From an uncultured bacterium (GTDB lineage: Bacteria > Omnitrophota > Omnitrophia > Omnitrophales > Abzuiibacteriaceae): a stretch of 64,000 nt of DNA. A program made the translations under genes and the position numbers. The notes under the pieces were generated by a model that was not told the origin of the DNA, ran no database searches, and worked only from the letters and a program-made list of their open reading frames with translations. The stretch is taken from NCBI GenBank assembly GCA_964387845.1, contig CAYLXA010000006.1:96001-160000 (forward strand), written 5' to 3'. Below, piece after piece: positions 1-64,000 of this stretch (the stretch's first letter is position 1; the number at the start of each line of letters is the position of its first letter).

Positions 1-3000
1 GCCGAAGAAGCGATTGAGCTTGTGTCGGCGGCACAAAAGAAAAGTGCTGTCGAGCAGCCGGTCTTGCTTTCGGATCTACCGCCCTTGTCCTATAGCCAAT
101 ACCGCTCAGAACAAACCCCGGGCGAACAGCTTTCCGGAATTGATCAATTCGTTTCAAAAGATATTGCGGAACAAATGAGAAAGGATGCCAGCATTTTCTC
201 ACCGCTTGCCGGCGCACCAGTCGGAACGCCGACGTATGGATTTAGGGACCAAAAGGGCGGGGATATTTTTGAAACTGAAAATCTGAGCGCGCTTGAGCTT
301 AAGAATCTTGAGAATGAAAGCGAATTTCAATCTGCGGATTTCGCGACTTCCATTCATGTTTTTCTCAAAGCGCGCGATTTGATTAACCGAGGGGCTGCCG
401 AACGCCGGCTCGAGCTTTTCCTCGAAGCGCTTCGAAAAGTCGAGCTCAGTCCGGACGGCTTGCTGTATGACCGTTACGATATCAAGCGACATTCTAAAAT
501 AGGCGAGAAGACCAACCTTCAAACATCTAAAGCTATCTACGAATTGGCGGTTCAAATCCAGAGCGAGTACGAACAAATCGCAAAAGGCCGTAGCAAGATT
601 GATATTCGCCTGATCAAAGAAAAGAATCTGATCCGGCTGGCAGGTTTGGTCAAAGAAAAATTTACGCGCGCACAAAACATCCGCTTACCTGAAATTCCGC
701 AGCCCGAATTGCCGAAGCGGTTGTTTGTCGAAAAAGATGCCGAACCGCTTCAAATCGAAGAATCCGTCGCAGCATCCAAGCCTTTGCTTGCGCCTGAAGT
801 GGTGCGCGTACCTCAAACCGCAGCGGTGAGCGGTGAGCGTGCGGTTGTTTCGAGCGTTGAAGAAATTGAGTTGGTGGCAGTGTCAACCCGGCCGCTTGTC
901 GAAGAAAAAGTTTTGGAGCCGGCCGTTGAAAAGCAAGAGCCGGCGGTTGCGCTTGTTGAATCAATTCCGGCGCCGGAGCAGGAAAAAGTTGAACCAAAAC
1001 CGGCGGTCATATCAGTCCAATACGAAATGCCGGGAAAAGGCGGTGATGTTAAAGTCGCTTATCCGGAATTTGAGCCCGGCCAAGTTCAAGTCATGTTCCA
1101 AACGGAAGTATCCGTTCCGGAAAAACCGGCTCCGGTTCCTGCTTCTGCTCCGCCTAGCACGACTCAAGCCAATCAGCCGGCAAGCCTTCAGGCAATTGAA
1201 GAAAAAACAGTTCAAGCCGTTCCGGCCGCAGCGCCGAGTTTGGTTTCGGCGAATAAGCCCGTTTCAATTGATGAAAGAGAGCCGGTTGAAATGGAAATCA
1301 AAATTGCCCAACAGCCTGAGAAGGTTGAAGAAGTTGAAAAGGCGGAACCAAAGGTGCCCGCCCAAAAGTTGCGCATTCAGCTTCCGGATTTCAAGCGATG
1401 GATAAAATCCGCCAAAATTGCGGCTGCAGGACTCGTGGCACTTTCCGGCGCCTGGGTCAATGAAGTTTCGGCAAAATTTCAAGCAATTCCTCCCGCTACT
1501 GTTCAAAAGGCACCAGAAGTAAAAGAAGCCAAAGAAGAAATCGTAAAAGAAGAAATTGCACTCACTCCGCCCGTCAAAATTGAAGCACCAAGCCAGGAAA
1601 AATGGACGGATCTTGAGCATCAAAAGACGGCCGATGTAGTCATGGCGGCTTTGCGCAGCGCGCCGCAGGATTTGCGCGAGAAAGTTTTGGAACTTATCCG
1701 GTCAAAAGCCGGCGCTCCGGATTACATCCGAGAATTTGATGATTTGGTTCCGGTTCCTGAAGACATTCGCTCGCGCGCCAAAATAGAAACTGTCTCTCCG
1801 GGGCAGGAAATTAAATATTTCGGTGAAAAAGAATTTTGGGACGCCATGCAGGCAATTTATCCGCCGGATAAGGATCGTCCGCATTTTACTCCGTCTTATA
1901 TCCGCGACAATAAAGTTGCGATGACGCATGAAGAATTATTGAACCGAAAAGACCTTGAAATTTACGTGAATGGCCGATCGCTCGGCCAAAAATCAGCCGA
2001 TCATTTACGCCAATCTAAAGAACTCGAAAAATTACCCATTTTCTTTATCCGTGTCGGCGCCGGTTTTGTCGGCTTTGATTATACGGGTGCGACGATTTCA
2101 ATCGGTTTGCGCGGCCAATATTCATTGGGCCATGATTTAGCCGAGTGGCGGCAGGTGCTTAATGTGATGTCGGAAGAACATAAAGTAGCGGCAGATATTC
2201 TGAAACGTTACGTTGCGTTCAGGGCCGTTGGATATCAATACGCACAAGCGCAAGAAAAAGTGAGTAATGCGGATGCGGAAATCAAACGCATGAACGAACA
2301 GCTTGCGAAGGGAATCTATCAAGTCGCAACTCATCAGGACGAATACGCGATCGGAAAAGCCATCAGCATCATTCAGCATGAAATTAAAACTCAGCAACAA
2401 TGGCGTTACAACCAGTACGACACGAGCCGTGTTTTAGGCGAAATCATGAAGCTTGACTCGCGTCAAGTGCATGTTGAATTAAATTCCGATTATGTGCGCC
2501 AAATCCGAAAAGAGTTTGCGGATGCGCCCAATTCTCTGAAATCGTTGGATCCCTATAAGCAGCAGGAAATTTATTTGAAGACAGCGATGGAAATTTTGAG
2601 TGACCGGATTGAATTGGCCCAGAGGCACCTGTCCAGCATCAGCTACGAACTTCGTTTCGATATCTTTTTGGCCAATAAGGCTTCGGACCTTTTGGCTCTG
2701 ATCGGCGGCTTTGGCGTCAGGAAAGGCAACGACCGGACACTTGGGCAAAAATACATTGACATCGCCAAAAAACAGATCGACCGCTACAAACAGTACGGCG
2801 ATGAGCGTTACAAGGTTGAAAAACTGGTTCGTGATTATCAAAAATTGAAAGAAAGATACGACACGACCTATACGGAATCCGTGAAGGCAGCGCAAAAACA
2901 TTATGAATTGGCCAAAAAGTTGGATGCGCTCGAAGTCATTCCGATTAACGAACTAGAACAGGCTTGGAAGGCCTATGAAAGTCAACTCAAGGAGAAAGAT

Positions 3001-6000
3001 GCGCTGTATGTACAACTTCAACGCATTGTTGCTGAGATGGAAGGGCTCCGCACTGCCCAGCTTTCAGCAGAATCGATTGAGAATCCGTCGCCAACCATGC
3101 GCGAACTTCAAAAGCTTGAGCAGCGCCTCAAAGATACGGATCAAATTGATTCGTTGGTTCAAATCAGGGAAGCCGAAGGTGTCACCGGCAATGAGCTTCA
3201 GTTTTATAAACGCATCCAGCAAAATCCGGACAAGGAAAGATCGGATATTCAAGCGGAGCGGGTTGAATTGGTAAGACAGCTGCGCGAAGATGCGAGCCGC
3301 ATTAGAGCGATTCAGGATAAAAGCGGGCTCAATATTGATTATCTCTATCCTCTGGATTCTCGAAAAGGTGAATGGATGTGGAAAACCGGCCGGGCAATCA
3401 AGGGGTTGGACGGTAAATATTACACAATCCCAATGCTAATTCCCATTAAGGCCGAATACCAGAGTTATGCGGAAAGTTTGATGGAACGCGGCCTCGCAAA
3501 ACAAAATTTCCTGGGTAACTTTCAATCATCATTTTCGGACCGCCATATTGAAGACCAAGCTCACGAGTTAATGAACCGGTATCTCGAAATCAGGCCGAAA
3601 GACGGACAAAAGCCTGCTTGGAGCCGCGAGGAACGAACACAGAAGATAAAAGAATTTAATGAAATGGCAGAGAGTTATTTAAAACGCCTCGAGGAACTTG
3701 TTCCGGCCTACGCTGCGCTTGATTATGCAGGAAGGCCGAAAAGTTATGGCGAGCGGCTCATGTCCGATGAGGAGTGGCAAAATTTTCACAGCGAATACAA
3801 AAAATTCGAGCGCAGTTATTATGCTGCGCAAGAAATGGTTGCGGAATTAAGCCAGGAAATTTTGCCGGCGACAGGCGATGCCGTCAATCCGCAGATTGAT
3901 GTCTTAAAAGCGCAAAAGTTAGCGGCTGAAACGGCCAAAAAATCAATCGATCTCAACATGTTTGATGAAGCGACAAACATCGCCGATGCTTCTGATTTGA
4001 CAATCCCTGAGCATATCATCGGGCCCGCGACTGTAAGGGCACAAACCACCGATGTGCCGGTCCGGGCTTGGCAAGAAGGCTTATTGTCGGCGGCAATGCC
4101 GATGATCCGAAAGCAGTCCAACGTTCTTTTTGACCTCAATATCCAGGGCTACAACTTCGAATTAGAAAGACTCTTCAAAAAAGATTTTGAAACCAAGGAA
4201 CTCCAGGCAATTCCCGTAATCGGCTGGTTTGTTCCGGGCAGCGATTCTGAAATTACGGAAATGAGAGCGCAGGTGTTGGTTATCCGCCAGAAAGTCATGA
4301 AGCCGGATGACAGCGGTTCGGGCGGCGGCCTTGGCGGTGGCATGGGTGGTGGCGGGCAATTACAGCTTCCGGGCAAATTGGGCAAACTCCAACAAATGAT
4401 GGGACAGATGCAGCAATTGATGGGTTCGTTTCAGGGCCTTGGAAACGGCGCGCAAACATTTCTCGGTGCGGCTGGTCAACGGTTTCCGATGGTAGCCCGT
4501 GCACAGGGCTTGCTGCAAGGAATCAATGCTCAGCAGCAAATCTTTAATCAATTTACAGGCGGCCAGAATTCTTCCCTCCTGCCGTTTGTCACAGGTCAAA
4601 TGAATCAGCTTAATCAAACCGGCCGGATTCCGTCTGTCGGTCTCGCGTCTTCCGGAGCGACAGGGCCGCACGGAGCACTGCAAACATCGACACCGGGCCG
4701 AGTCAGCGGCGAAGCTTATTCGGCGGATGCGTTTAATCAGGGACTTGATTCACTCAGGCAGGGCGGTGATTTAGCGAAGGAAGTGACGGGTAAGCTGCAA
4801 GGTCAAGGCGGTGAGCAGGGTGGTATGACAGAAGAGATCGAATATGAAATTGCCGGCGTGTTTACGGTCCAATTCAAATTAACGGGCAGCAATGAAGAAA
4901 AACAGAATCAGCTGCGCACTCTTATTGCACTTAATGAACAAAATAAAGTGCTTTACGAAACTGACCAGCAGAAGAAACTCCTCGAAATCGCAATTGATTA
5001 TGAGGGTAAGGTCCAGTTGCTCAGGGCAAGAAAGCTTCACCGCGAATTTGTCAATACCACACGGCGAGCTATCCTCGATAAATTCACCGAGTGGCGTGTA
5101 ACGCCGGCGAAACAGGTCGAATTTGAAGCAGATTTAGCCGTCATCGACAAGAACATTGACGACCTAGAAAAAGAAATCGCCGAGACGCCCAATAAAATCA
5201 GGGAAGCGCTGAAGGTTACACCGGAAGCTGCCAACGGCCTGCTGCACATGATGAAATCTGAAATCGAAAAGCACGGCATTGTCGATATTCGCGAACTGAA
5301 CGGCATTGAGAATTTACGCCGCCAAATTGTTGAGAACCCATATGCCGACCGGGCCGCAGGGTACCGTGTGCTTGCTGCTCAGCTGGAAGAATCGCGCGCA
5401 AAGTTATTTGAGAAAATCAAGAACGCTTATCAGGTTGAGCTGAGCGTCAGCACAAAGCTGGAATTCAATGTGGTGCTTCAGGAATTGGGTTACGCGATCC
5501 GCAATGCAGTCGCGGGTGAACAGCGCGGTACGATTAATGATTTTCTGGGTCAGATTCAAACGGGCCTGAATCCGCAGGAAATGCAAGGCCAAAGAGACCG
5601 GTTAGAGGCGTTGACGACCGCGATCCGGAAAAGCGGTCTCAAGCGCGAAGTGATGGATGCTTTATTTGAAGTTGCGATCGTCGAACGTGTCATGCAGGAA
5701 CGGGTCCGTCAAAATGAGAAAAATCGAATGGAGCAGCTCATTCGTTTAGAGGAAGCGAAGCTGCGTCTTCGGCGCGAAGAAATCCAGCTTGCAAAAATCC
5801 ATGAACAGAAAAGAATCACGCCCGCGGACAATTGGATCAAGCAAGTCCTTCTGTCCGCGGAGATCTATATTCAGGAGCTTTTGCTTATGGGTGCGCGGGA
5901 TGATCTGGCGAAAGCGATAATGCAGTCGCTTTCTGCGATCGCGATGAGCGAGGAAGAAATCCGGTCTTTGCAGGTTTTAACCAACGCAGAGCAGAGAATT

Positions 6001-9000
6001 CATGAATCAAACCGCCGGATCGGTCTCCTACAGGCGCAAGCCGTTGAAAGTGATGTGTCAACCCGGGAAGAATTTTTTGAACTCCAGAGAGAGTTGAAAT
6101 GGCTTTATGAGCGAAGAGACCAATATTCCTTGCCAAGCACACCGGACGGCTCTTTGAATGAGTTAGACCAAAAAATTGCAGAAAATCATAAAGCCATTCA
6201 AGCATTGGTTGCTGATGCGCTTCTGCGCAATCCGAAAATCAAAGAAAAAGTTACGAAAGAAGAAGTCATTCGTGATGAGCTCTTAATTTCTAAAAAGAAT
6301 ATCGAAGAAGAAAAGCAGGCTGTGATCAGCCGCCACGATCAAGAGGTGAAAGTGATTTTGGATCCGATGATCCAGCTCCATCAAGAACGTGCACAATTGG
6401 GAATTGATGCGGCCAATCGGCTCGATGTTGAGCGCGCCAAAAAGGGAGAGGACCCGGTTTTGGTCGAGCTCAGCGATGCGCGCCTTGCGCAAAGCGTGAG
6501 CGAAGTGGAGGGAATTGACCGAAACGCTGTCTTGGATGTGATGAGTAAGGTCATGAACGTGATCGGTGATATTGAAGTGGCGCAAACCATGCTGCGGGAA
6601 TGGGACGGAAAAGCGTTACCCCGTTACCTGGATCGCCTGCTCAGGAATCTGTATTTTCTGGCCGGCACCAATCAATTAGACGATGTGCTGCGCGGGACGG
6701 CGCAAGGGTCATTCAAAATGGGTATCGGCGGTTCGCTCATTAGCGATGAAGACCTGAGAAATTTAATCCGCGCGGAAGCCTCGCGCTGGGCGATTCGTGT
6801 GAAAGAAGTTGTCCGCGATAAGATCATCCGGGACGAGCAGGCAAAAATCTACAGCGAATATCTGCAGTATGTCAGTTTGATTGAAGAACTTTATATCGAC
6901 CTCAAAAATATCCGAGCCCTCGAGAAAGCAATCAAGGCTTACGAAGCCCGCGCTAAACGCCAATACGATACAGAGCGCTTAAACGATGCAACCGGCCCTT
7001 ATGAAAAATTAGAACAGGCGAAAGTCCGGCTTTATGTGTCTTTAAAAAGAATCAAGGTCCAGCGCGCACAGCTCGAATTTTTGACTCAGGAATATTTACC
7101 GCACAATGTGTCGGTCTTTAAATCCGTCAAGGCGTCAGGGAAGAGTGTTGAGGAAAATCTGGAGATCGAATTCCGAACCTCGGCGGCTCATGAACAAGGC
7201 GTCGACTTGGAAGCGCTTGGGGCCATGCTCAGCGGTGAAGTGGCTGCCGAAAATCCGTTTCCGGCCGGTTCCGACAAGGCAGTGTTTTGGAATAAATTTT
7301 ATAGATCCAATATCCGCGGCGATGAATTTATCCGTGAAGTCCGCAAGCTGCGGATGTCTCCGGAAGATGTGTCAAAACTCAAAAAAGAAAACGGGCTCGA
7401 GCAATGGATTTGGGGTTCTTCGGACAATCAGTTTCAAGTCGCAAAGGCCATGAACGAAAATTTAAATGCCGATGCCATTGGCTTTTTCCTATTTCCATTT
7501 GGCAGCTTCAAGTTTGACATCAACGCGTTTTTGGGCGGTTCCTGGGACTTCAAAAATAAACCCGAGTTCTTGAATATTATCAACGCTTCAGCCGAAGTGG
7601 AGTTTGACTGGGGCGCCAAATGGCAAGCCTTCCAATCGGCCGTTCAGAAATCTTTGAATGAAGCGTTTAAGCTAGATGAAATTTCAAATGACGCCGTCCG
7701 CCGACGCCATCAAATGCTCATGGAATATGCGTTTATGCAAATCATGTACGAAGCGTCCCAAGAAATATTGAAAACCGCCATCGAAAATGAATCCACATGG
7801 TATAAAGCGCTCATGAGGGGCAAGATTGACTGGGATAAATATTACACATCAAACACGCACGGCCTTGCGCGTATTTGGGACCTCGAGCGTACATTAAAAG
7901 AAGAATGGGTTGCATTGCATGCAGCCAGCCGCAACATTCAAAATTCTCTTGAGGAATCAGGAATTCAAAGCACCTCTGTTTTGATCCAGTCTTTCCCGCT
8001 TCCATTGCCGCCTGAAATTGAACACAAACTGGTGTCGGAAGCCGAGATTCAATTACAAGAGCATGCCGCCCAACAAGAAAAGGCGGCTCTTGAAAAAGCT
8101 GCCCAAGATGCAGCTGCAAGAACGAAATTCTTTTCCGAATTTAAAGACTTATTTTCAAGATTAAAATCACTGACCGAGAACATGTTGGTTAATCTCGAAA
8201 ACGTCATGAATAAACTCGGCGACCTGCAGGATCAATATAAGCCCACGCAGCATCACGGGGAGCTCTCACCTGAAGCAAAAGCAATTTTGCCTGACACGAA
8301 TGAATTTCTGAGAGTCTTGAAAGTCAAAACCCAGAGCGGTGTTGATTCTGTTGATTTGGAAACATTTGCCGAACGAATGGCAACGTTTGGAAGAGAGCGG
8401 CATATGTCGTCCGAGGATCTGCAAAATCTAATACGGTCTGCGATTGAAATTGCCAAAAAATTAGAAGCTGCACCGGGCGAAGCCCCGAATGAATTACAGA
8501 CAAAATGGGCTGCCATGTCTGCGCCCGGCACAAAAGCGGACGGCTCTGCGTTCTTGATGAGTGAACGTTGGCCGCCATTCCTGGAAATTCCTTTGCGGCA
8601 TCTGTTTACTCAGGAAGAAATCATACGCTCGAGAGGTTCTATCGCTGATAAGAATCTCAATTTATATCAAATCGGCGCCATTCTACTTTCCGCTATGCGC
8701 GAGCAAGCGGCTAAGGAGCTGGACTATCGGTTTGAGAACAATTTAGACGAACTGGTAAACGGTGTTGAAGCCTACAAACAAATCCGTGCCGGCTCCGGCG
8801 ATGCGTCAGCTGTGCAGCGCTATCTAAGTTGGTATAGGAAATGGGTGATCCCCGTAGGCAGTGCCGAGTCACTATTTTCAACCGGAGTTCTCCTTTACCG
8901 TCCTTGGGTTAAATTCCAAAGAGCCGGGGATCAGGAAATTAACATTGATGACATCAGACAGCATTGGTCGTTTGTGTCAACGTCATTTGTGAAGCATATT

Positions 9001-12000
9001 CAAAAATCCGAGAAATTTCAGGCAATCGCGCAATATTTAGGTCTGGATCCGGTTGAGTTTTTTGACAGTCAAAAAGATCAAGGCAGGCTCTACGCCATTA
9101 TTTCAGAACTGCTTAATACCGGCATTATTAAGACGCTGCCGACAACCGAAGCCGAACTGGAAGCTCTGAACGCCGAAATTGATCATTTCTTTGGCGAGCT
9201 CATGCCTTTGATTGAAGAACGCAAGTATTTCTACCTGACCGTAGGCGCTCTTCCGAATTACAGTGATTTAACCCAAATGCAGCATTACACCGCATTGGAC
9301 GGCAGATTAACAGGAACCGGCGGAGCGGAACTGCCATTCGCTAAATTCCAAGAAGATGCAGCGCGGATGGAAGACGGTATCGGCAAGTTACAAAAACTCT
9401 TACCTTCCGATATTATTTTTTATCAGCAAGTTAAAGAGGCGAAAAATGTTTTGGATGTTATCAAGAATGCCTCCGATTACTCTCAAATTTCAGACTTAGA
9501 AGGTCTCATGGACCATTTGCGAGAAATCGTGGACTACGCCCGCGAAACCTATGCGTCGTTGCTGCTGGGCGATGCCTACTATCATTATGGATTTTTCCGG
9601 GAGAATAAAGCAGTGCTGGTCCAGTTAAATTTAATAGATAAAAAGGATCTTAACTCCAAGGGGGCGCTGAAGCCGGATAGCTTGCGGCCAGTTACGCAAA
9701 AGTATAACCAGCTACTTCTCCATTCAAAGGATTACATTGAGCATTTTTACTTGGGTAAACCAATTGATTTCTCAAGCATGGATCAAATTGGTGTTTGGAA
9801 TGCGCTTGCGCAGACCAAAGCCGCCGGTTTGGATGATACGGTTTTCTCTGCGTATTTGAATTGGGCAAGCCGAATTGCAGGTATTCGTGAGAAAAGTGCG
9901 CTGTCCGATGCTAACCGCGAGCTTGCAGCGCAATTATGGAAAATCATTCCGGGACTTCAAGATAAAATATCAGAACAAAAATATGCGGAAGCTCTCGCAT
10001 CAGGCCTTGCGGTCCATATTCTTTTAAATCCCGAGCTGACCGAAGCTGATTTGATCCAGCTCATACAAAATATCAAGGCAATGTTGCAGAATCCGGAGTT
10101 GGTAGAGAGCGTTATACGAGAGTCACAGTCGGAGCTGGAAATTATATACGGCGAATTACGCTCCATTGATTTAACACGGCAGAAAGATTTTGGCATTTTC
10201 TTCAACGCATTTGCGGAAGCCCATGAATTGGGATTCAGCCAGTTTCTGGTCCGTCATCAGAGAACTATGAATTTGATTCAAGAGCATCAACGCATCCGGG
10301 AGCAGGAGAAAGGCACCGGCTCTCGAGCGGAAACCGCTTTGAGCCGCGCTATCCTGATCGGCAGTCAAATTGAAAGAGTTAAGAACGGTGACGGCGCAGT
10401 ACAGATTGATGAAATCTCATTCTTCCAAAATCAAAAAGCGCGCAATTCGGTCATGTGGGTTTTGAGCGGCATGGCAGACGAAGGTGTTGATCCTTTTGTT
10501 TTGAAATCTGAAGCTATTTTGGATTTTCTTAGGGAATTTTATTCAGATCAGCCGGTTCGTTACGATCATCTTGGCCGTGTTAGCGTGGATGCCGAGTCGA
10601 AAACAGCTGTGGAATTAGCAGCCGAGCTTGCTCGTGAGCGTGAAGTTGTATTTCAAGGCCAGGACGCACTCACTATTTCGGCAGAAGGCATCAAGCAAAG
10701 CCGTGTGATTTGGAACCGGGTGATGGCAGAGTTGGGCGGCATGGCGGACGAAGGCCTCCAAACCTGGATCCAAAAGCATCGCGGCAGCGATAAGCAAATC
10801 GGCGTCTTTCCAATGCTCTCAAACCGCGAACAGTTGAACAAATTATTTCCGTCTATTGAAGCATTCTATCAATCTATATTTGGAGCTGCCAATACACCCG
10901 AAATCAATCCAGAGACTTTCAAAGCCAATAAAAGGGTACAGATGCTTGTCACAGCCTGGTTGGGTTCGGCTGCTGAAGAGGGATTGGCAGAATGGAACGC
11001 CAAAAGCGATGTGATTGCTCGAATATTAAGCAATCCTGAAGAAAGAAAGCAAGTGATCGAAGCAACGCGGGAATATGCACATGCTCTGGAAAAAATATTG
11101 AAGATTGATTATCCGGAAATCAGCGAACAATCTTTGGTTGATGATCGCCGCGCGCGCGCTTTGGTTTTGGCTTGGACGGGCGCGCAGCAAGAGGACGGAA
11201 AAGTAAAATGGGCACGGAAAAACTCGGATATCATCACTTTCTCAGAGCGAGTCAATGCGCAAGCCGATTTTGCGGAGGGATTGGATAATGTCACGAGGCA
11301 TTATTATGAGGCCAAGTATGGGGAAGCGGTCGGCAGGTCCTGGACGCCGAGCCAACGAGGCCAGCAAGTCGGTTTGATTTTCATGCTGGCACGCCAGTAT
11401 GTGGAAAATCCAAATCTAACGGATGGCCGGCTGATCGAGTATGTTAACGCAATGGCTGATCTTGCCCCTGTCTTTATCGGAAGAGATGCATCATCCCGTT
11501 CGTTTGATCAATCCAGAATTCATCAAACCTATTTGAGGCTGATTGGTGAGACGAAATCGCGCCATGATCAGCAGCATGAAATGGGATGGGTTGATGCAGA
11601 ATTGGCGTATATGGCCGAACTGATTGGCTGGGATGGAGTTAATTGGAAGAAGCGAGACCGCTGGCGCTCACTAAGTTCTTCCGAAAAAATCGAGCACCGC
11701 TATCGAGTGCTCGAAAAAGCGACGGACCCTGTGATCCAGCAAGAAGCCAGGGATTTGATGGCGCTGGTTTCTTCCAAATCTTCGGATCAATGGGATCTGC
11801 GCGCTCATCCTTCAGACTTGGGCTTTTTGGTGACATGGGCAGACATGAAAATGGAGGCCGGGGAAGCAACCGATCTTTTCGGACAATACCGGCATGTGAT
11901 TGATTCTTCGGCATTCAGCCGTTATTTAAAGGAATTTGATATTGCCCAAGAATTCCGAAAGGAACTTGCGTCGACTTTTTCTGAAGTTGTGAAGAAGGCG

Positions 12001-15000
12001 AACGGGGAAGACGCGGACCGAAACCAAATCGAGCGTTTTTATGAACTCATGGGCCGCGTGTCATCTTTTGCGAAATTTACATCACTGCAATTTGATCAAA
12101 AAATAAAAGTCAATTTGGAAGTCATCGATGCGCTGAAGCGCTATTATGGCCAGTCTGCTTCTGATTCCAGCCAGGCAATGATCGACGGCGTCATTGATTT
12201 GTTATCCGTCCTTAAGATTGAGCCGGTTGAGCTGGCCGGAATGCAAGCTGAGAATTATTATCAACTCCGCGAAATGATGTACCTCATGGCAAAGATTTCT
12301 GAATACCGCAGAAACCGCGAGATGGCAAATGACGGCCCCGTTCCGCAAGCCTATGTTGAAGATATGAAAAGGGAATATAGGTCTGTTTTTGTTGAAAGTA
12401 TGCTGCCGGGATTTGCGCAGAAAATAGTGCCGGCCAAACACGGAAAATTGGAAAACTGGATCGGTGATTTTGAAAGCATTATCCGTGAATTGGCTGATTA
12501 TCCCATAGAGCTTGAGAGCAGCGATGCAATTTCTCAATATAATTTTGCGCGATTCCTGAAAAATCTAGAAGAGGAAGGCATTGTGCTTGATGACGCGTCA
12601 GTTAAAATTTACGAGCGGGTGTTCAAGCAGTACCAGCTCATGGGCCTCGCAAGCTGGTGGCTTGATCAGAAGCTTCCTGAGGCCGAGGAGCAATTTACGC
12701 TTTCTGAAATTAAAGAAAGGATTCAGAGAAAGAAGCTTGTCTGGGCTCTGAATGAGAAATACTGGAATTCAGAAAGTTTGCACATGCCAGTAACTGCGGA
12801 CGAGATATCATTCTTGGCCGATTTAGAGCTTTACGAAGACGAGTATGAACACTTTTTTAGAATGAGTGCCCTTTTCCAGAACTGGGCATCAGCTCACTTG
12901 GGCCGCCATCTTTTCTTTGATGAAATTATCTACTTCTATTTTGCTCCCGGTAAATATTTCGGTGACCTGGTCATGCCATTCCGCGGCGGCTTGTCTCGGC
13001 TTTTAACTTGGGGCCAGGACCCCGATTTGCTCTCCAGGTTTAGAGCGAAACATTTATTTGAAAATGTTTTAACCGGACCCGAACAAGCGCTTTATCAAGT
13101 GGCCATGAATCGAGAGAATGAAGAAAGGCGCTTTATTTTGTGGCATGGACAGAAACAGTTGCTAAGAGTGATTGGGCTGGGCCCGGATTATGAAGATTAC
13201 TGGTATGACATTCTGCATGAAAAGCAAACGCTGGGCGAATATGCAAGCGAGAAATATCTTAAAGAGTTGTTGGTAATGGGGCGTGTTCTGAGCGAGGGTG
13301 TTCGATGGCTTGCACTCGGCAATCACTTTTCATATGACGACAACATGCTGACTGATGAATTTAAGCGGAATCAATACATCATTTTAAGGCTGCTGACACG
13401 CCGCGAATACCGCATATTGACTTCAGATGAAGAGAAAATGAGCATCAAAAAGTTGATTGAGTATACGCGCGATCAAACCAAAAACAAGAAAGTCGAAATT
13501 GAAAATCCTTCGGAATGGGTTGAATCGCTAAAGGAATTAGCCCGAGCCCATAATCGTGTTATTGAAACCGAGCAAGAGCTTAAAGAAATCATTAAAAGTA
13601 TTTTATGGGATGCGGAAACGATTATCGACGAAGCTGATCGCGAATACGATGTGAAGCTTGATCAGGATTCTGTCCTGAAAGTAATCATGGAGCAGCGCAT
13701 CAACGGAGAGCTGCATCAAATCACCAAAGCAGAAGAAATGATTACAAAACATTTCGCCAATTCAGTTATTGGCAGGAATTCGATCGAATTGAGCAATGAA
13801 GAAAATCAGATGCCTGTCTCTGTATTGATTGAAAAATGGCTCAACGATTATGAACTTCAAAATACGCCGATTGCAGGCCTGAAAGACCGCTGGATATTGG
13901 CTGCCAATGACAGATCGTTGGATTATGTTTCGATTAAGACGATCTTTTCAGACCTTAAAACAATGCAGGACGCTTGGCGTAATGCGCCGCTGTTTAGGCC
14001 GATGGATTTAATCGAGTCATTAAAACTTGTGAATAAAGTCCGGCGCTTTGGTTTGGATAATATCGGCATTGTGGAGCCTGAAATATTAACGCCCGTTCAA
14101 AGAACGGAAAAATATAAGAAGAATAAGAAATTGTTTTTAGGAATGATCGGAAGCGATTTGATCGCGGATTCAACACAGCAAATCGCCATTCTTTTCAACC
14201 AGCAAACTAAAAACTGGAGCATTCAAAAAACAATTGACGATCTTGAGAAAGACAAATCAATTGAAACAAAACAAGAAAGCTTCCGCTTGATCCATGGTGC
14301 CGCCGTTGTATTGGTCCTGTCTCTTATTTTAGTAACCATTCGGGCGCATTATTTGAAATGGAGACAAATGCAGTCGGCTAAGAAGGCAGGGCTGCCGACA
14401 CCGCAAACGCCGTATCGCCAGGGTTTGTTCAAGAAAGTGAGCGAATCGGTTAAAGGGTTTTCGCCTTTGACTTGGGTCAATATTATTTATTTTGCCTCGG
14501 TGTTGCTGATCGCCGGCTCTATGTCGTGGGCTTACTTTGTTGCGCACGCTTGGGCAATTTCACATTCAACGTTTTCGACTTTGATGGTCATTATGTTTTC
14601 TTATTTGAGTTTAACCAACGCTCACATCTTGGTTGATCGTCTGATTACGCTCCCAAAATTCAGGGACCGATTATTTAGAAAGCAGCCTGTGGATGATGTA
14701 AAAACACCTAATTTTAAAGATGCTTTCCGTGCAGGAAATTTTCCTCCCGGGCATCAGGCGGTTGTTGCCATTATCACTCAAGCCAAAGGGAACACTTTTG
14801 GGAAGCTTGATCAAAGAACCGGCGAGTTGAAAGGGCAAGTGATTGAAAATTTAATGGTCTCATTAAAGAATAATCCCGGCGTGCCCGGTGTCATTATTCA
14901 GGCCGGACAGGATTTGGATGATGTAGAAACGAACCGGCAAATCCGCATGATCGAGGCGCTTGAGAAGGCGTTAGGAACGCGCGTTTATTATTTCAGGCGC

Positions 15001-18000
15001 AATAATTTATTTTCGGCAGGTGATATCAATCTTGAGAAGAAATTCGGTGCTTTCCAGGAATATATGCGATTTGTCGGTGACGGAGCTATGTTTGCCGAGA
15101 ATGAAACCGATCAATATCCGGGCCGTCACTTTGGCTTGGATGTTACGAAGAATGTGAGTTGGGTTGCGGGTTGGACAGTTTTAGCAGCAACGCTTTTCAA
15201 TGCATTAATTCCCGGGCTGTTATTGAATCCTCTTGGGCTTGTCGTTGGCATTCTGGGAATTTCTCTTGGCGTTGGGTATCTTTGGACTTTGTGGAAATAT
15301 GGGCAAGCGAAGCGAATCTCAATTAAGACCATTGTCGGAAAGAATGAGCTCTCGGCGTTGACGCGTTCAACCCTTCCATATTATGACGTCATCTACGGCG
15401 ACTTAGGAGCGATCGGTTTTGTCGATATGGAAAGCGGACAATCTCTCCAAGGAAGCAGGACTTGGCGTGCGGACGAGGCATATTGGCAAAAAATAAAATT
15501 AGACACTGAACACCCGAACAAAATTTGGCTTTCATTTATCTTGGACGACAAAAACAAAGTTGGCATGAACTCTACCAACGAAGACACGGAGGGTCTGACA
15601 GAGGCGGATCGATGGCTGCGAGACCGAATGAAAGTTGAGAACCCTCTTGAGCGGCGCGAACAAAATGCCTATTACGAAGCAGTTCGAAAAGCAGCGGAAA
15701 CGATGTATCGCGAAAGTTGGGCAGCCATGGGGCAGCCCGTTTATGAAATTGGCAACCCGAATGCCAGCATGTTTTCGGAGATGCTTTCAATTGCTGCCCG
15801 AGTCGGTGAATTTTATGCGGGCGCGCAGAAAATATTCGGCCGCGGACGGGCGAATTTTACCGGCAAAGGGCCCGTTGTCGTGGACAGGTGGCTGCATGGA
15901 ACGCGTGAACGCCATCAGAAAATCATGTGGGGTTTCGGCTTGGGCAGTATCGGCGGTGTTTTGGTGGGTGCGCTGATTTCGTCTTTGCTCTTTGGTGTTG
16001 GGAATATCGGCTTCGGAATGCTAATTGGATATTTCTTGGGCGGAGCAATCCTCGGGAATTTTGAAATGCGGTACGGAACCGCATACGGCGTTATTTATTA
16101 CGGAGAACTTTCACATGATTATGCGGAAGGCGGCAGTGTGGGTGCGGCCTATCTCAGCAATGTCGGAATCACGGAAGATGCAACAACGGATTTGGCTAAA
16201 GAGAACGAGCGCGGCCCAACGCGCTGGTTCCAAGGCGTTATCCCGTACTGGCGTCATCAATTTGGCCCGGGCTACACACTCATTGATCGTTGGATGATGT
16301 TTCTGGCGGAGAAAATGTATTTAAATGATACGTTGTTCCTATTTTGGTTAATAGGCGGATTTGTCGGGATTACGTTTTCCGGTTTGGCTGACACTTTCTA
16401 TCCAGTGGCGCGTCTTCAAGAATATTCAGAACCTCTTTATGCAATGGGGTTGTATATATTGAACATGTTGGTCATCATAGGTTTTGCTAACTTTGTTGGA
16501 GCTTTTTGGAAGAGCGCCGATAACGCAGGCGTCGCTACTTCTAAGGAGAGGTTCCAGGCAATTGCTCGTTCCACGATGATTTATCTCAACAAACCCTTTA
16601 TCACGACCGCATACGCAATTCCGAACTTGTTCCGCGTATTAGTCGGCGGCGAACATCCGAGAGCGCGCGATTGGGCTCCGGAGCACAAGCTTAGGGCATT
16701 GGTTTTTGGATCACTTATTGGGGCAATTAATTTACTCTTACTTGCCAACCTTTTTGTCGGCTGGGTGTCGATTTCGTGGATGGTGCCGGCGGCAGTTTTT
16801 GTGGCTTCATTTTATGCGATTCATCGTTTGGCGGGGCGGTATATTCCGGTAGCCCGAATTTTTGCGGAACTTTTATATTTAACTCTCAAATTTTCTCTAT
16901 TTGCTATTCCAATCGTGGTTTTATCGGCCTATTCGTATATAAATGAACCTTTAGTGGCTTTTCTCGAGAAATTCTCGTTCATCAGCTTTATCAGCGCACC
17001 TATCCAGGCGCTCTTGATTCAAATTTTCGGAACTATCATTTTAGAGGCCAAAGCATTGAAATGGATTCGTGAACTTGAAGAAATTTTAAAAGAACCGCTG
17101 CCTTGGAGAGGGTTTACGCTGGTCGCCGGGTCGAAGGGGCCTTTGAAAATGTATGAATCGGCTGTGATGGTAAAGTGGTCGTTGATTACTACCGTTGCGG
17201 TGATTTTATCCCACGTAGTCATCACCTCTAACTTTTGGGTTATTTCAGGATGGGGAATTCCTCTCTTCGTGTCCTGGTCAATTGGGTGGTTTTATGTTTG
17301 GTATACCTCAAAAATGATGCCTGATTTTGTTCGTGAAACAAAAACAGATAAATCCGGAGAAGTCATTAAAGATGCTCAAGGTAAAGCCAAACTATTCCCG
17401 CGGCTATGGAAATCTATACCGAAACTGGCCATCGCCGAACTTGTAAAGACTTCGAAGAATAAAGAAGATAAGGAGATAATCAGAATCGGAGATGTGCAGA
17501 TTAAAATGGAAGACATTCGATGGAGGACGGTCCCGACCATTCTCTTTCTTTATACGAAAGAAGCCCTGTCTCTTAGCAGTATGAAGCAAAATTTGAATCC
17601 AAGTGTTCTTTGGAAGAAAATTAAATCTGCGCCTGCGCGGGCAGACCATTGGGCAAATGGTCTTTTTATGCTCGGAGTGGTGTTCGGCACTTTCCTATTT
17701 TTGGGTGTTGTGATCGGCACTCCGCTTTATTTATGGTTCGGGACCGGTCACTTATTTTTACCAACCGCATCGTTCTGGTCGAAGGTCGGAATCGTTTGGC
17801 AGTATTACATCGGAGCCGTAGTTGCCGCTCTGGTGTTGCCGGGCGTGTTTGGCCATTTATTTGCATTGACCGTATTTCCGCTGGTTTGGATCAATCGCCA
17901 ACTTGTCTTAATTAAAACGTTCTTCACGAAGGTTGTTGATACCAAGGGGCCTAATTTTAAAAAGGGCCATGACGACAAAGGATCGCCCGAAAGTATTCAA

Positions 18001-21000
18001 GAAGGCGTGCAAAATGTTCAACTCGAAGTTGCTAACTTTATTTCTCAAATTTCAAACCGCAAGATTTCAGGATTTGCCGATGAAGTGATGAGAGAAAAAG
18101 ATCCGGTCAAAATATTCGACATGTTCTTCAATCTGGATGCTTTTAAAATATGGAAATTTAGGATCGGCGGCAGTCTTTTCAGGTGGATTCATCAAGTAAA
18201 AATGAAGCGAGAAGCTTGGCGGATGAGTCAGCGTCCAGACGATTATATGTCGGTTGCACAACATCAGAACGAGATGTTTATTGCCTTAAAGGCGCTTTTT
18301 GAAGGCCGTACAGATTTTCTGAATCAAAAGACTTTTGATAAACAGGCTTTAGATTCCGCGCTCTTGAAGCGGCTACAAGAAAGCGTGGACAGTTTGAGCG
18401 AGAGAGAAAAAACATTGCTTGCCTTGACGGTTGTGCTCAAAGATTTTGGTAAAATCGCGACTGCAGGCCCCCTGGACCCTGTTGCAGGTTCGAATATCGT
18501 AGAAAAATTGCTGACAAAGCTCCAATTTGATCCGAAAGATGTCCACTTTATCAAGCAGCTTATTCTCAGAAACCGCGAGCTTGGGTCATTGCATTGGGGT
18601 GAAAAAGACCCGCTCAAGATTTTATCCGGTTTGGAAGTTGAAAAAACAGAGCTATTTCTAAAACTGCTGACCATTATTTATGTGGTGGATGTTTCGGCGG
18701 TAGGCACGGGAAAGCTAACCTCCACACATTTAAGTAATGCATTATTTATGCAGGATCAAAGCAACCTTTATTCCTTTGCTTTGACCTGGCCCGAGTTTCG
18801 CGCGGCAAGTTTTTATAGTAAAGCCGCAGGGCAGGTATTGGATTTAAACCAGCCGCAGTTTACCAATCATATAGATCCGGTTTTGTTGCAGGAAATCAAA
18901 GAGAGCGGCGGAAATTATGATTTCCGGGAATTTATGTATAACGTTACATTTCAAAGAGCGATCAATATTTTCCGCTATTTTGTCCGGAACGGACACCCCG
19001 AAAATGTCACCAAACTTTTATATATCTTTTTCAGGCTGTATCAAATTACCGGTATGAAATACATCGGAATTTTGGATGACAGCGAGCCGGTAGCCGAAGC
19101 TTTGGATAAAAAACTGTCCTCGATTTCATGGGAGGAGCTCCGGTTTGCTCGTGTTGAAGCCCCGTCTGTTGAAGTGAAATTGCAGAAAGAAACGGAGTGG
19201 GATACGACGCGGGATACTGTCTATGCTATCGAAAAGAGCACGGTGGTGGTAAGAAAGAAAACAAATTTAGATACCGTAGAAACCGTTCTGAGCCTGCCTT
19301 TTCAATATACGGATGACCACCAGCAAGTTCTTATTAACGCAGATCCGGACCCGTCCCCCCGCTCAGAGCTTCGCCAAATTAAAATCGGTGATTTGACATG
19401 GCTTTCTTCTATCAGTGAGTTTCAGAAACTCAAGGCTACAAACCCAGCTCGCGCAGCTCATATGGCAGAAGTGGTTCGATATTTTAAAGCATTTTCCGAA
19501 GGTGATTTTGCCTATTTTGCGGAAAGGCTGCAAGATCGTGCTGCAACTCAGCCGGACAAAATTGCAAGGTTTGAAACAAAGATGAGTGATCTCAAGAAGA
19601 AATTCGATAGTTTGAACGATGACCAGCGTTTGGCGCTGTGGCTTGCGGTCAATCTACACGATATCGGCTATTTAACCGGCGGAAGCAAAGACGAGAGCAC
19701 GCGAGGTTCCGTCTTGGCTGAAGAAATTTTGACACGGGAAGGCGTAAAGGAATCTGTAGTTGACCTTGCAAGCCGGATCGTGCTCGCGCATGAACTGTTG
19801 GGCAATGTGGTGGTCGGAGAGCGCGCACCGCAATCGGCCTGGCCCAGCATCGCGCCGTTATTTGATTTTCTGCAAATCCACACGGTGGTTGATGTGGCTG
19901 GTTATGGGTTGATGACTACTTATGTGTTGGATTGGTTTTTGGAAGTCAAAGACAAGTTAGAGCAGATTGCACAGACTTTTGATCAATATAGGTTGGAACG
20001 TTTGGTCAAGCCGGCTCCTAATGCTGATGCTATTAGTGCAGATGCTCTGGAGCATTTAAACGATGCTATCCGAAAAATTTTTGGAGATGAAGAAGAGATT
20101 TTGCGTTCTGTGCTGCGAAGCCGAGTTGAATTTTTAAGCCGCTCCAGCACCATTGCCCGCAAATTGGCTGCAATAGATCCTTCATATGAAGGTTATGCCA
20201 AATTTATGCGCATGGCCGGGCATCTCGCTCTCTTGGCGGGTGAGGACGCCAGCATTTCTGTTTTCAGCGATTTAGATCGGTTTGATGGCCGGCCCACTTC
20301 TAAAAAGGATATGGATCAGGCGTTGGAAGCTATCGCTCAGCGCATATTAGAATTGCCAAACACGATCAGTATTACGGATGCACGGTATCATTTGGAAGAG
20401 TCGGGTTGGAGGAGTTATTTTGAAGTTCCAATTATGCGTAAAGAGAATCAGATTACAATTTCAACGGTCAAATCGCACAAACCTCTTCTTGTATCGGAGA
20501 GCGATCTTTCAAATATCAGCGCGAATCAACTTCCGGTTCGCGATGCATGGGGAGTTGAAGCGAGAATTTTTAAAGACGAGTCTGGTGAGCATGGCGAAAA
20601 GGGAAAGTGGTATTTAAAAGTTGAAAACCTTTCTGATCGAGAACAATATCCTTGGGTTAAGTTTCCGTTTGAAATTTTTAAAGAGTTATACACGCCATTT
20701 TTTATAAAGGATGTTTCAAAAAGCCAAGCGCGATCCGGCTACGATATTTTATTTAATGCTAAAGGCCAGAATGGCAAGCCGGGAAATATCAATCCCGAAA
20801 CGGGTGAAATAGTCTTTCATTTAAGATCGTATCAACACCACCTGTTTGATCTCAGCACGATCAGCGTCATTGAAGATCGAGAGGTGCAAGATCAGGAAGG
20901 TGCGGTGAGTATTCATCGCATTATCCCGTCACAATTTTTTGAGCTTGGGCGTTCAGAGCTTCGGATTGCGGAAAATCGGGCGAGTGCTGCACCGGCCGGA

Positions 21001-21606
21001 TTGGTGGACGCGGTTTCATCCGCTCAACAAATGAAAAATGTCCAACGCTTGACAGCGCTTGAAGCTTCTCTGGGCGGGTATGATGCTGCGAATCGCGCGG
21101 TTGGGAATTTCTTAGCGCTTAACCTTGGTGAATTAGTTCCGAGCGTGCAAGGGTCAACGCGTGTTGTGATTGATTTGACCAGTTTCGATAATCTTGCTTC
21201 CGTCAGCGACTTGTTTAACAGTCAATCCATCGTGACTGTGCGCGCGGCAAATGAAGCGCAAAAGGCAAAATTAATAGCAGAGCAGGTTGAGCTGGGTATT
21301 TCCACTAAAGAATTGCGTATCATAACAGGTGATTTGGAAACAATTGTCCGCGGCGAGTGGGAAAAGCTGGGCACTGACTCACCTGATGCGCTCAGGCAAA
21401 TCATACCGCTTACCGGAACGGAGCGTTATCATGGGGCGATTGCCAGGGCGACGATTTTACAAGCTGTGCCTGGTGTTAACATCTTATCAACACAAGAGTT
21501 ACCGATGGTCAAAGACAGTGCTAAACACAGGATTTCGGTGGAAGACCTTGTGTTTGCAATGCAAGTAGCGGAAGAGGCAGAGAGACTGATCGGCCGTTTC
21601 GCGTAA
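1..21606 (+). CDS. giant multidomain protein (5' partial, at least 7201 aa within the window); membrane-anchored, with HD-domain modules; family unknown
   Basis: Frame 1 is open from nt 1, so the start lies upstream; the ORF track gives a GTG at nt 22. There is no in-frame stop until the TAA at 21604-21606. The reading frame is consistent and carries recognisable protein-like segments (hydrophobic helices, an HD motif, coiled coils). All ORFs in other frames and on the other strand within it are short. Confidence 0.9.
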   Translation, partial: AEEAIELVSAAQKKSAVEQPVLLSDLPPLSYSQYRSEQTPGEQLSGIDQFVSKDIAEQMRKDASIFSPLAGAPVGTPTYGFRDQKGGDIFETENLSALELKNLENESEFQSADFATSIHVFLKARDLINRGAAERRLELFLEALRKVELSPDGLLYDRYDIKRHSKIGEKTNLQTSKAIYELAVQIQSEYEQIAKGRSKIDIRLIKEKNLIRLAGLVKEKFTRAQNIRLPEIPQPELPKRLFVEKDAEPLQIEESVAASKPLLAPEVVRVPQTAAVSGERAVVSSVEEIELVAVSTRPLVEEKVLEPAVEKQEPAVALVESIPAPEQEKVEPKPAVISVQYEMPGKGGDVKVAYPEFEPGQVQVMFQTEVSVPEKPAPVPASAPPSTTQANQPASLQAIEEKTVQAVPAAAPSLVSANKPVSIDEREPVEMEIKIAQQPEKVEEVEKAEPKVPAQKLRIQLPDFKRWIKSAKIAAAGLVALSGAWVNEVSAKFQAIPPATVQKAPEVKEAKEEIVKEEIALTPPVKIEAPSQEKWTDLEHQKTADVVMAALRSAPQDLREKVLELIRSKAGAPDYIREFDDLVPVPEDIRSRAKIETVSPGQEIKYFGEKEFWDAMQAIYPPDKDRPHFTPSYIRDNKVAMTHEELLNRKDLEIYVNGRSLGQKSADHLRQSKELEKLPIFFIRVGAGFVGFDYTGATISIGLRGQYSLGHDLAEWRQVLNVMSEEHKVAADILKRYVAFRAVGYQYAQAQEKVSNADAEIKRMNEQLAKGIYQVATHQDEYAIGKAISIIQHEIKTQQQWRYNQYDTSRVLGEIMKLDSRQVHVELNSDYVRQIRKEFADAPNSLKSLDPYKQQEIYLKTAMEILSDRIELAQRHLSSISYELRFDIFLANKASDLLALIGGFGVRKGNDRTLGQKYIDIAKKQIDRYKQYGDERYKVEKLVRDYQKLKERYDTTYTESVKAAQKHYELAKKLDALEVIPINELEQAWKAYESQLKEKDALYVQLQRIVAEMEGLRTAQLSAESIENPSPTMRELQKLEQRLKDTDQIDSLVQIREAEGVTGNELQFYKRIQQNPDKERSDIQAERVELVRQLREDASRIRAIQDKSGLNIDYLYPLDSRKGEWMWKTGRAIKGLDGKYYTIPMLIPIKAEYQSYAESLMERGLAKQNFLGNFQSSFSDRHIEDQAHELMNRYLEIRPKDGQKPAWSREERTQKIKEFNEMAESYLKRLEELVPAYAALDYAGRPKSYGERLMSDEEWQNFHSEYKKFERSYYAAQEMVAELSQEILPATGDAVNPQIDVLKAQKLAAETAKKSIDLNMFDEATNIADASDLTIPEHIIGPATVRAQTTDVPVRAWQEGLLSAAMPMIRKQSNVLFDLNIQGYNFELERLFKKDFETKELQAIPVIGWFVPGSDSEITEMRAQVLVIRQKVMKPDDSGSGGGLGGGMGGGGQLQLPGKLGKLQQMMGQMQQLMGSFQGLGNGAQTFLGAAGQRFPMVARAQGLLQGINAQQQIFNQFTGGQNSSLLPFVTGQMNQLNQTGRIPSVGLASSGATGPHGALQTSTPGRVSGEAYSADAFNQGLDSLRQGGDLAKEVTGKLQGQGGEQGGMTEEIEYEIAGVFTVQFKLTGSNEEKQNQLRTLIALNEQNKVLYETDQQKKLLEIAIDYEGKVQLLRARKLHREFVNTTRRAILDKFTEWRVTPAKQVEFEADLAVIDKNIDDLEKEIAETPNKIREALKVTPEAANGLLHMMKSEIEKHGIVDIRELNGIENLRRQIVENPYADRAAGYRVLAAQLEESRAKLFEKIKNAYQVELSVSTKLEFNVVLQELGYAIRNAVAGEQRGTINDFLGQIQTGLNPQEMQGQRDRLEALTTAIRKSGLKREVMDALFEVAIVERVMQERVRQNEKNRMEQLIRLEEAKLRLRREEIQLAKIHEQKRITPADNWIKQVLLSAEIYIQELLLMGARDDLAKAIMQSLSAIAMSEEEIRSLQVLTNAEQRIHESNRRIGLLQAQAVESDVSTREEFFELQRELKWLYERRDQYSLPSTPDGSLNELDQKIAENHKAIQALVADALLRNPKIKEKVTKEEVIRDELLISKKNIEEEKQAVISRHDQEVKVILDPMIQLHQERAQLGIDAANRLDVERAKKGEDPVLVELSDARLAQSVSEVEGIDRNAVLDVMSKVMNVIGDIEVAQTMLREWDGKALPRYLDRLLRNLYFLAGTNQLDDVLRGTAQGSFKMGIGGSLISDEDLRNLIRAEASRWAIRVKEVVRDKIIRDEQAKIYSEYLQYVSLIEELYIDLKNIRALEKAIKAYEARAKRQYDTERLNDATGPYEKLEQAKVRLYVSLKRIKVQRAQLEFLTQEYLPHNVSVFKSVKASGKSVEENLEIEFRTSAAHEQGVDLEALGAMLSGEVAAENPFPAGSDKAVFWNKFYRSNIRGDEFIREVRKLRMSPEDVSKLKKENGLEQWIWGSSDNQFQVAKAMNENLNADAIGFFLFPFGSFKFDINAFLGGSWDFKNKPEFLNIINASAEVEFDWGAKWQAFQSAVQKSLNEAFKLDEISNDAVRRRHQMLMEYAFMQIMYEASQEILKTAIENESTWYKALMRGKIDWDKYYTSNTHGLARIWDLERTLKEEWVALHAASRNIQNSLEESGIQSTSVLIQSFPLPLPPEIEHKLVSEAEIQLQEHAAQQEKAALEKAAQDAAARTKFFSEFKDLFSRLKSLTENMLVNLENVMNKLGDLQDQYKPTQHHGELSPEAKAILPDTNEFLRVLKVKTQSGVDSVDLETFAERMATFGRERHMSSEDLQNLIRSAIEIAKKLEAAPGEAPNELQTKWAAMSAPGTKADGSAFLMSERWPPFLEIPLRHLFTQEEIIRSRGSIADKNLNLYQIGAILLSAMREQAAKELDYRFENNLDELVNGVEAYKQIRAGSGDASAVQRYLSWYRKWVIPVGSAESLFSTGVLLYRPWVKFQRAGDQEINIDDIRQHWSFVSTSFVKHIQKSEKFQAIAQYLGLDPVEFFDSQKDQGRLYAIISELLNTGIIKTLPTTEAELEALNAEIDHFFGELMPLIEERKYFYLTVGALPNYSDLTQMQHYTALDGRLTGTGGAELPFAKFQEDAARMEDGIGKLQKLLPSDIIFYQQVKEAKNVLDVIKNASDYSQISDLEGLMDHLREIVDYARETYASLLLGDAYYHYGFFRENKAVLVQLNLIDKKDLNSKGALKPDSLRPVTQKYNQLLLHSKDYIEHFYLGKPIDFSSMDQIGVWNALAQTKAAGLDDTVFSAYLNWASRIAGIREKSALSDANRELAAQLWKIIPGLQDKISEQKYAEALASGLAVHILLNPELTEADLIQLIQNIKAMLQNPELVESVIRESQSELEIIYGELRSIDLTRQKDFGIFFNAFAEAHELGFSQFLVRHQRTMNLIQEHQRIREQEKGTGSRAETALSRAILIGSQIERVKNGDGAVQIDEISFFQNQKARNSVMWVLSGMADEGVDPFVLKSEAILDFLREFYSDQPVRYDHLGRVSVDAESKTAVELAAELAREREVVFQGQDALTISAEGIKQSRVIWNRVMAELGGMADEGLQTWIQKHRGSDKQIGVFPMLSNREQLNKLFPSIEAFYQSIFGAANTPEINPETFKANKRVQMLVTAWLGSAAEEGLAEWNAKSDVIARILSNPEERKQVIEATREYAHALEKILKIDYPEISEQSLVDDRRARALVLAWTGAQQEDGKVKWARKNSDIITFSERVNAQADFAEGLDNVTRHYYEAKYGEAVGRSWTPSQRGQQVGLIFMLARQYVENPNLTDGRLIEYVNAMADLAPVFIGRDASSRSFDQSRIHQTYLRLIGETKSRHDQQHEMGWVDAELAYMAELIGWDGVNWKKRDRWRSLSSSEKIEHRYRVLEKATDPVIQQEARDLMALVSSKSSDQWDLRAHPSDLGFLVTWADMKMEAGEATDLFGQYRHVIDSSAFSRYLKEFDIAQEFRKELASTFSEVVKKANGEDADRNQIERFYELMGRVSSFAKFTSLQFDQKIKVNLEVIDALKRYYGQSASDSSQAMIDGVIDLLSVLKIEPVELAGMQAENYYQLREMMYLMAKISEYRRNREMANDGPVPQAYVEDMKREYRSVFVESMLPGFAQKIVPAKHGKLENWIGDFESIIRELADYPIELESSDAISQYNFARFLKNLEEEGIVLDDASVKIYERVFKQYQLMGLASWWLDQKLPEAEEQFTLSEIKERIQRKKLVWALNEKYWNSESLHMPVTADEISFLADLELYEDEYEHFFRMSALFQNWASAHLGRHLFFDEIIYFYFAPGKYFGDLVMPFRGGLSRLLTWGQDPDLLSRFRAKHLFENVLTGPEQALYQVAMNRENEERRFILWHGQKQLLRVIGLGPDYEDYWYDILHEKQTLGEYASEKYLKELLVMGRVLSEGVRWLALGNHFSYDDNMLTDEFKRNQYIILRLLTRREYRILTSDEEKMSIKKLIEYTRDQTKNKKVEIENPSEWVESLKELARAHNRVIETEQELKEIIKSILWDAETIIDEADREYDVKLDQDSVLKVIMEQRINGELHQITKAEEMITKHFANSVIGRNSIELSNEENQMPVSVLIEKWLNDYELQNTPIAGLKDRWILAANDRSLDYVSIKTIFSDLKTMQDAWRNAPLFRPMDLIESLKLVNKVRRFGLDNIGIVEPEILTPVQRTEKYKKNKKLFLGMIGSDLIADSTQQIAILFNQQTKNWSIQKTIDDLEKDKSIETKQESFRLIHGAAVVLVLSLILVTIRAHYLKWRQMQSAKKAGLPTPQTPYRQGLFKKVSESVKGFSPLTWVNIIYFASVLLIAGSMSWAYFVAHAWAISHSTFSTLMVIMFSYLSLTNAHILVDRLITLPKFRDRLFRKQPVDDVKTPNFKDAFRAGNFPPGHQAVVAIITQAKGNTFGKLDQRTGELKGQVIENLMVSLKNNPGVPGVIIQAGQDLDDVETNRQIRMIEALEKALGTRVYYFRRNNLFSAGDINLEKKFGAFQEYMRFVGDGAMFAENETDQYPGRHFGLDVTKNVSWVAGWTVLAATLFNALIPGLLLNPLGLVVGILGISLGVGYLWTLWKYGQAKRISIKTIVGKNELSALTRSTLPYYDVIYGDLGAIGFVDMESGQSLQGSRTWRADEAYWQKIKLDTEHPNKIWLSFILDDKNKVGMNSTNEDTEGLTEADRWLRDRMKVENPLERREQNAYYEAVRKAAETMYRESWAAMGQPVYEIGNPNASMFSEMLSIAARVGEFYAGAQKIFGRGRANFTGKGPVVVDRWLHGTRERHQKIMWGFGLGSIGGVLVGALISSLLFGVGNIGFGMLIGYFLGGAILGNFEMRYGTAYGVIYYGELSHDYAEGGSVGAAYLSNVGITEDATTDLAKENERGPTRWFQGVIPYWRHQFGPGYTLIDRWMMFLAEKMYLNDTLFLFWLIGGFVGITFSGLADTFYPVARLQEYSEPLYAMGLYILNMLVIIGFANFVGAFWKSADNAGVATSKERFQAIARSTMIYLNKPFITTAYAIPNLFRVLVGGEHPRARDWAPEHKLRALVFGSLIGAINLLLLANLFVGWVSISWMVPAAVFVASFYAIHRLAGRYIPVARIFAELLYLTLKFSLFAIPIVVLSAYSYINEPLVAFLEKFSFISFISAPIQALLIQIFGTIILEAKALKWIRELEEILKEPLPWRGFTLVAGSKGPLKMYESAVMVKWSLITTVAVILSHVVITSNFWVISGWGIPLFVSWSIGWFYVWYTSKMMPDFVRETKTDKSGEVIKDAQGKAKLFPRLWKSIPKLAIAELVKTSKNKEDKEIIRIGDVQIKMEDIRWRTVPTILFLYTKEALSLSSMKQNLNPSVLWKKIKSAPARADHWANGLFMLGVVFGTFLFLGVVIGTPLYLWFGTGHLFLPTASFWSKVGIVWQYYIGAVVAALVLPGVFGHLFALTVFPLVWINRQLVLIKTFFTKVVDTKGPNFKKGHDDKGSPESIQEGVQNVQLEVANFISQISNRKISGFADEVMREKDPVKIFDMFFNLDAFKIWKFRIGGSLFRWIHQVKMKREAWRMSQRPDDYMSVAQHQNEMFIALKALFEGRTDFLNQKTFDKQALDSALLKRLQESVDSLSEREKTLLALTVVLKDFGKIATAGPLDPVAGSNIVEKLLTKLQFDPKDVHFIKQLILRNRELGSLHWGEKDPLKILSGLEVEKTELFLKLLTIIYVVDVSAVGTGKLTSTHLSNALFMQDQSNLYSFALTWPEFRAASFYSKAAGQVLDLNQPQFTNHIDPVLLQEIKESGGNYDFREFMYNVTFQRAINIFRYFVRNGHPENVTKLLYIFFRLYQITGMKYIGILDDSEPVAEALDKKLSSISWEELRFARVEAPSVEVKLQKETEWDTTRDTVYAIEKSTVVVRKKTNLDTVETVLSLPFQYTDDHQQVLINADPDPSPRSELRQIKIGDLTWLSSISEFQKLKATNPARAAHMAEVVRYFKAFSEGDFAYFAERLQDRAATQPDKIARFETKMSDLKKKFDSLNDDQRLALWLAVNLHDIGYLTGGSKDESTRGSVLAEEILTREGVKESVVDLASRIVLAHELLGNVVVGERAPQSAWPSIAPLFDFLQIHTVVDVAGYGLMTTYVLDWFLEVKDKLEQIAQTFDQYRLERLVKPAPNADAISADALEHLNDAIRKIFGDEEEILRSVLRSRVEFLSRSSTIARKLAAIDPSYEGYAKFMRMAGHLALLAGEDASISVFSDLDRFDGRPTSKKDMDQALEAIAQRILELPNTISITDARYHLEESGWRSYFEVPIMRKENQITISTVKSHKPLLVSESDLSNISANQLPVRDAWGVEARIFKDESGEHGEKGKWYLKVENLSDREQYPWVKFPFEIFKELYTPFFIKDVSKSQARSGYDILFNAKGQNGKPGNINPETGEIVFHLRSYQHHLFDLSTISVIEDREVQDQEGAVSIHRIIPSQFFELGRSELRIAENRASAAPAGLVDAVSSAQQMKNVQRLTALEASLGGYDAANRAVGNFLALNLGELVPSVQGSTRVVIDLTSFDNLASVSDLFNSQSIVTVRAANEAQKAKLIAEQVELGISTKELRIITGDLETIVRGEWEKLGTDSPDALRQIIPLTGTERYHGAIARATILQAVPGVNILSTQELPMVKDSAKHRISVEDLVFAMQVAEEAERLIGRFA
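690..1610 (+). other. Pro/Glu/Val/Ala/Lys-rich low-complexity linker region of the giant protein
   Basis: The translation is dominated by PAVEK, EPKV, PEQEK and APVPASAPP type segments. The biased codon composition creates long spurious ORFs in alternative frames and on the - strand. Confidence 0.7.
4306..4828 (+). other. Gly/Gln/Met/Asn-rich intrinsically-disordered-like segment of the giant protein
   Basis: Translation: DDSGSGGGLGGGMGGGGQLQLPGKLGKLQQMMGQMQQLMGSFQGLGNG...GQGGEQGG. Strongly low complexity, prion-like or FG-like in composition. Confidence 0.7.
10436..11330 (+). repeat. four (possibly five) tandem protein-level repeats of about 75-80 aa inside the giant protein
   Basis: Recurring motif basic-x-V-x-W/M-x-L/V-x-A/G-x-L/G-G-x-A-[DE]-E-G-x-x-x-W-x-x-K-x-S/D-D. 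The copies read NSVMWVLSGMADEGVDPFV, SRVIWNRVMAELGGMADEGLQTWIQKHRGSDK, KRVQMLVTAWLGSAAEEGLAEWNAKSD and ARALVLAWTGAQQEDGKVKWARKNSD, spaced about 230-250 nt apart. Confidence 0.6.
14281..17930 (+). other. polytopic integral-membrane domain embedded in the giant protein (about 12 or more hydrophobic helices with large intervening loops)
   Basis: The translation contains many hydrophobic stretches of 20-25 aa. Examples are AAVVLVLSLILVTI, VNIIYFASVLLIAGSMSWAYFVAHAW, LGLVVGILGISLGVGYLWTLW, GGVLVGALISSLLFGVGNIGFGMLIGYFLGGAILG, LVFGSLIGAINLLLLANLFVGWVSISW and LFMLGVVFGTFLFLGVVIGTPLYLWF. They are separated by polar loops of 50-250 aa. Confidence 0.75.
15930..16065 (+). other. glycine-zipper (GxxxGxxxG) transmembrane hairpin within the membrane domain
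   Basis: GFGLGSIGGVLVGALISSLLFGVGNIGFGMLIGYFLGGAILG has Gly every 4th position over two predicted helices. A second helix pair at about 15181-15300 (LGLVVGILGISLGVG) shows a similar pattern. Confidence 0.5.
18390..18615 (+). other. degenerate HD-like module (KDFGK in place of HDIGK) in the giant protein
   Basis: LLALTVVLKDFGK...IVEKLLTKLQF...FIKQLILRNRELG parallels, motif for motif, the canonical module about 1.2 kb downstream (LALWLAVNLHDIGY...LAEEILTREGV...LASRIVLAHELLG). His residues are replaced by Lys and Arg. Confidence 0.45.
19610..19915 (+). other. HD-domain (HDIG-type metal-dependent phosphohydrolase) module in the giant protein
   Basis: Motif L-A-V-N-L-H-D-I-G-Y (HD codons at 19657-19662), followed by VLAHELLGN and VVDVAGYG. 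This fits the HD superfamily motif order H/HD/H/D. Confidence 0.6.
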
Positions 21607-21650
21607 AAGTACTCATTTTTTTAAATCGCACGGCCGATAATTAATTTGAT

Positions 21651-22241
21651 ATGAACGATACTCCTAATAATAATCCATCACAGCCGAAAGCCTCAGACAG
21701 AAGGTCCGTCCGCAACATCATCATTCACAAGCCGATGCAGCAGCAGTTTACGCTCATCACGATTGCGATCATGATGTTCTCGGCGTGCGGTGTGAGTTTC
21801 GTTATCCATTCGACACTTCATGAAACGATCGCGGACAGTGTGGGAAGGATCGGCGGAATCGGCGCATATACGATCCTTTCGGATGTCAGTTATGATTTGA
21901 TCGTCCGCGTTGTTCTTGTTTTCTTTGCAACGATTATTGCAGTCGGGCTTTTCGGCATATTTTTCCTGCACCGGGTTGCGGGGCCGGCGTACCGGTTCCA
22001 TCAATTGTTTAAAAGCCTGAGCCGCGATCAAATTCCGTCGGATGTCACGCTGCGCGAGAAAGATTTCTTCAAGGAAATCGCGGTTGAATTGAACATGGTT
22101 TTTAAGTCGCTCCGGAAGCGCCAGCAGGCGATTGAACAGGTCGAAACCATCATCTCATCCATGTCCTCAGCGCAGCTGCCGCCCGAGACCAAGCAAAAAG
22201 TGGAACAGCTTCGTTCTATTCTCCAAGAGTTAAAGAAGTAG
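21651..22241 (+). CDS. small membrane protein with two TM helices, a HAMP-like linker and a C-terminal coiled coil; hypothetical
   Basis: 196-aa ORF 44 nt after the giant gene. Hydrophobic helices FTLITIAIMMFSACGVSFVI and LIVRVVLVFFATIIAVGLFGIFFL, then HRVAGPAYRFHQLF and a charged helical tail. The antisense ORF 21693-22031 is rejected. Confidence 0.6.
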   Translation: MNDTPNNNPSQPKASDRRSVRNIIIHKPMQQQFTLITIAIMMFSACGVSFVIHSTLHETIADSVGRIGGIGAYTILSDVSYDLIVRVVLVFFATIIAVGLFGIFFLHRVAGPAYRFHQLFKSLSRDQIPSDVTLREKDFFKEIAVELNMVFKSLRKRQQAIEQVETIISSMSSAQLPPETKQKVEQLRSILQELKK

Positions 22242-22277
22242 AATCGCCGGCTTTACCTCCTAAAATGCCTTATTGCC

Positions 22278-22305
22278 TTGACAATATATAGAAGCTGAGT
22301 ATAAT
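22278..22305 (+). promoter_or_regulatory. sigma70-type promoter: TTGACA (22278-22283), 16-nt spacer, TATAAT (22300-22305)
   Basis: Perfect consensus -35 and -10 hexamers with a 16-nt spacer, lying 77 nt upstream of the nusA ATG. Confidence 0.7.
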
Positions 22306-22310
22306 TACTT

Positions 22311-22359
22311 CACTTTTTGTGGTGACAAAAGTGGGCCCAATGCCCACTTTTTTTATTTT
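22311..22359 (+). terminator. leader attenuator: antiterminator-like hairpin CACTTTT/AAAAGTG (22311-22333) overlapping an intrinsic terminator-like hairpin (AAAA)GTGGGC-CCAAT-GCCCAC(TTTT) with a 7-T run (22327-22359)
   Basis: Two mutually exclusive inverted repeats share AAAAGTG. The second is a GC-rich 6-10 bp stem with a 5-nt loop, followed by TTTTTTTATTTT, immediately upstream of the nusA RBS. Confidence 0.55.
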
Positions 22360-22381
22360 GAAGGAGAATTTAGGTGTCAAA

Positions 22382-23602
22382 ATGGCACAAGGCCTATTGA
22401 GTATTTTAGAAGCAATCGAGAAAGAAAAGGGAATTCAGCGCGAAGTCCTCTTGGAGGCAATCCGCTCGGCCCTTATTTCCGCATGCCGTAAAACCTTCGC
22501 CAATCCGGAAGGTGTGGATGTCCAGATTGATGTGAATACGGGCGCTATCCACGTACTGGAAAACGGGAAGGAAGTTTTTAACGCCGATTTCGGCCGTATT
22601 GCCGCACAGACCGCTAAGCAAGTCATCATGCAGAAAATCCGTGAAGCGGAGCGCGAAACTATCTTAGGCGAATTTACCAAAAAGGCCGGTGATATCGTAA
22701 CCGGGCACGTTCATCGCGTGGAGGCACGTGCGATCCTGGTAGATCTCGGAAAAGCGGAAGGGATTTTGCCGGCTCGCGAGCAATCCGCCAACGACGATTA
22801 CCGCCAAGGCGATGTAATTCGTGCGTATGTTGTCGAGGTGAAAAAGACAACGCGCGGCCCCGAAATTATTCTGTCGCGCGCACATGAAAATTTGGTCAAG
22901 AAAATGTTTGAGATCGAAGTCCCCGAAATTCATGACGGCATTGTTGAAATCAAGGGCGTATCACGCGAAGCCGGTTCGCGTACTAAAATCGCCGTGATTT
23001 CGCACGATGAAAAAATCGATTCCGTCGGTTCCTGTGTCGGCATGCGCGGCCAGCGCGTTAAAAATATTGTTCGCGAAATCGGCGGCGAAAAAGTCGATAT
23101 CATCCGCTGGAATGAAGATCCCGATATTTTTATACGGAATGCTTTAGGCCTTCCTGAAAACTCTGAAGTGAAACTCAACAAGAAAGAACTTGCCGCCGAA
23201 ATTTTGGTAAGCGATGATCAGCTGTCGATTGTGATCGGCAAGAAAGGCCAGAACGTTCGCTTAGCGTCAAAATTAACCGGTTGGCGGCTTGAAATCCGTC
23301 CGATGAGCCAACGTGTTCCGATTGAGTCGCTTGACGGCGTGGGTAAAAAAACGGCGGAACTTTTGAAAGGCGCGGGTATTAACTCTATCAAGGACTTGCT
23401 GAAAACGAGCGCCGAAGAACTCGTGAAGATCGAAGGGATCGGCCAAAAGACGGCCGAAAAAGTCATTGCCGCGGCGCATCAAGCGATCTTTCAAGGTAAG
23501 CCCCAGGAAGCAGCAGCGCCAAGCGAGGCTGAGGCCAAAGAAACAGGAGCAGAAAGCCGGCAAGAAAACGAGGCTGAAAACCAGGAAAGTAAAGACAAAT
23601 GA
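22382..23602 (+). CDS. nusA: transcription termination/antitermination factor NusA
   Basis: MAQGLLSILEAIEKEKGIQREVLLEAIRSAL matches the NusA N-terminus, followed by S1, KH and a C-terminal acidic repeat region. Start taken at ATG 22382 (AGGTG RBS 5 nt upstream) rather than the track's GTG 22319, which would read through the leader terminator. Overlaps infB by ATGA. Confidence 0.93.
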   Translation: MAQGLLSILEAIEKEKGIQREVLLEAIRSALISACRKTFANPEGVDVQIDVNTGAIHVLENGKEVFNADFGRIAAQTAKQVIMQKIREAERETILGEFTKKAGDIVTGHVHRVEARAILVDLGKAEGILPAREQSANDDYRQGDVIRAYVVEVKKTTRGPEIILSRAHENLVKKMFEIEVPEIHDGIVEIKGVSREAGSRTKIAVISHDEKIDSVGSCVGMRGQRVKNIVREIGGEKVDIIRWNEDPDIFIRNALGLPENSEVKLNKKELAAEILVSDDQLSIVIGKKGQNVRLASKLTGWRLEIRPMSQRVPIESLDGVGKKTAELLKGAGINSIKDLLKTSAEELVKIEGIGQKTAEKVIAAAHQAIFQGKPQEAAAPSEAEAKETGAESRQENEAENQESKDK

Positions 23603-25899
23603 AAGTTAACGAACTCGCCAAAGAGCTTGGCGTCTCAAGCAAAGAACTTCTCGAAGTCTTGAAGGAGAAGGATTCTAAACTTAAGAATCAGTTTACCGAG
23701 CTTGATAAAAATCAAATCGCTTACGCCAAGAAACATGTAAAACCTTCCGCAAAAACGAAGAAAGAAACGAAGGTCGCCGTAGCTCAAAAAGAAAAAATCA
23801 GTGCGGCGCTCAAAAAATTATCCGAAAAAGCCGCAAAAAAAGAAGCAAAAGAAAAGGAAGTCAAGGCCGCTGCCAAAGCAAAAACAGTGGAGGTTAAGAA
23901 GCCCGTTGCGCCAAAGCCCGTTGCGCCGAAAATTGAAAAGCCGGCTGTGCCCGCAAAGCCGGCTCCTGAAATTAAAAGAGCACCTGCGAAATCAGTGCCT
24001 TTGACAAGTTCGCCGGTAGCCGCAAAACCGTTTGTTGCACCAAAAGCCCATCCAGAAGTTAAAAAGCAAGAAAGGCCGGTTTTTGTACCTAAATCAGCGC
24101 CTGTTGTCCAAACACCTCCTTCTCCGCCACCGGTTCAGGAAAAGAAGCCGATTAAGCTTGATATTCCGATTACGGTTGGTAACTTGGCGAATGCGTTTAG
24201 CATGACGCCTGCCGAATTAATCAAAGCGCTCATCAGCATTGGTGTATTTGCGAATATTAACCAGCTTTTAAATGATGAGATTGTCTTTAAAGTTGCAGCG
24301 GAACTCGAAATCAAAGTCGAAAAAAATGAAGCCGTTTCCGAAAAAATTTACAGCGCGAAAAAAGAAGATCCTAAGAAATTAAAGTTCCGCGCTCCCGTGG
24401 TCACGATGATGGGCCATGTCGATCACGGAAAGACATCGCTCCTGGATGCGATTCGCAAAACACATGTGGCGGCAGGCGAGGCCGGCTACATCACACAACA
24501 CATCGGTGCTTACATGGTCGAGCTTCCGGGAAAAGGTTATGTCACATTTCTCGATACCCCTGGCCATGAGGCGTTTACTGCCATCCGTGCCCGCGGAGCA
24601 CACGTGACGGATATGGTTGTTCTTGTGGTGGCGGCCGATGACGGCATCATGCCGCAAACGCGCGAAGCGATTGATCACGCGCGCGCCGCTGAATGCCCAA
24701 TCATTGTCGCAATTAATAAATCCGATTTGCCGGCTGCCAATCCGCAACGCGTGATGACACAGCTGCAAAAAATCGAACTCGTTCCCGAGGAATGGGGCGG
24801 TAAGACAATTTGCGTGAAGGTTTCTGCAAAAACCGGTGATGGAATTGATGAACTGCTCGAGATGCTGCTTTTACAGGCGGAAGTTATGGAACTCAGAGCC
24901 AATCCTGATTGCGAAGCGCAGGGGACGGTTCTTGAGGCCAAGCTAACAAAAGGCCAGGGAGCGGTTTCGACCATTCTTGTTCAGCGCGGCACGCTGCATG
25001 TGGGTGACGTGGTTGTGGCGGGCCCTTATTTCGGCCGCGTGCGTGCGATGAAAAACGATCGCGGTAAAAATGTGAAAGAAGCTCGGCCCTCCCATGCCGT
25101 TGAAGTGCTCGGCCTTTCCGGTGTTCCGGATGCCGGAGAGCTTTTCGCGGTGGTGGGTGATGAAAAAATGGCGCGTACGATTGCAGAAAAGCGCGAGCTT
25201 GAACTCCGCGAAAGAAGTATGCAGGGCATTCATTCGAAACACATGTCTCTGCAAGAGCTTTACAGCAAGATTAAAGAAGGCCAGAAGGAGCTCCGGCTCA
25301 TCATTAAGGCCGATACCCAAGGTTCTATCGAAGCGCTTTCGCAGATGCTTGAAAAATCGTTTTCAGATAAAATCAGTGTTCGCATTATTCATACCGGGGT
25401 CGGCGGTCTTAACGAATCAGACGTCATGCTCGCAGTCGCAAGCGATGCCATTCTGATCGGTTTTCATGTGAAATCCGAAACGCGCGCACAGGAGATCATC
25501 GAAAAAGAAGGGATTGATGCCCGCTTTTACAGCATTATTTATGAAGTCGTGCAGGATGTCCAAAAAGCGCTCGAAGGGTTGCTGGAGCCGACCCTGAAGG
25601 AAGTGGTCGAAGGAAGGTTTGAAATTCGTAAGATTTTTAAATCATCGAAAGTCGGCACAATCGGCGGCGGTACGGTGATTAAAGGCAAAATCAGCCGCAA
25701 CAATCCCGTTCGCGTGATCCGCGATAATATTGTCGTATTTGAAGGAAAGCTGGCGTCATTAAAACGGTTTCAGGATGATGCGCGCGAAGTTCAGGAAGGC
25801 TTTGAATGCGGTGTTGCCGTACAGGGTTTTGACGGGATTCAGGAAAAAGACATTGTGGAGTCCTACCGCGTTGATAAAATCGCGACGAAACTCGTTTAA
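23599..25899 (+). CDS. infB: translation initiation factor IF-2
   Basis: 766 aa. Lys/Ala/Pro-rich N-terminal region, then the GTPase G-domain ([24 protein letters not shown]) and the conserved C-terminal domains. Confidence 0.95.
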
Positions 25900-25904
25900 A
25901 TCAA

Positions 25905-26186
25905 ATGATTTTGGGAACGCTCCAGCTTGAACTTTATTTCCCGGATCCTCAATCTTTGAAAGAAAAACGCCACATTTTAAAAAGCGTTCTCACACGGCTG
26001 AAGCAGCGGTTCAATGTTTCAGTGGCCGAGCTGGATAATATGGGCAAATGGCAGTCATCGATTATCGGTGTTGCCTATATCGGAAGTAACCGGAACGATG
26101 TGGACCGCGGTTTGAATTCGGTGCTCGAGTTTTTTGACGCAGAAGATAAGCTCGAAGTGGTCAGGCAAATGAAGGAGTTATTGTAA
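25905..26186 (+). CDS. DUF503 family protein (YlxP-like)
   Basis: 93-aa ORF between infB and rbfA, the conserved position of the ylxP/DUF503 gene. MILGTLQLELYFPD...VAYIGSN is typical of that family. Confidence 0.7.
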   Translation: MILGTLQLELYFPDPQSLKEKRHILKSVLTRLKQRFNVSVAELDNMGKWQSSIIGVAYIGSNRNDVDRGLNSVLEFFDAEDKLEVVRQMKELL

Positions 26187-26554
26187 TGCAGGGAAAAAGA
26201 GCAGATAAAGTCGCAGAACTTGTGAGAATGGAGCTGAGCTCAACGGTTTTGACACGCCTCAAGGATCCGCGTGTCGGATTTATCACGATTACGCGTGTCG
26301 AGATGAGTAATGACCTGCAAATCGCAAAAGTTTTTTACAGTGTTTTAGGAGACCGCGAGAAAAAGCGTGCCACCGGCGAAGCGCTCGAGCATGCGCGCGG
26401 ATTTTTACAGCGCGACGTGGGTGATGTTTTGAAGCTCCGCTACACGCCGCATTTACAGTTTCATCTCGATGAATCCGCCGACAATTCCGAAGAAGTTGAA
26501 AATATCATTAAAAAAATACATACGAATACTGGAAAAAATCCGGGTCAATTATGA
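26186..26554 (+). CDS. rbfA: ribosome-binding factor A
   Basis: 122 aa. RADKVAELVRMELS...DPRVGFITITRVEMSNDLQIAKVFYSV is a typical RbfA sequence. Overlaps the neighbouring genes by 1 and 4 nt. Confidence 0.92.
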   Translation: MQGKRADKVAELVRMELSSTVLTRLKDPRVGFITITRVEMSNDLQIAKVFYSVLGDREKKRATGEALEHARGFLQRDVGDVLKLRYTPHLQFHLDESADNSEEVENIIKKIHTNTGKNPGQL

Positions 26555-27555
26555 CAACGATCAAAACAAAGCAAAATAAGGTCGATCACCAGATTGCCGA
26601 ATTCTGCAAAGGGCTTGAGTCTAAAAGCCACTTTATATTAGCGTCGCATGTGAACCCGGAAGGCGATGCGGTGGCGTGTCTTTTGGCGATGGAATCGCTT
26701 TTGAAACGCCTGGGGAAAAAGACCATTATCGTTTGCGAAGACCCGTTTCCTGCGAGACTCCGGTGCCTGGACTCCAAACATTGGAATCAAGTGAAAGACG
26801 TGAAGCTTGATCCGAATCAGTACGATGCGCTGGTAGTGGCCGATTGCCCGACGCTGGAGCGCGTCGGAACAACACGTCGATTCGTCAACGAAAAAACAAC
26901 GATTTTCAATATTGATCACCACGTCACGAATTTACGGTTTGGGACTTATAATTTTGTGCAGCCCAAAGCCTCTGCATGCGGCGAAGTTGTGTATGAGTTC
27001 TTTAAATACTTTAAACTTCCGCTGACCAAAGAAGAAGCGGCCGCGCTCTACGTTTCGATTTCGACGGACACCGGTTCATTCAAATACAGCAACACCACCG
27101 TCGGTTCTCATTTAATTGCGGCGGAGCTAATTAAAACCGGCATTGATATCGAAGCGATCAACGAAGATCTTTATGCGACCTATTCGCTCAATCAAATGAA
27201 GCTTTACAGCCTCTTGATGGGACGTGTCCGCAACGAATTTAACGGTCAAGTGGCTTGGGTGGGAATGCGCCGTCACGATCTTCACAGTTCCGGCGCGACG
27301 TATGAAGATGCCGAAGGTTTTATCGATTTTTTGAAGTACATGCAGGAAGTGCAATTTGCGTTTTTTCTTCTTGAAACCGAAACGCCGAATCAAATCCGCG
27401 TTTGCCTGCGCGCCAAAGGCCATCATGATGTCAGTAAAATCGCGATCCATTTTGGCGGCGGCGGACACTCCAAAGCGGCTGGCTGTATTATTGAAGGTAC
27501 GCTCCAGAAAGCGGCGGATTTGCTGCTCGCTGAAATCCGGAAAGAATTGAAATAA
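26551..27555 (+). CDS. nrnA: DHH-family phosphoesterase, NrnA-like (oligoribonuclease / pAp phosphatase)
   Basis: 334 aa. DHH motifs (HVNPEGDAVAC, VVADCPT, NIDHH) and a DHHA1 GGGH motif (FGGGGHSKAAG). Confidence 0.8.
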   Translation: MTTIKTKQNKVDHQIAEFCKGLESKSHFILASHVNPEGDAVACLLAMESLLKRLGKKTIIVCEDPFPARLRCLDSKHWNQVKDVKLDPNQYDALVVADCPTLERVGTTRRFVNEKTTIFNIDHHVTNLRFGTYNFVQPKASACGEVVYEFFKYFKLPLTKEEAAALYVSISTDTGSFKYSNTTVGSHLIAAELIKTGIDIEAINEDLYATYSLNQMKLYSLLMGRVRNEFNGQVAWVGMRRHDLHSSGATYEDAEGFIDFLKYMQEVQFAFFLLETETPNQIRVCLRAKGHHDVSKIAIHFGGGGHSKAAGCIIEGTLQKAADLLLAEIRKELK

Positions 27556-27562
27556 GCCATCC

Positions 27563-28261
27563 ATGAACGGAATCCTCATCGTTGATAAAGAAAAAGGCTG
27601 GACATCGCACGACGTGTGCGCTTTTATCCGAAGCCGTTTTAAGATCAGTAAAGTCGGGCATGCCGGCACGCTGGATCCTTTGGCAACGGGCTTGCTGGTT
27701 GTTTTGCTGGGGCGCGCGACAAAATTATCCCAGTCGTTATCGGCTTGCGACAAAGAATATAACGGTACGATGCGGCTTGGCATAAAAACCGATTCACATG
27801 ATTTGGAAGGAAAAATATTGGAAGAAAGATCTTGGCAGGATGTGACGCCCGAAAAGCTGGAAACCGTTTTGGCCGGTTTCCGAGGCGATATTGAACAAAT
27901 GCCGCCGATGGTTTCAGCGCTCAAACACAAAGGCGTTCGTCTTTATAAATTGGCGCGGCAGGGCAAAACGGTTGAACGGGAAAGCCGAAAGATCACAGTG
28001 CATCAGCTTGAAGCGACAAAAATTCAATTCCCCGATGTGGATTTTACCGCCCGGGTTTCAAAAGGCACCTATTTACGGACGCTTGTTAATGATATCGGAG
28101 AAAAATTAGGATGCTTTGCTTCGCTGGCATCATTGCGCAGGACCCGCTGCGGCGATTTTAGTATTGAAGATGCGATTACAATCGCGCAGTTGAAAGAATT
28201 GAAAGCCGATTCGCTGGGGCGCTGGGTGCGCATGGCAACGCTGGCTTATTCCAGCGCATAG
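27563..28261 (+). CDS. truB: tRNA pseudouridine(55) synthase
   Basis: MNGILIVDKEKGWTSHDV...GHAGTLDPLATGLLVV carries the TruB catalytic Asp motif. Confidence 0.93.
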   Translation: MNGILIVDKEKGWTSHDVCAFIRSRFKISKVGHAGTLDPLATGLLVVLLGRATKLSQSLSACDKEYNGTMRLGIKTDSHDLEGKILEERSWQDVTPEKLETVLAGFRGDIEQMPPMVSALKHKGVRLYKLARQGKTVERESRKITVHQLEATKIQFPDVDFTARVSKGTYLRTLVNDIGEKLGCFASLASLRRTRCGDFSIEDAITIAQLKELKADSLGRWVRMATLAYSSA

Positions 28262-28266
28262 TTTTT

Positions 28267-29289
28267 ATGATTCATGTTGTGACCGACTTGAAGCGGTTCC
28301 GAAAGAAGGAACACGCGGCGCTGGTCGTGGCGCTGGGTAATTTTGACGGCGTACATACGGGTCATCAGGCAATTCTGAAGCAAATCCGCGACCATGCGCG
28401 TCAGATCAATGGCAATGCCGCGGTTTTGACTTTTGAGCAGCATCCGCAGCACGTTTTGCACAAAAAAGGCGACCCGCTGCTTTTGACGTCGTTTCATCAA
28501 AAGCTGGCGCTTTTGGAACAAAACGGGATTTCGCTTTGCATCCTTGAGAAGTTTACGATTGATTTCTCGAAACAATCGCCCGAGCAGTTTGTTAAAGAAG
28601 TGTTGATCGGGCATTTGGGTGCAAAAGCTGTTTGCATGGGCTTTAATGCCAAATTCGGCCGCGACCGGACGGGCGATGTGCAGAGCATGCACGATCTGGC
28701 CGAGAAGTATCACTTTCGTTTTTTGGAAATCAAGCCGGTTGAGTCGGGGCATGTGTCGGTCAGCAGTACCGAAGTCCGCGCCAGCATTACAAAAGGCAAT
28801 TTGGAATCCGCCGCTCAATTTTTAGGCAGGCCTTTTTCGGTTTATGGAACGGTGGAGCGTGGCTCAGGGCGCGGTGTGGCGTTAGGTTTTCCAACCGCCA
28901 ACCTAAAATTGTCGAGCGAAGTGCTCCCGCCTTGCGGCGTCTATGCGGTATGTGCCGATTTGATCGAAGAAAAGATCAAAACCACGGACGATGGTTTTTC
29001 TTTTGAGAAAACCACGGCTCAAAAAGGCATGCAAGGGGTTCTGAATTATGGCTTGCGGCCCACCTTTGAGGCGGGTCAAAACCCCCGGATGGAAGTGCAT
29101 TTATTAGGTGAAAATCGGGATTTTTTGAGTAAAACGCTCGAAATCTCGTTTATTCGTAAGCTACGGGATGAAAAGAAGTTCGCAAATCCCGGAGAATTGG
29201 CATCTCAAATTAAGGAAGATATTAAAGACGCAAAATCGGCATTTTCTGGTAAAATGTCCGGTCTTGGCATTATTCAAAAAGGTAATTAG
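28267..29289 (+). CDS. ribF: bifunctional riboflavin kinase / FAD synthetase
   Basis: 340 aa. Nucleotidyltransferase N-terminus (LGNFDGVHTGHQ) and a C-terminal riboflavin kinase domain (GFPTANL...VEVHLL). Confidence 0.92.
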   Translation: MIHVVTDLKRFRKKEHAALVVALGNFDGVHTGHQAILKQIRDHARQINGNAAVLTFEQHPQHVLHKKGDPLLLTSFHQKLALLEQNGISLCILEKFTIDFSKQSPEQFVKEVLIGHLGAKAVCMGFNAKFGRDRTGDVQSMHDLAEKYHFRFLEIKPVESGHVSVSSTEVRASITKGNLESAAQFLGRPFSVYGTVERGSGRGVALGFPTANLKLSSEVLPPCGVYAVCADLIEEKIKTTDDGFSFEKTTAQKGMQGVLNYGLRPTFEAGQNPRMEVHLLGENRDFLSKTLEISFIRKLRDEKKFANPGELASQIKEDIKDAKSAFSGKMSGLGIIQKGN

Positions 29290-29302
29290 GAGGAGTTTAA
29301 GA

Positions 29303-29572
29303 ATGAGTATTACGAAAGAAAAGAAAACTGAAATTGTGAAGTCATTTCAGAAAGCGAAGAACGATACCGGCTCTTGTGAAGTCCAGGTCGCTGTTTTGAC
29401 CGAAAGGATCAATAAGCTGACGGATCATCTGAAAACCAATTCAAAAGACAAGCATTCCAAACTGGGTCTTTTGAGGATGGTTGAACGCAGAAAGAAGCTT
29501 CTGGCTTATTTGTCGAAAACCGATGAAAAGACTTACAAGTCGCTGATCGGCAAGCTGGATATCCGGAAGTAA
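29303..29572 (+). CDS. rpsO: 30S ribosomal protein S15
   Basis: MSITKEKKTEIVKSFQKAKNDTGS...LGLLRMVERRKKLLAYL is the S15 sequence. AGGAGG RBS at 29287-29292. The track ORF start at 29168 is an upstream in-frame extension, which I rejected. Confidence 0.93.
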   Translation: MSITKEKKTEIVKSFQKAKNDTGSCEVQVAVLTERINKLTDHLKTNSKDKHSKLGLLRMVERRKKLLAYLSKTDEKTYKSLIGKLDIRK

Positions 29573-29638
29573 GCGGGTATTGAAGAATTGAAGAGAAGAA
29601 AAATAAAATTCAGAGGGAAGTAGAGGGGATAAAAGAGA

Positions 29639-31762
29639 ATGGCTACAAAAGTTAGCGCGAAAGTTGGTAATGAAGAAGTTAGTATCGAAACAGGCAAGTT
29701 GGCAAAACAAGCGGACGGTTCGGTTTTAATCCAGGCGGGCGGCACGGTTGTGCTGGTCAGCGCAGTTGCGGAAAAGGAAGTTGATGAAGGGCAGGATTTC
29801 TTCCCGCTTACAGTGGATTATCGAGAGAAAACTTACGCGGCCGGCAAAATTCCCGGAGGATTTTTTAAACGCGAAGGCCGTCCGACCGAGAAAGAGATTT
29901 TAACGAGCCGCTTGATGGATCGCCCGATCCGTCCTCTTTTCCCCTCAAATTATTTAAACGAAGTTCAAGTGATTGCTATGGTTCTTTCCGTGGACGGTGA
30001 AAACAACCCCGATACCCTCGCGATGGTCGGTGCCTCAGCCGCTCTCATGGTTTCCGGAATTCCGTTCGAAACGCCGGTCGGCAGTGTCCGGGTCGGTATG
30101 ATCGGAGAAGAATTTGTGATTAATCCGACTTACGCGCAAATGGAAGAAAGCCGATTGGATCTGGTTTTGGCTGCAACCGAGAAAAACGTAACGATGATTG
30201 AAGCCGGTGCCCATGAGCTTTCGGAAGAAACCATTCTGAAAGCCATTCAATTCGGCCATTCAAAAGCTCAGGAATTAATCCGCATCCAGAAAGAGCTGGC
30301 AGCCAAGTGCGGAAAGTCTAAACCCAAAGTTGCCGAGCGAGTAATTCCCGCGAACGTGGCAAAGCAAGTCAAAGACAAAGTCGGCAATGAATTTTCCAAA
30401 ATTTTTAAACTTCCGACAAAGGAAGAGCGCGCAGATGCCCGCACCGAACTTTATAAGGCAGTGTTGGCAAGTTTTAATGCAGAGGCTCCGGATTTCAAAG
30501 AGGGTGATGTGAAGTATGCTTTTGATGTTCTGGAAGAACAATTCGTCCGCATTGCGATAGCCGATAAGCATCAGCGCCCGGACGGCCGCCAGTTAACGGA
30601 ATTTCGTAAAATTACGTGCGAAACCGGCATATTGCCCAGAACGCACGGCTCTTCGCTTTTTACGCGCGGCGAAACTCAAAGTCTTTCAACCGCTACCTTG
30701 GGCAGCGGCCAAGATGAGCAGAGAATCGATGCGTTGGAAGGCGAAATGTTCAAGCAGTTCATGCTCCATTACAATTTCCCGCCGTTTAGCGTGGGCGAAA
30801 CAGGGCGCAACAGCGGCCCGGGCCGCAGAGAAATCGGCCATGGCGCGTTGGCTGAGCGGGCATTAAGAGCTGTTATTCCTTCACAGGAAGAATTTCCGTA
30901 TGTGATTCGTGTGGTGTCGGAAATTTTGGAATCAAACGGTTCCAGCTCCATGGCCTCGGTCTGCGCCGGAACTTTGGCGCTGATGGATGCCGGCGTTCCG
31001 ATTAAAGCGCCCGTGAGCGGTATTGCGATGGGCCTTGTGACGGAAGGCGATAAATGGTGCGTTTTGACCGATATCGCAGGCGTCGAAGACCATTTGGGTG
31101 ATATGGATTTCAAAGTCGCCGGAACCAAGCAGGGCATCACGGCGCTTCAAATGGATATTAAGATTTCAGGAATTTCGGAAGCGATCTTGAAAAAAGCACT
31201 CGAAGACAGCAAGGTCGCACGCCTCAAAATTTTGGATATTATGTTGCAGTCAATTCCGTCTGCGCGTAAAGATTTGTCCGAATTTGCACCGCGGATTACG
31301 ACGGTACGCGTAAATCCGGAGAAAATCGGCGAATTGATCGGCCCCGGCGGTAAGAATATTAAGAAAATTATCGCAGAATCCGGTGCCAAGGTTGATATCG
31401 AAGATGATGGCCGTGTCAATGTGTCCTCAAATGACGCAAAGGCAGTTGAAATGGCCTTGAAAATGATTTCAGCGATTGCTGAAGAGCCCGAGCTTGGGAA
31501 AATCTATCAAGCCAAAGTTCGGAAGATCGCTGCGTTCGGTGCATTTTGTGAAATTTTGCCCGGCACGGATGGTCTGCTGCACGTTTCTGAAATTGCCGAA
31601 GGATTTGTGAAGAAAGTGGATGATTATTTGAAAATGGGCGATATTGTTCCCGTCAAAGTCATCAACATTGACGAAAACGGCAAAATCAGCCTGAGCCGCG
31701 TAAAGGCACTGAAAGAATTGGGCATCACGGATACCAAAACAGCAGCGAGTCCCAAATCTTAA
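29639..31762 (+). CDS. pnp: polyribonucleotide nucleotidyltransferase (PNPase)
   Basis: 707 aa. Two RNase PH domains plus KH and S1 domains. Canonical position after rpsO. Confidence 0.95.
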   Translation: MATKVSAKVGNEEVSIETGKLAKQADGSVLIQAGGTVVLVSAVAEKEVDEGQDFFPLTVDYREKTYAAGKIPGGFFKREGRPTEKEILTSRLMDRPIRPLFPSNYLNEVQVIAMVLSVDGENNPDTLAMVGASAALMVSGIPFETPVGSVRVGMIGEEFVINPTYAQMEESRLDLVLAATEKNVTMIEAGAHELSEETILKAIQFGHSKAQELIRIQKELAAKCGKSKPKVAERVIPANVAKQVKDKVGNEFSKIFKLPTKEERADARTELYKAVLASFNAEAPDFKEGDVKYAFDVLEEQFVRIAIADKHQRPDGRQLTEFRKITCETGILPRTHGSSLFTRGETQSLSTATLGSGQDEQRIDALEGEMFKQFMLHYNFPPFSVGETGRNSGPGRREIGHGALAERALRAVIPSQEEFPYVIRVVSEILESNGSSSMASVCAGTLALMDAGVPIKAPVSGIAMGLVTEGDKWCVLTDIAGVEDHLGDMDFKVAGTKQGITALQMDIKISGISEAILKKALEDSKVARLKILDIMLQSIPSARKDLSEFAPRITTVRVNPEKIGELIGPGGKNIKKIIAESGAKVDIEDDGRVNVSSNDAKAVEMALKMISAIAEEPELGKIYQAKVRKIAAFGAFCEILPGTDGLLHVSEIAEGFVKKVDDYLKMGDIVPVKVINIDENGKISLSRVKALKELGITDTKTAASPKS

Positions 31763-31784
31763 ACCAAAAGCGCTGAGGCAAAGC

Positions 31785-32240
31785 ATGGCGCGCCAAAAAC
31801 TCGAACTTCTCATCAAGCGCCTTCCGCATCATGAAGGCCTTGAGATGCCTGCCTATATGAGCGAGCATGCAAGCGGGATGGACTTAGTGGCTGCCGTGAC
31901 TGAGCCCGTGACACTTTTGCCAGGCAAGCGCGCCCTCATTCCAACCGGTATTTCGATCGCAATTCCCGAAGGTTTCGAAGTGCAGGTACGCCCGCGGAGC
32001 GGACTTGCGCACCGACACGGAATCGGTGTTTTGAATTCCCCCGGAACGATTGATTCGGATTACCGCGGCGAAATTCAGGTAATCCTGATTAATTTAGGCG
32101 ACCAGCCTCATATCATCGAACGAGGTGCCCGGATCGCCCAAATGGTCCTTTCGCCTACCTATCAAGCGGAAATCAAGGTTGTCCCCGAACTGGACGTTAC
32201 TATAAGAAACCACGGCGGTTTCGGCCATACCGGCTTTTAA
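31785..32240 (+). CDS. dut: dUTP diphosphatase
   Basis: 151 aa. SGMDL, RSGLA and GTIDSDYRGE dUTPase motifs. Confidence 0.92.
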   Translation: MARQKLELLIKRLPHHEGLEMPAYMSEHASGMDLVAAVTEPVTLLPGKRALIPTGISIAIPEGFEVQVRPRSGLAHRHGIGVLNSPGTIDSDYRGEIQVILINLGDQPHIIERGARIAQMVLSPTYQAEIKVVPELDVTIRNHGGFGHTGF

Positions 32241-32251
32241 GGGGAAAATTC

Positions 32252-34543
32252 ATGAAGAAGGAAAGAATTAACGAAATAGTAGGGCTTTTTTATCTGTTGG
32301 CGAGTCTTTTTACTTTGATCAGCCTGCTATTTTATGATTTTCAGGACCATTCGTTCTACACGTCGGTTCCGAATCATCCGATCCAAAACCCGGCCGGCAT
32401 CGTCGGCGCTTATTTGGCGCATTATTTGGTCCTGACTTTCGGTTTCGGATCTTTCAGCGTTCCGATTCTTTTACTGTTTTGGTCATCCTGTTATTTTCTC
32501 CAGAAAGTCCCTCAAAAAAAATTCCTGGAAATCATCGGCATCCTCATCGCGATTTTCTCGGTTGCGAGCATTTTGTCGCTGATCGCACAGTCTACCTGGC
32601 AAGTCCGCTCAGGCGGCCTGTTGGGTTATTATTTTTCGAGCATTCTGGAACGCTATTTTGGTTTTTGGGGCGGGCTTTTAATGGCAACGTCATGTTTGCT
32701 TCTGGCTACACTTTTATTCACCGACTTTCTTTTGTACCCCATTTTTCAAAAAATATGGAACTCGGTGGCCAATTGGTTCCTGGCAAAATCCGTCAAGGAT
32801 GCATTCTTAAAACCCAAGAAGCCGACGGTGCTTGTAAAACCAAAGTCCAAACCCAAGGAAGAGCCGAAAGTGCCCGCCAAGAAGCCCGGTAAATTTTTGG
32901 AGCTCATGCCGATTAAAATCAAGCAGTTCAGGCCCGGAGCGCCGGAACCTGCGGAAAAGAAGCCGGTCAAATTTAATTTAATGGCGAAGGAAAAGATTGA
33001 AGAAGACGCGCTGAAGAAAGCAAAAGCGGAAATTAAAAAACCGGAGAAGATTGACATTCCCACGGAAGGTACCATTCAAATTTCGAATGCGCCCGCGAAA
33101 CGGAGCGGCCAGTATGTTTTCCCGTCTATCGACCTGCTTCATGTGCCTAAAAATGCCGGAATGGCGGTTGAGGAAGATTTCAAACGCAATTCCGAGATTC
33201 TTGAAGAAACGTTCCGCGATTTCGGAATCGAAGTCAAAGTTGTTGAAGTGGAGCAGGGGCCCGTGATTACGCGCTACGAAATTATGCCGGCGCCGGGCAT
33301 GAAGGTCGCGCGCATTCTGGCTTACTCGGATGATTTGGCGCTGGCAATGAAGGCGCCCAGTATCCGGTTTATTGCGCCGATTCCGGGCAAATCCGCCATC
33401 GGCGTTGAAGTGCCGAATTCTGTTTCTTGTTCTGTGTTTCTGCGCGAGATGATTGAGACCAAAGAATTCAAGCAAGGAAAAGCCAAATTACCGCTCACGC
33501 TCGGTAAGGACACGAGCGGAAAACCGATGATCGCCGATTTAACTGAAATGCCGCACATTTTGATTGCGGGCACAACAGGAAGTGGAAAAACGGTTTGCGT
33601 CAATTCCATCATTGCCGGGCTTTTGTATTCCAAGTCGCCGGATGATTTGAAATTCGTGATGATCGATCCAAAAATGGTTGAAATGACGGTTTACAAAGAT
33701 CTTCCGCACATGCTGACGCCGGTCGTGACGGACGTGAAAAAAGCGGCGGTGACGCTCAATTGGGTGGTCAGCGAAATGGAGCGCCGTTATAAATTTTTCG
33801 CGCACGCCGGCGCCCGCAACATTCAAGCGTTTAATGCCCGCGAAGATAAACAGCCGGCTGAAACCGAAGCCGGCACGCTGCCCGAGCGGCTCCCTTACAT
33901 CGTAGTCGTGATTGACGAGCTTGCTGACCTCATGATGGTTGCTCAGGACAAGGTAGAAGGCGCCATCACGCGGCTTGCGCAGCTTTCGCGCGCAGTCGGC
34001 ATTCATTTGATTTTAGCCACACAACGGCCTTCTGTTGATGTTATTACGGGCGTGATCAAAGCCAATTTTCCGGCGCGTATTTCGTTTAAAGTGGCATCTA
34101 AAATTGATTCGCGAACGGTTTTAGATACGAGCGGCGCTGATAAATTGATCGGAAAAGGCGACATGCTTTTCCTTGAGCCCGGACGCGAAAAACCCGTGCG
34201 CGGCCAGGCGGCTTATGTTGCCGATGCAGAAATTAATGCAGTCGTTAAAGCCATCAAGCAGAATGGTTCTCCAAGTTATCATCCCGAAATCCAGCAAATT
34301 CAGGAAGGCAAAACGTCGCAGGTGTCATCCGAAAAAGATGAAATTTATGACGAAGCGGTTCGTGTGGTATTAGAAACGCGCCAAGCCTCTGTCTCTGTCT
34401 TGCAGCGGCGTTTGAGGCTCGGTTACGGCCGCGCGGCGCGCATTGTCGATATGATGGAGCAGGAGGGCATTGTCGGGCCTCCGCAAGGCAGCAAGCCGCG
34501 TGAAATTTTAGTCGAGAAATACGAAGACGTCGCCAAATCCTAA
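32252..34543 (+). CDS. ftsK: DNA translocase FtsK
   Basis: 763 aa. N-terminal TM helices, a Pro/Lys-rich linker, an FtsK/SpoIIIE ATPase (GTTGSGKT Walker A, VIDELADL Walker B) and a C-terminal gamma winged-helix (VLQRRLRLGYGRAARIV). Confidence 0.93.
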   Translation: MKKERINEIVGLFYLLASLFTLISLLFYDFQDHSFYTSVPNHPIQNPAGIVGAYLAHYLVLTFGFGSFSVPILLLFWSSCYFLQKVPQKKFLEIIGILIAIFSVASILSLIAQSTWQVRSGGLLGYYFSSILERYFGFWGGLLMATSCLLLATLLFTDFLLYPIFQKIWNSVANWFLAKSVKDAFLKPKKPTVLVKPKSKPKEEPKVPAKKPGKFLELMPIKIKQFRPGAPEPAEKKPVKFNLMAKEKIEEDALKKAKAEIKKPEKIDIPTEGTIQISNAPAKRSGQYVFPSIDLLHVPKNAGMAVEEDFKRNSEILEETFRDFGIEVKVVEVEQGPVITRYEIMPAPGMKVARILAYSDDLALAMKAPSIRFIAPIPGKSAIGVEVPNSVSCSVFLREMIETKEFKQGKAKLPLTLGKDTSGKPMIADLTEMPHILIAGTTGSGKTVCVNSIIAGLLYSKSPDDLKFVMIDPKMVEMTVYKDLPHMLTPVVTDVKKAAVTLNWVVSEMERRYKFFAHAGARNIQAFNAREDKQPAETEAGTLPERLPYIVVVIDELADLMMVAQDKVEGAITRLAQLSRAVGIHLILATQRPSVDVITGVIKANFPARISFKVASKIDSRTVLDTSGADKLIGKGDMLFLEPGREKPVRGQAAYVADAEINAVVKAIKQNGSPSYHPEIQQIQEGKTSQVSSEKDEIYDEAVRVVLETRQASVSVLQRRLRLGYGRAARIVDMMEQEGIVGPPQGSKPREILVEKYEDVAKS

Positions 34544-34553
34544 TTTTCTTCCG

Positions 34554-35276
34554 ATGTCTGCCCAGTTTTTGATCATCCGCCACGTCCCGCACGAAAGCGC
34601 CGGCACGATTGAATCTTTCCTTGTGCAGCACAAAATCAGCTTTGAATATTTAAATGCTTACGACGGCGCGAAAGTTCCGCATGATTTGAACCCGTATCAG
34701 GCGCTGATCGTGATGGGTGGGCCGATGAATGTGGATGAGACGCGCGAATTTCCGTTCTTAGCGGATGAAGTAACACTTATTCAAAACACAATCAAAAACA
34801 AAAAACCGGTAATCGGCGTGTGTTTAGGCGCTCAACTCATGGCGAAGGCGCTCGGCGCCAAAGTCTATAAAGGCCACAAAAAAGAAATCGGCTGGTTTCC
34901 GATCGAATGGTCAAAAGACGCTGCGTTAGATCCGGTATTCAATAATATTAGCAAAACTGCCAAAACCGTTTTTCACTGGCACGGCGACACGTTTGATCTG
35001 CCGAACGGCGCTGTGCGGCTTGCCTCATCAAAAGAATACCCCAACCAGCTTTTTAAGTATGGAAATTCTGCGTATGCGTTCCAATTTCACGTTGAAGTGA
35101 CGGCAGATATGGCGCGTGATTGGATGAAAGAGAATCAAAGTGATTTTTGGGGCACGGAGAGTTATCTGGATCCCAAGTCCGTGACGGCCGATGCTGATAG
35201 CAAGGCCAAAGTTTTGGCCGATCTAGCGTTTCCGATTTATGAAAAACTCTTCCGTCAGTTTGGTCTGATCCTATGA
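34554..35276 (+). CDS. class I glutamine amidotransferase-like protein
   Basis: 240 aa. GATase1 nucleophile elbow (GVCLGAQL) and an H..E catalytic region (FQFHVEV). Confidence 0.75.
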   Translation: MSAQFLIIRHVPHESAGTIESFLVQHKISFEYLNAYDGAKVPHDLNPYQALIVMGGPMNVDETREFPFLADEVTLIQNTIKNKKPVIGVCLGAQLMAKALGAKVYKGHKKEIGWFPIEWSKDAALDPVFNNISKTAKTVFHWHGDTFDLPNGAVRLASSKEYPNQLFKYGNSAYAFQFHVEVTADMARDWMKENQSDFWGTESYLDPKSVTADADSKAKVLADLAFPIYEKLFRQFGLIL

Positions 35277-35962
35277 AGTACAAAGCCGTTTTTTTTGATG
35301 CCGGCGGCACGCTTTTCGAGCCCAATCCCTCTGTCGGTGATATTTACGCGCGGATTGCCTCTGATTTTGGCATGAAAACGGACGTTCAAAAAATTGAAGC
35401 TGCGTTCCGCGCGGAATTTTCAAAGCGGGACCGGGCAGCGAATATGCATGCGCACGATACGGAAAAGAACGAAAAGCTCTGGTGGAAGGAGCTGGTGAAA
35501 GCAGTTTTTGAGAAAACCGTCCAAGTGCAAAACTTTGACTCGTTCTTCGAAGCATTGTATGATTATTTCGCGACGGCTGCGGCCTGGCGCCTTTTTCCGG
35601 AATCGGTGAGTGTTGTTGACGAATTAAGGAAGAAAAACCTTATTTTGGGCATCGTTTCCAATTGGGATTCACGGCTTCATTCAATCTGCAAACAAATGGG
35701 CTTGGACAAGCGCTTTGATTTTATTCTGGCCTCAGCGGTTGTGGGTTCTGCGAAACCTAATTCCGGAATTTTTCAGGAAGCATTGAAGCAGGCAAATGTT
35801 GCCGCCAGCGAAGCGTTGCATGTGGGCGATAGTATCGAGAATGATATTGAAGGCGCGCACCGGTCAAAAATTGATGCGCTTTTGATCGACCGAAGCGGCC
35901 GCGAAACGGAAAACATCAAAACAATTCGGTCGCTCAGTGAAATTGTGCCGCATTTAACATAA
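35273..35962 (+). CDS. HAD-superfamily hydrolase (subfamily IA-like)
   Basis: FFDAGGTLF motif I, SNWD motif II and a GDSIENDIEGA motif IV region. Confidence 0.8.
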   Translation: MKYKAVFFDAGGTLFEPNPSVGDIYARIASDFGMKTDVQKIEAAFRAEFSKRDRAANMHAHDTEKNEKLWWKELVKAVFEKTVQVQNFDSFFEALYDYFATAAAWRLFPESVSVVDELRKKNLILGIVSNWDSRLHSICKQMGLDKRFDFILASAVVGSAKPNSGIFQEALKQANVAASEALHVGDSIENDIEGAHRSKIDALLIDRSGRETENIKTIRSLSEIVPHLT

Positions 35963-35971
35963 AGAGGAATC

Positions 35972-36205
35972 ATGATTCAGCCGCAAGAAGTGCACGCCAT
36001 GCTGCAAGCCGCGTTTCCGGATGCTGAAGTCAATGTCGACGACATGACCGGCAGCTTGGATCATTTTCAAATTTTTATTATTTCAAAACAATTTCAGAAT
36101 AAATCACGCATCGAACAGCACCGGATGGTTCAGGTGCCATTGCAAGCGGCCTTGAATGACGGCCGGATTCACGCGGTTCAAATCAAAACGGCAGTGATGC
36201 CTTAA
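35972..36205 (+). CDS. bolA: BolA family protein
   Basis: 77 aa with the BolA signature (HFQIFIISKQFQNKSRIEQHRMV). AAGAGGA RBS upstream. Adjacent to a monothiol glutaredoxin. Confidence 0.75.
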   Translation: MIQPQEVHAMLQAAFPDAEVNVDDMTGSLDHFQIFIISKQFQNKSRIEQHRMVQVPLQAALNDGRIHAVQIKTAVMP

Positions 36206-36219
36206 CAAAGGAGCGGGTA

Positions 36220-36546
36220 ATGTCGGACGATTTTCACAAACGGGTTAGCGAACAAGTAAAGAACAGCAAAATTCTCGTTTACATGAAGGGTAACAAGCAG
36301 CAGCCTATGTGCGGATTTTCGGCGCGCGTGGTTCAAATTCTCAATGATATTGGAAAGCCGTACGAAACTGTTGATGTGCTGTCAAACCTCGAAATCAGGA
36401 GCCGGATGGAAGAATTTTCAAAATGGCCTACGTTTCCGCAGGTTTTTATCGGCGGCGAATTTATCGGCGGCTGCGATATTGTGAGCGAAATGAGCGAAAG
36501 CGGGGAATTGGAACCTCTGATTAAGAAAGCGTTTGGAGAAGCATGA
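36220..36546 (+). CDS. grxD: Grx4-family monothiol glutaredoxin
   Basis: CGFS active site (QQPMCGFSARVVQILN). 108 aa. Confidence 0.9.
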   Translation: MSDDFHKRVSEQVKNSKILVYMKGNKQQPMCGFSARVVQILNDIGKPYETVDVLSNLEIRSRMEEFSKWPTFPQVFIGGEFIGGCDIVSEMSESGELEPLIKKAFGEA

Positions 36547-37892
36547 ATTTAACCGAAGATCTCGAGCAGGCTATTGCGGGAAAGGACAAGCTCAAAGTTG
36601 AGAACTTGTTTTCTTCCTTGGCCCCGCTGGATGCGGCACAGGCGGTTGCTCAGCTGTCCAAGAAAAATCAAAGGCAGCTTTTTGCATTGCTGAATGCCAA
36701 GCAAGCGGCCGGCGTTGTGGAAGCGATGCCGAGCGTAGAACGCTCCACGATTATTAGAGGCATCTCGCAGGAAAAAGCTTCCGGCATTATGGATGCGATG
36801 GAGTCTGATGAGTGTGCCGATCTTCTGCTGGAGCTGCCGAAAGACAAGCGCGAGCAGCTGATTCAGGGCATGACGCCGACCGGCGCCCAAGAAGTCCGCG
36901 AACTTATCTCATATCCCGAAAATTCTGCCGGTAGTTTGATGGCGAAGGAATACATTGCCTTCGATAAATCCGCAAAAGTTTCGGAAGTTCTCAAATTTTT
37001 GCGGAATCACTCAGCCACATTTGATCAATACAGTGTCTCATACGTTTATGTGCTTAATCAAGACAAGCAACTGATCGGCGTTCTTCGGCTTCGGGATTTG
37101 ATTTTAAAAAGTTTGGACGCTTCAATCGAAGAGATTATGATCCGCAACCCGATCTCTATTTCGGTTAATGCGCCTGTCGATGAAGTGAAGGAATTGTTTG
37201 AGCAGCATCATTTCTTAGCACTACCGGTAGTTTCGGCCAATCAAAGGATGGCTGGCATCATCACAGCCGATGACGTCAGAAAAACCACGGAAAAATCCAA
37301 CATCGAAACCTTGCTTCGTTTTACTGGTATCGGCGGCGGGGAAGAGCTGCGCACAATGCCGCTTTTTGTCAGGATCCGTAATAGGCTGTCATGGCTCAGT
37401 CTGAATATCGGTCTCAATGTGATTTCGGCAAGCGTGATTGCTCTTTTCCAAGACACACTCCAGGAAGTAATTGTGATGGCGGTATTCTTGCCGATTATTT
37501 CCGATATGAGCGGATGTTCAGGCAGTCAGGCGATGGCAGTGAGTATTCGCGAGCTGACACTAGGCCGCATTTCATTCAAAGATTACCGCTCGATACTTGG
37601 CAAGGAAATTGTTATGGGTTTGATCAGCGGGCTTATTCTTGGGCTTGAGATCGGCCTTATCGCATTTTTGTGGAAAAAAATGGCCATACTAGGTGTTGTG
37701 GTAGCGCTGGCGCTTTGGGCCAATACCTTGATAGCGGTTGCGTTTGGCGGTATTCTTCCTGTCTTTCTACGAAAATTTAGATGGGATCCGGCAATCGCTT
37801 CCAGCCCAATTTTAACGACTGTCACGGATGCAAGCGGATTTTTTATTGCACTGAGCCTGACCAGTCTATTCCTCCCGTACTTTTCGCAGTAA
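36543..37892 (+). CDS. mgtE: magnesium transporter MgtE
   Basis: 449 aa. MgtE N-domain, a CBS pair and a C-terminal 5-TM MgtE channel domain. Confidence 0.9.
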   Translation: MNLTEDLEQAIAGKDKLKVENLFSSLAPLDAAQAVAQLSKKNQRQLFALLNAKQAAGVVEAMPSVERSTIIRGISQEKASGIMDAMESDECADLLLELPKDKREQLIQGMTPTGAQEVRELISYPENSAGSLMAKEYIAFDKSAKVSEVLKFLRNHSATFDQYSVSYVYVLNQDKQLIGVLRLRDLILKSLDASIEEIMIRNPISISVNAPVDEVKELFEQHHFLALPVVSANQRMAGIITADDVRKTTEKSNIETLLRFTGIGGGEELRTMPLFVRIRNRLSWLSLNIGLNVISASVIALFQDTLQEVIVMAVFLPIISDMSGCSGSQAMAVSIRELTLGRISFKDYRSILGKEIVMGLISGLILGLEIGLIAFLWKKMAILGVVVALALWANTLIAVAFGGILPVFLRKFRWDPAIASSPILTTVTDASGFFIALSLTSLFLPYFSQ

Positions 37893-38055
37893 ATTCTATT
37901 TTTTTGTTGGAAAGCACGCGCTGAGTTTGTTATACTTCTCACTCAGGCGGCACAAGTTTTTATCACAATACATAATTGATCAGCGCACACCTCGTTGTCC
38001 AGCCGTTCTGAATGAACATTTTTATTTCATCCGTTAGCCTTTTTTAATCAATTCT

Positions 38056-39687
38056 ATGGAAGCAGAACCAGTTTTGGGCGGCGCTTTCTTTGGCCGCCGC
38101 GACGTGCTTGAGCGTTTAACCAAACGCTTGCGGGCCTTCGAATCCGGTTACCGGCACAACGTCGGCTTGATCGGTCCGGCCTGGGTCGGAAAGTCCTCCA
38201 TTTTGGCTCAGTTTTTAAAGATTGAGCGTTCCAAAAATACCATTCCCATCTTTATTCGAATTGAAGAAACCGATTCCTTCCAGGCTTTTTCAAGGAAGTG
38301 GTTGGGTAGTATTTTGTATGCTTACCAGCGCTATCTGGAACTTGCCCCGCCCAAAGATTATCAAACCCTGATTAAGCAAATGAAGCGCCGCTTGCCCCAT
38401 GTTTTAAAGAGAATGCGCACGGCGCGCCGGCTGGCAGATTCCGGCCAGTTTGACTCAAGCTACCGGGAGCATTTGGCACTTTTAGCGACATTGGCACAGG
38501 AGTCAGGCAAAAAAATCCTGCTGGTGATGGATGAATTTGACAGAATCGCCAATCTGCCGCTTTCGGACCCGTTTTCTCAGCTTGGCAAGGAAGTGATGGT
38601 CCAGAAAGATGCCATGTTCATTGTGTCCAGCTCCAAGCCGGATGAAGCGCGTTACATTTTTCAGGAAAAATTGTCGCTTCTTTTTTCAAATTTTGAACCG
38701 ATTGAACTCGGAAATCTGAATTTCGACGAAGGCGAAAGTTGGATCGCGGAACGTCTTGGCGCCGCGTTTCAAGACCGCTTTCTCCGGCGCGTACTGCTTG
38801 GAATTACCAACGCGCATCCGTACTATTTAGACATTCTCATCAAACGGCTGGAAAGCTTGCTTGCTACGCGAGAGCAAAAGCAAGTCACAAAAGTTTTGCT
38901 GGCGCAAGCGTTTGAAGAAGAGCTTTTCTCTCACCAGGGCACTTTGTATCAGCATTTTCTAATGCAGGTTTTTCAGTTGACGCGCAACCGCTTTAACGTA
39001 GTTTATGCCGACGTGCTTTTATCGATTGCGCTTGGCAAGAAAAAGATATCCCAAGTCGCCAAATTTCTCGAGAAGCCGGCCGATGAAGTTAAAAAGATTT
39101 TGCAGCGGCTTTTGCATGACCGTTTTGTGGAGAAGAAAGGTGTCTTTTTTGCGGTGCCCGATTCGCTTTACCGTTTCTGGCTTCAGGAAGTTTATTATTT
39201 AAAGCGTGCTTCTTTTGATTTGGATCTAACCGATACCCGTCAGGCATTCCGAAAATCTATCGAACGGACATTTGAATTTTTTGCCAAAGAAGATAGCAAG
39301 GATGTATCGCGGCGCATTGAGGAGCTTTTCCGCCAGTTTGGAAACGAAATTGTAGAGCTTGGGCGGAAGAAAATCAAATGCCCGCGCTTTTCTGATGTCC
39401 AATTCAAGCCGACCAACGGACGTGTGTTTCCGGTGGTTGCCAAAAATCAGAATACCAAATGGATGTTCCAGATTGTCCGGGAGCGCGCCCGCGAGGAAGA
39501 CGTGCGGCTATTTCTGGATGACATGAATAAACTAAAAAGTACCGTCCAAAAAAAGGTGATGATTACGCTTCGGGGCGTTGAATTAAATGCAAAGTTATTG
39601 GCGCAAGAGTCGAAAATTCAGTTGTGGGATTTGCGCGAATTGAACGCGCTTTTAGATTTATATAATCAGCCCAAGTTAATTTTGTAA
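38056..39687 (+). CDS. AAA+ ATPase of the archaeal-ATPase / DUF234 type; function unknown
   Basis: 543 aa. FFGRRDVLERL...GLIGPAWVGKSSIL (Walker A) and LLVMDEFDRI (Walker B) resemble the Arch_ATPase family. C-terminal part of unknown function. Confidence 0.75.
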   Translation: MEAEPVLGGAFFGRRDVLERLTKRLRAFESGYRHNVGLIGPAWVGKSSILAQFLKIERSKNTIPIFIRIEETDSFQAFSRKWLGSILYAYQRYLELAPPKDYQTLIKQMKRRLPHVLKRMRTARRLADSGQFDSSYREHLALLATLAQESGKKILLVMDEFDRIANLPLSDPFSQLGKEVMVQKDAMFIVSSSKPDEARYIFQEKLSLLFSNFEPIELGNLNFDEGESWIAERLGAAFQDRFLRRVLLGITNAHPYYLDILIKRLESLLATREQKQVTKVLLAQAFEEELFSHQGTLYQHFLMQVFQLTRNRFNVVYADVLLSIALGKKKISQVAKFLEKPADEVKKILQRLLHDRFVEKKGVFFAVPDSLYRFWLQEVYYLKRASFDLDLTDTRQAFRKSIERTFEFFAKEDSKDVSRRIEELFRQFGNEIVELGRKKIKCPRFSDVQFKPTNGRVFPVVAKNQNTKWMFQIVRERAREEDVRLFLDDMNKLKSTVQKKVMITLRGVELNAKLLAQESKIQLWDLRELNALLDLYNQPKLIL

Positions 39688-39688
39688 T

Positions 39689-40195
39689 ATGAGAAAAACA
39701 TCTCGGAAAACAGTTCGGAAATCAAGCCAGCAGCTTCTATGGGCGCCTTGGCGAGCGCCTTACATTCAGCATATTGCCCAACCCAAAGGCTGTGTTTTTT
39801 GCAGGGCGATCAGGAGTTCAAAAGATGCTGAAAATCTCGTAGTGAAGCGCAGCCGTCATTCGTTTGCAATTCTGAATTTGTATCCTTACAACAATGGCCA
39901 TCTGCTCATCGTGCCGAAACGCCATGTACCGGAATTCAGCCGGCTTACGGATCGTGAAATCCTGGATTTGATGGCCCTTCAAAATAGTATGCTGAAACGC
40001 ATCAAACAAAAACTGAAACCGGACGGATTTAATGTCGGCGCCAATCTCGGCAGAGTCGCGGGCGCCGGAATTCCGGGTCATTTGCATCTGCACATCGTTC
40101 CGCGCTGGCGCGGCGACACCAACTTCATGCCGGTTATCGGAAAGACCAAAGTCATCTCTCAATCGCTTGCGGCATTGCGCGATCTGCTACAATAG
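39689..40195 (+). CDS. HIT-family hydrolase
   Basis: Histidine triad GHLHLHIVPRW, with an upstream CVFC zinc-binding-like motif. 1-nt gap after the ATPase gene. Confidence 0.85.
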   Translation: MRKTSRKTVRKSSQQLLWAPWRAPYIQHIAQPKGCVFCRAIRSSKDAENLVVKRSRHSFAILNLYPYNNGHLLIVPKRHVPEFSRLTDREILDLMALQNSMLKRIKQKLKPDGFNVGANLGRVAGAGIPGHLHLHIVPRWRGDTNFMPVIGKTKVISQSLAALRDLLQ

Positions 40196-40198
40196 GGC

Positions 40199-41314
40199 AT
40201 GATTTTAACCCGCAAGGAATATGAAGACCGCGAATCCCAGTTTTTAGCTCCTTACGCCGTCAAAAGCGCCGAAAGCCGCGGCCGCGATTATTCCGAAAAA
40301 GAGCATGAATACCGCACTTGTTTTCAGCGTGACCGGGACCGTATCGTGCATTCGACCGCATTCCGGCGTCTTCAGTACAAAACCCAAGTCTTTGTAAATT
40401 CCGAAGGCGATCATTATAGAACTCGCCTGACTCATACCATCGAAACTGCGCAAATCGCACGCACCATCGGCCGGACGCTTGGCCTGAACGAAGATTTGAT
40501 TGAAGCAATTGCGCTCGCGCATGATTTGGGCCATGGGCCTTTCGGTCATGCCGGTGAGTGGGCGCTTGAGTCCCTGATGAAAAATCATGGCGGCTTTGAA
40601 CACAATCTGCAGGGAATCCGAATTGTCGAAGAGCTTGAAGAAGTATATTCAAACTTTCCTGGCCTTAATTTAACATCCGAAGTACGGGAGGGCATGAAGA
40701 AGCATCAGCAGAACATATCGTTATCATTTGAAGCGCGTGTGGTCGATTTGTCGGACGAGATTGCCTATGACAGTCATGATTTGGATGACGGAATCCGTTC
40801 AGGCTATCTTTCCGGATCGGATCTTGAGAAGCTCGCGATTTGGAAAAAAATTAGCCAATATTTGGGTACCAAATCTAACCTGAAGCAGGACCCGTCGTGG
40901 CGGCGCGCCGCGATCCGGCTTCTCATCAACCATCAGGTGAAGGATTTGCTTGAGACGACTAACCGAAATCTTAAAAAACTTAAGTCTGCTAAAAAATTAT
41001 CATCCGACATAATTATCCGCCTAGTTCATTTTTCTTTGCCGGTACGGAAATGGAAGAAGGAACTTAAAAGTTTTCTGCATGAAAATCTTTATAATCATTA
41101 CCGCGTTGTTCGCATGACCGATAAGGGGCAGCGGATTATCCGGAAATTGTTTCGGGCATATCTCGATAAGCCTAAGCAATTATCGCCCGGTATCCAACGG
41201 CGGATCGGAAAAGATTCTATCGAGCGGGTGATCTGTGATTACGTTGCCGGAATGACAGATCGGTTTGCACTGGATGAATATAAGCGGTTATTTGACCCGG
41301 ATGAACGGGTTTAA
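40199..41314 (+). CDS. dgt: dGTP triphosphohydrolase-like HD-domain protein
   Basis: HSTAFRRLQYKTQVF...THTIETAQIARTIG...LAHDLGHGPFGH...DRFALDEY are the signature motifs of the dGTPase family. Confidence 0.85.
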   Translation: MILTRKEYEDRESQFLAPYAVKSAESRGRDYSEKEHEYRTCFQRDRDRIVHSTAFRRLQYKTQVFVNSEGDHYRTRLTHTIETAQIARTIGRTLGLNEDLIEAIALAHDLGHGPFGHAGEWALESLMKNHGGFEHNLQGIRIVEELEEVYSNFPGLNLTSEVREGMKKHQQNISLSFEARVVDLSDEIAYDSHDLDDGIRSGYLSGSDLEKLAIWKKISQYLGTKSNLKQDPSWRRAAIRLLINHQVKDLLETTNRNLKKLKSAKKLSSDIIIRLVHFSLPVRKWKKELKSFLHENLYNHYRVVRMTDKGQRIIRKLFRAYLDKPKQLSPGIQRRIGKDSIERVICDYVAGMTDRFALDEYKRLFDPDERV

Positions 41315-41326
41315 CGATGTAAGTAT

Positions 41327-42994
41327 TTGTTCAGAAACGACTTATATCGGCCGATTGACAAGATACACCTCAGTGCTACAATCAATGCTGTCAAAAGGAA
41401 TCTTGGGCGAATGAGTCGTTCTAATGAACATAAGAGTGTTATTGAAAGATTTCTCCTAACAAACCCCGGCTGGATAGAGGGGTATCGCGTTTTCAATCGT
41501 CTCTTCGGACATCCTCTCGGCTGGCTCTATATTATCCACGAAGGCAAAAGCAGGCTTATCCGGCTTAATCAAAAAGGTAACTGTTCTTTTTTTGCCTCAT
41601 CAGCAAGCAATCAATCCGGTTGCGTCGGTTTTTTGCTTAAATATTGTGAACAACTCAAGGATGATGCCGACAAAAAAGCTTTCAAGCCTTTCAACTATAA
41701 ATGCGCCTACGGCCGCAAGGGATTGGTATTCAATCTTGAGTATTTAAATCAACTCAAGGGTTATTTGATCCTGTGCGCAACGTCGAAGAGCGAGAAAGAA
41801 ACACGCGATTTAATGCCCCTTTTCAATCAATTCCTGAAAAGCCAGATTGAGCTTGCCTACAAGGCATTCGAGCTCCAAAATTTTTACGAAACCGTTCATC
41901 CGCGTGCACTCGCGCTTTCGACCATGCATTCGGTTCATCGAGTCATTAGTTCCTCGCTTCACTTGAATGAACTTCTTCCAAAAATTGGCAGGCTGTGTGC
42001 GCAAATTTTGAAAGCCCAAGGGTGCACGATTTTCTTATTAGATGAAGAAAGAAAATATTTGGTCCCGCACTTTCATCTGCAAAATAAAAAAGATATCGGA
42101 AAGCGTTCGCGTCTCCAAGTTGGTAAGGGCGTCGAAGGGAAGGTGGCAGAAACCGCTGAATTTCATGTTTCGCGAAATTCAATTTCAGTTCCTTTTATCG
42201 AAGAAGATGTGATCGGCGTTATCACGCTTCGCGACAAGGTGGGTGGGGAAGCATTTGGAAAAATGGATATGGAAATTTTGAAGACTTTGTCCGAGCAGGC
42301 TGTTGTGGCGATTAAGAATGCAAAACTTTTCGAAGAAACCGAGCATTTGACCCACAGCAGTATTCAGGCGATCAATGAACTGCTTGAAATGAGCTATGAA
42401 GGAAGTAATATGCAGCTTCCTTTATTCGGGGAACTTGTTTTCGAAATGGGTAAGGATTTGCGCCTTTCCAGCATGGAGTTAACGCATCTTCACCGTGCCA
42501 CTTTTTTGATCGATGCTGGCCATCTGGGTACGCCGGCTCATATATTAAAAAAGAAAACCCAGCTCACGAAGCGCGAGTTCGACGCGATTAAAGAGCATCC
42601 GCATGCCGGTGCCGCGGTTTTGAAGAAAATGGGTGCGTTGAAGCCCGTTATTCCGATTATTTTGCACCACCATGAGCGCTACGACGGCAAAGGCTATCCA
42701 CAGGGATTGAAAGGCGATGAAATTCCGCTCAGCGCCAGGATTATGGCGGTGGCAGATGCTTTTTTTGCGATCACTGCCGAGCGGCCTTACCGCCCGGCCC
42801 GAACTCATGCAGAGGCGATTAGCGAAATTAAAAAGAATTCAGGCACGCAATTTGACCCTGCCGTGGTTGCGAGCTTCGTAAAAGTGGTTGAAAATCCCGA
42901 ATTTATGAAGAAAATAACAAGGTGGGAGCAGGCGCGCGATAAAACTGAGCGCCATGGACCGAATTCAAAACAAGAAACAGCTTTTGTTAATTAA
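41327..42994 (+). CDS. GAF-domain / HD-GYP-domain protein; the HD dyad appears to be replaced by ID
   Basis: GAF-like central region, then HHHERYDGKGYPQGL (GYP motif), EHPHAG and AVADAF. The segment aligned to the HDIGK motif reads LIDAGHLG. Confidence 0.75.
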   Translation: MFRNDLYRPIDKIHLSATINAVKRNLGRMSRSNEHKSVIERFLLTNPGWIEGYRVFNRLFGHPLGWLYIIHEGKSRLIRLNQKGNCSFFASSASNQSGCVGFLLKYCEQLKDDADKKAFKPFNYKCAYGRKGLVFNLEYLNQLKGYLILCATSKSEKETRDLMPLFNQFLKSQIELAYKAFELQNFYETVHPRALALSTMHSVHRVISSSLHLNELLPKIGRLCAQILKAQGCTIFLLDEERKYLVPHFHLQNKKDIGKRSRLQVGKGVEGKVAETAEFHVSRNSISVPFIEEDVIGVITLRDKVGGEAFGKMDMEILKTLSEQAVVAIKNAKLFEETEHLTHSSIQAINELLEMSYEGSNMQLPLFGELVFEMGKDLRLSSMELTHLHRATFLIDAGHLGTPAHILKKKTQLTKREFDAIKEHPHAGAAVLKKMGALKPVIPIILHHHERYDGKGYPQGLKGDEIPLSARIMAVADAFFAITAERPYRPARTHAEAISEIKKNSGTQFDPAVVASFVKVVENPEFMKKITRWEQARDKTERHGPNSKQETAFVN

Positions 42995-43018
42995 TGTCAG
43001 ACAACCAGGGAAAATGAA

Positions 43019-43246
43019 GTGAATGACCTTTCAGCCGTTAATCCAGCCGGTCCGACGCCAAAAATCAGCTTGAAAATCGAAAAACCGCGTGACCAAAGTA
43101 TTCACGGTTTTTTTAACACGCTTCTAATCATTTCGTTTTTATTGATTGCTGCGACTTTGTGGGTGCTCGCGCTTGAATATTTGGACATGCCGGCACCGAT
43201 GTGGCTTCTTGATTTGATTGATGAATTGAAGCTCATTTTCGCTTGA
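43019..43246 (+). CDS. small single-pass membrane protein, hypothetical
   Basis: 75-aa ORF with the hydrophobic helix LLIISFLLIAATLWVLAL. No recognisable homology by eye. Confidence 0.4.
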   Translation: MNDLSAVNPAGPTPKISLKIEKPRDQSIHGFFNTLLIISFLLIAATLWVLALEYLDMPAPMWLLDLIDELKLIFA

Positions 43247-43255
43247 TAATTAGAT

Positions 43256-43720
43256 ATGACACGACGCGTTGCCCTCAAGCCTGCCGCCATCCTTCTGATT
43301 CTAGGTATTTTTTTGGCTTTCCCGTGGCTGAGCGGCTACACGTTTCTTCAATATATGAAAATGAAGCACAGTGTTACGATTCACGGTTTTTGGTATCCTT
43401 CTTATTTCCCGATCGGAAAGTTTTATGTGCGTCAATTAAATGCGGATTGGAAAGATGATTTTCGAATCCAGTCCGGGACGCTTGAAGTCCAATATAATCC
43501 GTTTCTGTTTTCAATTTCGCGCGGTGGTGTTTCGTTGAAAGGGCGCGATCTGGAGGTTTCGGTGAAGAAATTGAACTCAAATCTCAAAGTGAAAGGGCCG
43601 TTTGTCGTAAACCGGTTTGATGCCAAGCTGGAATTGCGGCCTCGCGCAGAGCCCTTCATCCACTCGCTTGAAATTGACTCGCCGGTGATTCAATTCAAAA
43701 TCAACGGGCAATCGGCATGA
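43256..43720 (+). CDS. hypothetical exported / membrane-anchored protein
   Basis: 154 aa. N-terminal signal-anchor (AAILLILGIFLAFPWLSG). Overlaps the next gene by 4 nt. Confidence 0.5.
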   Translation: MTRRVALKPAAILLILGIFLAFPWLSGYTFLQYMKMKHSVTIHGFWYPSYFPIGKFYVRQLNADWKDDFRIQSGTLEVQYNPFLFSISRGGVSLKGRDLEVSVKKLNSNLKVKGPFVVNRFDAKLELRPRAEPFIHSLEIDSPVIQFKINGQSA

Positions 43721-44439
43721 ACCTCTATTCCGGAAAAAATTTCTCAGCACCTTCTGTGCTGATTTCGCTGTGTGTGCACGCCGGTATTTTACTCATCGGC
43801 CATGCGGCAGTAGCGTATTCGTGGGTGATTCCGATTCAGACGGAACAGAGCATCCTGCTTGAGTTAAATTCGTCGGCATCCCATCCAAAATCGTCCGCAC
43901 AGAAAGCGGCGCTGCCCAAGACCGAAGAGAAGCCGCAGAATCCTGCGCCGGAAAAGGAAAAATTAGCGGATGCGGCGCCAAAAAATTCAGGTTGGGACAA
44001 CCGCGAATTTCAAGACCGGCAAGCCAGGATGGATCAAAAAATTGAACTAATCCGTGAACAAATTAGAAAAATCAAAGAAGGCCAATCCACAGGCGCCGAA
44101 TTGAAAGGCTTCGAGCTGATTTCGGCAGGCCTTGATAGCGAATCGTGGCGGTCTTATTTGGCAAAGCTTCGGCGGCAAGTTCTTGAAAAATGGTATCCGA
44201 TGATTCTTTCACGAGAAAGCCAATTAAAAACCAGCGAAGCGCGGCTTGATTTCTATATCGGGACGGATGGGCGAGTGGTGGCTTATGAAATTGCAGATTT
44301 AAAAGGCGTGCCTGTTTTTGGTGAAATTTGTTTGGAAGCTTTCCGGCGTGCTATTGGGACCGAAGCAAGCCTTGCGAGACAAGCGGTGAAGCCCGTCGGC
44401 AATTTCCTAAAGGTGTCGCTCTTTTTTTATTACCAATAG
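43717..44439 (+). CDS. TonB-family C-terminal-domain protein (N-terminal TM anchor, Pro/Lys-rich linker, TonB-C-like domain)
   Basis: VLISLCVHAGILLIGHAAV anchor. PKSSAQKAALPKTEEKPQNPAPEKEK linker. C-terminal WYPMIL...DFYIGTDGRVVAYEIADLKGVPVFGEICLEAFRRA resembles the TonB-C fold signature. Confidence 0.5.
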   Translation: MNLYSGKNFSAPSVLISLCVHAGILLIGHAAVAYSWVIPIQTEQSILLELNSSASHPKSSAQKAALPKTEEKPQNPAPEKEKLADAAPKNSGWDNREFQDRQARMDQKIELIREQIRKIKEGQSTGAELKGFELISAGLDSESWRSYLAKLRRQVLEKWYPMILSRESQLKTSEARLDFYIGTDGRVVAYEIADLKGVPVFGEICLEAFRRAIGTEASLARQAVKPVGNFLKVSLFFYYQ

Positions 44440-44545
44440 AACCAGGCTCTGCCCAAGTCAAGTATTGAAGCTTTTTTTCCGAAATATGAAGCACTGCTCT
44501 TGGGTTATTTTAAAGAGTAAATTTTTCGGGTCTGGGTGATGATTT

Positions 44546-46036
44546 ATGAAATTGTTGGGTGAGTTTTTGCAGGATATCCGGTATCAATGGAATGGCCGGG
44601 GATCTTTATTTGTTCCGGTTCATCGCGTGGTATCGGATTCGCGCATTGTTCAGAAGGGTGATATTTTCGTTGCGTTGAAAGGGCCGCTTGCGGACGGCCA
44701 TGATTTTATACCGCATGCGGCAAGCCGTGGCGCAGCGGCCATTATTGCGGAAACCAAGCTGAATCCGTCAACCAATCTCCAAGACACCGCTTTTCTCCAA
44801 GTCGAAGACAGCCATTTTGCATTCAGCCGTTTACTGACAAGATTGCACGGCCTGGAGGCACGGCCCATTCAATTAATCGGCGTTACAGGCACCAACGGCA
44901 AGACAACGATTACTTACTTGATCCGATTTTTGCTGAACCAGCTTTCGGCTTGCGGCCTAATCGGAACCGTGCGCTACGAGTGGGCGAATAAATCCATCGA
45001 GTCTAAAAACACAACACCGGGCCTCGGGCAGCTCATTCCGCTTCTTTCCGACATGGTCCAAGACGGCATGAAATATTGTGTGGCTGAAATTTCAAGCCAC
45101 GGGCTTGATCAAAACCGCCTTGCCGGGCTTGATTTCACGGCTGCTGTTTTTACGAACCTGACGCAAGACCACCTGGATTATCACCGCACGCTTGAAAATT
45201 ATTATTTGGCAAAACGCAAACTTTTTGTATCTAAGCCGGCGCCGAAATTTTCGGCGGTTAATTTAGACGATGAGTACGGCCGGAGACTGTTGTCGGAGTT
45301 GGGCAAACGTGCCGTTAGTTTTGGTTTTGACGCGGGCGCTACTTACCGTGCTCAAAATGAAAAAGTAACGCTCGAAGGTTCCGAGTTTGATCTCATTTAC
45401 CGGGGGGGAACCCACCGCGTTAAAACCAATTTACCGCTCCGGCATAATATTTATAATGTCTTAGCGGCGCTCAGCATTCTTTCAGAACTTGATTTTGCTC
45501 TGGAGCAATTAATCCCGCTGCTTCCCAAGTTTCCGGGCGTGCCTGGGCGCATGGAGCGTGCAGATGCGAAGGGCGGCGCGCTTGTGTTTGTGGATTACGC
45601 GCACACGCCGGACGCTGTTTTTAATGTGCTGTCATCGGCGCGGCCGCTTGTAGGCGGAAAAATCATCACCGTCTTGGGCTGCGGCGGCAATCGCGATAAA
45701 GGCAAGCGCCCTTTGATGGGCCGTATCGCCGGTGAAGGATCTGACATTGCAATCGTGACGAGTGATAATCCAAGAAATGAAGAGCCGCAATCGATTCTGG
45801 ACGCCATTCGGCCGGGGATAGCGGAAGGCAGGCAAGCCGAATTTATTTTAGACCGCAAAAAAGCGATTGAGCGCGCCATTGAATTGGCGGGCCCCAAAGA
45901 TGTGGTGCTCATTCTCGGAAAAGGACATGAAAAGTATCAAATCGTCGGCGATCAAACGCTTCCGTTTGATGACGTTGAGGTTGCGCAAGAATGTTTAAGA
46001 AAAAAGGCGGGTAAATCACATGCTGTCCATTCCTGA
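44546..46036 (+). CDS. murE: UDP-N-acetylmuramoyl-L-alanyl-D-glutamate--2,6-diaminopimelate ligase
   Basis: 496 aa. Mur ligase motifs (GVTGTNGKTT, DNPR...E). First gene of the dcw-type cluster. Confidence 0.92.
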   Translation: MKLLGEFLQDIRYQWNGRGSLFVPVHRVVSDSRIVQKGDIFVALKGPLADGHDFIPHAASRGAAAIIAETKLNPSTNLQDTAFLQVEDSHFAFSRLLTRLHGLEARPIQLIGVTGTNGKTTITYLIRFLLNQLSACGLIGTVRYEWANKSIESKNTTPGLGQLIPLLSDMVQDGMKYCVAEISSHGLDQNRLAGLDFTAAVFTNLTQDHLDYHRTLENYYLAKRKLFVSKPAPKFSAVNLDDEYGRRLLSELGKRAVSFGFDAGATYRAQNEKVTLEGSEFDLIYRGGTHRVKTNLPLRHNIYNVLAALSILSELDFALEQLIPLLPKFPGVPGRMERADAKGGALVFVDYAHTPDAVFNVLSSARPLVGGKIITVLGCGGNRDKGKRPLMGRIAGEGSDIAIVTSDNPRNEEPQSILDAIRPGIAEGRQAEFILDRKKAIERAIELAGPKDVVLILGKGHEKYQIVGDQTLPFDDVEVAQECLRKKAGKSHAVHS

Positions 46037-47432
46037 AATCGCCGGCGCGTGCCGCGGAAAAATCATTGGTCTGCAAACCAGTGTCCTGTCGGGCATTTCT
46101 ACGGATACAAGGAATATTAAGCCGGGTTCGGTTTTTTATGCGTTGCGCGGAAAGAATTTTAACGGCCATCAATTTTTACAAGACGCTTTCCGGAAGGGTG
46201 CCGCTGTCGCCGTCGTTGATGACCAATTTGCCAGAGCGTCATCCGAAGCCTTGTCGCAGCTCGGCGCTTCCAACACGCTTATTGTTGTTCCGGATGTTTA
46301 TCGAGCGCTTTTAGATTCTGCGTGTGCTTACCGCCAAAAATTCAAGATTCCCGTCGTAGGTATCACCGGAAGCGCCGGAAAAACGACGACAAAGGAATGT
46401 GTTCGCGCCATTTTAGGCTTGCGTTACCAAACACTTTCCAACATTGGTAATTTCAATAATCACATTGGCCTCCCGCTCAGTATTTTCGAAATGAATCAAG
46501 CAACGCAGGCCGCTGTCTTCGAGCTTGGCGCCAATAAATCCGGCGATATTCGCGAACTTTGTGAAACAGCCCGGCCAACCGTTGGTGTTTTGACCTGTGT
46601 TCAGCCCGTTCATTTGGAGGGATTCGGCTCTCTCGACAATATTTACAAAACCAAGCTTGAGCTTGCCGGATGGATCGCATCTCAAAAAGGTGTCATGATT
46701 ATTTATGGTGACGACCCCGAGCTTTTGAAAAGAGCGAAAAAAATTTCTTCTAAACTAAAAACATTCGGCCGGGGGAAAGGTTGTGATTACCGCGTTTCAA
46801 ACGAGCGGCAAGACGGTGAGCGGATTCGTTTTACAATCAATGAAAAATTCGACTTTTCCGTGAAAGCCATGGGCCTTTTCAACGTGCTGAATTTTGCAGC
46901 CGGCATCGCGGCGGCGGCCGAATTGAAATTAGATTTGAATGATCTTGCCCGGGATTGGCACGACTTTCAGCCGGCAGCCAATCGGTTTGAAATCGAACGT
47001 ATGGAAAATCCCAAGGTTGTGTTTGTCAAAGATTTTTATAATTCCAACCCGGTTTCATTTCAGATTGCTTTGCAAGCATTTGAAGCGCTTCCATCCGAAG
47101 GCAGGAAGATCATTGTGGCGGGTGATATGCTCGAGCTTGGTCCGGATGCAGCGAAATATCATGGGGAGTTGGGAGAGCAAGCCGGCAAAAGCCGCGCGAA
47201 CGCTTTCATTTATATCGGAAAATACGCAGAGCCCGCCGCAGCCGCAGCGCGGAAGCTCAACCATCAGATTCAGATTGCGACATTTTCCGACAATCAACAT
47301 GCAGCCGATTATTTATCCGGATTTTTACGTGACCGCGACTGTGTGTTTATGAAAGCTTCGCGCGGCATGAAGTTTGAAGAAATTTTGAATGCACTTAAAA
47401 ATGTTCCGGATTTATCGTTAACACATCCGTAA
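46020..47432 (+). CDS. murF: UDP-N-acetylmuramoyl-tripeptide--D-alanyl-D-alanine ligase
   Basis: 470 aa. GITGSAGKTTTKE P-loop and Mur ligase C-domain. Overlaps murE by 17 nt. Confidence 0.92.
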   Translation: MLSIPEIAGACRGKIIGLQTSVLSGISTDTRNIKPGSVFYALRGKNFNGHQFLQDAFRKGAAVAVVDDQFARASSEALSQLGASNTLIVVPDVYRALLDSACAYRQKFKIPVVGITGSAGKTTTKECVRAILGLRYQTLSNIGNFNNHIGLPLSIFEMNQATQAAVFELGANKSGDIRELCETARPTVGVLTCVQPVHLEGFGSLDNIYKTKLELAGWIASQKGVMIIYGDDPELLKRAKKISSKLKTFGRGKGCDYRVSNERQDGERIRFTINEKFDFSVKAMGLFNVLNFAAGIAAAAELKLDLNDLARDWHDFQPAANRFEIERMENPKVVFVKDFYNSNPVSFQIALQAFEALPSEGRKIIVAGDMLELGPDAAKYHGELGEQAGKSRANAFIYIGKYAEPAAAAARKLNHQIQIATFSDNQHAADYLSGFLRDRDCVFMKASRGMKFEEILNALKNVPDLSLTHP

Positions 47433-47445
47433 GGAAAGGGGAAAC

Positions 47446-48534
47446 GTGTTTTATTATTTTCTTTATCCGCTGAGTGATCATTCAATTTTGTTTAACGTTT
47501 TTAAATACATCACATTCCGCTCGGTCGGGGCGAGCGTGACCGCCTTTTTGTTCTGCATTTTTATGGCACCGGCCGTTATTGATTGGCTGAGCCGTTTGTG
47601 CGTGGTCAATTCCACAAAGCGCGAACATGCGCAATCGATTCATAAATTCTATGAGCATAAAGGCAAAGTGCCGACAATGGGCGGCGTTCTGATCGTCGGC
47701 AGCATTCTTCTTTCGTGCCTTTTGTGGGGCAATTTCGGAAACGCGTTTTTTAATTTATCGCTGATTGTCTTGATTTTGTTTGCCGCTGTCGGTTTTTTGG
47801 ATGATTACATTAAATTGAAATCTAAAAGCTCAAGAGGCCTAAGCGCGCGCGTCAAATTGGCGGGACAATTGGGCGCTGGTTTACTGCTCGCAGTTTATCT
47901 TTTTTGGGATCCTGCAGTGGATACTAAATTATTTATTCCGTTTTTCAAGACTGCCACCGTGATGCTGGGCTGGCTTTATATTCCGTTTGTGGTGCTCGTG
48001 CTGGTCGGTACATCCAACGCCCTTAATTTAACCGATGGGCTTGACGGGCTTGCGATCGGCTGCTTCACCATCGCAGCTGGTGTTTTTGGGCTTATTTGCT
48101 ATATCGTGGGCCGTATCGACTATGCCACTTATTTAGAAGTCCGCTATATTGCCCAAGCAGCGGAACTGTCCATATTTTGCGCGGCCCTTGTCGGCGCGGC
48201 CCTTGGTTTTCTTTGGTATAATTCCTATCCTGCGAGTATCATGATGGGCGACACAGGCTCTCTTGCACTTGGCGGCGCGTTGGGCACGATTGCCATTTTA
48301 GTCAAAAAGGAAGCTATTTTAATCGTCGTCGGCGGCGTTTTTGTGTGGGAAGCGCTTTCTGTTATTTTGCAGGTGTTTTGCTATAAAAATTTTAAAAAGC
48401 GGATATTTTTAATGTCGCCCTTTCATCATCACCTACAACTGAAAGGCTGGCCCGAATCCAAAGTGACGATCCGGCTGTGGATTGTCGCGTTTATTTTGGC
48501 GCTTCTCGGACTCAGCATGCTGAAATTGAGATGA
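47446..48534 (+). CDS. mraY: phospho-N-acetylmuramoyl-pentapeptide transferase
   Basis: 362 aa polytopic protein. NLTDGLDGLA and MGDTGSLALG MraY motifs. Confidence 0.93.
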   Translation: MFYYFLYPLSDHSILFNVFKYITFRSVGASVTAFLFCIFMAPAVIDWLSRLCVVNSTKREHAQSIHKFYEHKGKVPTMGGVLIVGSILLSCLLWGNFGNAFFNLSLIVLILFAAVGFLDDYIKLKSKSSRGLSARVKLAGQLGAGLLLAVYLFWDPAVDTKLFIPFFKTATVMLGWLYIPFVVLVLVGTSNALNLTDGLDGLAIGCFTIAAGVFGLICYIVGRIDYATYLEVRYIAQAAELSIFCAALVGAALGFLWYNSYPASIMMGDTGSLALGGALGTIAILVKKEAILIVVGGVFVWEALSVILQVFCYKNFKKRIFLMSPFHHHLQLKGWPESKVTIRLWIVAFILALLGLSMLKLR

Positions 48535-49829
48535 GCTCAACTCAAGAAGCGAAAACCGGTTCTGAAACGGCCAACACCGCTGTGAAGTTGGTCGGCGAGT
48601 CTGTTTCTGTCCTTGGGCTTGGAAAAAGCGGATTTGAAAGCGCGAAGTTTCTTGCCAAGCGCGGCGTTCAAGTGTTTGCCAGCGAATCCAAATTCTCGCC
48701 GGAATTACTCAAGCGCAAAGAAGAGCTCGAACAGCTTGGTGTCCGCGTTGAAATCGGAAAACATTCCATCCGATCGATCGCGCGGGCCGATCGTGTCATT
48801 ATTTCTCCCGGGATCCCGCCGTCTGCGCCGGTCTATGAATCGCTTCGGAAAAAGAAAATCCCGATTTGGAGCGAAATCGAACTGGCATATCAATTTTGCC
48901 CGGCACCCATTATTGCCGTGACCGGGACGAACGGAAAAACGACCGTCACATCATTAATTGCGCGAATTTTATGCGCCAATCAGTTTCATGCGATTTCCTG
49001 CGGCAACATTGGCAACCCGCTGATCGGTGAAATCGAAAATTTAACGGATCAATCCATTGCTGTCACTGAGGTTAGTTCGTTTCAACTCCAAAACATTGAT
49101 CAATTTCGTCCCTATATCGGTATCGTGCTTAATCTCACCGTTAATCACCTAGACTGGCACGCCAATTTTGCAGAATACGCGGCAGCCAAATGGAACTTGT
49201 TTAAAAATCAAAGGCCGCACGATTATGCGTTTTTAAATGCCGACGATATTGAAAGCATGCACCGCGCGGATTTGATTCAATCGCAAAAAGTTTATTTCAA
49301 CGGCGGCGAGCACGAAAACCCGAATTTTGCGGCGTGCCTTGCAGTGGCGAATTTGTACCGGCTGGATGATCACAAAACGCGAAAAATCATCGATGAATTT
49401 CCCGGCATTGAGCATAGGCTCGAAAAAGTGCCGTCCCGGGATGGTTTTCGGTACTTTAATGATTCGAAATCAACGACAATCGCATCGCTCGGTTGGGCGC
49501 TTGACCGGATGAAAGACAAAGCCGTATTAATCATGGGCGGTAAGCATAAAGGCGGTGATTTTTCGGTCTTACGCGATAAAATAAAATCAAAAGTTCGTTT
49601 TTTGGTTTTAATCGGAGAGGCCGCGCCGGTTTTGGAGAAAGCCTTTGGAAGAATTGTTAAAACCATGACGGCGCCCAATTTGGAACAAGCGGTCCGGCAG
49701 GCGCGTGCGGCGGCTTGCGCAAGTGACGCCATTTTATTTTCGCCGGCGTGTGCAAGTTTTGATATGTTCGAAAATTACGAAGACCGGGGCCGGAAGTTTA
49801 AAGCCATTGTTCAAAGCTTTCAGAAATAA
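48531..49829 (+). CDS. murD: UDP-N-acetylmuramoylalanine--D-glutamate ligase
   Basis: Start taken at ATG 48531 (ATGA overlap with the mraY stop; MSSTQEAKTG...VSVLGLGKSG) rather than the upstream in-frame extension at 48477. GTNGKTT P-loop. Confidence 0.9.
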   Translation: MSSTQEAKTGSETANTAVKLVGESVSVLGLGKSGFESAKFLAKRGVQVFASESKFSPELLKRKEELEQLGVRVEIGKHSIRSIARADRVIISPGIPPSAPVYESLRKKKIPIWSEIELAYQFCPAPIIAVTGTNGKTTVTSLIARILCANQFHAISCGNIGNPLIGEIENLTDQSIAVTEVSSFQLQNIDQFRPYIGIVLNLTVNHLDWHANFAEYAAAKWNLFKNQRPHDYAFLNADDIESMHRADLIQSQKVYFNGGEHENPNFAACLAVANLYRLDDHKTRKIIDEFPGIEHRLEKVPSRDGFRYFNDSKSTTIASLGWALDRMKDKAVLIMGGKHKGGDFSVLRDKIKSKVRFLVLIGEAAPVLEKAFGRIVKTMTAPNLEQAVRQARAAACASDAILFSPACASFDMFENYEDRGRKFKAIVQSFQK

Positions 49830-49869
49830 AACCGGCCAACATTAATCTTCATGATTATTTGAGATCCTC

Positions 49870-50979
49870 ATGTCACAAGAATCCAGAAGCATTTTTATTG
49901 TGATGCTTCTTTTAATTGCCGTCGGCGTGATCATGATCTACAGCGCTAGCGCGGTGTTTGCGGACCAATTGTTCGGAAGTTCCACTTATTTCCTGCGCCG
50001 TCAGCTTTTTTATTTAATTTTGGGCCTTCTGGCGTTCGGTGTTAGTTACTATGCAAACCCCGAATTTTTAAGAAGTCACGCAAAGGGGCTCATGATTTTC
50101 GCTTTTTTCATACTGCTCCTCGTTTTTATTCCCGGGCTCGGCCATTCGGCGGGCGGTGCGCGGCGCTGGATCGGTTTCTCGTTTTTTACATTCCAACCTG
50201 TTGAATATGCGAAACTGGCGGTTTGTTTGTATCTATCGGACTACCTCACCCGAAAAATGAAATTGATGGTAACGGGGGACCATATGGTTTTAGTTCCGCC
50301 TATCGCAATACTGCTTTTTATGCTCTCACTTTTAATCGCGCAGCCTGATCTTGGTTCAACTATTTTTGTTTTAATGATCGCAGGCATTTTGTTCATTTTG
50401 GCCGGCATCCGGCTGAGATATATTGCCATGGCAGTGGTTCCGGTCGTTTTTGCCATCGTTATTTTGATCATCAAGGCGCCGTACCGGATGAACCGCATCG
50501 CGGCTTTCTTGGATCCCTGGAAGGACCCGCGCGGCACGGGATTTCAAATTATTCAATCGTTTCTTGCGTTTTCATCCGGGGGCGTGAAGGGTGTAGGGCT
50601 CGGCCAAAGCACCCAAAAATTATTTTATTTGCCGCAAAGCTACACCGATTTTATCTTTTCAATTATTGCCGAAGAGCTTGGTCTTATCGGCGCGTTGTTT
50701 GTGGTTTCGCTCTACGGTTGTTTTTTTGTGATGGGCGTCCGGATTGCCAACAAAACACACGACCCGTTTTACCGCCTCTTTGCTTATTCACTGGTGCTGA
50801 TTATTACACTGCAGGCTTTGATCAATATTCTGGTGACAACCGGGCTTGTGCCGACCAAAGGGCTTCCGCTTCCGTTCGTCAGTTACGGCGGTACTTCACT
50901 TATTTTTAATATGATCGCAGTCGGTCTTCTGCTGGCGATTGACCGTCATATTGTTTATAGATCTCCCGCTTATCGTTAA
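49870..50979 (+). CDS. ftsW: peptidoglycan glycosyltransferase FtsW (SEDS family)
   Basis: 369 aa with about 10 TM helices. Conserved FtsW/RodA motifs (PDLGS, SGGVKGVGLGQS, TDFIFS). Confidence 0.9.
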   Translation: MSQESRSIFIVMLLLIAVGVIMIYSASAVFADQLFGSSTYFLRRQLFYLILGLLAFGVSYYANPEFLRSHAKGLMIFAFFILLLVFIPGLGHSAGGARRWIGFSFFTFQPVEYAKLAVCLYLSDYLTRKMKLMVTGDHMVLVPPIAILLFMLSLLIAQPDLGSTIFVLMIAGILFILAGIRLRYIAMAVVPVVFAIVILIIKAPYRMNRIAAFLDPWKDPRGTGFQIIQSFLAFSSGGVKGVGLGQSTQKLFYLPQSYTDFIFSIIAEELGLIGALFVVSLYGCFFVMGVRIANKTHDPFYRLFAYSLVLIITLQALINILVTTGLVPTKGLPLPFVSYGGTSLIFNMIAVGLLLAIDRHIVYRSPAYR

Positions 50980-50983
50980 CGCT

Positions 50984-52072
50984 ATGAGAGAGGCGCCAAA
51001 ACATTCGATAGTGATTACAACCGGAATGACGGGAGGGCATTTTTTCCCGGCTTTGAGTTTTGCGGAAAGTTTTGCAGCCGCACATCCTGATTTTGAAGTT
51101 CATTTTCTGCTTCCGCGCGAGAATAAACGATTTGATCTGGCACGCGTGAATCCTAAAATTTCCTTTCACCCGATTCCAGTCGAGCCTTTTCCGCGCGCTT
51201 TTAGTTTAAAGCTCATGTCTTTTTTGATACACTATCTGCGTTCTTTGAGAGCTACTTTTCAATTTTTTTCCCGCAGAAAACCGGCGGTAATTGTAAGTTT
51301 CGGGAGTTACGGCTCATTTCCAGGTGTTTTATGTGCTTGGGTTCTTGGAATTCCCGTAGTCTTGCATGAACAAAACCGGATTGCGGGCTGGGCAAATCGT
51401 TTGGCGTCTTTTTTAGCAACGTATGTGGCGGTATCGTTTTCTGATACGAGCGGGATCGTGTTGAAAGGCAAAATCAAAAAAGTCGGATATCCGCTTAGAA
51501 AAGAAATTTTGGAAGCGGCTCATAGAAAACAGAGCGAGGCAGCAAACAGCCGGCCGGCGAATATTCTCGTTTTGGGAGGTTCACAGGGTGCCTCAGCCAT
51601 CAATGAGGCTGTTTTAGAGCTCTTCGATAAATTATCTGTTGAGGAAAAACAAAAATTAGCCGTAATACATATCACCGGCGAGGCGCAGCATTCCGAGGTT
51701 TTGAAGCGCTATCAAGCGAACGGCGTGAAACATCAAGTGTTCGCGTTTTCGGATGAAATGCATCGCTGGTACGAGCAGGCGGATCTTGTGATTGCGCGTG
51801 CCGGCGCAGGAACGGTCTTTGAGTTGATCGAATTTAATTTGCCGTCGGTTTTGATTCCGTATCCGTTTGCACATTCGCATCAATTCAAAAATGCGCAATA
51901 TTTGGAAGAAAAACGGATGGCTATGATTATCGAACAAACGGAATTAACAGCGACGCGGCTTCACAGTGCAATTTTTGAAATGTTGAAGCGTTTTGATCAA
52001 AAGGACAAGTCGCCGCGCGTGATGCAAAATCCGAATCAAAATTTTATTCAGTTGGTTGATCAATTGATTTAA
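50984..52072 (+). CDS. murG: undecaprenyldiphospho-muramoylpentapeptide beta-N-acetylglucosaminyltransferase
   Basis: Start taken at ATG 50984, just after the ftsW stop (MREAPKHSIVITTGMTGGHFFPALS...). GT28 N- and C-domains (GGSQGA). Confidence 0.9.
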   Translation: MREAPKHSIVITTGMTGGHFFPALSFAESFAAAHPDFEVHFLLPRENKRFDLARVNPKISFHPIPVEPFPRAFSLKLMSFLIHYLRSLRATFQFFSRRKPAVIVSFGSYGSFPGVLCAWVLGIPVVLHEQNRIAGWANRLASFLATYVAVSFSDTSGIVLKGKIKKVGYPLRKEILEAAHRKQSEAANSRPANILVLGGSQGASAINEAVLELFDKLSVEEKQKLAVIHITGEAQHSEVLKRYQANGVKHQVFAFSDEMHRWYEQADLVIARAGAGTVFELIEFNLPSVLIPYPFAHSHQFKNAQYLEEKRMAMIIEQTELTATRLHSAIFEMLKRFDQKDKSPRVMQNPNQNFIQLVDQLI

Positions 52073-52097
52073 GAGCAGTCAACCATGAGGGCGTCCT

Positions 52098-53510
52098 ATG
52101 ACACAGTTACAGCAGGCGGTTAAGGACATTCAAAGTCTTTTACAGCCCGGAAAACGGGCTCATTTAATCGGTGTGGGCGGCGTCGGCATGAGTGCGCTTG
52201 CCAAGGTTTTGAAGCATATGGGCCTTGCCGTCAGCGGATCCGATATGAAAGCAGGCCGCGTCGCTTCCGAGCTCACTTCCGGCGGCATTCAGATTTTCAA
52301 CGGGCATGATAGCCACAACGTTTCCAATTGCGATTTCATTATTTATTCTTCCGCCATCCGTGTTGACAATCCCGAAAGGCGCCAGGCGCTGATTAGCGGT
52401 ATTCCGTCTTTTCATCGCGCAGAAGTTTTGTCGAATATCATGAACCGGGGTATTTCAATCGGCGTTACAGGCACGCACGGTAAAACAACCACATCGGCCC
52501 TCATTAGCTTTTTGCTTCAAGCTGCAGGTTTACGCCCGACTTGTTTGGTGGGTGGTAATATTTTAAATTTCGGATCCAACACGCTGCTTGGCGATCCCAA
52601 TCTTTTTGTCGCAGAAGTGGACGAGAGCGATAAAAGCCATTTGAATTTTAAGCCTGATTTTGCGGTTTTGACCAATCTCGAAGAAGACCACATGGATGTC
52701 TATCAGGATTTTGCGAATCTGCAGCTCGCATTTTCCCAGTTTGTCGAAAACATTCAGCACTCGGGACATGTGATCTTTTCGGCGCACGATTCAAACCTAA
52801 AGGAGATTACGCGCATTACAACCCGCAAAACGGATTACGGATTGTCGCGCAATTACGGTTTTGGAGCAGAAGAAGTTGTGTTGGAGGGCTTTCAGTCGCG
52901 CTTCCGGCTTTACGAAAAAGGTGAATTTATTTCAACGGTTTCGCTAACCGTGCCGGGCATGCACAACGTGCTGAATGCGCTTGGCGCAATCGCGACGCTC
53001 AGAACCTTTGGAATTCCGTTCAGAAGTTTCGAAGCAGCGCTCCCCAAATTTCGCGGTGCCGGACGTCGGCTCGAGGTGAAGCTTGAGCATCGCGGCTGGA
53101 CCGTTATTGATGATTACGCGCATCATCCCACGGAAGTGATTGCGTCATTGAAAGCAATTCGGACATTGGGCAAACCGACGACGGTGGTGTTTCAGCCGCA
53201 CCGGTATTCGCGCATGCAGTATCTCGGAGAGTCGTTTTCTAAAGCATTTCATCATGCAGATTGCCTCATTTTAACGGATATTTACAGTGCAAATGAAGAG
53301 AATGCAAAAGGAATTGATGTGAGCGACTTGTATGAAATGGTAAAAAGTGCCGGGCATCCGAATGTTCGCATGGTAGCCCGCGATCAATTAATCGATCATT
53401 TGCTCCAGGACTCCGCAGGCGAAGGCGTGGTTGCCTTTCTCGGAGCCGGAGATATCGGAGAGGTGGCCTGTGAATTTGCCGAACGGCTTCGTGGTTCCGA
53501 TCCAGAATAA
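52098..53510 (+). CDS. murC: UDP-N-acetylmuramate--L-alanine ligase
   Basis: 470 aa. GVGGVGMSALA and GVTGTHGKTTTS motifs. Confidence 0.92.
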   Translation: MTQLQQAVKDIQSLLQPGKRAHLIGVGGVGMSALAKVLKHMGLAVSGSDMKAGRVASELTSGGIQIFNGHDSHNVSNCDFIIYSSAIRVDNPERRQALISGIPSFHRAEVLSNIMNRGISIGVTGTHGKTTTSALISFLLQAAGLRPTCLVGGNILNFGSNTLLGDPNLFVAEVDESDKSHLNFKPDFAVLTNLEEDHMDVYQDFANLQLAFSQFVENIQHSGHVIFSAHDSNLKEITRITTRKTDYGLSRNYGFGAEEVVLEGFQSRFRLYEKGEFISTVSLTVPGMHNVLNALGAIATLRTFGIPFRSFEAALPKFRGAGRRLEVKLEHRGWTVIDDYAHHPTEVIASLKAIRTLGKPTTVVFQPHRYSRMQYLGESFSKAFHHADCLILTDIYSANEENAKGIDVSDLYEMVKSAGHPNVRMVARDQLIDHLLQDSAGEGVVAFLGAGDIGEVACEFAERLRGSDPE

Positions 53511-54405
53511 CGTTCCGCTTTGCCGGTTTTCAACTTTGCAAATCGGCGGCCCGGCTGCCTATTTTGCAGAGCCGGATACGCGCGAAGCACTATTACCGCT
53601 TCTGGAATTTCAAAAACAGGAAAATCTCCCGCTTCTTGTAATCGGCCGCGGTTCCAATATTTTATTTTCCGACGAAGGATTCCCAGGGCTTGTTATTTCG
53701 CTTCGGAAATTTGAACTCGAACGCATTCAATTCAATCCCAAAGGCCTAGTAAAAGTTTCCGCCGGTATGAGCCTTTTTCGATTGTCCGCATTATGCCAGG
53801 AGCAGGGAGTGAGCGGGCTTGAATTCATTTGCCACATTCCCGGCACTGTCGGCGGTGCTTGCGCCATGAATGCCGGTTTCGGCCGCGCCGGGGTTCATTA
53901 TCAGGAAATCAAAGACGTTCTAAATTCGGTCACGGTTTTGGATGCGGCAACAAGCAAATTGCGTGTGATTCAACGCAGTGAAATTGATTTTCAATACCGC
54001 AAAAGCAGTCTCGAGCGGGAAATTGTTTTAGATGCCACGTTCCAATTAAAGCCATCCACACGCGAGGCGGTGCGAGATGAAGTAAAAGCCAACTTTGCTT
54101 ATCGGAATTCCGTGCAGGATCTGCGCTATCCGAGCGCCGGATCCGTTTTTAAGAATCCGAAAAAACCCACGGAATCAGCCGGGAAGCTGATCGACCGCGC
54201 AGGGCTTCGCGGAACGCGGATCGGCGGCGCCATGATTTCGGAAAAACACGGCAATTTTATTTTAAACGTCGGAAATGCAAAGTCAGCCGACGTTTTGCAG
54301 CTTATTGATTTGGCAAAATCTCGGGTTCTTGAGCAGTTTGGTATTGAGTTAGAGCCCGAAGTAAAACTGATGGTGCCCGGCTTGTCGTCTGCGTGCGCCG
54401 TTTAA
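53431..54405 (+). CDS. murB: UDP-N-acetylenolpyruvoylglucosamine reductase (start uncertain; may use an internal GTG around 53470-53495)
   Basis: FAD-binding domain (LCRFSTLQIGGPAAYF, LVIGRGSNILFSD) and a MurB C-domain. The ORF-track start overlaps murC by 80 nt, so the true start is probably further downstream. Confidence 0.85.
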   Translation: MPFSEPEISERWPVNLPNGFVVPIQNNVPLCRFSTLQIGGPAAYFAEPDTREALLPLLEFQKQENLPLLVIGRGSNILFSDEGFPGLVISLRKFELERIQFNPKGLVKVSAGMSLFRLSALCQEQGVSGLEFICHIPGTVGGACAMNAGFGRAGVHYQEIKDVLNSVTVLDAATSKLRVIQRSEIDFQYRKSSLEREIVLDATFQLKPSTREAVRDEVKANFAYRNSVQDLRYPSAGSVFKNPKKPTESAGKLIDRAGLRGTRIGGAMISEKHGNFILNVGNAKSADVLQLIDLAKSRVLEQFGIELEPEVKLMVPGLSSACAV

Positions 54406-54435
54406 TGCAAACTCCACAACATTGACAGGGAATTC

Positions 54436-55365
54436 GTGAAATCGTTTAATCAAATCTGCGTACTTTTGGGAGGTAACTCGCACGAACGTGAAATTTCAAT
54501 CCGTTCTGGATCTGCAGTGGCCGAAGCGCTTGTCCGCTCCGGGTTCGAAGTCTCGCAGCTTGATGCTAAAAACGGCTGGCGTGAAAAACTCAAAAATAAA
54601 AAACCTGACGCAGTATTTGTGGCGCTTCACGGTACCGGCGGAGAAGACGGCGAGGCGCAAAAAGTTTTAGAGGGCCTCGGAATCCCTTATGTCGGTTCCA
54701 GCCCTGATGCAAGTTTGGATGCTTTTGATAAACTCCGCTCCAAAAGAATATTCGAGAAAGAATCCATTCCGACCCCGGCCTGGGCCCTCATCACCGGAAA
54801 AAATTGGAAAAAGAAAATTGAAGAGCTGAAAATCCCGATTTTTATCAAGCCGATTGCCGATGGTTCCAGCATCGGCGTTGAATTAATCGAATCTGAAATT
54901 GAACTAGAGCCGACGATCGAAAAGAGCCTTAAACAGTACGAATCCATCATTGTTGAAACTGCAATCCAGGGAAGGGAGTTTACGGTCGGTATTTTAGGAG
55001 ACCAGGCGTTGCCCGTATTGGAAGTGAGGCCGAAGCGCCGTTTTTATGATTACACAGCCAAATATACGAAAGGGCAGACGGATTATCTCGTCCCGGCACC
55101 GATTGATGAGAATTTTGCCGTCAAGCTTCAAGCGCTTGCGTTAAAAACGCACTTAGCTTTGGGGCTTCGCGATTTTTCAAGAGTTGACATGATTGTTGAT
55201 CTGGCCGGAAATCCGTATATTTTAGAGGCCAATTCAATTCCGGGTTTTACTGAAACAAGTCTTTTGCCAAAAGCGGCCCAAGCAGTCGGAATTAGTTTTG
55301 ATAAGTTGTGCGTGAAATTAGTAGAGCTTGCGTATCAGCGAGTTGCGGGGAAGGTTTATGCGTAA
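54436..55365 (+). CDS. ddl: D-alanine--D-alanine ligase
   Basis: 309 aa ATP-grasp enzyme. VLLGGNSHEREISIRSG N-terminus. VALHGTGGEDG. Confidence 0.92.
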   Translation: MKSFNQICVLLGGNSHEREISIRSGSAVAEALVRSGFEVSQLDAKNGWREKLKNKKPDAVFVALHGTGGEDGEAQKVLEGLGIPYVGSSPDASLDAFDKLRSKRIFEKESIPTPAWALITGKNWKKKIEELKIPIFIKPIADGSSIGVELIESEIELEPTIEKSLKQYESIIVETAIQGREFTVGILGDQALPVLEVRPKRRFYDYTAKYTKGQTDYLVPAPIDENFAVKLQALALKTHLALGLRDFSRVDMIVDLAGNPYILEANSIPGFTETSLLPKAAQAVGISFDKLCVKLVELAYQRVAGKVYA

Positions 55366-56167
55366 GCGTTCAAACCGCGGAAAATCAAAAAATATTTTCG
55401 TCCGTCTTTTTGAAAAAATATTTCTTTTGTTTTTCTTGCTATGGAAAAGCATCCCAATCCTAATTATTGCCGCAATTTTTTACTTCTCATTTTTCGGTGT
55501 CAAAGATTTGTTAAGTGCGGATTCTCATTTTCAAATCGCCAGTCTTAAAATTTTTCCGCGCGGCATATTGACTGATCAGGAATATCAGGCGCTCGAGCGG
55601 CGTTCAACCGGTGTTAATTTACTCAAAGCCGACCTCCGGACGCTCAGGGCAATGATTGAAACAAATCCCAAAGTTAAGCAGGCGGATGTGGTCCGAAAAC
55701 TTCCAAATGAACTGGAAATTACGCTGACGCCTCGAAAAGTGGCCATGCAGTTTCGGACGTCGCCCCGCGGCCCGTTCTACACGCTCGGCGAAGATGCGGT
55801 CGTGATGTCGTCGGCAGATTCCCGGGATTTATCGCTCATTGAATTCTCGAATTTTGACTATGCCGCGAAACGCCTTTCGCCTCTTGACCGTTATTCCGAT
55901 CCTTCTTGGCACAAGCTCCAGTCGATTTTGGACTCTTTGAAAAAGCATGACGCAACAAAGCGGGAAAAGGTTGACCGCGTATCAGTTGATAAAACCGGAA
56001 ATTTTACGGTGTCGTTTGTAGGCGGTCTTGAGCTTGTACTGCGTGATACGAGCGATATGACAAACCAAAAAATGATAGCGCTCGGGAACTTGTTGGCGTC
56101 ACCGGAACGGGACTTGATTGCTTATATTGATTTGCGCCACCTTGACATTATTTTGAAGTACAAATAA
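55358..56167 (+). CDS. ftsQ: cell division protein FtsQ (POTRA domain)
   Basis: Start taken at ATG 55358 (overlaps the ddl stop; MRKRSNRGKS...). Single TM helix, then POTRA and FtsQ beta-domain-like sequence. Confidence 0.8.
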   Translation: MRKRSNRGKSKNIFVRLFEKIFLLFFLLWKSIPILIIAAIFYFSFFGVKDLLSADSHFQIASLKIFPRGILTDQEYQALERRSTGVNLLKADLRTLRAMIETNPKVKQADVVRKLPNELEITLTPRKVAMQFRTSPRGPFYTLGEDAVVMSSADSRDLSLIEFSNFDYAAKRLSPLDRYSDPSWHKLQSILDSLKKHDATKREKVDRVSVDKTGNFTVSFVGGLELVLRDTSDMTNQKMIALGNLLASPERDLIAYIDLRHLDIILKYK

Positions 56168-56185
56168 AACAACGCACCGTTTAGC

Positions 56186-57424
56186 ATGAACCAAAAGCCG
56201 CTTATCCGCTACATTCTGCACATCGGTACCGTCAAAATATCGTTCCTGAAAATACTCTTTAAACCGACCGGCCAGCGCGAAATTTTAAAAACCGTAACCT
56301 GCAGTTCGGACGGTTTTGACAAAGGAGTCGTGACAGACCTGTCCAAGGCTGCCGAAAGCATTCACCAGGGGCTTAAAGTGATTACGAGCGGTTCTAACGA
56401 GTCGCTGATTCCATGCCGGGTCGTCGTGTCAAACGGCCATCTTAAAAACTATACCTATTCGAGTTCGCTTTATTTTTACGGCAATTCGCATGAGCTCAGC
56501 ATGAAGGATGTCCGCGATGTGATTGCCCAAACCCGCAGTGTAGCCACAATCCCGCTGAACGAAATGATTATCCAGGCTATTCCGCAGGAATTTTTGGTAG
56601 ACAATATGGCTGGTATTTCAAATCCGATCGGCCTCGAAGCGACGCGGCTTGGCGTTACGTTACGGCTTTTTACGACCGAATATAGTATTTATCAAAATTT
56701 ATTAAAAGCAACCGAGCGCGCCGATGTAGACGCGCGGGATATCGTACCGACCTCTCTGACATCCGCTCACGCCGTCCTCACACAGGAAGAAAAGCAGGAG
56801 GGTGTAATCTTGATTGATGTGGGCGGTCACGCAACACATGTGGTTGCGTTTCAAAACGGCATTTTGCAGGAATCAAAATCATTTCAGGATGGATCTGAGG
56901 TGATTACGGATGCTCTTGCGCGAAAATACAATCTCAAACTGGATGAAGCGCGCCGCGTTAAAGAAACCTATGCTTCTTTGTCAAAGAAGCCTGAATTTGC
57001 CGACGAGCTTATCCCGATTTGCGACAAGGAAGGGCATAAAAGCTCACATGTTTCAAAATCGGAATTGCAAACCGAAATTGAAAGTTCTCTTTCAATTTTT
57101 ACGCACAAACTGCTGGACCCGGCGCGTCACATGATTAAAAAGCACGCACCAATTACGCAAGTTGTCATGACAGGCGGCGGCGCGAAGCTGGACGGTCTTT
57201 TAGAGTTTGTTCAGCAGGAGCTTGGCTCGAGCGTGCGGCTCGGTGTTGCGAAGAATATTTTTGGAGATCAAAAAGTCATTAATGATCCCGCTTTCGCGGG
57301 CGCCATCGGCGCTTCGGACTATTCTAGTTTTATCATGGATCCCATCACGGTTCTCAACCAATCCGGAAACGCGGTTTATAAAATCCTCAACACGGCCAAA
57401 CGCTGGGTTTCCGAATACTTCTGA
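56186..57424 (+). CDS. ftsA: cell division protein FtsA
   Basis: 412 aa actin-fold ATPase (LIDVGGHATHVVAF, MTGGGAKLDGL). It is not followed by ftsZ. Confidence 0.88.
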   Translation: MNQKPLIRYILHIGTVKISFLKILFKPTGQREILKTVTCSSDGFDKGVVTDLSKAAESIHQGLKVITSGSNESLIPCRVVVSNGHLKNYTYSSSLYFYGNSHELSMKDVRDVIAQTRSVATIPLNEMIIQAIPQEFLVDNMAGISNPIGLEATRLGVTLRLFTTEYSIYQNLLKATERADVDARDIVPTSLTSAHAVLTQEEKQEGVILIDVGGHATHVVAFQNGILQESKSFQDGSEVITDALARKYNLKLDEARRVKETYASLSKKPEFADELIPICDKEGHKSSHVSKSELQTEIESSLSIFTHKLLDPARHMIKKHAPITQVVMTGGGAKLDGLLEFVQQELGSSVRLGVAKNIFGDQKVINDPAFAGAIGASDYSSFIMDPITVLNQSGNAVYKILNTAKRWVSEYF

Positions 57425-57490
57425 AGTTTGTTTTCCTCTTTATATTTAGCTGACCGACTGCTATAATTCACACCTTATTAACCGCTTATC

Positions 57491-58615
57491 ATGACTGCTA
57501 CTATTATGACTCAAGACATACGCAAACTTCCGCTGCACAACACGCACGTTCAGCTGGGCGGTAAAATGGGCGCTTTCGGCGAATGGGAAGTGCCGCTTTA
57601 CTATTCAAGCATTCTCGAAGAGCATGCAGCCGTCCGTGAAAAATGCGGGATTTTTGATATTTCTCACATGGGCGAAGTTTGGTTTAGAGGTTCGAATGCG
57701 CGCAAAGCGCTCAATTCTTTGCTTCCGGGGAAAATTGAAAAGCTGGTGCCCGGCAAAGCCGTTTACAGCCCGATGCTGAATGAGCGAGGCGGCATTGTGG
57801 ATGATTTGATTGTTTCGCAGATTGACGCGGATTCTTATCTCGTGGTTGTCAACGCCGCCAACGTGGAAAAGGATTACAATTGGTTTCTGGCGCACAATCC
57901 GTTGAAAGCTGAAATTGTTAACGAAAGCGATGCGTTCGGTTTGTTAGCGGTTCAGGGCCCCGAAAGCGCAAAAGTCGTGTCGCAAGTTTTTTCAGACGAT
58001 ATTCTCAAGCTTCCGTATTACCACATCCAAAAATCGGACATTCCCTGGAAGGGAAGTTATATTTCCCGGACCGGTTACACGGGAGAAATCGGCTTTGAAA
58101 TTTTTCTGGCCCAAAAAAATTTAAAACCCGCGTATAATACATTTCTTGAAATTGGAAAATCGTTCGGAATCAAACCCATTGGATTTGGCGCGCGCGATAC
58201 TTTGAGGCTTGAGTCCTGCATGCTGCTGTACGGGCAAGACATGAATGATGACACCTCGCCGCTCGAAGCCGGGCTTGAATGGACTTTGGATCTCGAGAAA
58301 GATTTTGTCGGAAAAGATCCGCTCGTCAAATTAAAAACGCAGGGAATCGCGAAGAAGCTTGTCGGATTTGAAATGATTGACCGCGGACTTGCGCGCCATG
58401 ACTATTCTGTTTTTAAAAACGGAAAAATAATCGGAAAAGTAACGAGCGGAACGTTTGCACCGACTTTGAAGAAAAATATCGGTCTAGCCTATGTCGATAC
58501 GCCGGAATCTGCGGTCGGCAATGAAATTCAAATTCAGATCCGAGACCAACAGGCGAAAGCCAGAATTGTGAAAACGCCTTTTTACAAAAAAAATACCACG
58601 AAGGAGATTGTATGA
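57491..58615 (+). CDS. gcvT: glycine cleavage system aminomethyltransferase T
   Basis: 374 aa. Typical GcvT N-terminus (LHNTHVQLGGKMGAFGEWEVPLYY...FDISHMG). Confidence 0.93.
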   Translation: MTATIMTQDIRKLPLHNTHVQLGGKMGAFGEWEVPLYYSSILEEHAAVREKCGIFDISHMGEVWFRGSNARKALNSLLPGKIEKLVPGKAVYSPMLNERGGIVDDLIVSQIDADSYLVVVNAANVEKDYNWFLAHNPLKAEIVNESDAFGLLAVQGPESAKVVSQVFSDDILKLPYYHIQKSDIPWKGSYISRTGYTGEIGFEIFLAQKNLKPAYNTFLEIGKSFGIKPIGFGARDTLRLESCMLLYGQDMNDDTSPLEAGLEWTLDLEKDFVGKDPLVKLKTQGIAKKLVGFEMIDRGLARHDYSVFKNGKIIGKVTSGTFAPTLKKNIGLAYVDTPESAVGNEIQIQIRDQQAKARIVKTPFYKKNTTKEIV

Positions 58616-59001
58616 ATTTCCCGAAAGAACTGCACTATACCAAAACACACGAATGGGCTAAGAAAAACGCGGATTCGGTGACGGTCGGCATCAGCGATTA
58701 CGCGCAGCATGAAATCTCGGACATTGTGTTTGTTGAGCTTCCGAAAGTCGGCCAAAAAGTGGCGCAGGGGAAGGCGATTTCTGTGGTAGAATCCGTGAAA
58801 GCCGCGTTCGATATTTATGCCCCGGTGTCGGGCACGGTGAAATCGATTAACACAACGCTGGAATCGGACCCGTCGATTGTTAATCGCGACTGTTATGGTA
58901 ACGGCTGGTTTTTTGAAATCACGCCGGATAACGCGGGTGAATTAAGTTCGCTTTTATCTGCCGAACAATATGAGAGTTTTTTAAAGGAAGCTGCGCACTA
59001 A
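58612..59001 (+). CDS. gcvH: glycine cleavage system H protein
   Basis: 129 aa. Lipoyl-lysine motif ESVKAAFDIYAPVSG. Confidence 0.93.
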   Translation: MNFPKELHYTKTHEWAKKNADSVTVGISDYAQHEISDIVFVELPKVGQKVAQGKAISVVESVKAAFDIYAPVSGTVKSINTTLESDPSIVNRDCYGNGWFFEITPDNAGELSSLLSAEQYESFLKEAAH

Positions 59002-59004
59002 TTT

Positions 59005-60348
59005 ATGCATTATTTTCCGCTCACGAATGAAGAACGCCAGGAAATGCTCGACACGATCGGTGTCGAGAATTTTGGCCAGATTTTAACGCCGATCCCTGCC
59101 AAACTTAAAAATCCCGCGCTGGATATTCCGCCGCATTTGAGTGAAATCGAAATTAACCGTTTGCTCGGTGATTTGGCGGCGAAGAACCTGCACTGCAAAA
59201 ATCGTTCATCATTCTTAGGTGCGGGTGCCTATGATCATTTTTCACCTTCGATTGTTAACGAGATCATTTCCAGAAACGAATTCTACACGGCTTACACGCC
59301 GTATCAGGCAGAGGCATCGCAGGGGACTTTGCAGGCGATCTTTGAATACCAGAGTTTAATTTGCGAGCTGACCGGCATGGATGTGTCCAATGGCTCGCAT
59401 TATGACGGCGCCACAGCGCTTGCGGAAGCCGCGCTCCTCAGTTTAACTAAAACACAGCGCGCCAAAATTTTAATCGCGCGATCGGTTCATCCGGATTATC
59501 GGAGAGTCGTGCAAACCTATGTCGAAAGACCGGGACATCAAATCGAGGAAATTCCGTTTCTGGCGGACGGTAATCTCGATAAGGAATTCTTGAAGAAGAA
59601 ACTAACGAATGAAGTTGCGTCCGTGATTATCGCAAGCCCGAACTTTCTGGGATTGGTCGAAGATTTGGAAGGGCTTTCGGATCAAATTCATCAAAACGGG
59701 TCACTTTTTATTTTGGTTTCGAATCCGTTGTCGCACGGTTTTTATAAAACACCGGCGGAACTCGGCGCTGACATCAGCTGCGGTGAAGGGCAGCCGCTTG
59801 GGATTCCGATGAGTTACGGAGGTCCCTGGCTCGGGTTTTTTGCTACAAAGCGCGAGTTGGTCCGTCAAATTCCGGGTCGTCTTGTGGGTCTTACAAAAGA
59901 TTCGGATGGAAAACGCGCATTTTGCCTCACCCTTCAGGCCCGCGAGCAACACATCCGCCGTGAAAAAGCCGCTTCCAATATTTGTACCAACCAAGCGCTT
60001 TGCGCGCTTGCGGCTTGCGTTTATATGGCTGCAATGGGCAAAGCCGGTATCCGACAGGTCGCGGAGCTCAATATTGAAAATGCGGTGTATTTACGCCGGG
60101 AAATCGCGAAATTAAGGGGGTTTAAAATTCTGACCGCCGGCCCCATTTTCAATGAGTTCAGCGTGATTTGCCCCAAGCCCGTTTCGGATATTAATCGCGA
60201 GCTTTTAAATCAAGGCATTATCGGCGGCTACAATGCTTCTAAGAAATACGATGAACTCGAAAACACGATGGTTATTTGTGCGACAGAAACTAAAACCAAA
60301 GAAGAGCTGGACCGGTTTGTGAAAGTGCTCGGGCAGGTTGCGTCATGA
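59005..60348 (+). CDS. gcvPA: glycine dehydrogenase (decarboxylating) subunit 1
   Basis: 447 aa. N-terminal half of the split P-protein. Confidence 0.92.
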   Translation: MHYFPLTNEERQEMLDTIGVENFGQILTPIPAKLKNPALDIPPHLSEIEINRLLGDLAAKNLHCKNRSSFLGAGAYDHFSPSIVNEIISRNEFYTAYTPYQAEASQGTLQAIFEYQSLICELTGMDVSNGSHYDGATALAEAALLSLTKTQRAKILIARSVHPDYRRVVQTYVERPGHQIEEIPFLADGNLDKEFLKKKLTNEVASVIIASPNFLGLVEDLEGLSDQIHQNGSLFILVSNPLSHGFYKTPAELGADISCGEGQPLGIPMSYGGPWLGFFATKRELVRQIPGRLVGLTKDSDGKRAFCLTLQAREQHIRREKAASNICTNQALCALAACVYMAAMGKAGIRQVAELNIENAVYLRREIAKLRGFKILTAGPIFNEFSVICPKPVSDINRELLNQGIIGGYNASKKYDELENTMVICATETKTKEELDRFVKVLGQVAS

Positions 60349-61868
60349 TGAAAACCAATGCTTCGATTGGGCTTCAATCAACGGATGACCGTTTGATTTT
60401 CGAAAAAAGCAAATCCGGAAAGCTCGGCGCATCGCTTCCGGCCCGCAAATTCACTTCCATCGATCTTACCAAAGAAGTGCCGGCAAAATATCAACGTGCT
60501 CAAGCTGCGAAGATGCCCGAAGTCAGCGAGCCTGAAATCGTGCGCCACTACGTGAATTTATCGAAGAAGAATTTCAGTATCGACACGCATTTTTATCCGC
60601 TCGGTAGCTGCACGATGAAATATAACCCCAAAATTAACGAAAAAGTTGCCCGTTGGGACGGTTTCGCGGCCGTGCATCCGTATCAGCCGGAGCACGAAGT
60701 CCAAGGATTCTTGCAGATTTTTCACGAGCTTTCAAAATATCTCTGTGAAGTTGTGGGAATGGACGCGTTTACTTTGCAGCCCGCCGCCGGCGCGCAAGGT
60801 GAAATGTGCGGCCTGATGCTTGTGCGCGCGTATCATCAATCACTCGGCAATCATAAAAAAACAAAAGTCATTGTGCCGGATTCCAGCCATGGCACGAATC
60901 CCGCGACCGCAGCGCTGGCGGGTTTCACAGTGGTTCAAACGCCGTCTAATTCGCGCGGCAGAACCGATTTAAAAGCCTTAAAAGAGCTTGTGAATGAGGA
61001 AACAGCGTGTTTGATGCTCACAAACCCTAACACGCTCGGCCTTTTTGAGGATGAAATCCTGGAAATCGGTGAGATTGTCCACAAACACGGTGCGCTTCTT
61101 TATTATGACGGTGCTAATCTCAATCCTTTGCTCGGCATCGCCCGGCCCGGCGACATGGGTTTTGATATTGTTCATATCAATTTACATAAAACATTCTCAA
61201 CACCGCATGGCGGCGGCGGCCCCGGCGCAGGCCCGGTCGGTGTTAAAAAGAAGCTCGCCGAATTTTTACCGAGCCCGGTTTTATCGAAAGGCAGTGAAGG
61301 CTTTTTTTGGGATTACAACCGTCCAAAATCGATCGGCAAGCTGAAATCTTTCTATGGAAATGTCGGCATGCTGCTGCGTGCCTATGTCTATATCCGGACG
61401 CTCGGATTAGAAGGTTTGAAGCAGGTGAGCAAAGATGCGATTTTAAATGCCAATTATTTACGCAAGAAACTCGAAGGGGTTTTACAAATTCCTTTTCCGG
61501 AATTCTGCATGCATGAGTTTGTTGCAACGGTCCGGAATTACAAATCAAAGAACCTCCATGCCAGCGACGTTGGCAAAAGACTGCTCGATTACGGCATTCA
61601 TGCGCCGACCGTTCATTTTCCGCTTGTGGTGGAAGATGCGCTGATGATTGAACCGACGGAAACTGAATCAAAAGAGGCGCTTGATAAGCTGGTGGAAGCG
61701 TTGAAAGCGATTGTCAAAGAAATCGAGCAGGATCCGCAGATTGTGTTGACCGCGCCGCACACGATGCCCGTCAAACGCCCGGATGAAGTGCAGGCGGCGA
61801 GAAAGCCGATTTTAAGTTGGCGCGATTTTCAAGGCGAGCAAGCAGCCAATACGCCTAAAGCGGCGTAA
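60345..61868 (+). CDS. gcvPB: glycine dehydrogenase (decarboxylating) subunit 2
   Basis: 507 aa. PLP-lysine region (HINLHKTFSTPHGGGGPG). Confidence 0.92.
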   Translation: MMKTNASIGLQSTDDRLIFEKSKSGKLGASLPARKFTSIDLTKEVPAKYQRAQAAKMPEVSEPEIVRHYVNLSKKNFSIDTHFYPLGSCTMKYNPKINEKVARWDGFAAVHPYQPEHEVQGFLQIFHELSKYLCEVVGMDAFTLQPAAGAQGEMCGLMLVRAYHQSLGNHKKTKVIVPDSSHGTNPATAALAGFTVVQTPSNSRGRTDLKALKELVNEETACLMLTNPNTLGLFEDEILEIGEIVHKHGALLYYDGANLNPLLGIARPGDMGFDIVHINLHKTFSTPHGGGGPGAGPVGVKKKLAEFLPSPVLSKGSEGFFWDYNRPKSIGKLKSFYGNVGMLLRAYVYIRTLGLEGLKQVSKDAILNANYLRKKLEGVLQIPFPEFCMHEFVATVRNYKSKNLHASDVGKRLLDYGIHAPTVHFPLVVEDALMIEPTETESKEALDKLVEALKAIVKEIEQDPQIVLTAPHTMPVKRPDEVQAARKPILSWRDFQGEQAANTPKAA

Positions 61869-61878
61869 GAATCTTTCA

Positions 61879-62631
61879 ATGATGACTCTACGCGTAATTT
61901 CAAGCCCAAGCCTTGATTGTTTCTCTCAAATGGCAATCGACGAGGCGCTTTTTTTGATTGCCCAAGATTCCGAGTCAGCCCAACCGATCATTCGTTTCTA
62001 TCAGTTTTCAAATCCATGCTGCACAATCGGATTCTCGCAAAGACGCCTGCCGCTTTTAGAATCCATCGAAAACCAAAATCTGCCATGGGTGAGGCGCCCG
62101 ACGGGCGGCGGCGTGGTTTGGCATACGAACGACATCATTTTTTCGATGGTCCTTCCGGAATCGATTCATCCGGATTTTCATTGCGCTCCGGAAACTTACC
62201 GGCTCATCCACGAAGCCGTTGTTTCGGCCCTCACAGCATTTTCAATCAATCCAGAGTATTTTTCAGAAAATGAAAAGCAAAAAACGCCCGATGAGTTGAT
62301 TTGCTTTGATCATCCGGTGAAGAACGATGTTTTGCTGAATGGCGATAAAATTGCGGGCGGTGCCGAGCGCCGGTCAAATCACTACGTGCTGCATCAAGAA
62401 TCGCTTCAGTTGCACGGAATCGCTGTTCAGGATTTCAAAACGCAATTAATCCGGGAATTTGAGATAAAATTCGGATGGATGAGTGAAGCTTCAGAAATCA
62501 CGGATTCTGAAATCGCGCTGTCTGAAAAGTTAAAACGTTTCAAATATCAAACATCAGAATGGAATTGGAAAGGGAAAACCGGTTTTCAAAAGGATCATGA
62601 GCAAAAGACTTTCGCCGCCGCAGCTGACTAA
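61879..62631 (+). CDS. lipoate-protein ligase / octanoyltransferase family protein (BPL_LplA_LipB domain)
   Basis: 250 aa. RRPTGGGVVWH and KIAGGAERRS motifs of the LplA/LipB catalytic domain. Adjacent to the gcv operon, whose H protein requires lipoylation. Confidence 0.75.
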   Translation: MMTLRVISSPSLDCFSQMAIDEALFLIAQDSESAQPIIRFYQFSNPCCTIGFSQRRLPLLESIENQNLPWVRRPTGGGVVWHTNDIIFSMVLPESIHPDFHCAPETYRLIHEAVVSALTAFSINPEYFSENEKQKTPDELICFDHPVKNDVLLNGDKIAGGAERRSNHYVLHQESLQLHGIAVQDFKTQLIREFEIKFGWMSEASEITDSEIALSEKLKRFKYQTSEWNWKGKTGFQKDHEQKTFAAAAD

Positions 62632-63022
62632 CAAGCTTGATATGATCGAAAATAACGAAATTATCCAGAAGCTTAAAAAATTAAGCGATTTGTATCCCGA
62701 ATACAAAATCGAAGGCTACAGTTTTCTCTTAACCGCGCTCAATTTCACTGTGTCAAAACTCTCGAAGCCTCGGCATGTCTCGGGGCAGGAATTATTAGAA
62801 GGAATCCGCTTGTTTGCGCTGGATCAGTTCGGCCCTCTCGCGAAAACGGTGCTGAATCATTGGGGTATTTATAAAACCATCGATTTCGGCAATATGGTTT
62901 TTGCTTTAATCGAAGTTGATTTAATGCGCAAAAATGACGATGACTCTATTGAGGACTTCCGGGACGGATTTGAGTTTGAAACCGCATTTCAAGCGAAGTT
63001 AAGCTTTAGCGATGATTCATGA
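62597..63022 (+). CDS. hypothetical protein (possible start at ATG 62642)
   Basis: 141-aa ORF bridging the ligase gene and the helicase gene (ATGA overlap with the helicase start). No recognisable motifs. Confidence 0.4.
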   Translation: MSKRLSPPQLTNKLDMIENNEIIQKLKKLSDLYPEYKIEGYSFLLTALNFTVSKLSKPRHVSGQELLEGIRLFALDQFGPLAKTVLNHWGIYKTIDFGNMVFALIEVDLMRKNDDDSIEDFRDGFEFETAFQAKLSFSDDS

Positions 63023-64000
63023 TATCAGCCGATGAGCTTCTAAAAGACCTAAACGATGTGCAGCGCGACGCGGTCGCGGCAGACCCTTCACAGCCGCTTT
63101 TGATTGTAGCGGGCGCCGGAAGCGGCAAGACACGGATTTTAACCCGCCGAATCGCATATTTCATCGCTAACAACATCCCTTCATTTCATATTCTCGGCAT
63201 TACATTTACCAACAAGGCCGCCGAAGAAATGCGCAAGCGTGTCGGCCAAATGGTTCATCATCAGGTCTGGATTTCCACGTTTCATTCAACGTGTTTGCAA
63301 ATTCTTCGAATGGACGGCGAGAAAATCGGACTCAAAAAAAGTTTCGCAATTTATGATGATACGGATCAGATTATTTTGATTAAGGAGTGCATGAAAGATT
63401 TGGGAATCAGCGACAAGCATATCAATCCCAAAGGTGCACGCGAAATGATTCAGCGCGCCAAAGACCAGCTCAGAACGCCGGAAGAAGTTGCGGAAGGTGC
63501 GCAGGATTATTTTGAAGAAACGGTCGCTAAGATTTATTCGCTTTATCAAGAAAAGCTTTCGGGCCTCAATGGCTGCGACTTTGGCGATTTGATTATGAAA
63601 ACCGTTCAGCTTTTCAACGCCCATCCGGGCGTTCTTGCGAGCTGGCAGGACCGGTTTCGTTATATTTTAATCGACGAGTATCAAGATACGAATCACGCGC
63701 AATATTCATTTGTGAATCAGTTGGCGGATAAATACAAGCAAATCACAGTAGTAGGCGATCCGGACCAATCGATTTACGCCTGGCGCGGCGCCAACATTGA
63801 GAACATTCTCCATTTTGAAGAAGATTATCCGAAGTGCTCGATATTGAAACTCGAGCAGAACTACAGGTCTACTCAAAACATTTTGGACGCGGCCAATAAC
63901 TTGATTCAAAAAAACGCCAGCCGAAAGCCCAAAAATTTGTGGACCGAGAATGATGAAGGCGAAAAGATTTCGCTTTATGAGGCGACGGATGAGTTGGATG
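63019..64000 (+). CDS. pcrA: UvrD/PcrA-type ATP-dependent DNA helicase (3' end outside window)
   Basis: [47 protein letters not shown]...[10 protein letters not shown]...LIDEYQDTN...GDPDQSIY. Helicase motifs I-III. The frame stays open to the window end. Confidence 0.9.
   Translation, partial: [327 protein letters not shown]

Follow-up and report, generated by a model that had tools for sequence, protein, structure and literature searches.

The 64,000-nt stretch of DNA analyzed here (the window) opens inside a reading frame so long that it raises two questions: is the frame a genuine gene, and if so, what kind of protein does it encode? A preliminary description of the sequence proposed a giant gene for a helical scaffold with an internal membrane domain and a cytosolic HD module, an architecture that it took to be undescribed. 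Alternatively, a frame of this size could be an artifact of assembly, or the protein could belong to a type that has already been documented. We examined the frame itself, its relatives in genome and metagenome collections, and the sequence features of each part of the product (Table 1).

The open reading frame is a genuine gene

Frame 1 of the + strand runs from nt 1 through 7201 sense codons to a stop at 21604-21606. As the preliminary description had pointed out, the frame is uninterrupted, and because it is open at nt 1, 7201 aa is a lower bound. The second-longest open stretch in the window is 816 codons, and at the window's base composition the probability of meeting no stop over 7201 codons is about 1e-174, in agreement with the view that an ORF of 21.6 kb lies beyond chance. 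Codon usage in frame 1 resembled that of the 27 neighboring genes in every 1.8-kb tile (+0.12 to +0.28 log-likelihood per codon); shifted frames gave negative scores, and each of the five other frames contained 10 to 51 stops per tile. The GC content of the giant ORF is like that of the remaining window.

Continuity of the assembly had been named as a point to check, and an independently assembled Logan contig (SRR15237813_85822) bore it out for window positions 11651-32241, with 0 mismatches over 20,591 nt. On that contig the giant gene encodes a 6244-aa product (18.7 kb) that is cut at the contig end; the contig does not reach as far 5' as the window, and a metagenome scan with aa 1-330 as the query gave no match for an upstream extension.

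We consider it practically negligible that the frame is an artifact, whether a mis-assembly, a set of genes fused through errors that hide stops, or a decaying pseudogene. The sole point in favor of such an artifact is the a priori rarity of 21.6-kb ORFs. Against it stand the coding signal, which is uniform over the whole frame, the same sequence in a second assembly across the 20.6 kb compared (with 18.7 kb called as a single product), and at least 10 independent relatives from other samples, which have the same collinear architecture of several thousand residues and the same C-terminal end. We are highly confident that the giant ORF is both a genuine gene and a member of a giant-protein family linked to Omnitrophota.

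The gene lies in a housekeeping context. Downstream come first a 196-aa ORF and next nusA-infB-rbfA-truB-ribF-rpsO-pnp, and the earlier placement of the gene, chromosomal and co-directionally upstream of the nusA-infB operon, holds with that one ORF in between. Conserved synteny with nusA was rejected because the relatives have another giant gene downstream. No opgG-like partner gene adjoins the giant gene.

Relatives are rare and linked to Omnitrophota

Co-linear homologs, which had been suggested as something to look for in metagenomes, do exist. An exhaustive HMMER search with aa 4751-5950 picked out 19 of 1.84e9 representative proteins. These relatives, which mostly measure 4-8 kaa, are collinear with the giant protein over aa 3556-5985. 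When a conserved-core query was run against 185,579 GTDB species genomes, all three matches were Candidatus Omnitrophota metagenome-assembled genomes (MAGs), and P0009 and P0005 bear an Omnitrophota label at NCBI. All relatives for which a taxon is given are thus Candidatus Omnitrophota; the others are unlabeled metagenome or Logan sequences.

Complete relatives begin with a signal-peptide-like anchor and a module containing "IHIQDAH...GGFHTPG," for which a PDB profile search returned nothing, and they end in a common C-terminal domain of ~215 aa. Their predicted cytoplasmic cassettes include glycogen synthase, DUF4922, and DUF218, and in P0009 a bona fide starch/glycogen synthase (E=3e-31) is fused to the same core. 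Judged from sequence, this is a rare, cysteine-free, and previously undescribed family built around a synthase-like membrane core.

Table 1. Features of the giant ORF, with residue numbers counted from the first codon in the window
Feature	Residues (aa)	Window position (nt)	Strand	Basis or remark
Giant ORF, 7201 sense codons plus stop, 5'-incomplete	1-7201	1..21606	+	Open frame, codon usage, identity with Logan contig
N-terminal region without strong hydrophobic helix	1-4761	1..14283	+	Positive-inside topology; no Pfam/NCBIfam family
Linker-like stretch rich in E/A/V/P	230-545	688..1635	+	Composition E 15, A 13, V 13, P 12 %
Gly/Gln-rich low-complexity stretch	1437-1612	4309..4836	+	G 23 %, Q 15 %
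Membrane-proximal region, predicted external, conserved in all family members	3556-4761	10666..14283	+	All-alpha helical-bundle array
Polytopic membrane core, ~19 TM helices and three interleaved, predicted cytoplasmic GT-like segments	4762-5971	14284..17913	+	Hydropathy; K/R-rich loops one-sided; region recovers 19 relatives
OpgH/Cgs-like (GT2-superfamily) GT-like domain	4905-5051, 5094-5307, 5352-5444	14713..16332	+	hhalign versus OpgH; Pfam match of a family member
D5182-D5183 in near-invariant "LDDKN," DxD position	5182-5183	15544..15549	+	Family alignment
S5371-H5372-D5373 ... E5376 ("ELSHDYAEG")	5371-5376	16111..16128	+	Aligned with LSHDFVE (OpgH) and LSHDLLE (Cgs)
E5392-D5393 ("ITED"), (T)ED catalytic-base position	5392-5393	16174..16179	+	Glu invariant in family
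R5408-W5409 ("TRWFQG"), QxxRW position	5408-5409	16222..16227	+	Invariant in family
C-terminal region, predicted cytoplasmic	5972-7201	17914..21603	+	K/R-rich after last TM helix
HD-like module 1, degenerate	6058-6460	18172..19380	+	34 % identity to P0010 aa 7234-7603
RSELR copy 1	6454-6458	19360..19374	+	
Extra cassette between RSELR copies: HD module 2, then beta-rich domain	6459-6983	19375..20949	+	Alignment
HD module 2, intact H6487 ... H6553-D6554 ... H6597 ... D6631		19438..19920	+	Pfam HD and GlnD models
RSELR copy 2, directly before C-terminal domain	6984-6988	20950..20964	+	
Family-defining C-terminal domain, ends ...GRFA (relatives ...SA)	6989-7201	20965..21603	+	Common to P0001, P0002, P0008, P0009, P0010, L005, L006, and L008

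A cysteine-free protein in three predicted parts

The giant ORF contains 0 cysteine codons, versus ~63 expected. By hydropathy, hydrophobic helices occur only within aa 4762-5971, which bears out the internal polytopic membrane domain of the preliminary description, and under the positive-inside rule the long K/R-rich loops, the GT segments, and the tail all fall on one side. From this topology, which is a hand-made hydropathy and positive-inside analysis rather than the output of a trained predictor, we infer three parts: an external N-terminal part of at least 4761 aa, a membrane core of 19 helices, and a cytoplasmic tail of 1230 aa.

Tiling of the whole protein against Pfam and NCBIfam gave no family above threshold, and weak matches to SLATT_4, CUX1_N, and sigma-70 were dismissed as coiled-coil or chance. 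Ig, cadherin, and RTX families were not found by this tiling, self-BLASTP of the protein revealed no internal repeats at E<1e-3, and the Walker-A motif is absent; two earlier statements, that the protein has no adhesin-type Ig or cadherin repeats and no ATPase P-loops, are therefore correct. A third, that it carries no other family signature, had to be given up: the membrane block has the LDD / SHD..E / E(D) / RW set of the OpgH/Cgs type, and the family profile has Cgs as its best PDB match.

The N-terminal region (aa 1-4761) is probably located outside the cytoplasmic membrane. Its first 3555 residues showed no similarity to the relatives by BLASTP, phmmer, or hhalign, and none to a known family. 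A model of aa 3650-4760, the only N-terminal part modeled, was almost wholly alpha-helical and had no known-fold match, and a PDB profile search with the external region returned nothing. The giant helical scaffold of the preliminary description stands for these residues, at the scope of the part modeled.

Motifs of the OpgH/Cgs type in the membrane core

Two TM hairpins (aa 5052-5093 and 5308-5351) interrupt the GT-like domain. Its catalytic motif set occurs in the right order (DD, SHD..E, E, RW), is invariant or nearly so across the family, and aligns with both Cgs and OpgH; beyond the RW motif come TM helices, the order seen in processive synthases. The GT-like block is also the most conserved part of the family, with 48-55 % identity in alignment A2. 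Searched against the PDB, the family profile had Cgs/NdvB as its top match, in three collinear pieces and at a marginal E=0.014, and hhalign aligned the family to Escherichia coli OpgH over SHD..E..RW and the next helix (P=1.3e-4, probability 54 %). One family member matches Pfam Glycos_transf_2 (PF00535) at E=0.0045.

Other comparisons were negative. None of the Pfam or NCBIfam glycosyltransferase models matched the giant protein itself, E. coli OpgH gave no significant BLASTP match (E ~1), and phmmer of the membrane region and tail against PDB sequences found nothing useful. The acidic pair is DD, not DxD. The invariant Glu is followed by Asp in the giant protein alone and by G, A, or P in the relatives, and the catalytic base is therefore uncertain. 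An AF2 model of the core, built on a shallow alignment, reached a pLDDT of 47; its one recognizable element was a beta-alpha-beta-alpha-beta pattern (model residues 130-211). With this model, Foldseek gave no significant match, and Cgs ranked 6th (E=3.7). The statistical support is weak but consistent, and the membrane core is probably a sugar-polymer synthase of the OpgH/Cgs type.

HD-like modules and a recurrent motif in the C-terminal tail

At the position of the tail, relatives carry nucleotide-sugar-dependent enzymes. In the giant protein we found two HD-like modules there. Module 1 has K6147-D6148 where relatives have H-D (LKDFGK versus AFHDYGR and ALHDYAK), so that the catalytic, metal-binding His is lost; the P0010 copy of this module matches Pfam HD (E=3e-4, 21.5 bits), and the copy in the giant protein does not. 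Module 2 scored E=0.0084-0.056 and 14-17 bits against Pfam HD (PF01966), below the 22-bit gathering cutoff, and three GlnD models matched it locally in their HD region (E=1.2e-5 to 2e-4). None of the aligned relatives, P0010 and L005 included, has the extra cassette that holds module 2, and Pfam shows no family in this cassette at E<=0.01. A PDB profile search with the tail found nothing, and the C-terminal domain has no Pfam or PDB match. The cytosolic HD module proposed in the preliminary description can be kept in part: the tail, cytoplasmic by the positive-inside rule, does have an HD-type module with intact H..HD..H..D residues, but its Pfam HD match is below threshold and module 1 is degenerate.

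The motif R-S-E-x-R occurs in 2-11 copies per protein, versus ~0.1 expected, and is absent from 11.3 kaa of neighboring genes. Its copies differ by synonymous codons, and because of these codon differences a DNA-level repeat was rejected. All nine members whose C-terminus is complete have a copy 214-256 aa before their end. The motif also flanks two cassettes in relatives: GT5+GT1 in P0009, where copies come to within ~20 aa of the borders drawn by Pfam, and DUF218 in L006. Because it recurs at cassette borders, the motif may serve proteolytic processing or docking.

What the giant protein may do

In the reading that we favor, the membrane core would polymerize a nucleotide sugar, by analogy into a glucan, and the core's helices would themselves conduct the chain to the outer face, where the very large helical ectodomain would hold or organize the polymer within the cell envelope or a coat. 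The cytoplasmic cassettes, of the HD phosphohydrolase type here and glycogen synthase, DUF4922, or DUF218 in relatives, would regulate or feed the synthase and would be joined through R-S-E-x-R. We put forward this mechanistic reading as a whole, with its external helical scaffold, GT2-type synthase core, and HD tail, tentatively, as plausible though not quite probable. It is improbable, in our estimate, that the protein is an "operon in one polypeptide," that is, a new envelope glucan synthase-exporter with an external scaffold and exchangeable cassettes, in which R-S-E-x-R would mark specific cleavage sites and cysteine avoidance would be a requirement of export or processing. If that were true, the motif would be the first cleavage code to be defined for giant proteins of Omnitrophota.

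Several observations could also be accommodated by a polyprotein, translated once and then cut at R-S-E-x-R, and perhaps elsewhere, into separate proteins, with the giant size serving as a device of gene organization. The motif is enriched 20- to 100-fold and kept at the protein level, one copy always precedes the C-terminal domain, and copies sit in linkers ~20 aa beyond Pfam borders, which would release units of 583 aa (the P0009 glycogen synthase), ~270 aa (DUF218), and 530 aa (the HD cassette here). The available text of West-Roberts et al. considers cleavage possible and states that the cleavage points of Omnitrophota giant proteins are unknown (10.1101/2023.11.21.568195). However, the giant protein has only two copies of the motif, both in the last 750 aa, and most of the protein would therefore stay one piece of ~6450 aa. 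The motif could equally be explained as a docking element or a recombination joint, and the sole protease candidate, the N-terminal module of the relatives, lies beyond the window and has one weak match to the Tiki/ChaN superfamily (1 of 7 members, E=0.005) and no PDB match. A Tiki/TraB-like protease in that module is no more than a guess. Overall, we place the polyprotein on the unlikely side.

Two further explanations give the external region the main role. In one, the protein is solely a surface coat or adhesion protein, its helical ectodomain functioning in host or prey attachment or as an envelope layer, the membrane block being a mere anchor, and the GT motifs being vestigial or otherwise used. 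The predicted external part makes up two thirds of the protein, the GT evidence is sub-threshold, and the zero-cysteine composition resembles that of many secreted or surface proteins. As far as the available text of two reports goes, this is also how the giant ORFs of Omnitrophota are viewed, as adhesins or coat proteins (PMC10066038; 10.1101/2023.11.21.568195). Yet Ig, cadherin, discoidin, dockerin, and laminin-G domains were not found with Pfam and NCBIfam, conservation peaks in the GT-like block with its invariant DD/SHD/E/RW residues and not in the ectodomain, the N-terminal 3555 aa are not conserved, and 19 helices with conserved cytoplasmic loops far exceed the needs of an anchor. We regard a coat or adhesion role alone as unlikely. 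The other explanation is a trans-envelope conduit, in which a TolC-like outer-membrane channel in the N-terminal region would allow one protein to span the inner membrane, periplasm, and outer membrane and to extrude the polymer. In the relative P0005, which carries the NCBI name "TolC family protein," Pfam recognizes a TolC-type OEP repeat at 28.4 bits, a score above threshold, and amphipathic hairpin-like stretches can be picked out by eye between long helical segments of the giant protein (aa 684-709, 883-906, 1614-1630, and 2490-2545). Against this, Pfam did not find OEP (PF02321) in the giant protein, phmmer --max and hhalign detected no similarity to the TolC-like region of P0005/P0006, so that a TolC-like N-terminal region is not supported by these comparisons, and P0005, P0006, and P0014 form a separate subgroup with cysteine and without the RSExR motif. 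Such a conduit is very unlikely.

Omnitrophota giant genes take up a large share of very small genomes, and the available literature describes their functions as poorly understood. The family described here is short enough for study, and its conserved core gives a testable hypothesis of an OpgH/Cgs-like polymerase. R-S-E-x-R is a simple sequence marker at cassette borders, always with one copy before the common C-terminal domain, and the processing of giant proteins is therefore directly testable. That >7000 residues contain no cysteine at all is a striking constraint, and it could help to explain how such long chains are exported and folded. Should the glycosyltransferase reading prove wrong, what is left is one more Omnitrophota giant ORF.

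Comparison with known systems

The match of the family profile to Cgs (GT84) runs collinearly through the first part of the GT domain, the LSHD..E..ED..RW block, and the TM region behind it. Cgs is a very large multi-domain inner-membrane protein whose cytoplasmic GT is docked under TM helices, a layout also predicted for the giant protein. It differs in carrying a GH94 phosphorylase and a GH144-like cyclase C-terminal to the GT, neither of which was found in the giant protein (Pfam; PDB sequences with aa 6000-7201), and in having 6 TM helices and being otherwise entirely cytoplasmic, whereas the giant protein has ~19 TM helices, two hairpins inside the GT, and an external region predicted to be huge. 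OpgH, a membrane synthase, is believed to deliver glucan into the periplasm. OpgH/MdoH (GT2; E. coli b1049) and the giant protein have in common the string YFRR...KKxG, LD(A)D, SHD(F/Y)xE, (E)E/ED, RRW...G, followed by TM helices, although OpgH, at 847 aa, is without a giant ectodomain and an HD tail. The HD region of GlnD resembles module 2, but the nucleotidyltransferase, ACT, and other GlnD domains are absent here. Giant repeat adhesins (RTX, Ig-like, or cadherin-like, SiiE type) have tandem repeats, and neither Pfam nor self-BLASTP (E<1e-3) found any in the giant protein.

The closest precedent is the phylum itself. The available text of three reports already documents Omnitrophota ORFs of >20 kb that encode TM helices, have few annotated domains, and include sugar-metabolism enzymes and HD regulators (Seymour et al. 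2023, PMC10066038; West-Roberts et al. 2023, bioRxiv 10.1101/2023.11.21.568195; Nielsen & Lui 2026, bioRxiv 10.64898/2026.06.07.730766). The claim that the architecture is not a described one does not hold, since all labeled relatives belong to this phylum. At 21,606 nt, 5'-incomplete, the giant ORF exceeds the >20 kb that Seymour et al. 2023 used for a single ORF, and with ~19 TM helices and no Pfam/NCBIfam family above threshold it is membrane-associated and poor in domains, like the very long Omnitrophota proteins; complete relatives have the signal-peptide-plus-TM layout. Its relatives carry starch synthase (PF08323), GT1, and HD modules, all of which the available reports also give for their "multi-enzyme" class of giant proteins.

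It is, however, much shorter than the proteins of 30-147 kaa on which the accessible literature focuses. The Archaeovorin and Dockerin types of West-Roberts et al. 2023 are described there as >30,000 aa long, with SecA_DEAD, C39/S8 peptidase, and dockerin/TSP3, none of which Pfam found in the 7201 aa here; the relatives are 5-8 kaa long. Within the Omnitrophota giant-protein literature that was searched, we found no mention of an OpgH/Cgs-like core, a lack of cysteine, an RSExR border motif, or common N- and C-terminal modules. The giant gene is a new family within a known phenomenon and not an unprecedented object, and what appears to be new is the OpgH/Cgs-type motifs in its core, its rarity (19 in 1.84 billion), its zero cysteine, and the RSExR motifs that bracket its cassettes.

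The giant reading frame is genuine

The preliminary description had reported a single uninterrupted frame of 21.6 kb, still open at nt 1 of the window and too long for chance at this base composition, and both points held. The plus-strand frame that runs from nt 1 contains 7201 codons without a stop (stop codon at 21604-21606), no other open stretch in the window exceeds 816 codons, and the chance of such a stop-free run is approximately 1e-174 at the base composition of the window. Since the frame is open at nt 1, its true start must lie outside the window. Coding signal extended throughout: codon fit to 27 neighboring genes was +0.12 to +0.28 per codon in all 12 of 12 tiles of 1.8 kb, both shifted frames were negative in codon-usage score, and the other five frames contained 10 to 51 stops per tile. 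The GC content of the giant gene equals that of the rest of the window. A second assembly produced by a different pipeline (Logan contig SRR15237813_85822, run SRR15237813) was identical across window positions 11651-32241, with 0 mismatches in 20,591 nt. On that contig, the giant gene was called as a 6244-aa product truncated by the contig end. We conclude that the giant ORF is genuine and not an artifact.

The gene lies upstream of housekeeping genes

A short ORF without a Pfam match separates the giant gene from nusA (see the table); its NCBIfam match was at chance level only, and it sits where rimP is usually found. Beyond it, the order on the plus strand is nusA, infB, DUF503, rbfA, a DHH-family gene, truB, ribF, rpsO, pnp, dut, and ftsK, with a dcw-type cell wall cluster farther along on the same strand. 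This run of housekeeping genes bears out the chromosomal location that had been suggested for the giant gene. The apparent promoter and the hairpin both precede the nusA start (22382 by the Logan contig gene call), and window positions 22278-22381 resemble a promoter and a leader attenuator serving nusA-infB. Because nusA has its own promoter and leader hairpin, cotranscription with the giant gene is not implied.

All sizeable ORFs of the 64-kb window are on the plus strand, and the GC skew stays above zero in each 2-kb bin. We found no tRNA genes and no Rfam families at gathering score in the window. A run of nucleotide-signaling and nucleotide-hydrolysis genes occupies positions 38056-42994 (AAA_16 ATPase, HIT family, HD plus HD_assoc [dGTPase-like], and GAF plus HD_5 [HD-GYP-like]), placing free-standing HD proteins 17 to 21 kb downstream of the HD modules of the giant gene.

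Relatives are rare

An exhaustive HMMER search with aa 4751-5950 returned 19 matches among 1.84 billion representative proteins, most of them giants themselves (7976, 7853, 7724, 7111, 5491, 5337, 4118, and 4048 aa). By BLASTP, collinearity with these relatives covered aa 3556-5985, that is, the helical region and the membrane block, while tail positions 6058-6460 matched a single relative, P0010. The best-conserved stretch, compared with one genome per species (185,579 species), identified three loci, all in Candidatus Omnitrophota MAGs; the JGI metagenome collection added three further loci, all from one metagenome; and the relatives P0009 and P0005 are labeled Candidatus Omnitrophota at NCBI. 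From the 19 matches and the labeled loci, we infer that the family is rare and, where a taxon label is available, limited to Omnitrophota. The representative library lacks the giant protein itself, though its neighbors are present in the collection, and the word-indexed search missed known members; because known entries were missed, null results from either say little for proteins of this size.

Two relatives carry database names taken from one domain: P0009 (MBI1977655.1, 7724 aa) is named "glycogen/starch synthase, partial" after a cassette at aa 5849-6432, and P0005 (MDP2929933.1, 4048 aa) is named "TolC family protein, partial." Such single-domain names hide giant multicassette proteins.

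A probable glucan synthase-like glycosyltransferase in the membrane core

A motif string of the OpgH/MdoH glucan synthase type is visible by eye in the membrane block. BLASTP against annotated Escherichia coli OpgH aligned the SHD...RW stretch, not significantly. A profile of the family searched against the PDB gave Cgs/NdvB as its top match, at a marginal E value of 0.014, and matched it in three collinear segments, namely where the glycosyltransferase (GT) domain begins, across the block LSHD..E..ED..RW, and in the next transmembrane (TM) region. Aligned with OpgH in hhalign, the same profile matched over 124 columns spanning SHD..E..RW and the next TM helix (P=1.3e-4, probability 54 %), and one family member matched Pfam Glycos_transf_2 (E=0.0045). 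Across the family, residues D5182-D5183 (LDDKN), S5371-H-D..E5376, E5392, and R5408-W5409 show little or no variation. In the Cgs structure paper (PMC10901819), the GT84 domain is described as having a modified GT2 fold that docks beneath the TM helices and bears acidic residues for UDP binding and catalysis. An AF2 model of the membrane core built with 13 sequences reached a pLDDT of 47 and had no significant Foldseek match. Together, these similarities suggest that the membrane block is probably an OpgH/Cgs-like glycosyltransferase of the GT2 superfamily, set among TM helices. Given that no GH94 or GH144 domain was found, that it has 19 helices rather than the 6 of Cgs, and that two TM hairpins are inserted in its GT domain, the block is no orthologue of either enzyme.

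Topology and composition

Hand-made hydropathy analysis placed strong hydrophobic helices only at aa 4762-5971, where 19 could be positioned. The long K/R-rich loops of this core all fall on one side (positive-inside rule); one of them, the 37-aa loop behind the first TM helix, has 8 K/R against 1 D/E. The tail and the three soluble segments of GT type share that side, and the short loops are all opposite. Nucleotide-sugar enzymes must be cytoplasmic. Taking the GT-like segments as cytoplasmic, we predict an external location, beyond the cytoplasmic membrane, for aa 1-4761 and an internal one for aa 5972-7201. The anatomy first described (helical scaffold, membrane domain, and HD module) was broadly right.

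The giant protein contains no cysteine, versus approximately 63 expected from the 0.87 % of its neighbors. A Walker-A motif search was empty, in line with the earlier remark that it has no ATPase P-loop; self-BLASTP found no internal repeats, and no Pfam or NCBIfam family reached threshold.

Within the predicted external region, aa 3650-4760 are conserved in all relatives and were modeled with 8 sequences as almost purely helical (mean pLDDT, 72.6). Residues 1-3555, approximately 50 % A/E/L/K/Q/R/M with one E/A/V/P-rich and one G/Q-rich stretch, had no similarity to the relatives by BLASTP or phmmer --max. Directly upstream of the conserved part, four loosely alike units of approximately 85 aa (signature ...V..W.......EG...W...) can be seen by eye at aa 3470-3810 (window 10408-11430); similar ones occur in P0001, P0006, and P0014, and BLASTP did not detect them. 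An above-threshold Pfam OEP (TolC-type) repeat underlies the NCBI name of P0005; neither phmmer nor hhalign ties this region to the giant protein, where a TolC-like region was not supported.

Cassettes, border motifs, and family traits

The HD module reported earlier, which lies in the tail, stood in part. Module 2 retains an intact pattern (H6487...H6553-D6554...H6597...D6631), three GlnD models match it locally over their HD region (best E=1.2e-5), and its score against Pfam HD is 14 to 17 bits, under the cutoff. Module 1 reads LKDFGK where relatives have AFHDYGR and ALHDYAK, and because the His of the H-D pair is replaced it is, by its sequence, degenerate; in P0010, this module reaches 21.5 bits with the Pfam HD model. 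The C-terminal domain matched no Pfam family and no PDB sequence.

Features of the giant protein, its downstream region, and the loci of relatives
Feature	Position	Strand	Remarks
HD-like module 1	aa 6058-6460		Common to P0010 and locus L005 (alignment A3)
RSELR motif, copy 1	aa 6454-6458		
Extra cassette, 525 aa	aa 6459-6983		Giant protein only in alignment A3; holds HD module 2
RSELR motif, copy 2	aa 6984-6988		Followed by C-terminal domain
C-terminal domain, 213 aa	End of giant protein		Common to all members with a complete end; ends ...SA, in giant protein ...FA
196-aa ORF	Window 21651-22241	+	Between giant gene and nusA; no Pfam match
Apparent nusA promoter	Window 22278-22305		Perfect sigma-70 consensus TTGACA-16-TATAAT, 12/12
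Terminator-like hairpin	Window 22327-22351		10-bp stem and T-run; nusA leader
Next ORF after giant gene in relatives	L005 16558-20798; L006 15680-20783; L008 17433-20789		Also RSExR-bearing

The RSELR pair that flanks the HD-2 cassette belongs to a wider pattern. R-[SA]-E-x-R occurs in 2 to 11 copies per protein, versus approximately 0.1 expected, and in 0 copies in 11.3 kaa of neighboring genes; since codons differ among copies, it is kept at the protein level. The sites are linkers at cassette borders: in P0009, the motif lies 21 aa before a Glyco_transf_5 starch synthase domain (E=3e-31) and 18 aa after a GT1 domain, and in loci L006 and L008 it stands on both sides of a DUF218 cassette. 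All 9 of 9 members with complete ends carry a copy 214 to 256 aa from the C terminus. The motif is absent from the more distant P0005/6/14 subgroup, which contains 7 to 33 cysteines, versus 0 to 3 per 5 to 8 kaa in close relatives.

At their N terminus, complete members have an anchor resembling a signal peptide and then a conserved module of approximately 550 aa (IHIQDAH...GGFHTPG), which had one weak Tiki/ChaN-superfamily match and no PDB match; in our giant gene, it is expected upstream of window nt 1. Because the next ORF downstream of the giant gene in L005, L006, and L008 opens with the same anchor and module (IH(I/L)QDAHAN...), in L006 with a frame that begins at the base after the stop, these loci hold giant paralogs in tandem. 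Cysteine avoidance, the RSExR motif, and the shared N-terminal module with tandem paralogs appear to be new family traits.

Proposed mechanism and place among known giant proteins

In the best-supported reading, the giant protein may contain a membrane-embedded sugar polymerase whose product would emerge on the side of the giant helical ectodomain, with cytoplasmic cassettes that would regulate or supply it. Cassettes in relatives are sugar-handling enzymes, which fits the polysaccharide theme. The polymerase activity, substrate, topology, and processing are what we infer from sequence. The RSExR borders could reflect cleavage of the chain into separate parts by a protease, or else a shared docking or linker element. 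We identified no protease, and because the giant protein has only two RSELR copies, both near its C terminus, a piece of approximately 6450 aa would be kept in any case. Neither RSEVR nor RSELR was found together with Omnitrophota in the literature searched.

The preliminary description had considered the architecture undescribed; instead, the family falls within a known class. Poorly conserved ORFs of >20 kb that encode TM helices and few annotated domains are reported in most Omnitrophota classes (Seymour et al., PMC10066038); Archaeovorin and Dockerin types exceed 30,000 aa, with SecA_DEAD and C39/S8 domains and cleavage points that are unknown (West-Roberts et al., bioRxiv 10.1101/2023.11.21.568195); and 916 proteins of at least 10 kaa are catalogued, 39 % with a signal peptide and TM helices and 46 % with TM helices only, whose modules include signal transduction with HD-domain regulators and sugar metabolism led by starch synthase PF08323 and GT1 PF00534 (Nielsen and Lui, bioRxiv 10.64898/2026.06.07.730766). 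The passages searched contain nothing relevant on HD domain, cysteine, nusA, or glycosyltransferase (West-Roberts et al.) or on TolC, OEP, cleavage, polyprotein, or cysteine (Nielsen and Lui). The giant gene therefore represents a rare, new family among the giant proteins already known from Omnitrophota, fitting that phenomenon and none of its named types, and its value lies in a testable enzymatic core, a cassette-border motif, and a cysteine-free composition.

What the first reader, a model, noticed from the sequence alone, without database searches (positions are those of the whole stretch)
14281..17930. Polytopic membrane domain (about 12 helices, about 1200 aa) embedded in the middle of the giant protein, with glycine-zipper helices
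Roughly a dozen hydrophobic helices with long polar loops are inserted after more than 4700 aa of soluble sequence, and more than 1200 aa of soluble sequence follow. The protein is therefore anchored in the membrane by an internal transporter- or channel-like module rather than a signal peptide. Two helix pairs (15181-15300; 15930-16065, GVGNIGFGMLIGYFLGGAILG) carry GxxxGxxxG glycine-zipper patterning. That pattern is characteristic of tightly packed oligomeric channel or pore helices.
Basis: partly seen in the sequence, partly recalled or inferred. Interest (0 to 1): 0.7.

Follow-up and report, generated by a model that had tools for sequence, protein, structure and literature searches.

The report
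Split glucan-synthase module inside giant protein
The membrane-spanning block in the middle of this giant (over 7,000 aa) Omnitrophota protein is a very divergent relative of the bacterial membrane sugar-polymer synthases Cgs and OpgH. Its catalytic domain is cut into three pieces by two membrane hairpins, so the block is probably an enzyme and not only an anchor or channel.

Summary
In the 7,194-aa ORF (window 22-21606, 5' end outside the window), strongly hydrophobic helices occur almost only in aa 4755-5964. There are about 18 of them, not 12, and they are conserved in relatives.

The 'long polar loops' are a GT-A glycosyltransferase domain.
[quoted passage not shown] Shuffled controls give E of at least 0.28.
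- The catalytic-base Asp (LSHD, D5366) and the RW motif (R5401/W5402) are invariant.
- The first UDP-binding Asp is not conserved, and the DxD site reads DDKN.

Two conserved TM hairpins split the domain. The second carries a family-conserved GxxxGxxxG zipper on both helices.

Charge distribution, conserved odd TM parity and domains in relatives suggest the N-terminal 4,750+ aa lie outside the cytoplasm, with the GT pieces and C-terminal 1,230 aa inside.

The family is rare: 19 hits in 1.84 billion representative proteins. Nearly all long hits are giant proteins, and every named one is from Omnitrophota.

Verdict: a new variant of a known kind. Activity, product and export are inferred, not shown.

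The parts
22..21606 (+). Giant ORF, 7,194 aa within the window. It is open at the 5' window edge, has 0 Cys and no Pfam or NCBIfam hit.
22..14286 (+). N-terminal non-hydrophobic region, aa 1-4755. It is predicted to lie on the extracytoplasmic side. Its last ~1,100 aa (from nt 10969) belong to the conserved family core.
   Evidence: OEP/TolC-like domain at the equivalent side in relative P0005
10969..17931 (+). Conserved core of the protein family, aa ~3650-5970. It comprises ~1,100 aa of soluble sequence of unknown fold plus the TM/GT block. The flanks outside it are not conserved.
   Evidence: blastp to L001 and P0001-P0010
14287..14340 (+). TM1 (aa 4756-4773). It is followed by the conserved IRAHYL motif and a K/R-rich loop (9 K/R, 1 D/E).
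14467..14637 (+). TM2-TM3 (aa 4816-4872), running from the GFSPLxWxNIxYF motif to the HIxxDR motif. This pair lies immediately upstream of the GT domain, as TM helices do in Cgs.
14719..15141 (+). GT-A domain piece 1 (aa ~4900-5040). Strands are VVAIITQ, GVIIQ and VYYFRR. The motif N..KK.GA..E..RF.GDG matches Cgs WERKRGKL.eLn and OpgH RKSGNIDDF.
   Evidence: AF2 pLDDT 75-89; hhalign piece 1 vs Cgs 82%, E 1.1e-5
15157..15294 (+). TM hairpin 1 (aa 5046-5091), inserted in the GT domain. It carries two GxxxG motifs but no strict GxxxGxxxG.
15304..15921 (+). GT-A domain piece 2 (aa 5095-5300). It contains YGDL..GF, the near-invariant LDDKN (aa 5174-5178, nt 15541-15555, candidate DxD), VRKA.E.M..WAA.GQP, and NFTGKG (aa 5278-5283, nt 15853-15870), which matches Cgs sFtGKG.
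15925..16059 (+). TM hairpin 2 (aa 5302-5346), inserted between NFTGKG and LSHD. A GxxxGxxxG glycine zipper on both helices is conserved across the family.
   Evidence: weak Gly-zipper Pfam hits in 2 members; Rhs1 TM-helix hit E 0.04
16060..16329 (+). GT-A domain piece 3 (aa 5347-5436).
- ELSHDYAEG (aa 5362-5370, nt 16105-16131) carries D5366, which aligns to the Cgs catalytic base D739.
- ITED/V.EP follows.
- R5397...R5401-W5402-FQG (nt 16210-16236) aligns to Cgs R773-W.
- GPGxTLxDRWxMFLAxKMYLND is the interface-helix region.
   Evidence: residue roles in Cgs from PMC10901819
16330..17307 (+). TM8-TM15 bundle (aa 5437-5762), with short K/R-poor outer loops and K/R-rich inner loops. The conserved LPW...SNxW...SWxxGxxxWYTSK segment is weakly colinear with Cgs LEW...lW.lsP.iaW.
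   Evidence: hhalign E 0.058; HMMER domain 3
17308..17658 (+). K/R-rich loop (aa 5763-5879; 24 K/R). It is predicted to be cytoplasmic and varies in the family.
17659..17913 (+). TM16-TM18 (aa 5880-5964). Whether the last 44 hydrophobic residues make one or two spans is unresolved.
17914..21606 (+). C-terminal soluble region (aa 5965-7194) plus the stop codon. It is predicted to be cytoplasmic. aa 6051-6453 is shared only with relative P0010 (34% identity).
   Evidence: GlgA-like and DUF4922/HEAT domains on this side in relatives P0009 and P0007

Best explanation
The internal membrane block (aa ~4755-5965) is a highly divergent membrane-embedded glycosyltransferase module. [quoted passage not shown]

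Anatomy. The GT-A catalytic domain lies on the cytoplasmic face and is encoded in three pieces: aa ~4900-5040, 5095-5300 and 5347-5436. Two conserved transmembrane hairpins separate the pieces. The second hairpin is a glycine zipper. About 10 more TM helices follow the domain.

Shown: the homology, the fold, the conservation of the catalytic-base Asp (D5366) and the RW motif (R5401/W5402), and the conserved hydrophobic helices.

Inferred:
- The module is active. It would take a cytoplasmic nucleotide sugar, probably a glucose donor by analogy, and elongate a glycan processively.
- The helices around the active site guide the polymer into or across the inner membrane.
- The N-terminal 4,750+ aa lie on the far (periplasmic or outer) side of the membrane, and the C-terminal 1,230 aa lie in the cytoplasm. 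The giant protein would then couple a cytoplasmic part, a synthase and a very large extracytoplasmic part in one chain.
For: Sequence to PDB. A family profile (A3) searched against all PDB sequences gives Cgs/NdvB (8rf9, 8rf0) as best hit. E is 0.03, with three colinear stretches.

Profile against profile.
- With the two hairpins spliced out, the family profile matches 7 diverse Cgs sequences at 96.7% probability, E 4.5e-10, over 311 columns spanning the whole GT domain.
- The unspliced profile gives four colinear hits.
- Reversed and 20 column-shuffled Cgs profiles score at most 20.4 (E at least 0.28), against 89.4 for the real one.
- For scale, Cgs against OpgH gives 95.4%, E 1.7e-8.
- The family against an OpgH profile gives 69%, E 4.3e-5, plus a colinear second hit.

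Motifs. D5366 (LSHD), R5401 and W5402 are invariant across the family. They align to Cgs D739 and to R773 of the RW motif, whose roles are given in PMC10901819. The FtGKG motif is shared with Cgs.

Topology.
- K/R-rich and K/R-poor loops alternate strictly.
- The number of TMs upstream of the GT domain is 3 or 5 in every relative examined, so parity is kept by the insertion of a whole hairpin.
- Relative P0005 has an OEP/TolC-like domain on the N-terminal side.
- Relatives P0009 (GlgA-like) and P0007 (DUF4922/HEAT) have these domains on the C-terminal side.

Not an artefact. The architecture recurs in about 10 long or giant proteins (2,529-8,076+ aa), and every named one is from Candidatus Omnitrophota.
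Against: - No curated family model reaches threshold. Pfam and NCBIfam give nothing for the window protein. One relative hits Glycos_transf_2 at only E 0.006.
- The AF2 models are poor overall (mean pLDDT 48.8 and 52.3). Only the N-terminal half of the GT-A core is confident. The SHD/RW half and the TM bundle are not, so no channel can be seen.
- The position aligned to the first UDP-binding Asp (Cgs D527) is Thr, Ala or Gly in the family. The neighbouring residue is Asp in only about half the members and is Gln in the window protein.
- The candidate DxD reads D-D-K-N, with Lys at the third position. hhalign placed the Cgs TLDsDT on a different, less conserved LD.
- The helices flanking the GT domain show no significant similarity to Cgs or OpgH helices (E 0.058 at best).
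- Donor, product, processivity and translocation all rest on analogy.
- Cgs itself does not export its product, so a channel is not implied by the closest relative.
Confidence: 0.72

Rival explanations
1. The block is a catalytically dead, GT-derived module. It keeps the fold and the acceptor or glycan-binding groove but no longer transfers sugar. It would serve as a membrane anchor or glycan-binding scaffold for the giant protein.
For: The first UDP-binding Asp is not conserved and is Gln/Ala in the window protein. The DxD site is DDKN, with Lys in place of the metal-binding Asp. No curated GT model reaches threshold.
Against: The catalytic-base Asp, the RW motif, GKG, the KK of the KAGN-like motif and D5175/K5177/N5178 stay invariant or nearly so, while mean column identity is only 21-26%. 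That pattern suggests selection on an active site. Metal-independent GT-A enzymes with basic residues in place of the cation are known (from general knowledge, not tested here).
Confidence: 0.17
2. The block is an active synthase that works like Cgs and not like OpgH or BcsA. The glycan would be built on the cytoplasmic side, possibly primed on the protein itself, and would not be threaded through the module. The extra helices would only anchor and organise the enzyme.
Against: The Cgs priming Tyr (Y694) aligns to a variable column. There is no cyclase or GH94 phosphorylase domain. There are about 18 TM helices against 6 in Cgs. TM parity predicts a huge extracytoplasmic N-terminal part, which gives an exported polymer a plausible destination.
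Confidence: 0.2
3. The block is a transporter- or channel-like anchor whose glycine-zipper helices oligomerise into a pore, and the loops are merely polar linkers.
For: About 18 conserved TM helices. A conserved GxxxGxxxG on both helices of hairpin 2. Weak hits to glycine-zipper families.
Confidence: 0.06
4. The arrangement is an assembly or gene-calling artefact that fuses a standalone membrane GT gene into neighbouring ORFs.
For: The region does align to a family whose known members are separate, much shorter proteins (OpgH 847 aa, Cgs about 2,800 aa).
Against: The reading frame is uninterrupted for 21.6 kb. An independent Logan contig is identical over the 14.4 kb compared and is annotated with a 6,244-residue call of the same gene. 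The colinear core (about 1,100 soluble aa plus the block) is embedded in-frame in about 10 long or giant proteins from other samples. Every hit longer than 1,000 aa in 1.84 billion representative proteins is itself at least 1,746 aa long.
Confidence: 0.02

Closest known systems
[quoted passage not shown]
   Same: - The GT-A domain is docked under TM helices.
- Motifs are shared: GiP..rT.V.iP, the R/KKxGK-type motif, FtGKG, LSHD.xEG (catalytic base), V.E.P and R...RW.
- It too is a very large multidomain membrane protein.
   Different: - Here the GT domain is interrupted by two TM hairpins.
- There are about 18 TM helices, not 6.
- An odd number of TMs lies upstream, so the N-terminal part is predicted outside; in Cgs the N-terminal domain is cytoplasmic.
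- There is no cyclase or GH94 phosphorylase domain.
- The priming Tyr is not conserved, the first UDP-binding Asp is not conserved, and DxD reads DDKN.
- Sequence identity is about 17-21%.
OpgH/MdoH, osmoregulated periplasmic glucan glucosyltransferase (GT2)
   Same: Profile-profile match at 69%, E 4.3e-5, plus a colinear second hit. It runs from the IQS/GQP motif through YWGHNA~NFTGKG, ILSHDFVEA~ELSHDYAEG and RDRRWCHGN~R..RWFQG to the helix carrying MSYLS~KMYLN. Like this module, OpgH is a polytopic inner-membrane synthase with a cytoplasmic GT domain.
   Different: OpgH is a standalone 847-aa protein with about 8 TMs and no hairpins inside the GT domain. It passes Pfam PF13632/PF00535, which this module does not. 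It has canonical D and DAD motifs.
Processive membrane GT2 synthases (BcsA cellulose synthase, hyaluronan synthase, chitin synthase, CesA/CslF6)
   Different: No sequence-level match was detected. In those enzymes a defined glycan channel is seen, whereas here no confident TM model exists. None of them has TM hairpins splitting the GT domain, to my knowledge (not tested exhaustively).
Omnitrophota giant proteins (West-Roberts et al. 2023, bioRxiv 10.1101/2023.11.21.568195; Nielsen & Lui 2026, bioRxiv 10.64898/2026.06.07.730766)
   Same: Same phylum, since all named relatives are from it. Very long ORFs with clusters of TM helices are reported there, many of them Pfam-dark, and sugar-metabolism modules are common in such proteins.
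   Different: - In the window part, Pfam finds no SecA_DEAD, dockerin, TSP3, C39 or other family that defines the published classes.
- Those studies excluded TM regions from structure prediction.
- In the text I searched, they report no Cgs/OpgH-like membrane synthase module.
- At 7,194+ aa, this protein is below their 10-kAA catalogue cut-off unless it extends far upstream.

Membership tests
Membrane GT-A synthases of the GT2/GT84 lineage (Cgs, OpgH, BcsA-like) | GT-A (Rossmann-like beta/alpha/beta) nucleotide-sugar transferase fold | tested here: met
   [not shown]
Membrane GT-A synthases of the GT2/GT84 lineage (Cgs, OpgH, BcsA-like) | Significant sequence-profile similarity across the catalytic domain | tested here: met
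   hhalign against the Cgs profile gives 96.7%, E 4.5e-10, over 311 columns; shuffled controls give E of at least 0.28. Against the OpgH profile it gives 69%, E 4.3e-5. This was achieved only after splicing out the two hairpins; unspliced, the hits are colinear at 71-77%.
Membrane GT-A synthases of the GT2/GT84 lineage (Cgs, OpgH, BcsA-like) | Catalytic-base Asp in the (T/S)(E/H)D motif (Cgs D739, BcsA D343) | tested here: met
   LSHD with H5365 and D5366 is invariant in 11-13 family sequences and aligns to Cgs LSHD.
Membrane GT-A synthases of the GT2/GT84 lineage (Cgs, OpgH, BcsA-like) | QxxRW-type motif (Cgs R773-W, BcsA R382-W) | tested here: met
   R5397, R5401, W5402 and G5405 are invariant and align to Cgs R.hRWaRG and OpgH RDRRWCHG.
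Membrane GT-A synthases of the GT2/GT84 lineage (Cgs, OpgH, BcsA-like) | First nucleotide-binding Asp at the end of beta2 (Cgs D527, BcsA D179) | tested here: not met
   The aligned column is Thr, Ala or Gly. The preceding column is Asp in about half of the members and Gln (IIQAG) in the window protein. The alignment register is uncertain by one residue.
Membrane GT-A synthases of the GT2/GT84 lineage (Cgs, OpgH, BcsA-like) | DxD metal/diphosphate-binding motif (Cgs D624, BcsA D246) | tested here: inconclusive
   The near-invariant L-D5175-D-K5177-N5178 sits at the end of a predicted strand and is the natural candidate, but it has Lys at the third position. hhalign instead aligned Cgs TLDsDT to a less conserved KLDTE at aa 5159-5163.
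Membrane GT-A synthases of the GT2/GT84 lineage (Cgs, OpgH, BcsA-like) | GT domain flanked by TM helices on both sides and facing the cytoplasm | tested here: met
   TM2-3 lie directly upstream and TM8 onward directly downstream. K/R counts place all GT pieces inside. This is prediction only.
Membrane GT-A synthases of the GT2/GT84 lineage (Cgs, OpgH, BcsA-like) | Glycosyl transfer from an NDP-sugar; processive polymer formation; translocation | not testable with these tools
   No biochemical data exist, and the AF2 TM region is too uncertain to show a channel.
[quoted passage not shown] | C-terminal cyclase (GH189-type) and GH94 phosphorylase domains; Tyr-linked primer (Y694) | tested here: not met
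   No Pfam, NCBIfam or PDB-sequence hit appears anywhere in the remaining 6,000 aa. Y694 aligns to a variable column. It is not a Cgs orthologue.
OpgH (Pfam Glyco_trans_2_3 PF13632 / Glycos_transf_2 PF00535) | Score above the curated Pfam/NCBIfam cut-off | tested here: not met
   No hit even at E up to 10 for the window protein. One relative hits PF00535 at E 0.006, below threshold.
Glycine-zipper TM helices (GxxxGxxxG) | Gly at i, i+4 and i+8 on a TM helix, conserved among relatives | tested here: met
   Met for hairpin 2: starts at aa 5304, 5308 and 5332, and the family glycines are invariant or nearly so on both helices. Not met in strict form for hairpin 1, which has two GxxxG only. Oligomerisation was not tested.
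Published Omnitrophota giant-protein classes (Archaeovorin / dockerin-type / SecA_DEAD-bearing) | Dockerin, TSP3, C39 peptidase or SecA_DEAD domains | tested here: not met
   None is detected by Pfam in the 7,194 aa inside the window. The part of the ORF upstream of the window is unseen.

The most novel reading that the evidence does not exclude
The giant protein is a single-chain, envelope-spanning glycan machine. A cytoplasmic C-terminal part and a split Cgs/OpgH-like synthase build a polysaccharide. The expanded helix bundle, including the glycine-zipper hairpins inserted next to the active site, threads it across the inner membrane. It is handed to, or covalently built on, the protein's own 4,750+ aa extracytoplasmic N-terminal part. 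This would give these ultra-small, possibly predatory Omnitrophota a self-glycosylating or glycan-presenting surface giant.
Probability: 0.15. Interest if true: 0.8.

Novelty: new variant of a known kind. Interest (0 to 1): 0.6.

Why it matters
Omnitrophota giant proteins are mostly functional dark matter. Published analyses skipped their TM regions when predicting structures.

This result gives one such Pfam-dark family a concrete and testable biochemical core: a membrane glycosyltransferase related to the glucan synthases Cgs and OpgH. It also gives specific residues to mutate (D5366, R5401/W5402, D5175/K5177).

It shows an unusual way of building a GT2/GT84-type enzyme. The GT-A domain is split by two membrane hairpins, and the DxD site is altered to DDKN. 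That matters for how these synthases can evolve and for finding them, because standard HMMs miss the module completely.

If the predicted topology holds (N-terminal part outside, C-terminal part inside), the protein links cytoplasmic sugar chemistry to a very large extracytoplasmic domain in one polypeptide.

Tried and rejected
- Pfam and NCBIfam on the whole giant protein and on the TM block gave nothing usable, even at E up to 10.
- Word-indexed homologue searches failed. The TM block as query found nothing, and the family alignment found only one fragment, probably because TM words swamp the candidate list.
- The first genome-contig scan with a single protein found nothing. A 5-sequence alignment then found 3 Omnitrophota MAG loci.
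- Single-sequence PDB searches of the block and of both flanks gave nothing meaningful.
- Global hhalign of the unspliced family against OpgH misaligned the N-terminal motifs because of the hairpin insertions. Splicing the hairpins out solved this.
- Cropping the AF2 target to aa 4870-5500 did not improve confidence: pLDDT 52 against 49.
- The afdb50 library was unavailable.
- L001 could not be used in the AF2 alignment.
- I tested whether the TM helices themselves are homologous to Cgs or OpgH helices. They are not significantly so: E 0.058 for the LPW...SW..G..W segment and nothing for TM2-3.
- I looked for a Cgs-like priming Tyr and found it not conserved.
- I looked for internal repeats in the giant protein and found none.
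- I looked for glycan-export partners next to the gene. The neighbours are housekeeping genes: nusA-infB, pnp, ftsK, the dcw cluster and gcv.
- I rejected the assembly-artefact reading.

Full report
**Observation.** The window carries one open frame from base 22 to 21606 on the + strand, 7,194 aa.
- There is no in-frame stop in bases 1-21, so the gene starts upstream of the window.
- All but one of the Kyte-Doolittle 19-residue windows above 1.6 fall within aa 4755-5964, which is nt 14284-17913. The exception is a single weak one at aa 6211. This matches the finding's coordinates.
- By inspection and hydropathy I count about 18 hydrophobic helices, not about 12.
- In an alignment of relatives the same columns are hydrophobic, with a family mean above 1.4 for almost every segment.
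- The two 'helix pairs' are genuine helical hairpins at aa 5046-5091 and 5302-5346.
- A strict GxxxGxxxG occurs only in the second hairpin, starting at aa 5304, 5308 and 5332. There it is conserved on both helices across the family.
- The first hairpin has only two GxxxG motifs.

**Relatives and source.** The protein has no Pfam or NCBIfam hit anywhere.
- A full HMMER scan of 1.84 billion representative proteins with aa 4790-5975 found only 19 hits. Ten are long proteins, nine of them 4,000-8,000 aa and one 2,529 aa; the rest are shorter pieces, most of them fragments.
- One JGI metagenome contig carries a relative whose frame is open across the whole 24 kb fetched.
- blastp shows that the conserved core is window aa ~3650-5970. 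This is about 1,100 aa of soluble sequence plus the TM block, and it is colinear in all relatives. The flanks are unrelated, except for aa 6051-6453, which is shared with one relative.
- All members that carry an organism name, and the three loci found in GTDB genomes, are from Candidatus Omnitrophota.
- The window's neighbours are ordinary chromosomal genes: nusA, infB, truB, ribF, pnp, ftsK, the mur/fts division cluster and the glycine cleavage genes.
- A Logan assembly contig from run SRR15237813 is identical to the window over the 14.4 kb compared (window 19639-34048). It is annotated with a 6,244-residue truncated call of the same gene.
- An assembly or fusion artefact is therefore very unlikely.

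**What the block is.** The family alignment exposed conserved motifs in the 'polar loops'. In order they are:
- VxxIIT
- YYFxR...N..KK.GA..E..RF.GDG
- [hairpin 1]
- YGDL..GF
- LDDKN
- VRKA.E.M..WAA.GQP
- NFTGKG
- [hairpin 2]
- ELSHDY.EG
- V.EP
- R...RWFQG
- GPG.TL.DRW.MFLA.KMYLND

Four independent tests tie these motifs to membrane glucan synthases.
1. [quoted passage not shown] E is 0.03, with three colinear stretches that include LSHD...RW.
2. I fetched seven diverse Cgs genes from plasmid records and built a Cgs profile.
   - With the two hairpins spliced out, the family profile matches it at 96.7% probability, E 4.5e-10, over 311 columns that span the whole GT domain.
   - Unspliced, it gives four colinear hits.
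   - Reversed and 20 column-shuffled Cgs profiles never exceed score 20.4 (E at least 0.28), against 89.4 for the real profile.
   - For scale, Cgs against OpgH gives 95.4%, E 1.7e-8.
3. Against an OpgH profile the family scores 69%, E 4.3e-5, plus a colinear upstream hit. Against the single E. coli OpgH sequence E is 4e-4.

The AF2 models themselves are poor overall, with mean pLDDT 48.8 and 52.3.
- Only the N-terminal half of the GT-A core and hairpin 2 are reasonably confident.
- The fold evidence therefore rests mainly on that half.
- Nothing can be said about a channel.

**Active-site residues.** The Cgs structure paper assigns D527 and D624 to UDP binding, D739 as catalytic base and R773 to the RW motif (PMC10901819).
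- D739 aligns to D5366 here (LSHD), which is invariant.
- R773 and the Trp of the RW motif align to R5401/W5402, also invariant.
- The FtGKG motif of Cgs is also present, as NFTGKG.
- The column aligned to D527 is not acidic. The neighbouring column is Asp in only about half the family and is Gln in the window protein.
- The best DxD candidate is the near-invariant L-D5175-D-K5177-N5178, with Lys where canonical enzymes have the second Asp. hhalign's own placement of the Cgs DxD is on a less conserved LD ten residues upstream.

I read this as a probably active but non-canonical donor site. A dead enzyme remains a real alternative.

**Topology (inferred).** With 18 helices, loops rich in K/R alternate strictly with short loops of 20 aa or less that carry 0-1 K/R.
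- The K/R-rich loops are aa 4774-4815, the three GT pieces, 5497-5558, 5601-5613, 5675-5715 and 5763-5879. This places all large loops in the cytoplasm.
- TM1 is followed by a strongly basic conserved motif (IRAHYL...).
- The number of helices between the upstream conserved soluble region and the GT domain is 3 in the window protein and two relatives, and 5 in four others. The difference is one whole inserted hairpin, so odd parity is preserved.
- That predicts the N-terminal 4,750+ aa on the opposite side of the membrane from the GT domain, and the C-terminal 1,230 aa in the cytoplasm.
- Domains in relatives agree. P0005 has an OEP/TolC-like segment N-terminal of its block. P0009 has a GlgA-like glycogen synthase domain, and P0007 has DUF4922 plus HEAT repeats, C-terminal of the block.
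- The last 44 hydrophobic residues (one span or two) remain ambiguous.
- The true N-terminus is unseen. Relatives P0001 and P0010 start with a hydrophobic segment.

**Mechanism proposed.**
- Shown: a conserved, membrane-embedded, Cgs/OpgH-related GT-A module split by two TM hairpins, inside a giant Omnitrophota protein.
- Inferred, moderate confidence: it transfers sugar from a cytoplasmic NDP-sugar onto a growing glycan, using D5366 as base and the RW motif to hold the acceptor.
- Inferred, low confidence: the glycan passes through the helix bundle next to the active site. Hairpin 2 is inserted exactly between the FtGKG and SHD motifs, which face the membrane in the solved synthases. The glycan would then reach the side where the huge N-terminal part sits.
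- The alternative is Cgs-like behaviour: cytoplasmic synthesis and no self-export.

**Comparison with what is known.** It works like, and is homologous to, the GT84/GT2 membrane synthases.
- It is not a Cgs orthologue. It has no cyclase or GH94 domains and no conserved priming Tyr.
- It does not meet any curated GT model threshold.
- Two papers on Omnitrophota giant proteins note abundant TM helices and sugar-metabolism modules. They left TM regions out of structure prediction, and in the text I searched they do not describe such a synthase module.

I therefore rate it a new variant of a known kind, of moderate to good interest. It turns a Pfam-dark giant into something testable and shows an unusual split GT-A architecture. 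Catalysis, product and export are unproven.

Noticed in passing
window 22-21606: The giant protein has no cysteine at all in 7,194 aa. The 33 neighbouring proteins average 0.89% Cys (113 of 12,761), and the other two frames of the gene contain 214 and 347 Cys codons. Most relatives are also nearly Cys-free (3/8,076, 0/5,491, 0/5,355, 1/5,337), but two are not (26 and 33). Both the predicted outside and inside parts are Cys-free, so topology alone does not explain it.
   Followed up: partly
window 1-21: The giant ORF is open to the first base of the window, so its N-terminus, and any signal peptide or further TM cluster, is not in the window. Relatives P0001 and P0010 begin with a hydrophobic segment and have an extra TM cluster around aa 900-1450.
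   Followed up: partly
window 10969-14286 (aa ~3650-4755): About 1,100 aa of soluble sequence directly upstream of TM1 is conserved in all giant relatives (22-35% identity). It has no hit in Pfam, NCBIfam or PDB sequences, and its fold and role are unknown. By TM parity it would be extracytoplasmic.
   Followed up: partly
window 18172-19380 (aa 6051-6453): A ~400-aa C-terminal segment is shared with only one relative (P0010 aa 7234-7603, 34% identity, E 1e-57). The rest of both flanks has no detectable relative, which suggests modular and rapidly changing flanks around a fixed core.
   Followed up: no
relatives P0005, P0007, P0009 (protein ids): Other family members carry recognisable extra modules. 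P0005 has an OEP/TolC-like segment N-terminal of the block. P0009 has a GlgA-like glycogen/starch synthase domain (aa ~6003-6421), and P0007 has DUF4922 plus HEAT repeats, both C-terminal of the block. NCBI names two of them after these minor domains ('TolC family protein', 'glycogen/starch synthase').
   Followed up: partly
window 21651-22241: A 196-aa ORF with no Pfam hit starts 44 nt after the giant gene's stop and sits where rimP normally precedes nusA-infB. The giant gene is therefore directly upstream of, and co-oriented with, a core transcription/translation operon. Every ORF I annotated in the window is on the + strand.
   Followed up: no
window 38056-39687: A STAND-type NTPase (AAA_16 / nSTAND1, 543 aa) lies between mgtE and a HIT/HD-domain gene pair, just before the division and cell-wall (mur/fts) cluster.
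   Followed up: no
window 4315-4425 (aa 1432-1468): This is the only other place in the protein with GxxxGxxxG patterns. It lies in a glycine-rich soluble stretch (aa 1201-1500, 10% Gly), not in a hydrophobic helix.
   Followed up: no

Follow-up and report, generated by a model that had tools for sequence, protein, structure and literature searches.

How an uncultured bacterium sets the expression of its nusA operon is the question raised by a short leader within the stretch of DNA of 64,000 nucleotides analysed here (the window), which is assigned to Candidatus Omnitrophota by NusA homology. In a preliminary description, this leader had been read as a consensus sigma-70 promoter followed by mutually exclusive antiterminator and terminator hairpins, an arrangement held to fit NusA-dependent autoregulation, and it had been missed that the stem AGUGGGC/GCCCAC is the signature of an element already known across phyla. 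As set out below, the window leader is an instance of this known cross-phylum attenuator, the rimP-leader, and is neither a new kind of element nor a two-structure switch. For annotation, the analysis is of value in that it locates where the nusA-infB-rbfA operon begins and where it is controlled in the genome of an uncultured Omnitrophota bacterium.

The nusA operon and its neighbours

The gene nusA (22382-23602, + strand) encodes a protein of 406 aa in which NusA_N, S1, KH and HhH domains were recognized through Pfam and homologues. Its start was placed at the ATG 22382, which fits the NusA homologues and is in frame, unlike the GTG at 22374. The Shine-Dalgarno region, as read from the sequence, is constituted by AGGAG (22362-22366, +) and AGGUG (22372-22376, +), the latter lying 5 nt ahead of the ATG. 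According to the list of open reading frames and Pfam, nusA is followed on the same strand by infB (23599-25899), which encodes IF2 with 766 aa and overlaps the nusA stop codon, by a DUF503 gene (25905-26186), by rbfA (26186-26554) and by the gene of a DHH/DHHA1 protein (26551-27555). No rimP was found in the 64 kb by tblastn with eight RimP sequences, no match being better than E = 0.6.

Upstream of the leader stands an open reading frame of 196 aa (21651-22241, +; open-reading-frame list and Pfam), which possesses two hydrophobic stretches and has no Pfam match, and this is preceded by a giant open reading frame of 7194 aa (22-21606, +), either half of which is without a Pfam family at E <= 1e-3.

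Promoter and terminator of the leader

A -35 hexamer TTGACA (22278-22283, +), identified by reading the sequence and by a promoter scan of the genome window, is separated by a spacer of 16 nt from a -10 hexamer TATAAT without TG extension (22300-22305, +). Together they form the single 12/12 sigma-70 match in the whole 64 kb (TTGACA-16 nt-TATAAT, 22278-22305), and dinucleotide shuffles of the window lead to an expectation of 0.01 perfect matches, any match being encountered in 1 of 100 shuffles. The perfect consensus reported in the preliminary description is therefore borne out, and it is unique in the window. Transcription is predicted to start at A22312 (+), 7 nt past the -10 box, on the basis of the sequence together with clade conservation, since an A at +7 from the -10 box followed by CAWUUU is kept in a nine-member clade alignment. 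To judge by its sequence, the nusA promoter would most likely be near-maximal and fire constitutively. As a separate observation, the first transcribed bases A-C-A/U-W-U-U-U (22312-22318, and their equivalents in L081 and L161-L168) are conserved in the nine-member clade, while the remaining leader is not.

Some 15-19 nt of leader, with a U-rich stretch between the -10 box and the hairpin, precede the terminator hairpin AAAAGUGGGC-CCAAU-GCCCACUUUU (22327-22351, +), which was recognized by fold energy, by a covariance-model match and by a regular expression. The hairpin is composed of an A-run, the 5' arm GUGGGC (22331-22336), the loop CCAAU (22337-22341), the 3' arm GCCCAC (22342-22347) and the first four U, all on the + strand. 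The remainder of the U-run past the hairpin is UUUAUUUU, which ends at 22359; the entire U-tract UUUUUUUAUUUU, read from the sequence, spans 22348-22359 (+), and transcript 3' ends are predicted at about 22352-22359. With a stem of 10 bp and an uninterrupted U7 run, the hairpin has a fold energy of -13.7 kcal/mol (z = -4.07), a stability that was not reached in any of 200 shuffles; this upholds the earlier claim of a U-tract terminator in front of nusA. Moreover, the pair probability of the terminator core in the equilibrium fold of the full leader is 0.99999, the hairpin is the top-ranked terminator-like site of a terminator scan over 14-32 kb, and the regular expression AGTGGG..CCCACT has one match in the window versus none in shuffles. 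The end of the U-tract and the nusA start codon are 22 nt apart on the same (+) strand.

Compact terminators made up of a hairpin and a U-run are rare in the 64 kb, most candidates being located inside coding sequence; the cleanest such site is the nusA leader, and the one at 48463-48497 (+) is possibly another real terminator.

A close clade of nine further loci, L081 and L161-L169, was collected by means of the NusA protein at 71-91% identity, the protein of L164 being identical to that of L163. The promoters of this clade are constructed as cTTGACA, 17 nt and TATAAT or a one-off variant of it, with cTTGACA present in all close relatives; the -10 box is the same as that of the window in L081 and L161, and TATAAT occurs in seven of the nine other clade members. 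The leaders run for 19-31 nt before a hairpin AGUGGGC...GCCC(A/G)C, which is followed by a run of U6-U9, and nusA lies immediately downstream without rimP throughout the clade. The succession of TTGACA-N17-TATAAT, a leader of 19-31 nt, the hairpin core and a run of U6-9 was seen in each of twelve clade relatives retrieved with the NusA protein only. In L081, whose NusA is 89% identical, the promoter is one spacer base off that of the window, the stems are identical and the loop carries one change. Conservation in relatives had been named beforehand as a check on the structures, and for the terminator it was confirmed, the core and the U-run being kept upstream of nusA in all clade relatives found.

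In several clade members, the leader is likewise preceded by a giant gene and by one of about 195 aa that has no Pfam match; in others the upstream gene is a different one, with a divergent gene in L163 and a UDP-glucose dehydrogenase fusion in L168. Since the upstream genes differ among relatives, the leader goes with nusA and not with the preceding genes. Counterparts of the giant gene upstream of the nusA leader measure 7101 aa in L166 and 4495 aa in L167, and an open reading frame of 191-209 aa without Pfam matches stands directly before the leader in L162, L163 and L166-L169.

Identity of the leader element

In 2010, Naville and Gautheret (Genome Biol 11:R97, PMC2965389) described the rimP-leader as the most ubiquitous transcription attenuator, and rimP was ranked first among the genes with a premature terminator ahead of them. 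A GGGc...gCCC terminator was found to be specific to the rimP-nusA-infB leaders, no antiterminator was seen, and NusA was proposed as the most probable factor, with RimP as the alternative (PMC2965389). Literature searches for later work on the GGGC/GCCC leader motif turned up nothing beyond 2010. In Rfam, only the gammaproteobacterial two-hairpin form, RF01770, is covered (PMC5955585), which thus represents a single form of a far wider leader.

As in the rimP-leader (PMC2965389), a short terminator lies in the 5' UTR ahead of nusA-infB, on the coding strand; its 5' arm is rich in G and its 3' arm in C (GGGc...gCCC there, GUGGGC...GCCCAC here), and a U-stretch follows. The distance to the start codon, 22 nt here, falls in the reported range of 4-130 nt, the motif is specific to the leader, with one match to the covariance model R1 in the window, and there is no conserved antiterminator or sensor structure. 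The differences are that the window lacks rimP, so that the leader stands directly before nusA, that Omnitrophota were not among the genomes of 2010, and that the stem and U7 run of the window are stronger than the 'weak regulatory terminators' of PMC2965389. What is new here is accordingly the phylum Omnitrophota and the arrangement without rimP, which were not described in PMC2965389.

The covariance model R1 was built from 58 AGTGGG...CCCACT sites. In the window it recognizes a single site (22323-22359, 41.7 bits), accompanied by its palindromic shadow on the opposite strand, and the next best match scores 11.8 bits. When R1 was applied to the metY-rimP-nusA locus of E. coli, the best match, at 16.6 bits, was the t2 hairpin CUGGGCUUUAGGCCC-U7. 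The second hairpin of RF01770, CUGGGCU-UUA-GGCCC with U7, is the same GGGC/GCCC kind of terminator, whereas its 102-nt two-hairpin architecture includes an upstream CCCCG...CGGGG terminator, and CUGGG in E. coli stands in place of GUGGG here. RF01770 scored 102 bits on the metY-rimP spacer of E. coli as a positive control; in the window it gave no match at the gathering score (47 bits), with nothing at E <= 10 in 22100-22500. Rfam as a whole, at the gathering score, yielded nothing meaningful in the entire window or in 17 related loci, and the same was true of 22100-22500 when it was searched at E <= 10. The E. coli operon also begins with a tRNA gene (metY), whereas no tRNA gene was found in the window.

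The nusA (ylxS/rimP) leader of B. subtilis is similar in that a terminator stands ahead of the NusA-encoding operon and no alternative structure is needed, and it differs in its length of about 180 nt and its position before rimP (PMC2965389), as compared with the 10-bp stem and uninterrupted U7 run of the window. With the classical attenuators and riboswitches (trp, his, T-box), the window leader has in common that a promoter-proximal intrinsic terminator controls the downstream genes; unlike them, it lacks a conserved alternative helix, a leader peptide and any domain for binding a ligand or a tRNA, and only about 20 nt come before its hairpin. Its short and clean form, with a leader of 45 nt, no second terminator and no tRNA gene, would make it a convenient minimal substrate for assays of NusA-dependent termination.

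Distribution among NusA loci

Upstream of nusA, AGTGGG...CCCACT was found in 33 of the first 80 public NusA loci, which belong to several phyla, once per locus and on the coding strand. The survey was then based on 160 loci (974 kb, many phyla) picked purely by NusA homology and not by the motif, whereas the seeds of R1 had been chosen by the motif, and plus-strand matches scoring 21 bits or more were counted. Such matches were obtained in 95 of the 160 loci, and all 95 are located on the nusA strand upstream of nusA. In 61 of these the match lies 470-1130 nt upstream of nusA with rimP between the two, and all 61 loci contain a RimP-like reading frame; in the other 34 it lies 10-160 nt upstream with no rimP between, which is the layout of the window. 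Eight further relatives beyond the motif-bearing loci also show the rimP-less layout. Most loci without an R1 match contain near variants at the same place, namely AGAGUGGCC...GGCCGCUCU, GAGAGUGGUGA...CCACUCUC and AAAGCGGGC...GCCCGCUUU. The survey shows that the GGGC/GCCC leader ranges over Clostridia, Desulfobacterota, Acidobacteriota, the PVC group and Omnitrophota, and the element follows nusA even when rimP is gone.

Several lineage-specific features were noticed in the surveyed loci. RimP-like tblastn matches lie between the hairpin and nusA in L094 (2285-2476, E = 4e-32) and L007 (2322-2384); these stretches may be decayed rimP genes, which would suggest loss in place, and the query reading frame of L003 included translated leader. 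In leaders of the Desulfobacterota type (L023-L047, L103-L123), an extra conserved block GGTTTGCGAAAATTT...GGCYGGWRACRGCTTTTTTGCA is situated about 50 nt 5' of the hairpin, before AGTGGGC; UUGCGAAAA can pair there with UUUUGCAA, which could be a lineage-specific additional structure. In the Kiritimatiellales/Pontiella loci (L030-L062, L100-L118), the leader stands directly before nusA without rimP, and the 3' arm CCCGC (with a G-U pair) together with the interrupted U-tract CUCUUUUGUUCUC gives a weaker-looking terminator than that of the window.

Covariation and constraint on the 5' arm

A set of 90 distinct leaders was used for the analysis of covariation. The core three G-C pairs are invariant in these 90 leaders, an invariance that is partly circular among R1 matches because R1 was seeded with motif-picked sequences, and the pair beneath is again G-C in all leaders but one (89 of 90). 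The U of GUGGG (U10) is likewise invariant, while its partner is A in 67 leaders and G in 23. On both sides of the core, covariation was observed: at 7-35 there are 48 leaders with A-U and 34 with G-C, at 14-28 there are 51 with C-G, 11 with A-U and 3 with U-A, and pairs 15-27 and 16-26 behave likewise. Over the 90 leaders, 94% of the cells are paired, versus 87% in shuffles and 32-62% with slid partners. The loop ranges in length from 4 to >14 nt, and its sequence is unconserved.

Taken as comparative sequence evidence, these counts show an RNA helix on the nusA strand, with an apparent constraint beyond pairing at the base of the helix, mostly in the 5' arm. That U10 is fixed while its partner may be A or G argues for sequence-specific recognition of the 5' arm. 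To the question of 2010 as to what reads the GGGC/GCCC motif, two small additions are thereby made, namely that the element tracks nusA and that the sequence of the 5' arm is constrained. Meanwhile, the idea that the three G-C pairs mimic the anticodon stem of initiator tRNA found no support, the loop being unconserved and 4 to >14 nt long.

Proposed regulatory mechanism

We consider it likely that a strong sigma-70 promoter is throttled by a rimP-leader-type terminator of the nusA-infB-DUF503-rbfA operon, the read-through of which is set by NusA feedback. RNA polymerase would start at about A22312 at the consensus promoter and, about 20 nt later, would transcribe the hairpin AAAAGUGGGC-CCAAU-GCCCACUUUU with its U7 run, whereupon a large share of the transcripts would end at about 22352-22359 as an RNA of 40-48 nt and the rest would continue into nusA and infB. 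The terminated share would rise with cellular NusA, which would act on the hairpin, probably through the conserved 5' arm AGUGGGC, and NusA, IF2 and RbfA would thereby be held at a set level by negative feedback. In addition, transcription reading through from the giant gene upstream would be kept out of the operon by the terminator.

Dependence on NusA and the feedback are probable by analogy with experiments in E. coli and B. subtilis. In E. coli, where rimP is preceded by the terminators t1/t2, NusA governs the expression of its own gene and of the whole operon, and the operon transcripts go up in mutants with reduced NusA-mediated termination (PMC6511841). [quoted passage not shown] The earlier suggestion that the leader terminator fits NusA autoregulation agrees with the accepted reading for this element family (PMC2965389, PMC6511841, PMC12288461).

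A terminator of 10 pairs with an uninterrupted U7 run looks strong, so that the one in the window is possibly independent of NusA. The NusA-dependent terminators of B. subtilis reportedly tend toward weak stems or interrupted U-tracts. Two cases then present themselves: modest read-through from a strong promoter is enough for the operon, or a protein modulates an efficient terminator via the conserved 5' arm. For the second case, it may be proposed tentatively, as a reading that we hold to be less probable than not, that the AGUGGGC arm is a sequence-specific 'NusA box', read on the nascent RNA by NusA through its S1/KH domains or by another product of the operon. With the same reserve, the concentration of the reader protein would then tune termination at an otherwise strong terminator. 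The 'NusA box' is favoured because the element stays with nusA after the loss of rimP and because the 5' U stays constant although its partner may be A or G. If true, it would provide a defined RNA target for NusA, a factor generally regarded as sequence-unspecific in termination.

It is possible that RimP, IF2 or another protein reads the AGUGGGC arm. In the fuller form of this alternative, the hairpin is the target of some other protein (RimP, IF2, RbfA, a ribosomal protein or a dedicated antiterminator), which sets the read-through, and NusA plays only a general role. Such a protein would account for a 5' arm that is fixed beyond the needs of pairing, U10 being invariant with A or G as partner, and for a strong stem and U7 run that look NusA-independent, and RimP is the alternative named in PMC2965389. 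The element persists, however, in the 34 surveyed loci and the eight further relatives that have no rimP in the operon, which makes RimP weaker as a cis-linked partner; moreover, no candidate protein is encoded beside the element, and in E. coli and B. subtilis it is NusA that the genetic evidence implicates. We therefore regard control by a different protein as unlikely.

The upstream hairpin and the question of an antiterminator

The preliminary description had further placed a 7-bp stem CACTTTT...AAAAGTG at the start of the transcript, the 3' arm of which would be shared with the terminator. This stem is present in the sequence (CACUUUU/AAAAGUG, 22311-22317 with 22327-22333), but its energy is no more than -2.8 kcal/mol and shrinks to -0.9 with A22312 as the first transcribed base. 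In the best register, a weak 5' hairpin UUUUUGU/ACAAAAG with the loop GGUG (22314-22331, +) was obtained by fold energy, in which 22314-22320 pair with 22325-22331; at -3.8 kcal/mol (z = -0.77), it is matched in stability by 42 of 200 shuffles, and the minimum-free-energy (MFE) fold of the full leader does not contain it. RNA folding, which had been suggested as a check, thus divided the two structures, the terminator being stable (z -4.07) and the upstream hairpin resembling shuffles (z -0.77).

Conservation gave a similar picture. No conserved upstream helix was returned by RNAalifold on the nine clade leaders, the consensus consisting of the terminator only, so that in this respect the conservation check went against the upstream hairpin. 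Counted on the clade alignment, the proposed helix is 66% paired, versus 59.5% in shuffles and 47-63% in slid controls. In a competition test, for which the RNA made before the 3' arm was folded in 12 relatives with shuffled leaders as the control, the 5' arm paired with the leader no more than in shuffles in 10 of the 12; the 90th percentile was exceeded only in L162 (L161, 11%; window, 74th percentile, in the wrong direction). In leaders of several phyla, among them those of the PVC type, the hairpin begins about 10-20 nt past the -10 box, so that an antiterminator would not fit in between. The 5' pairing is no more than chance expects in a U-rich leader beside an A-run, and the weak 5' hairpin may slightly delay the folding of the terminator or protect the 5' end.

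A classical attenuator switch, in which the 5' hairpin is an antiterminator competing with the terminator and a signal decides between them, is consequently improbable. It could appeal to the overlap of the 3' arm of the upstream hairpin with the A-run and the basal G-U(-G) of the terminator, and to the capacity of several clade members to pair their U-rich 5' end with the AAGUG base. The terminator state is nevertheless at least 4 kcal/mol better, and GGGC/GCCC forms even with the upstream hairpin forced; neither a sensor domain nor a leader peptide bearing a Shine-Dalgarno sequence is present, PVC-type leaders being too short for either, and PMC2965389 likewise saw no antiterminator. Fold energy, RNAalifold and pair counts all speak against the mutually exclusive switch of the preliminary description, which is given up here.

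Two candidates of smaller scope were rejected as well. A U-A to C-G change in L081, considered as an antiterminator compensation, depends on the register, is not kept in L161 and belongs to a helix whose counts are at control level. A leader peptide or an N-terminal extension would have to begin at GUG 22319, whose frame continues into nusA in the window as well as in L081; this GUG lacks a Shine-Dalgarno sequence, and a TAG closes the frame in L161, the closest relative.

Other explanations of the element

The hairpin could also be the ordinary 3' terminator of the upstream operon (the giant and 196-aa genes), in front of which the nusA promoter is merely packed, with no regulatory role. No second terminator-like site was detected between 22241 and 22327 in the terminator scan, and the leader terminator, as the sole such site past the upstream stop codon at 22241, must also end the transcripts of the upstream genes; the rarity of clean intrinsic terminators in the window would be in keeping with this function. 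As the whole explanation it is nonetheless quite unlikely, because the motif accompanies nusA or rimP-nusA whatever gene is upstream (L163, L168 and other phyla), the promoter is always upstream of the motif, the core sequence is conserved across phyla, unlike that of generic terminators, and no other site of the window fits R1.

Two further possibilities are, finally, highly improbable: that the terminated transcript of about 45 nt is a functional small RNA, and that a dimeric repressor recognizes the inverted repeat as its operator on the DNA. A small RNA would indeed be abundant where a strong promoter leads into a strong terminator, yet no Rfam small-RNA family was significant, and the loop and the 5' leader are unconserved, so that they offer no seed with which an RNA could act in trans. 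The DNA sequence is indeed an inverted repeat, yet the operator was rejected on account of the variable half-site spacing (4 to >14 nt), the covariation of the distal stem, the one-sided U-run and the GUGGG/CCCGC form of 23 of the 90 leaders, which keeps pairing as RNA (G-U) and, being asymmetric as DNA, breaks the palindrome.

Apart from the terminator, the MFE fold contains a helix in which AUUUUGA (22353-22359, the tail of the U-tract) pairs with UCAAAAU (22377-22383, reaching into the AUG), with the Shine-Dalgarno sequence in the enclosed loop, and this AUUUUGA/UCAAAAU helix could persist in L081 via G-U pairs.
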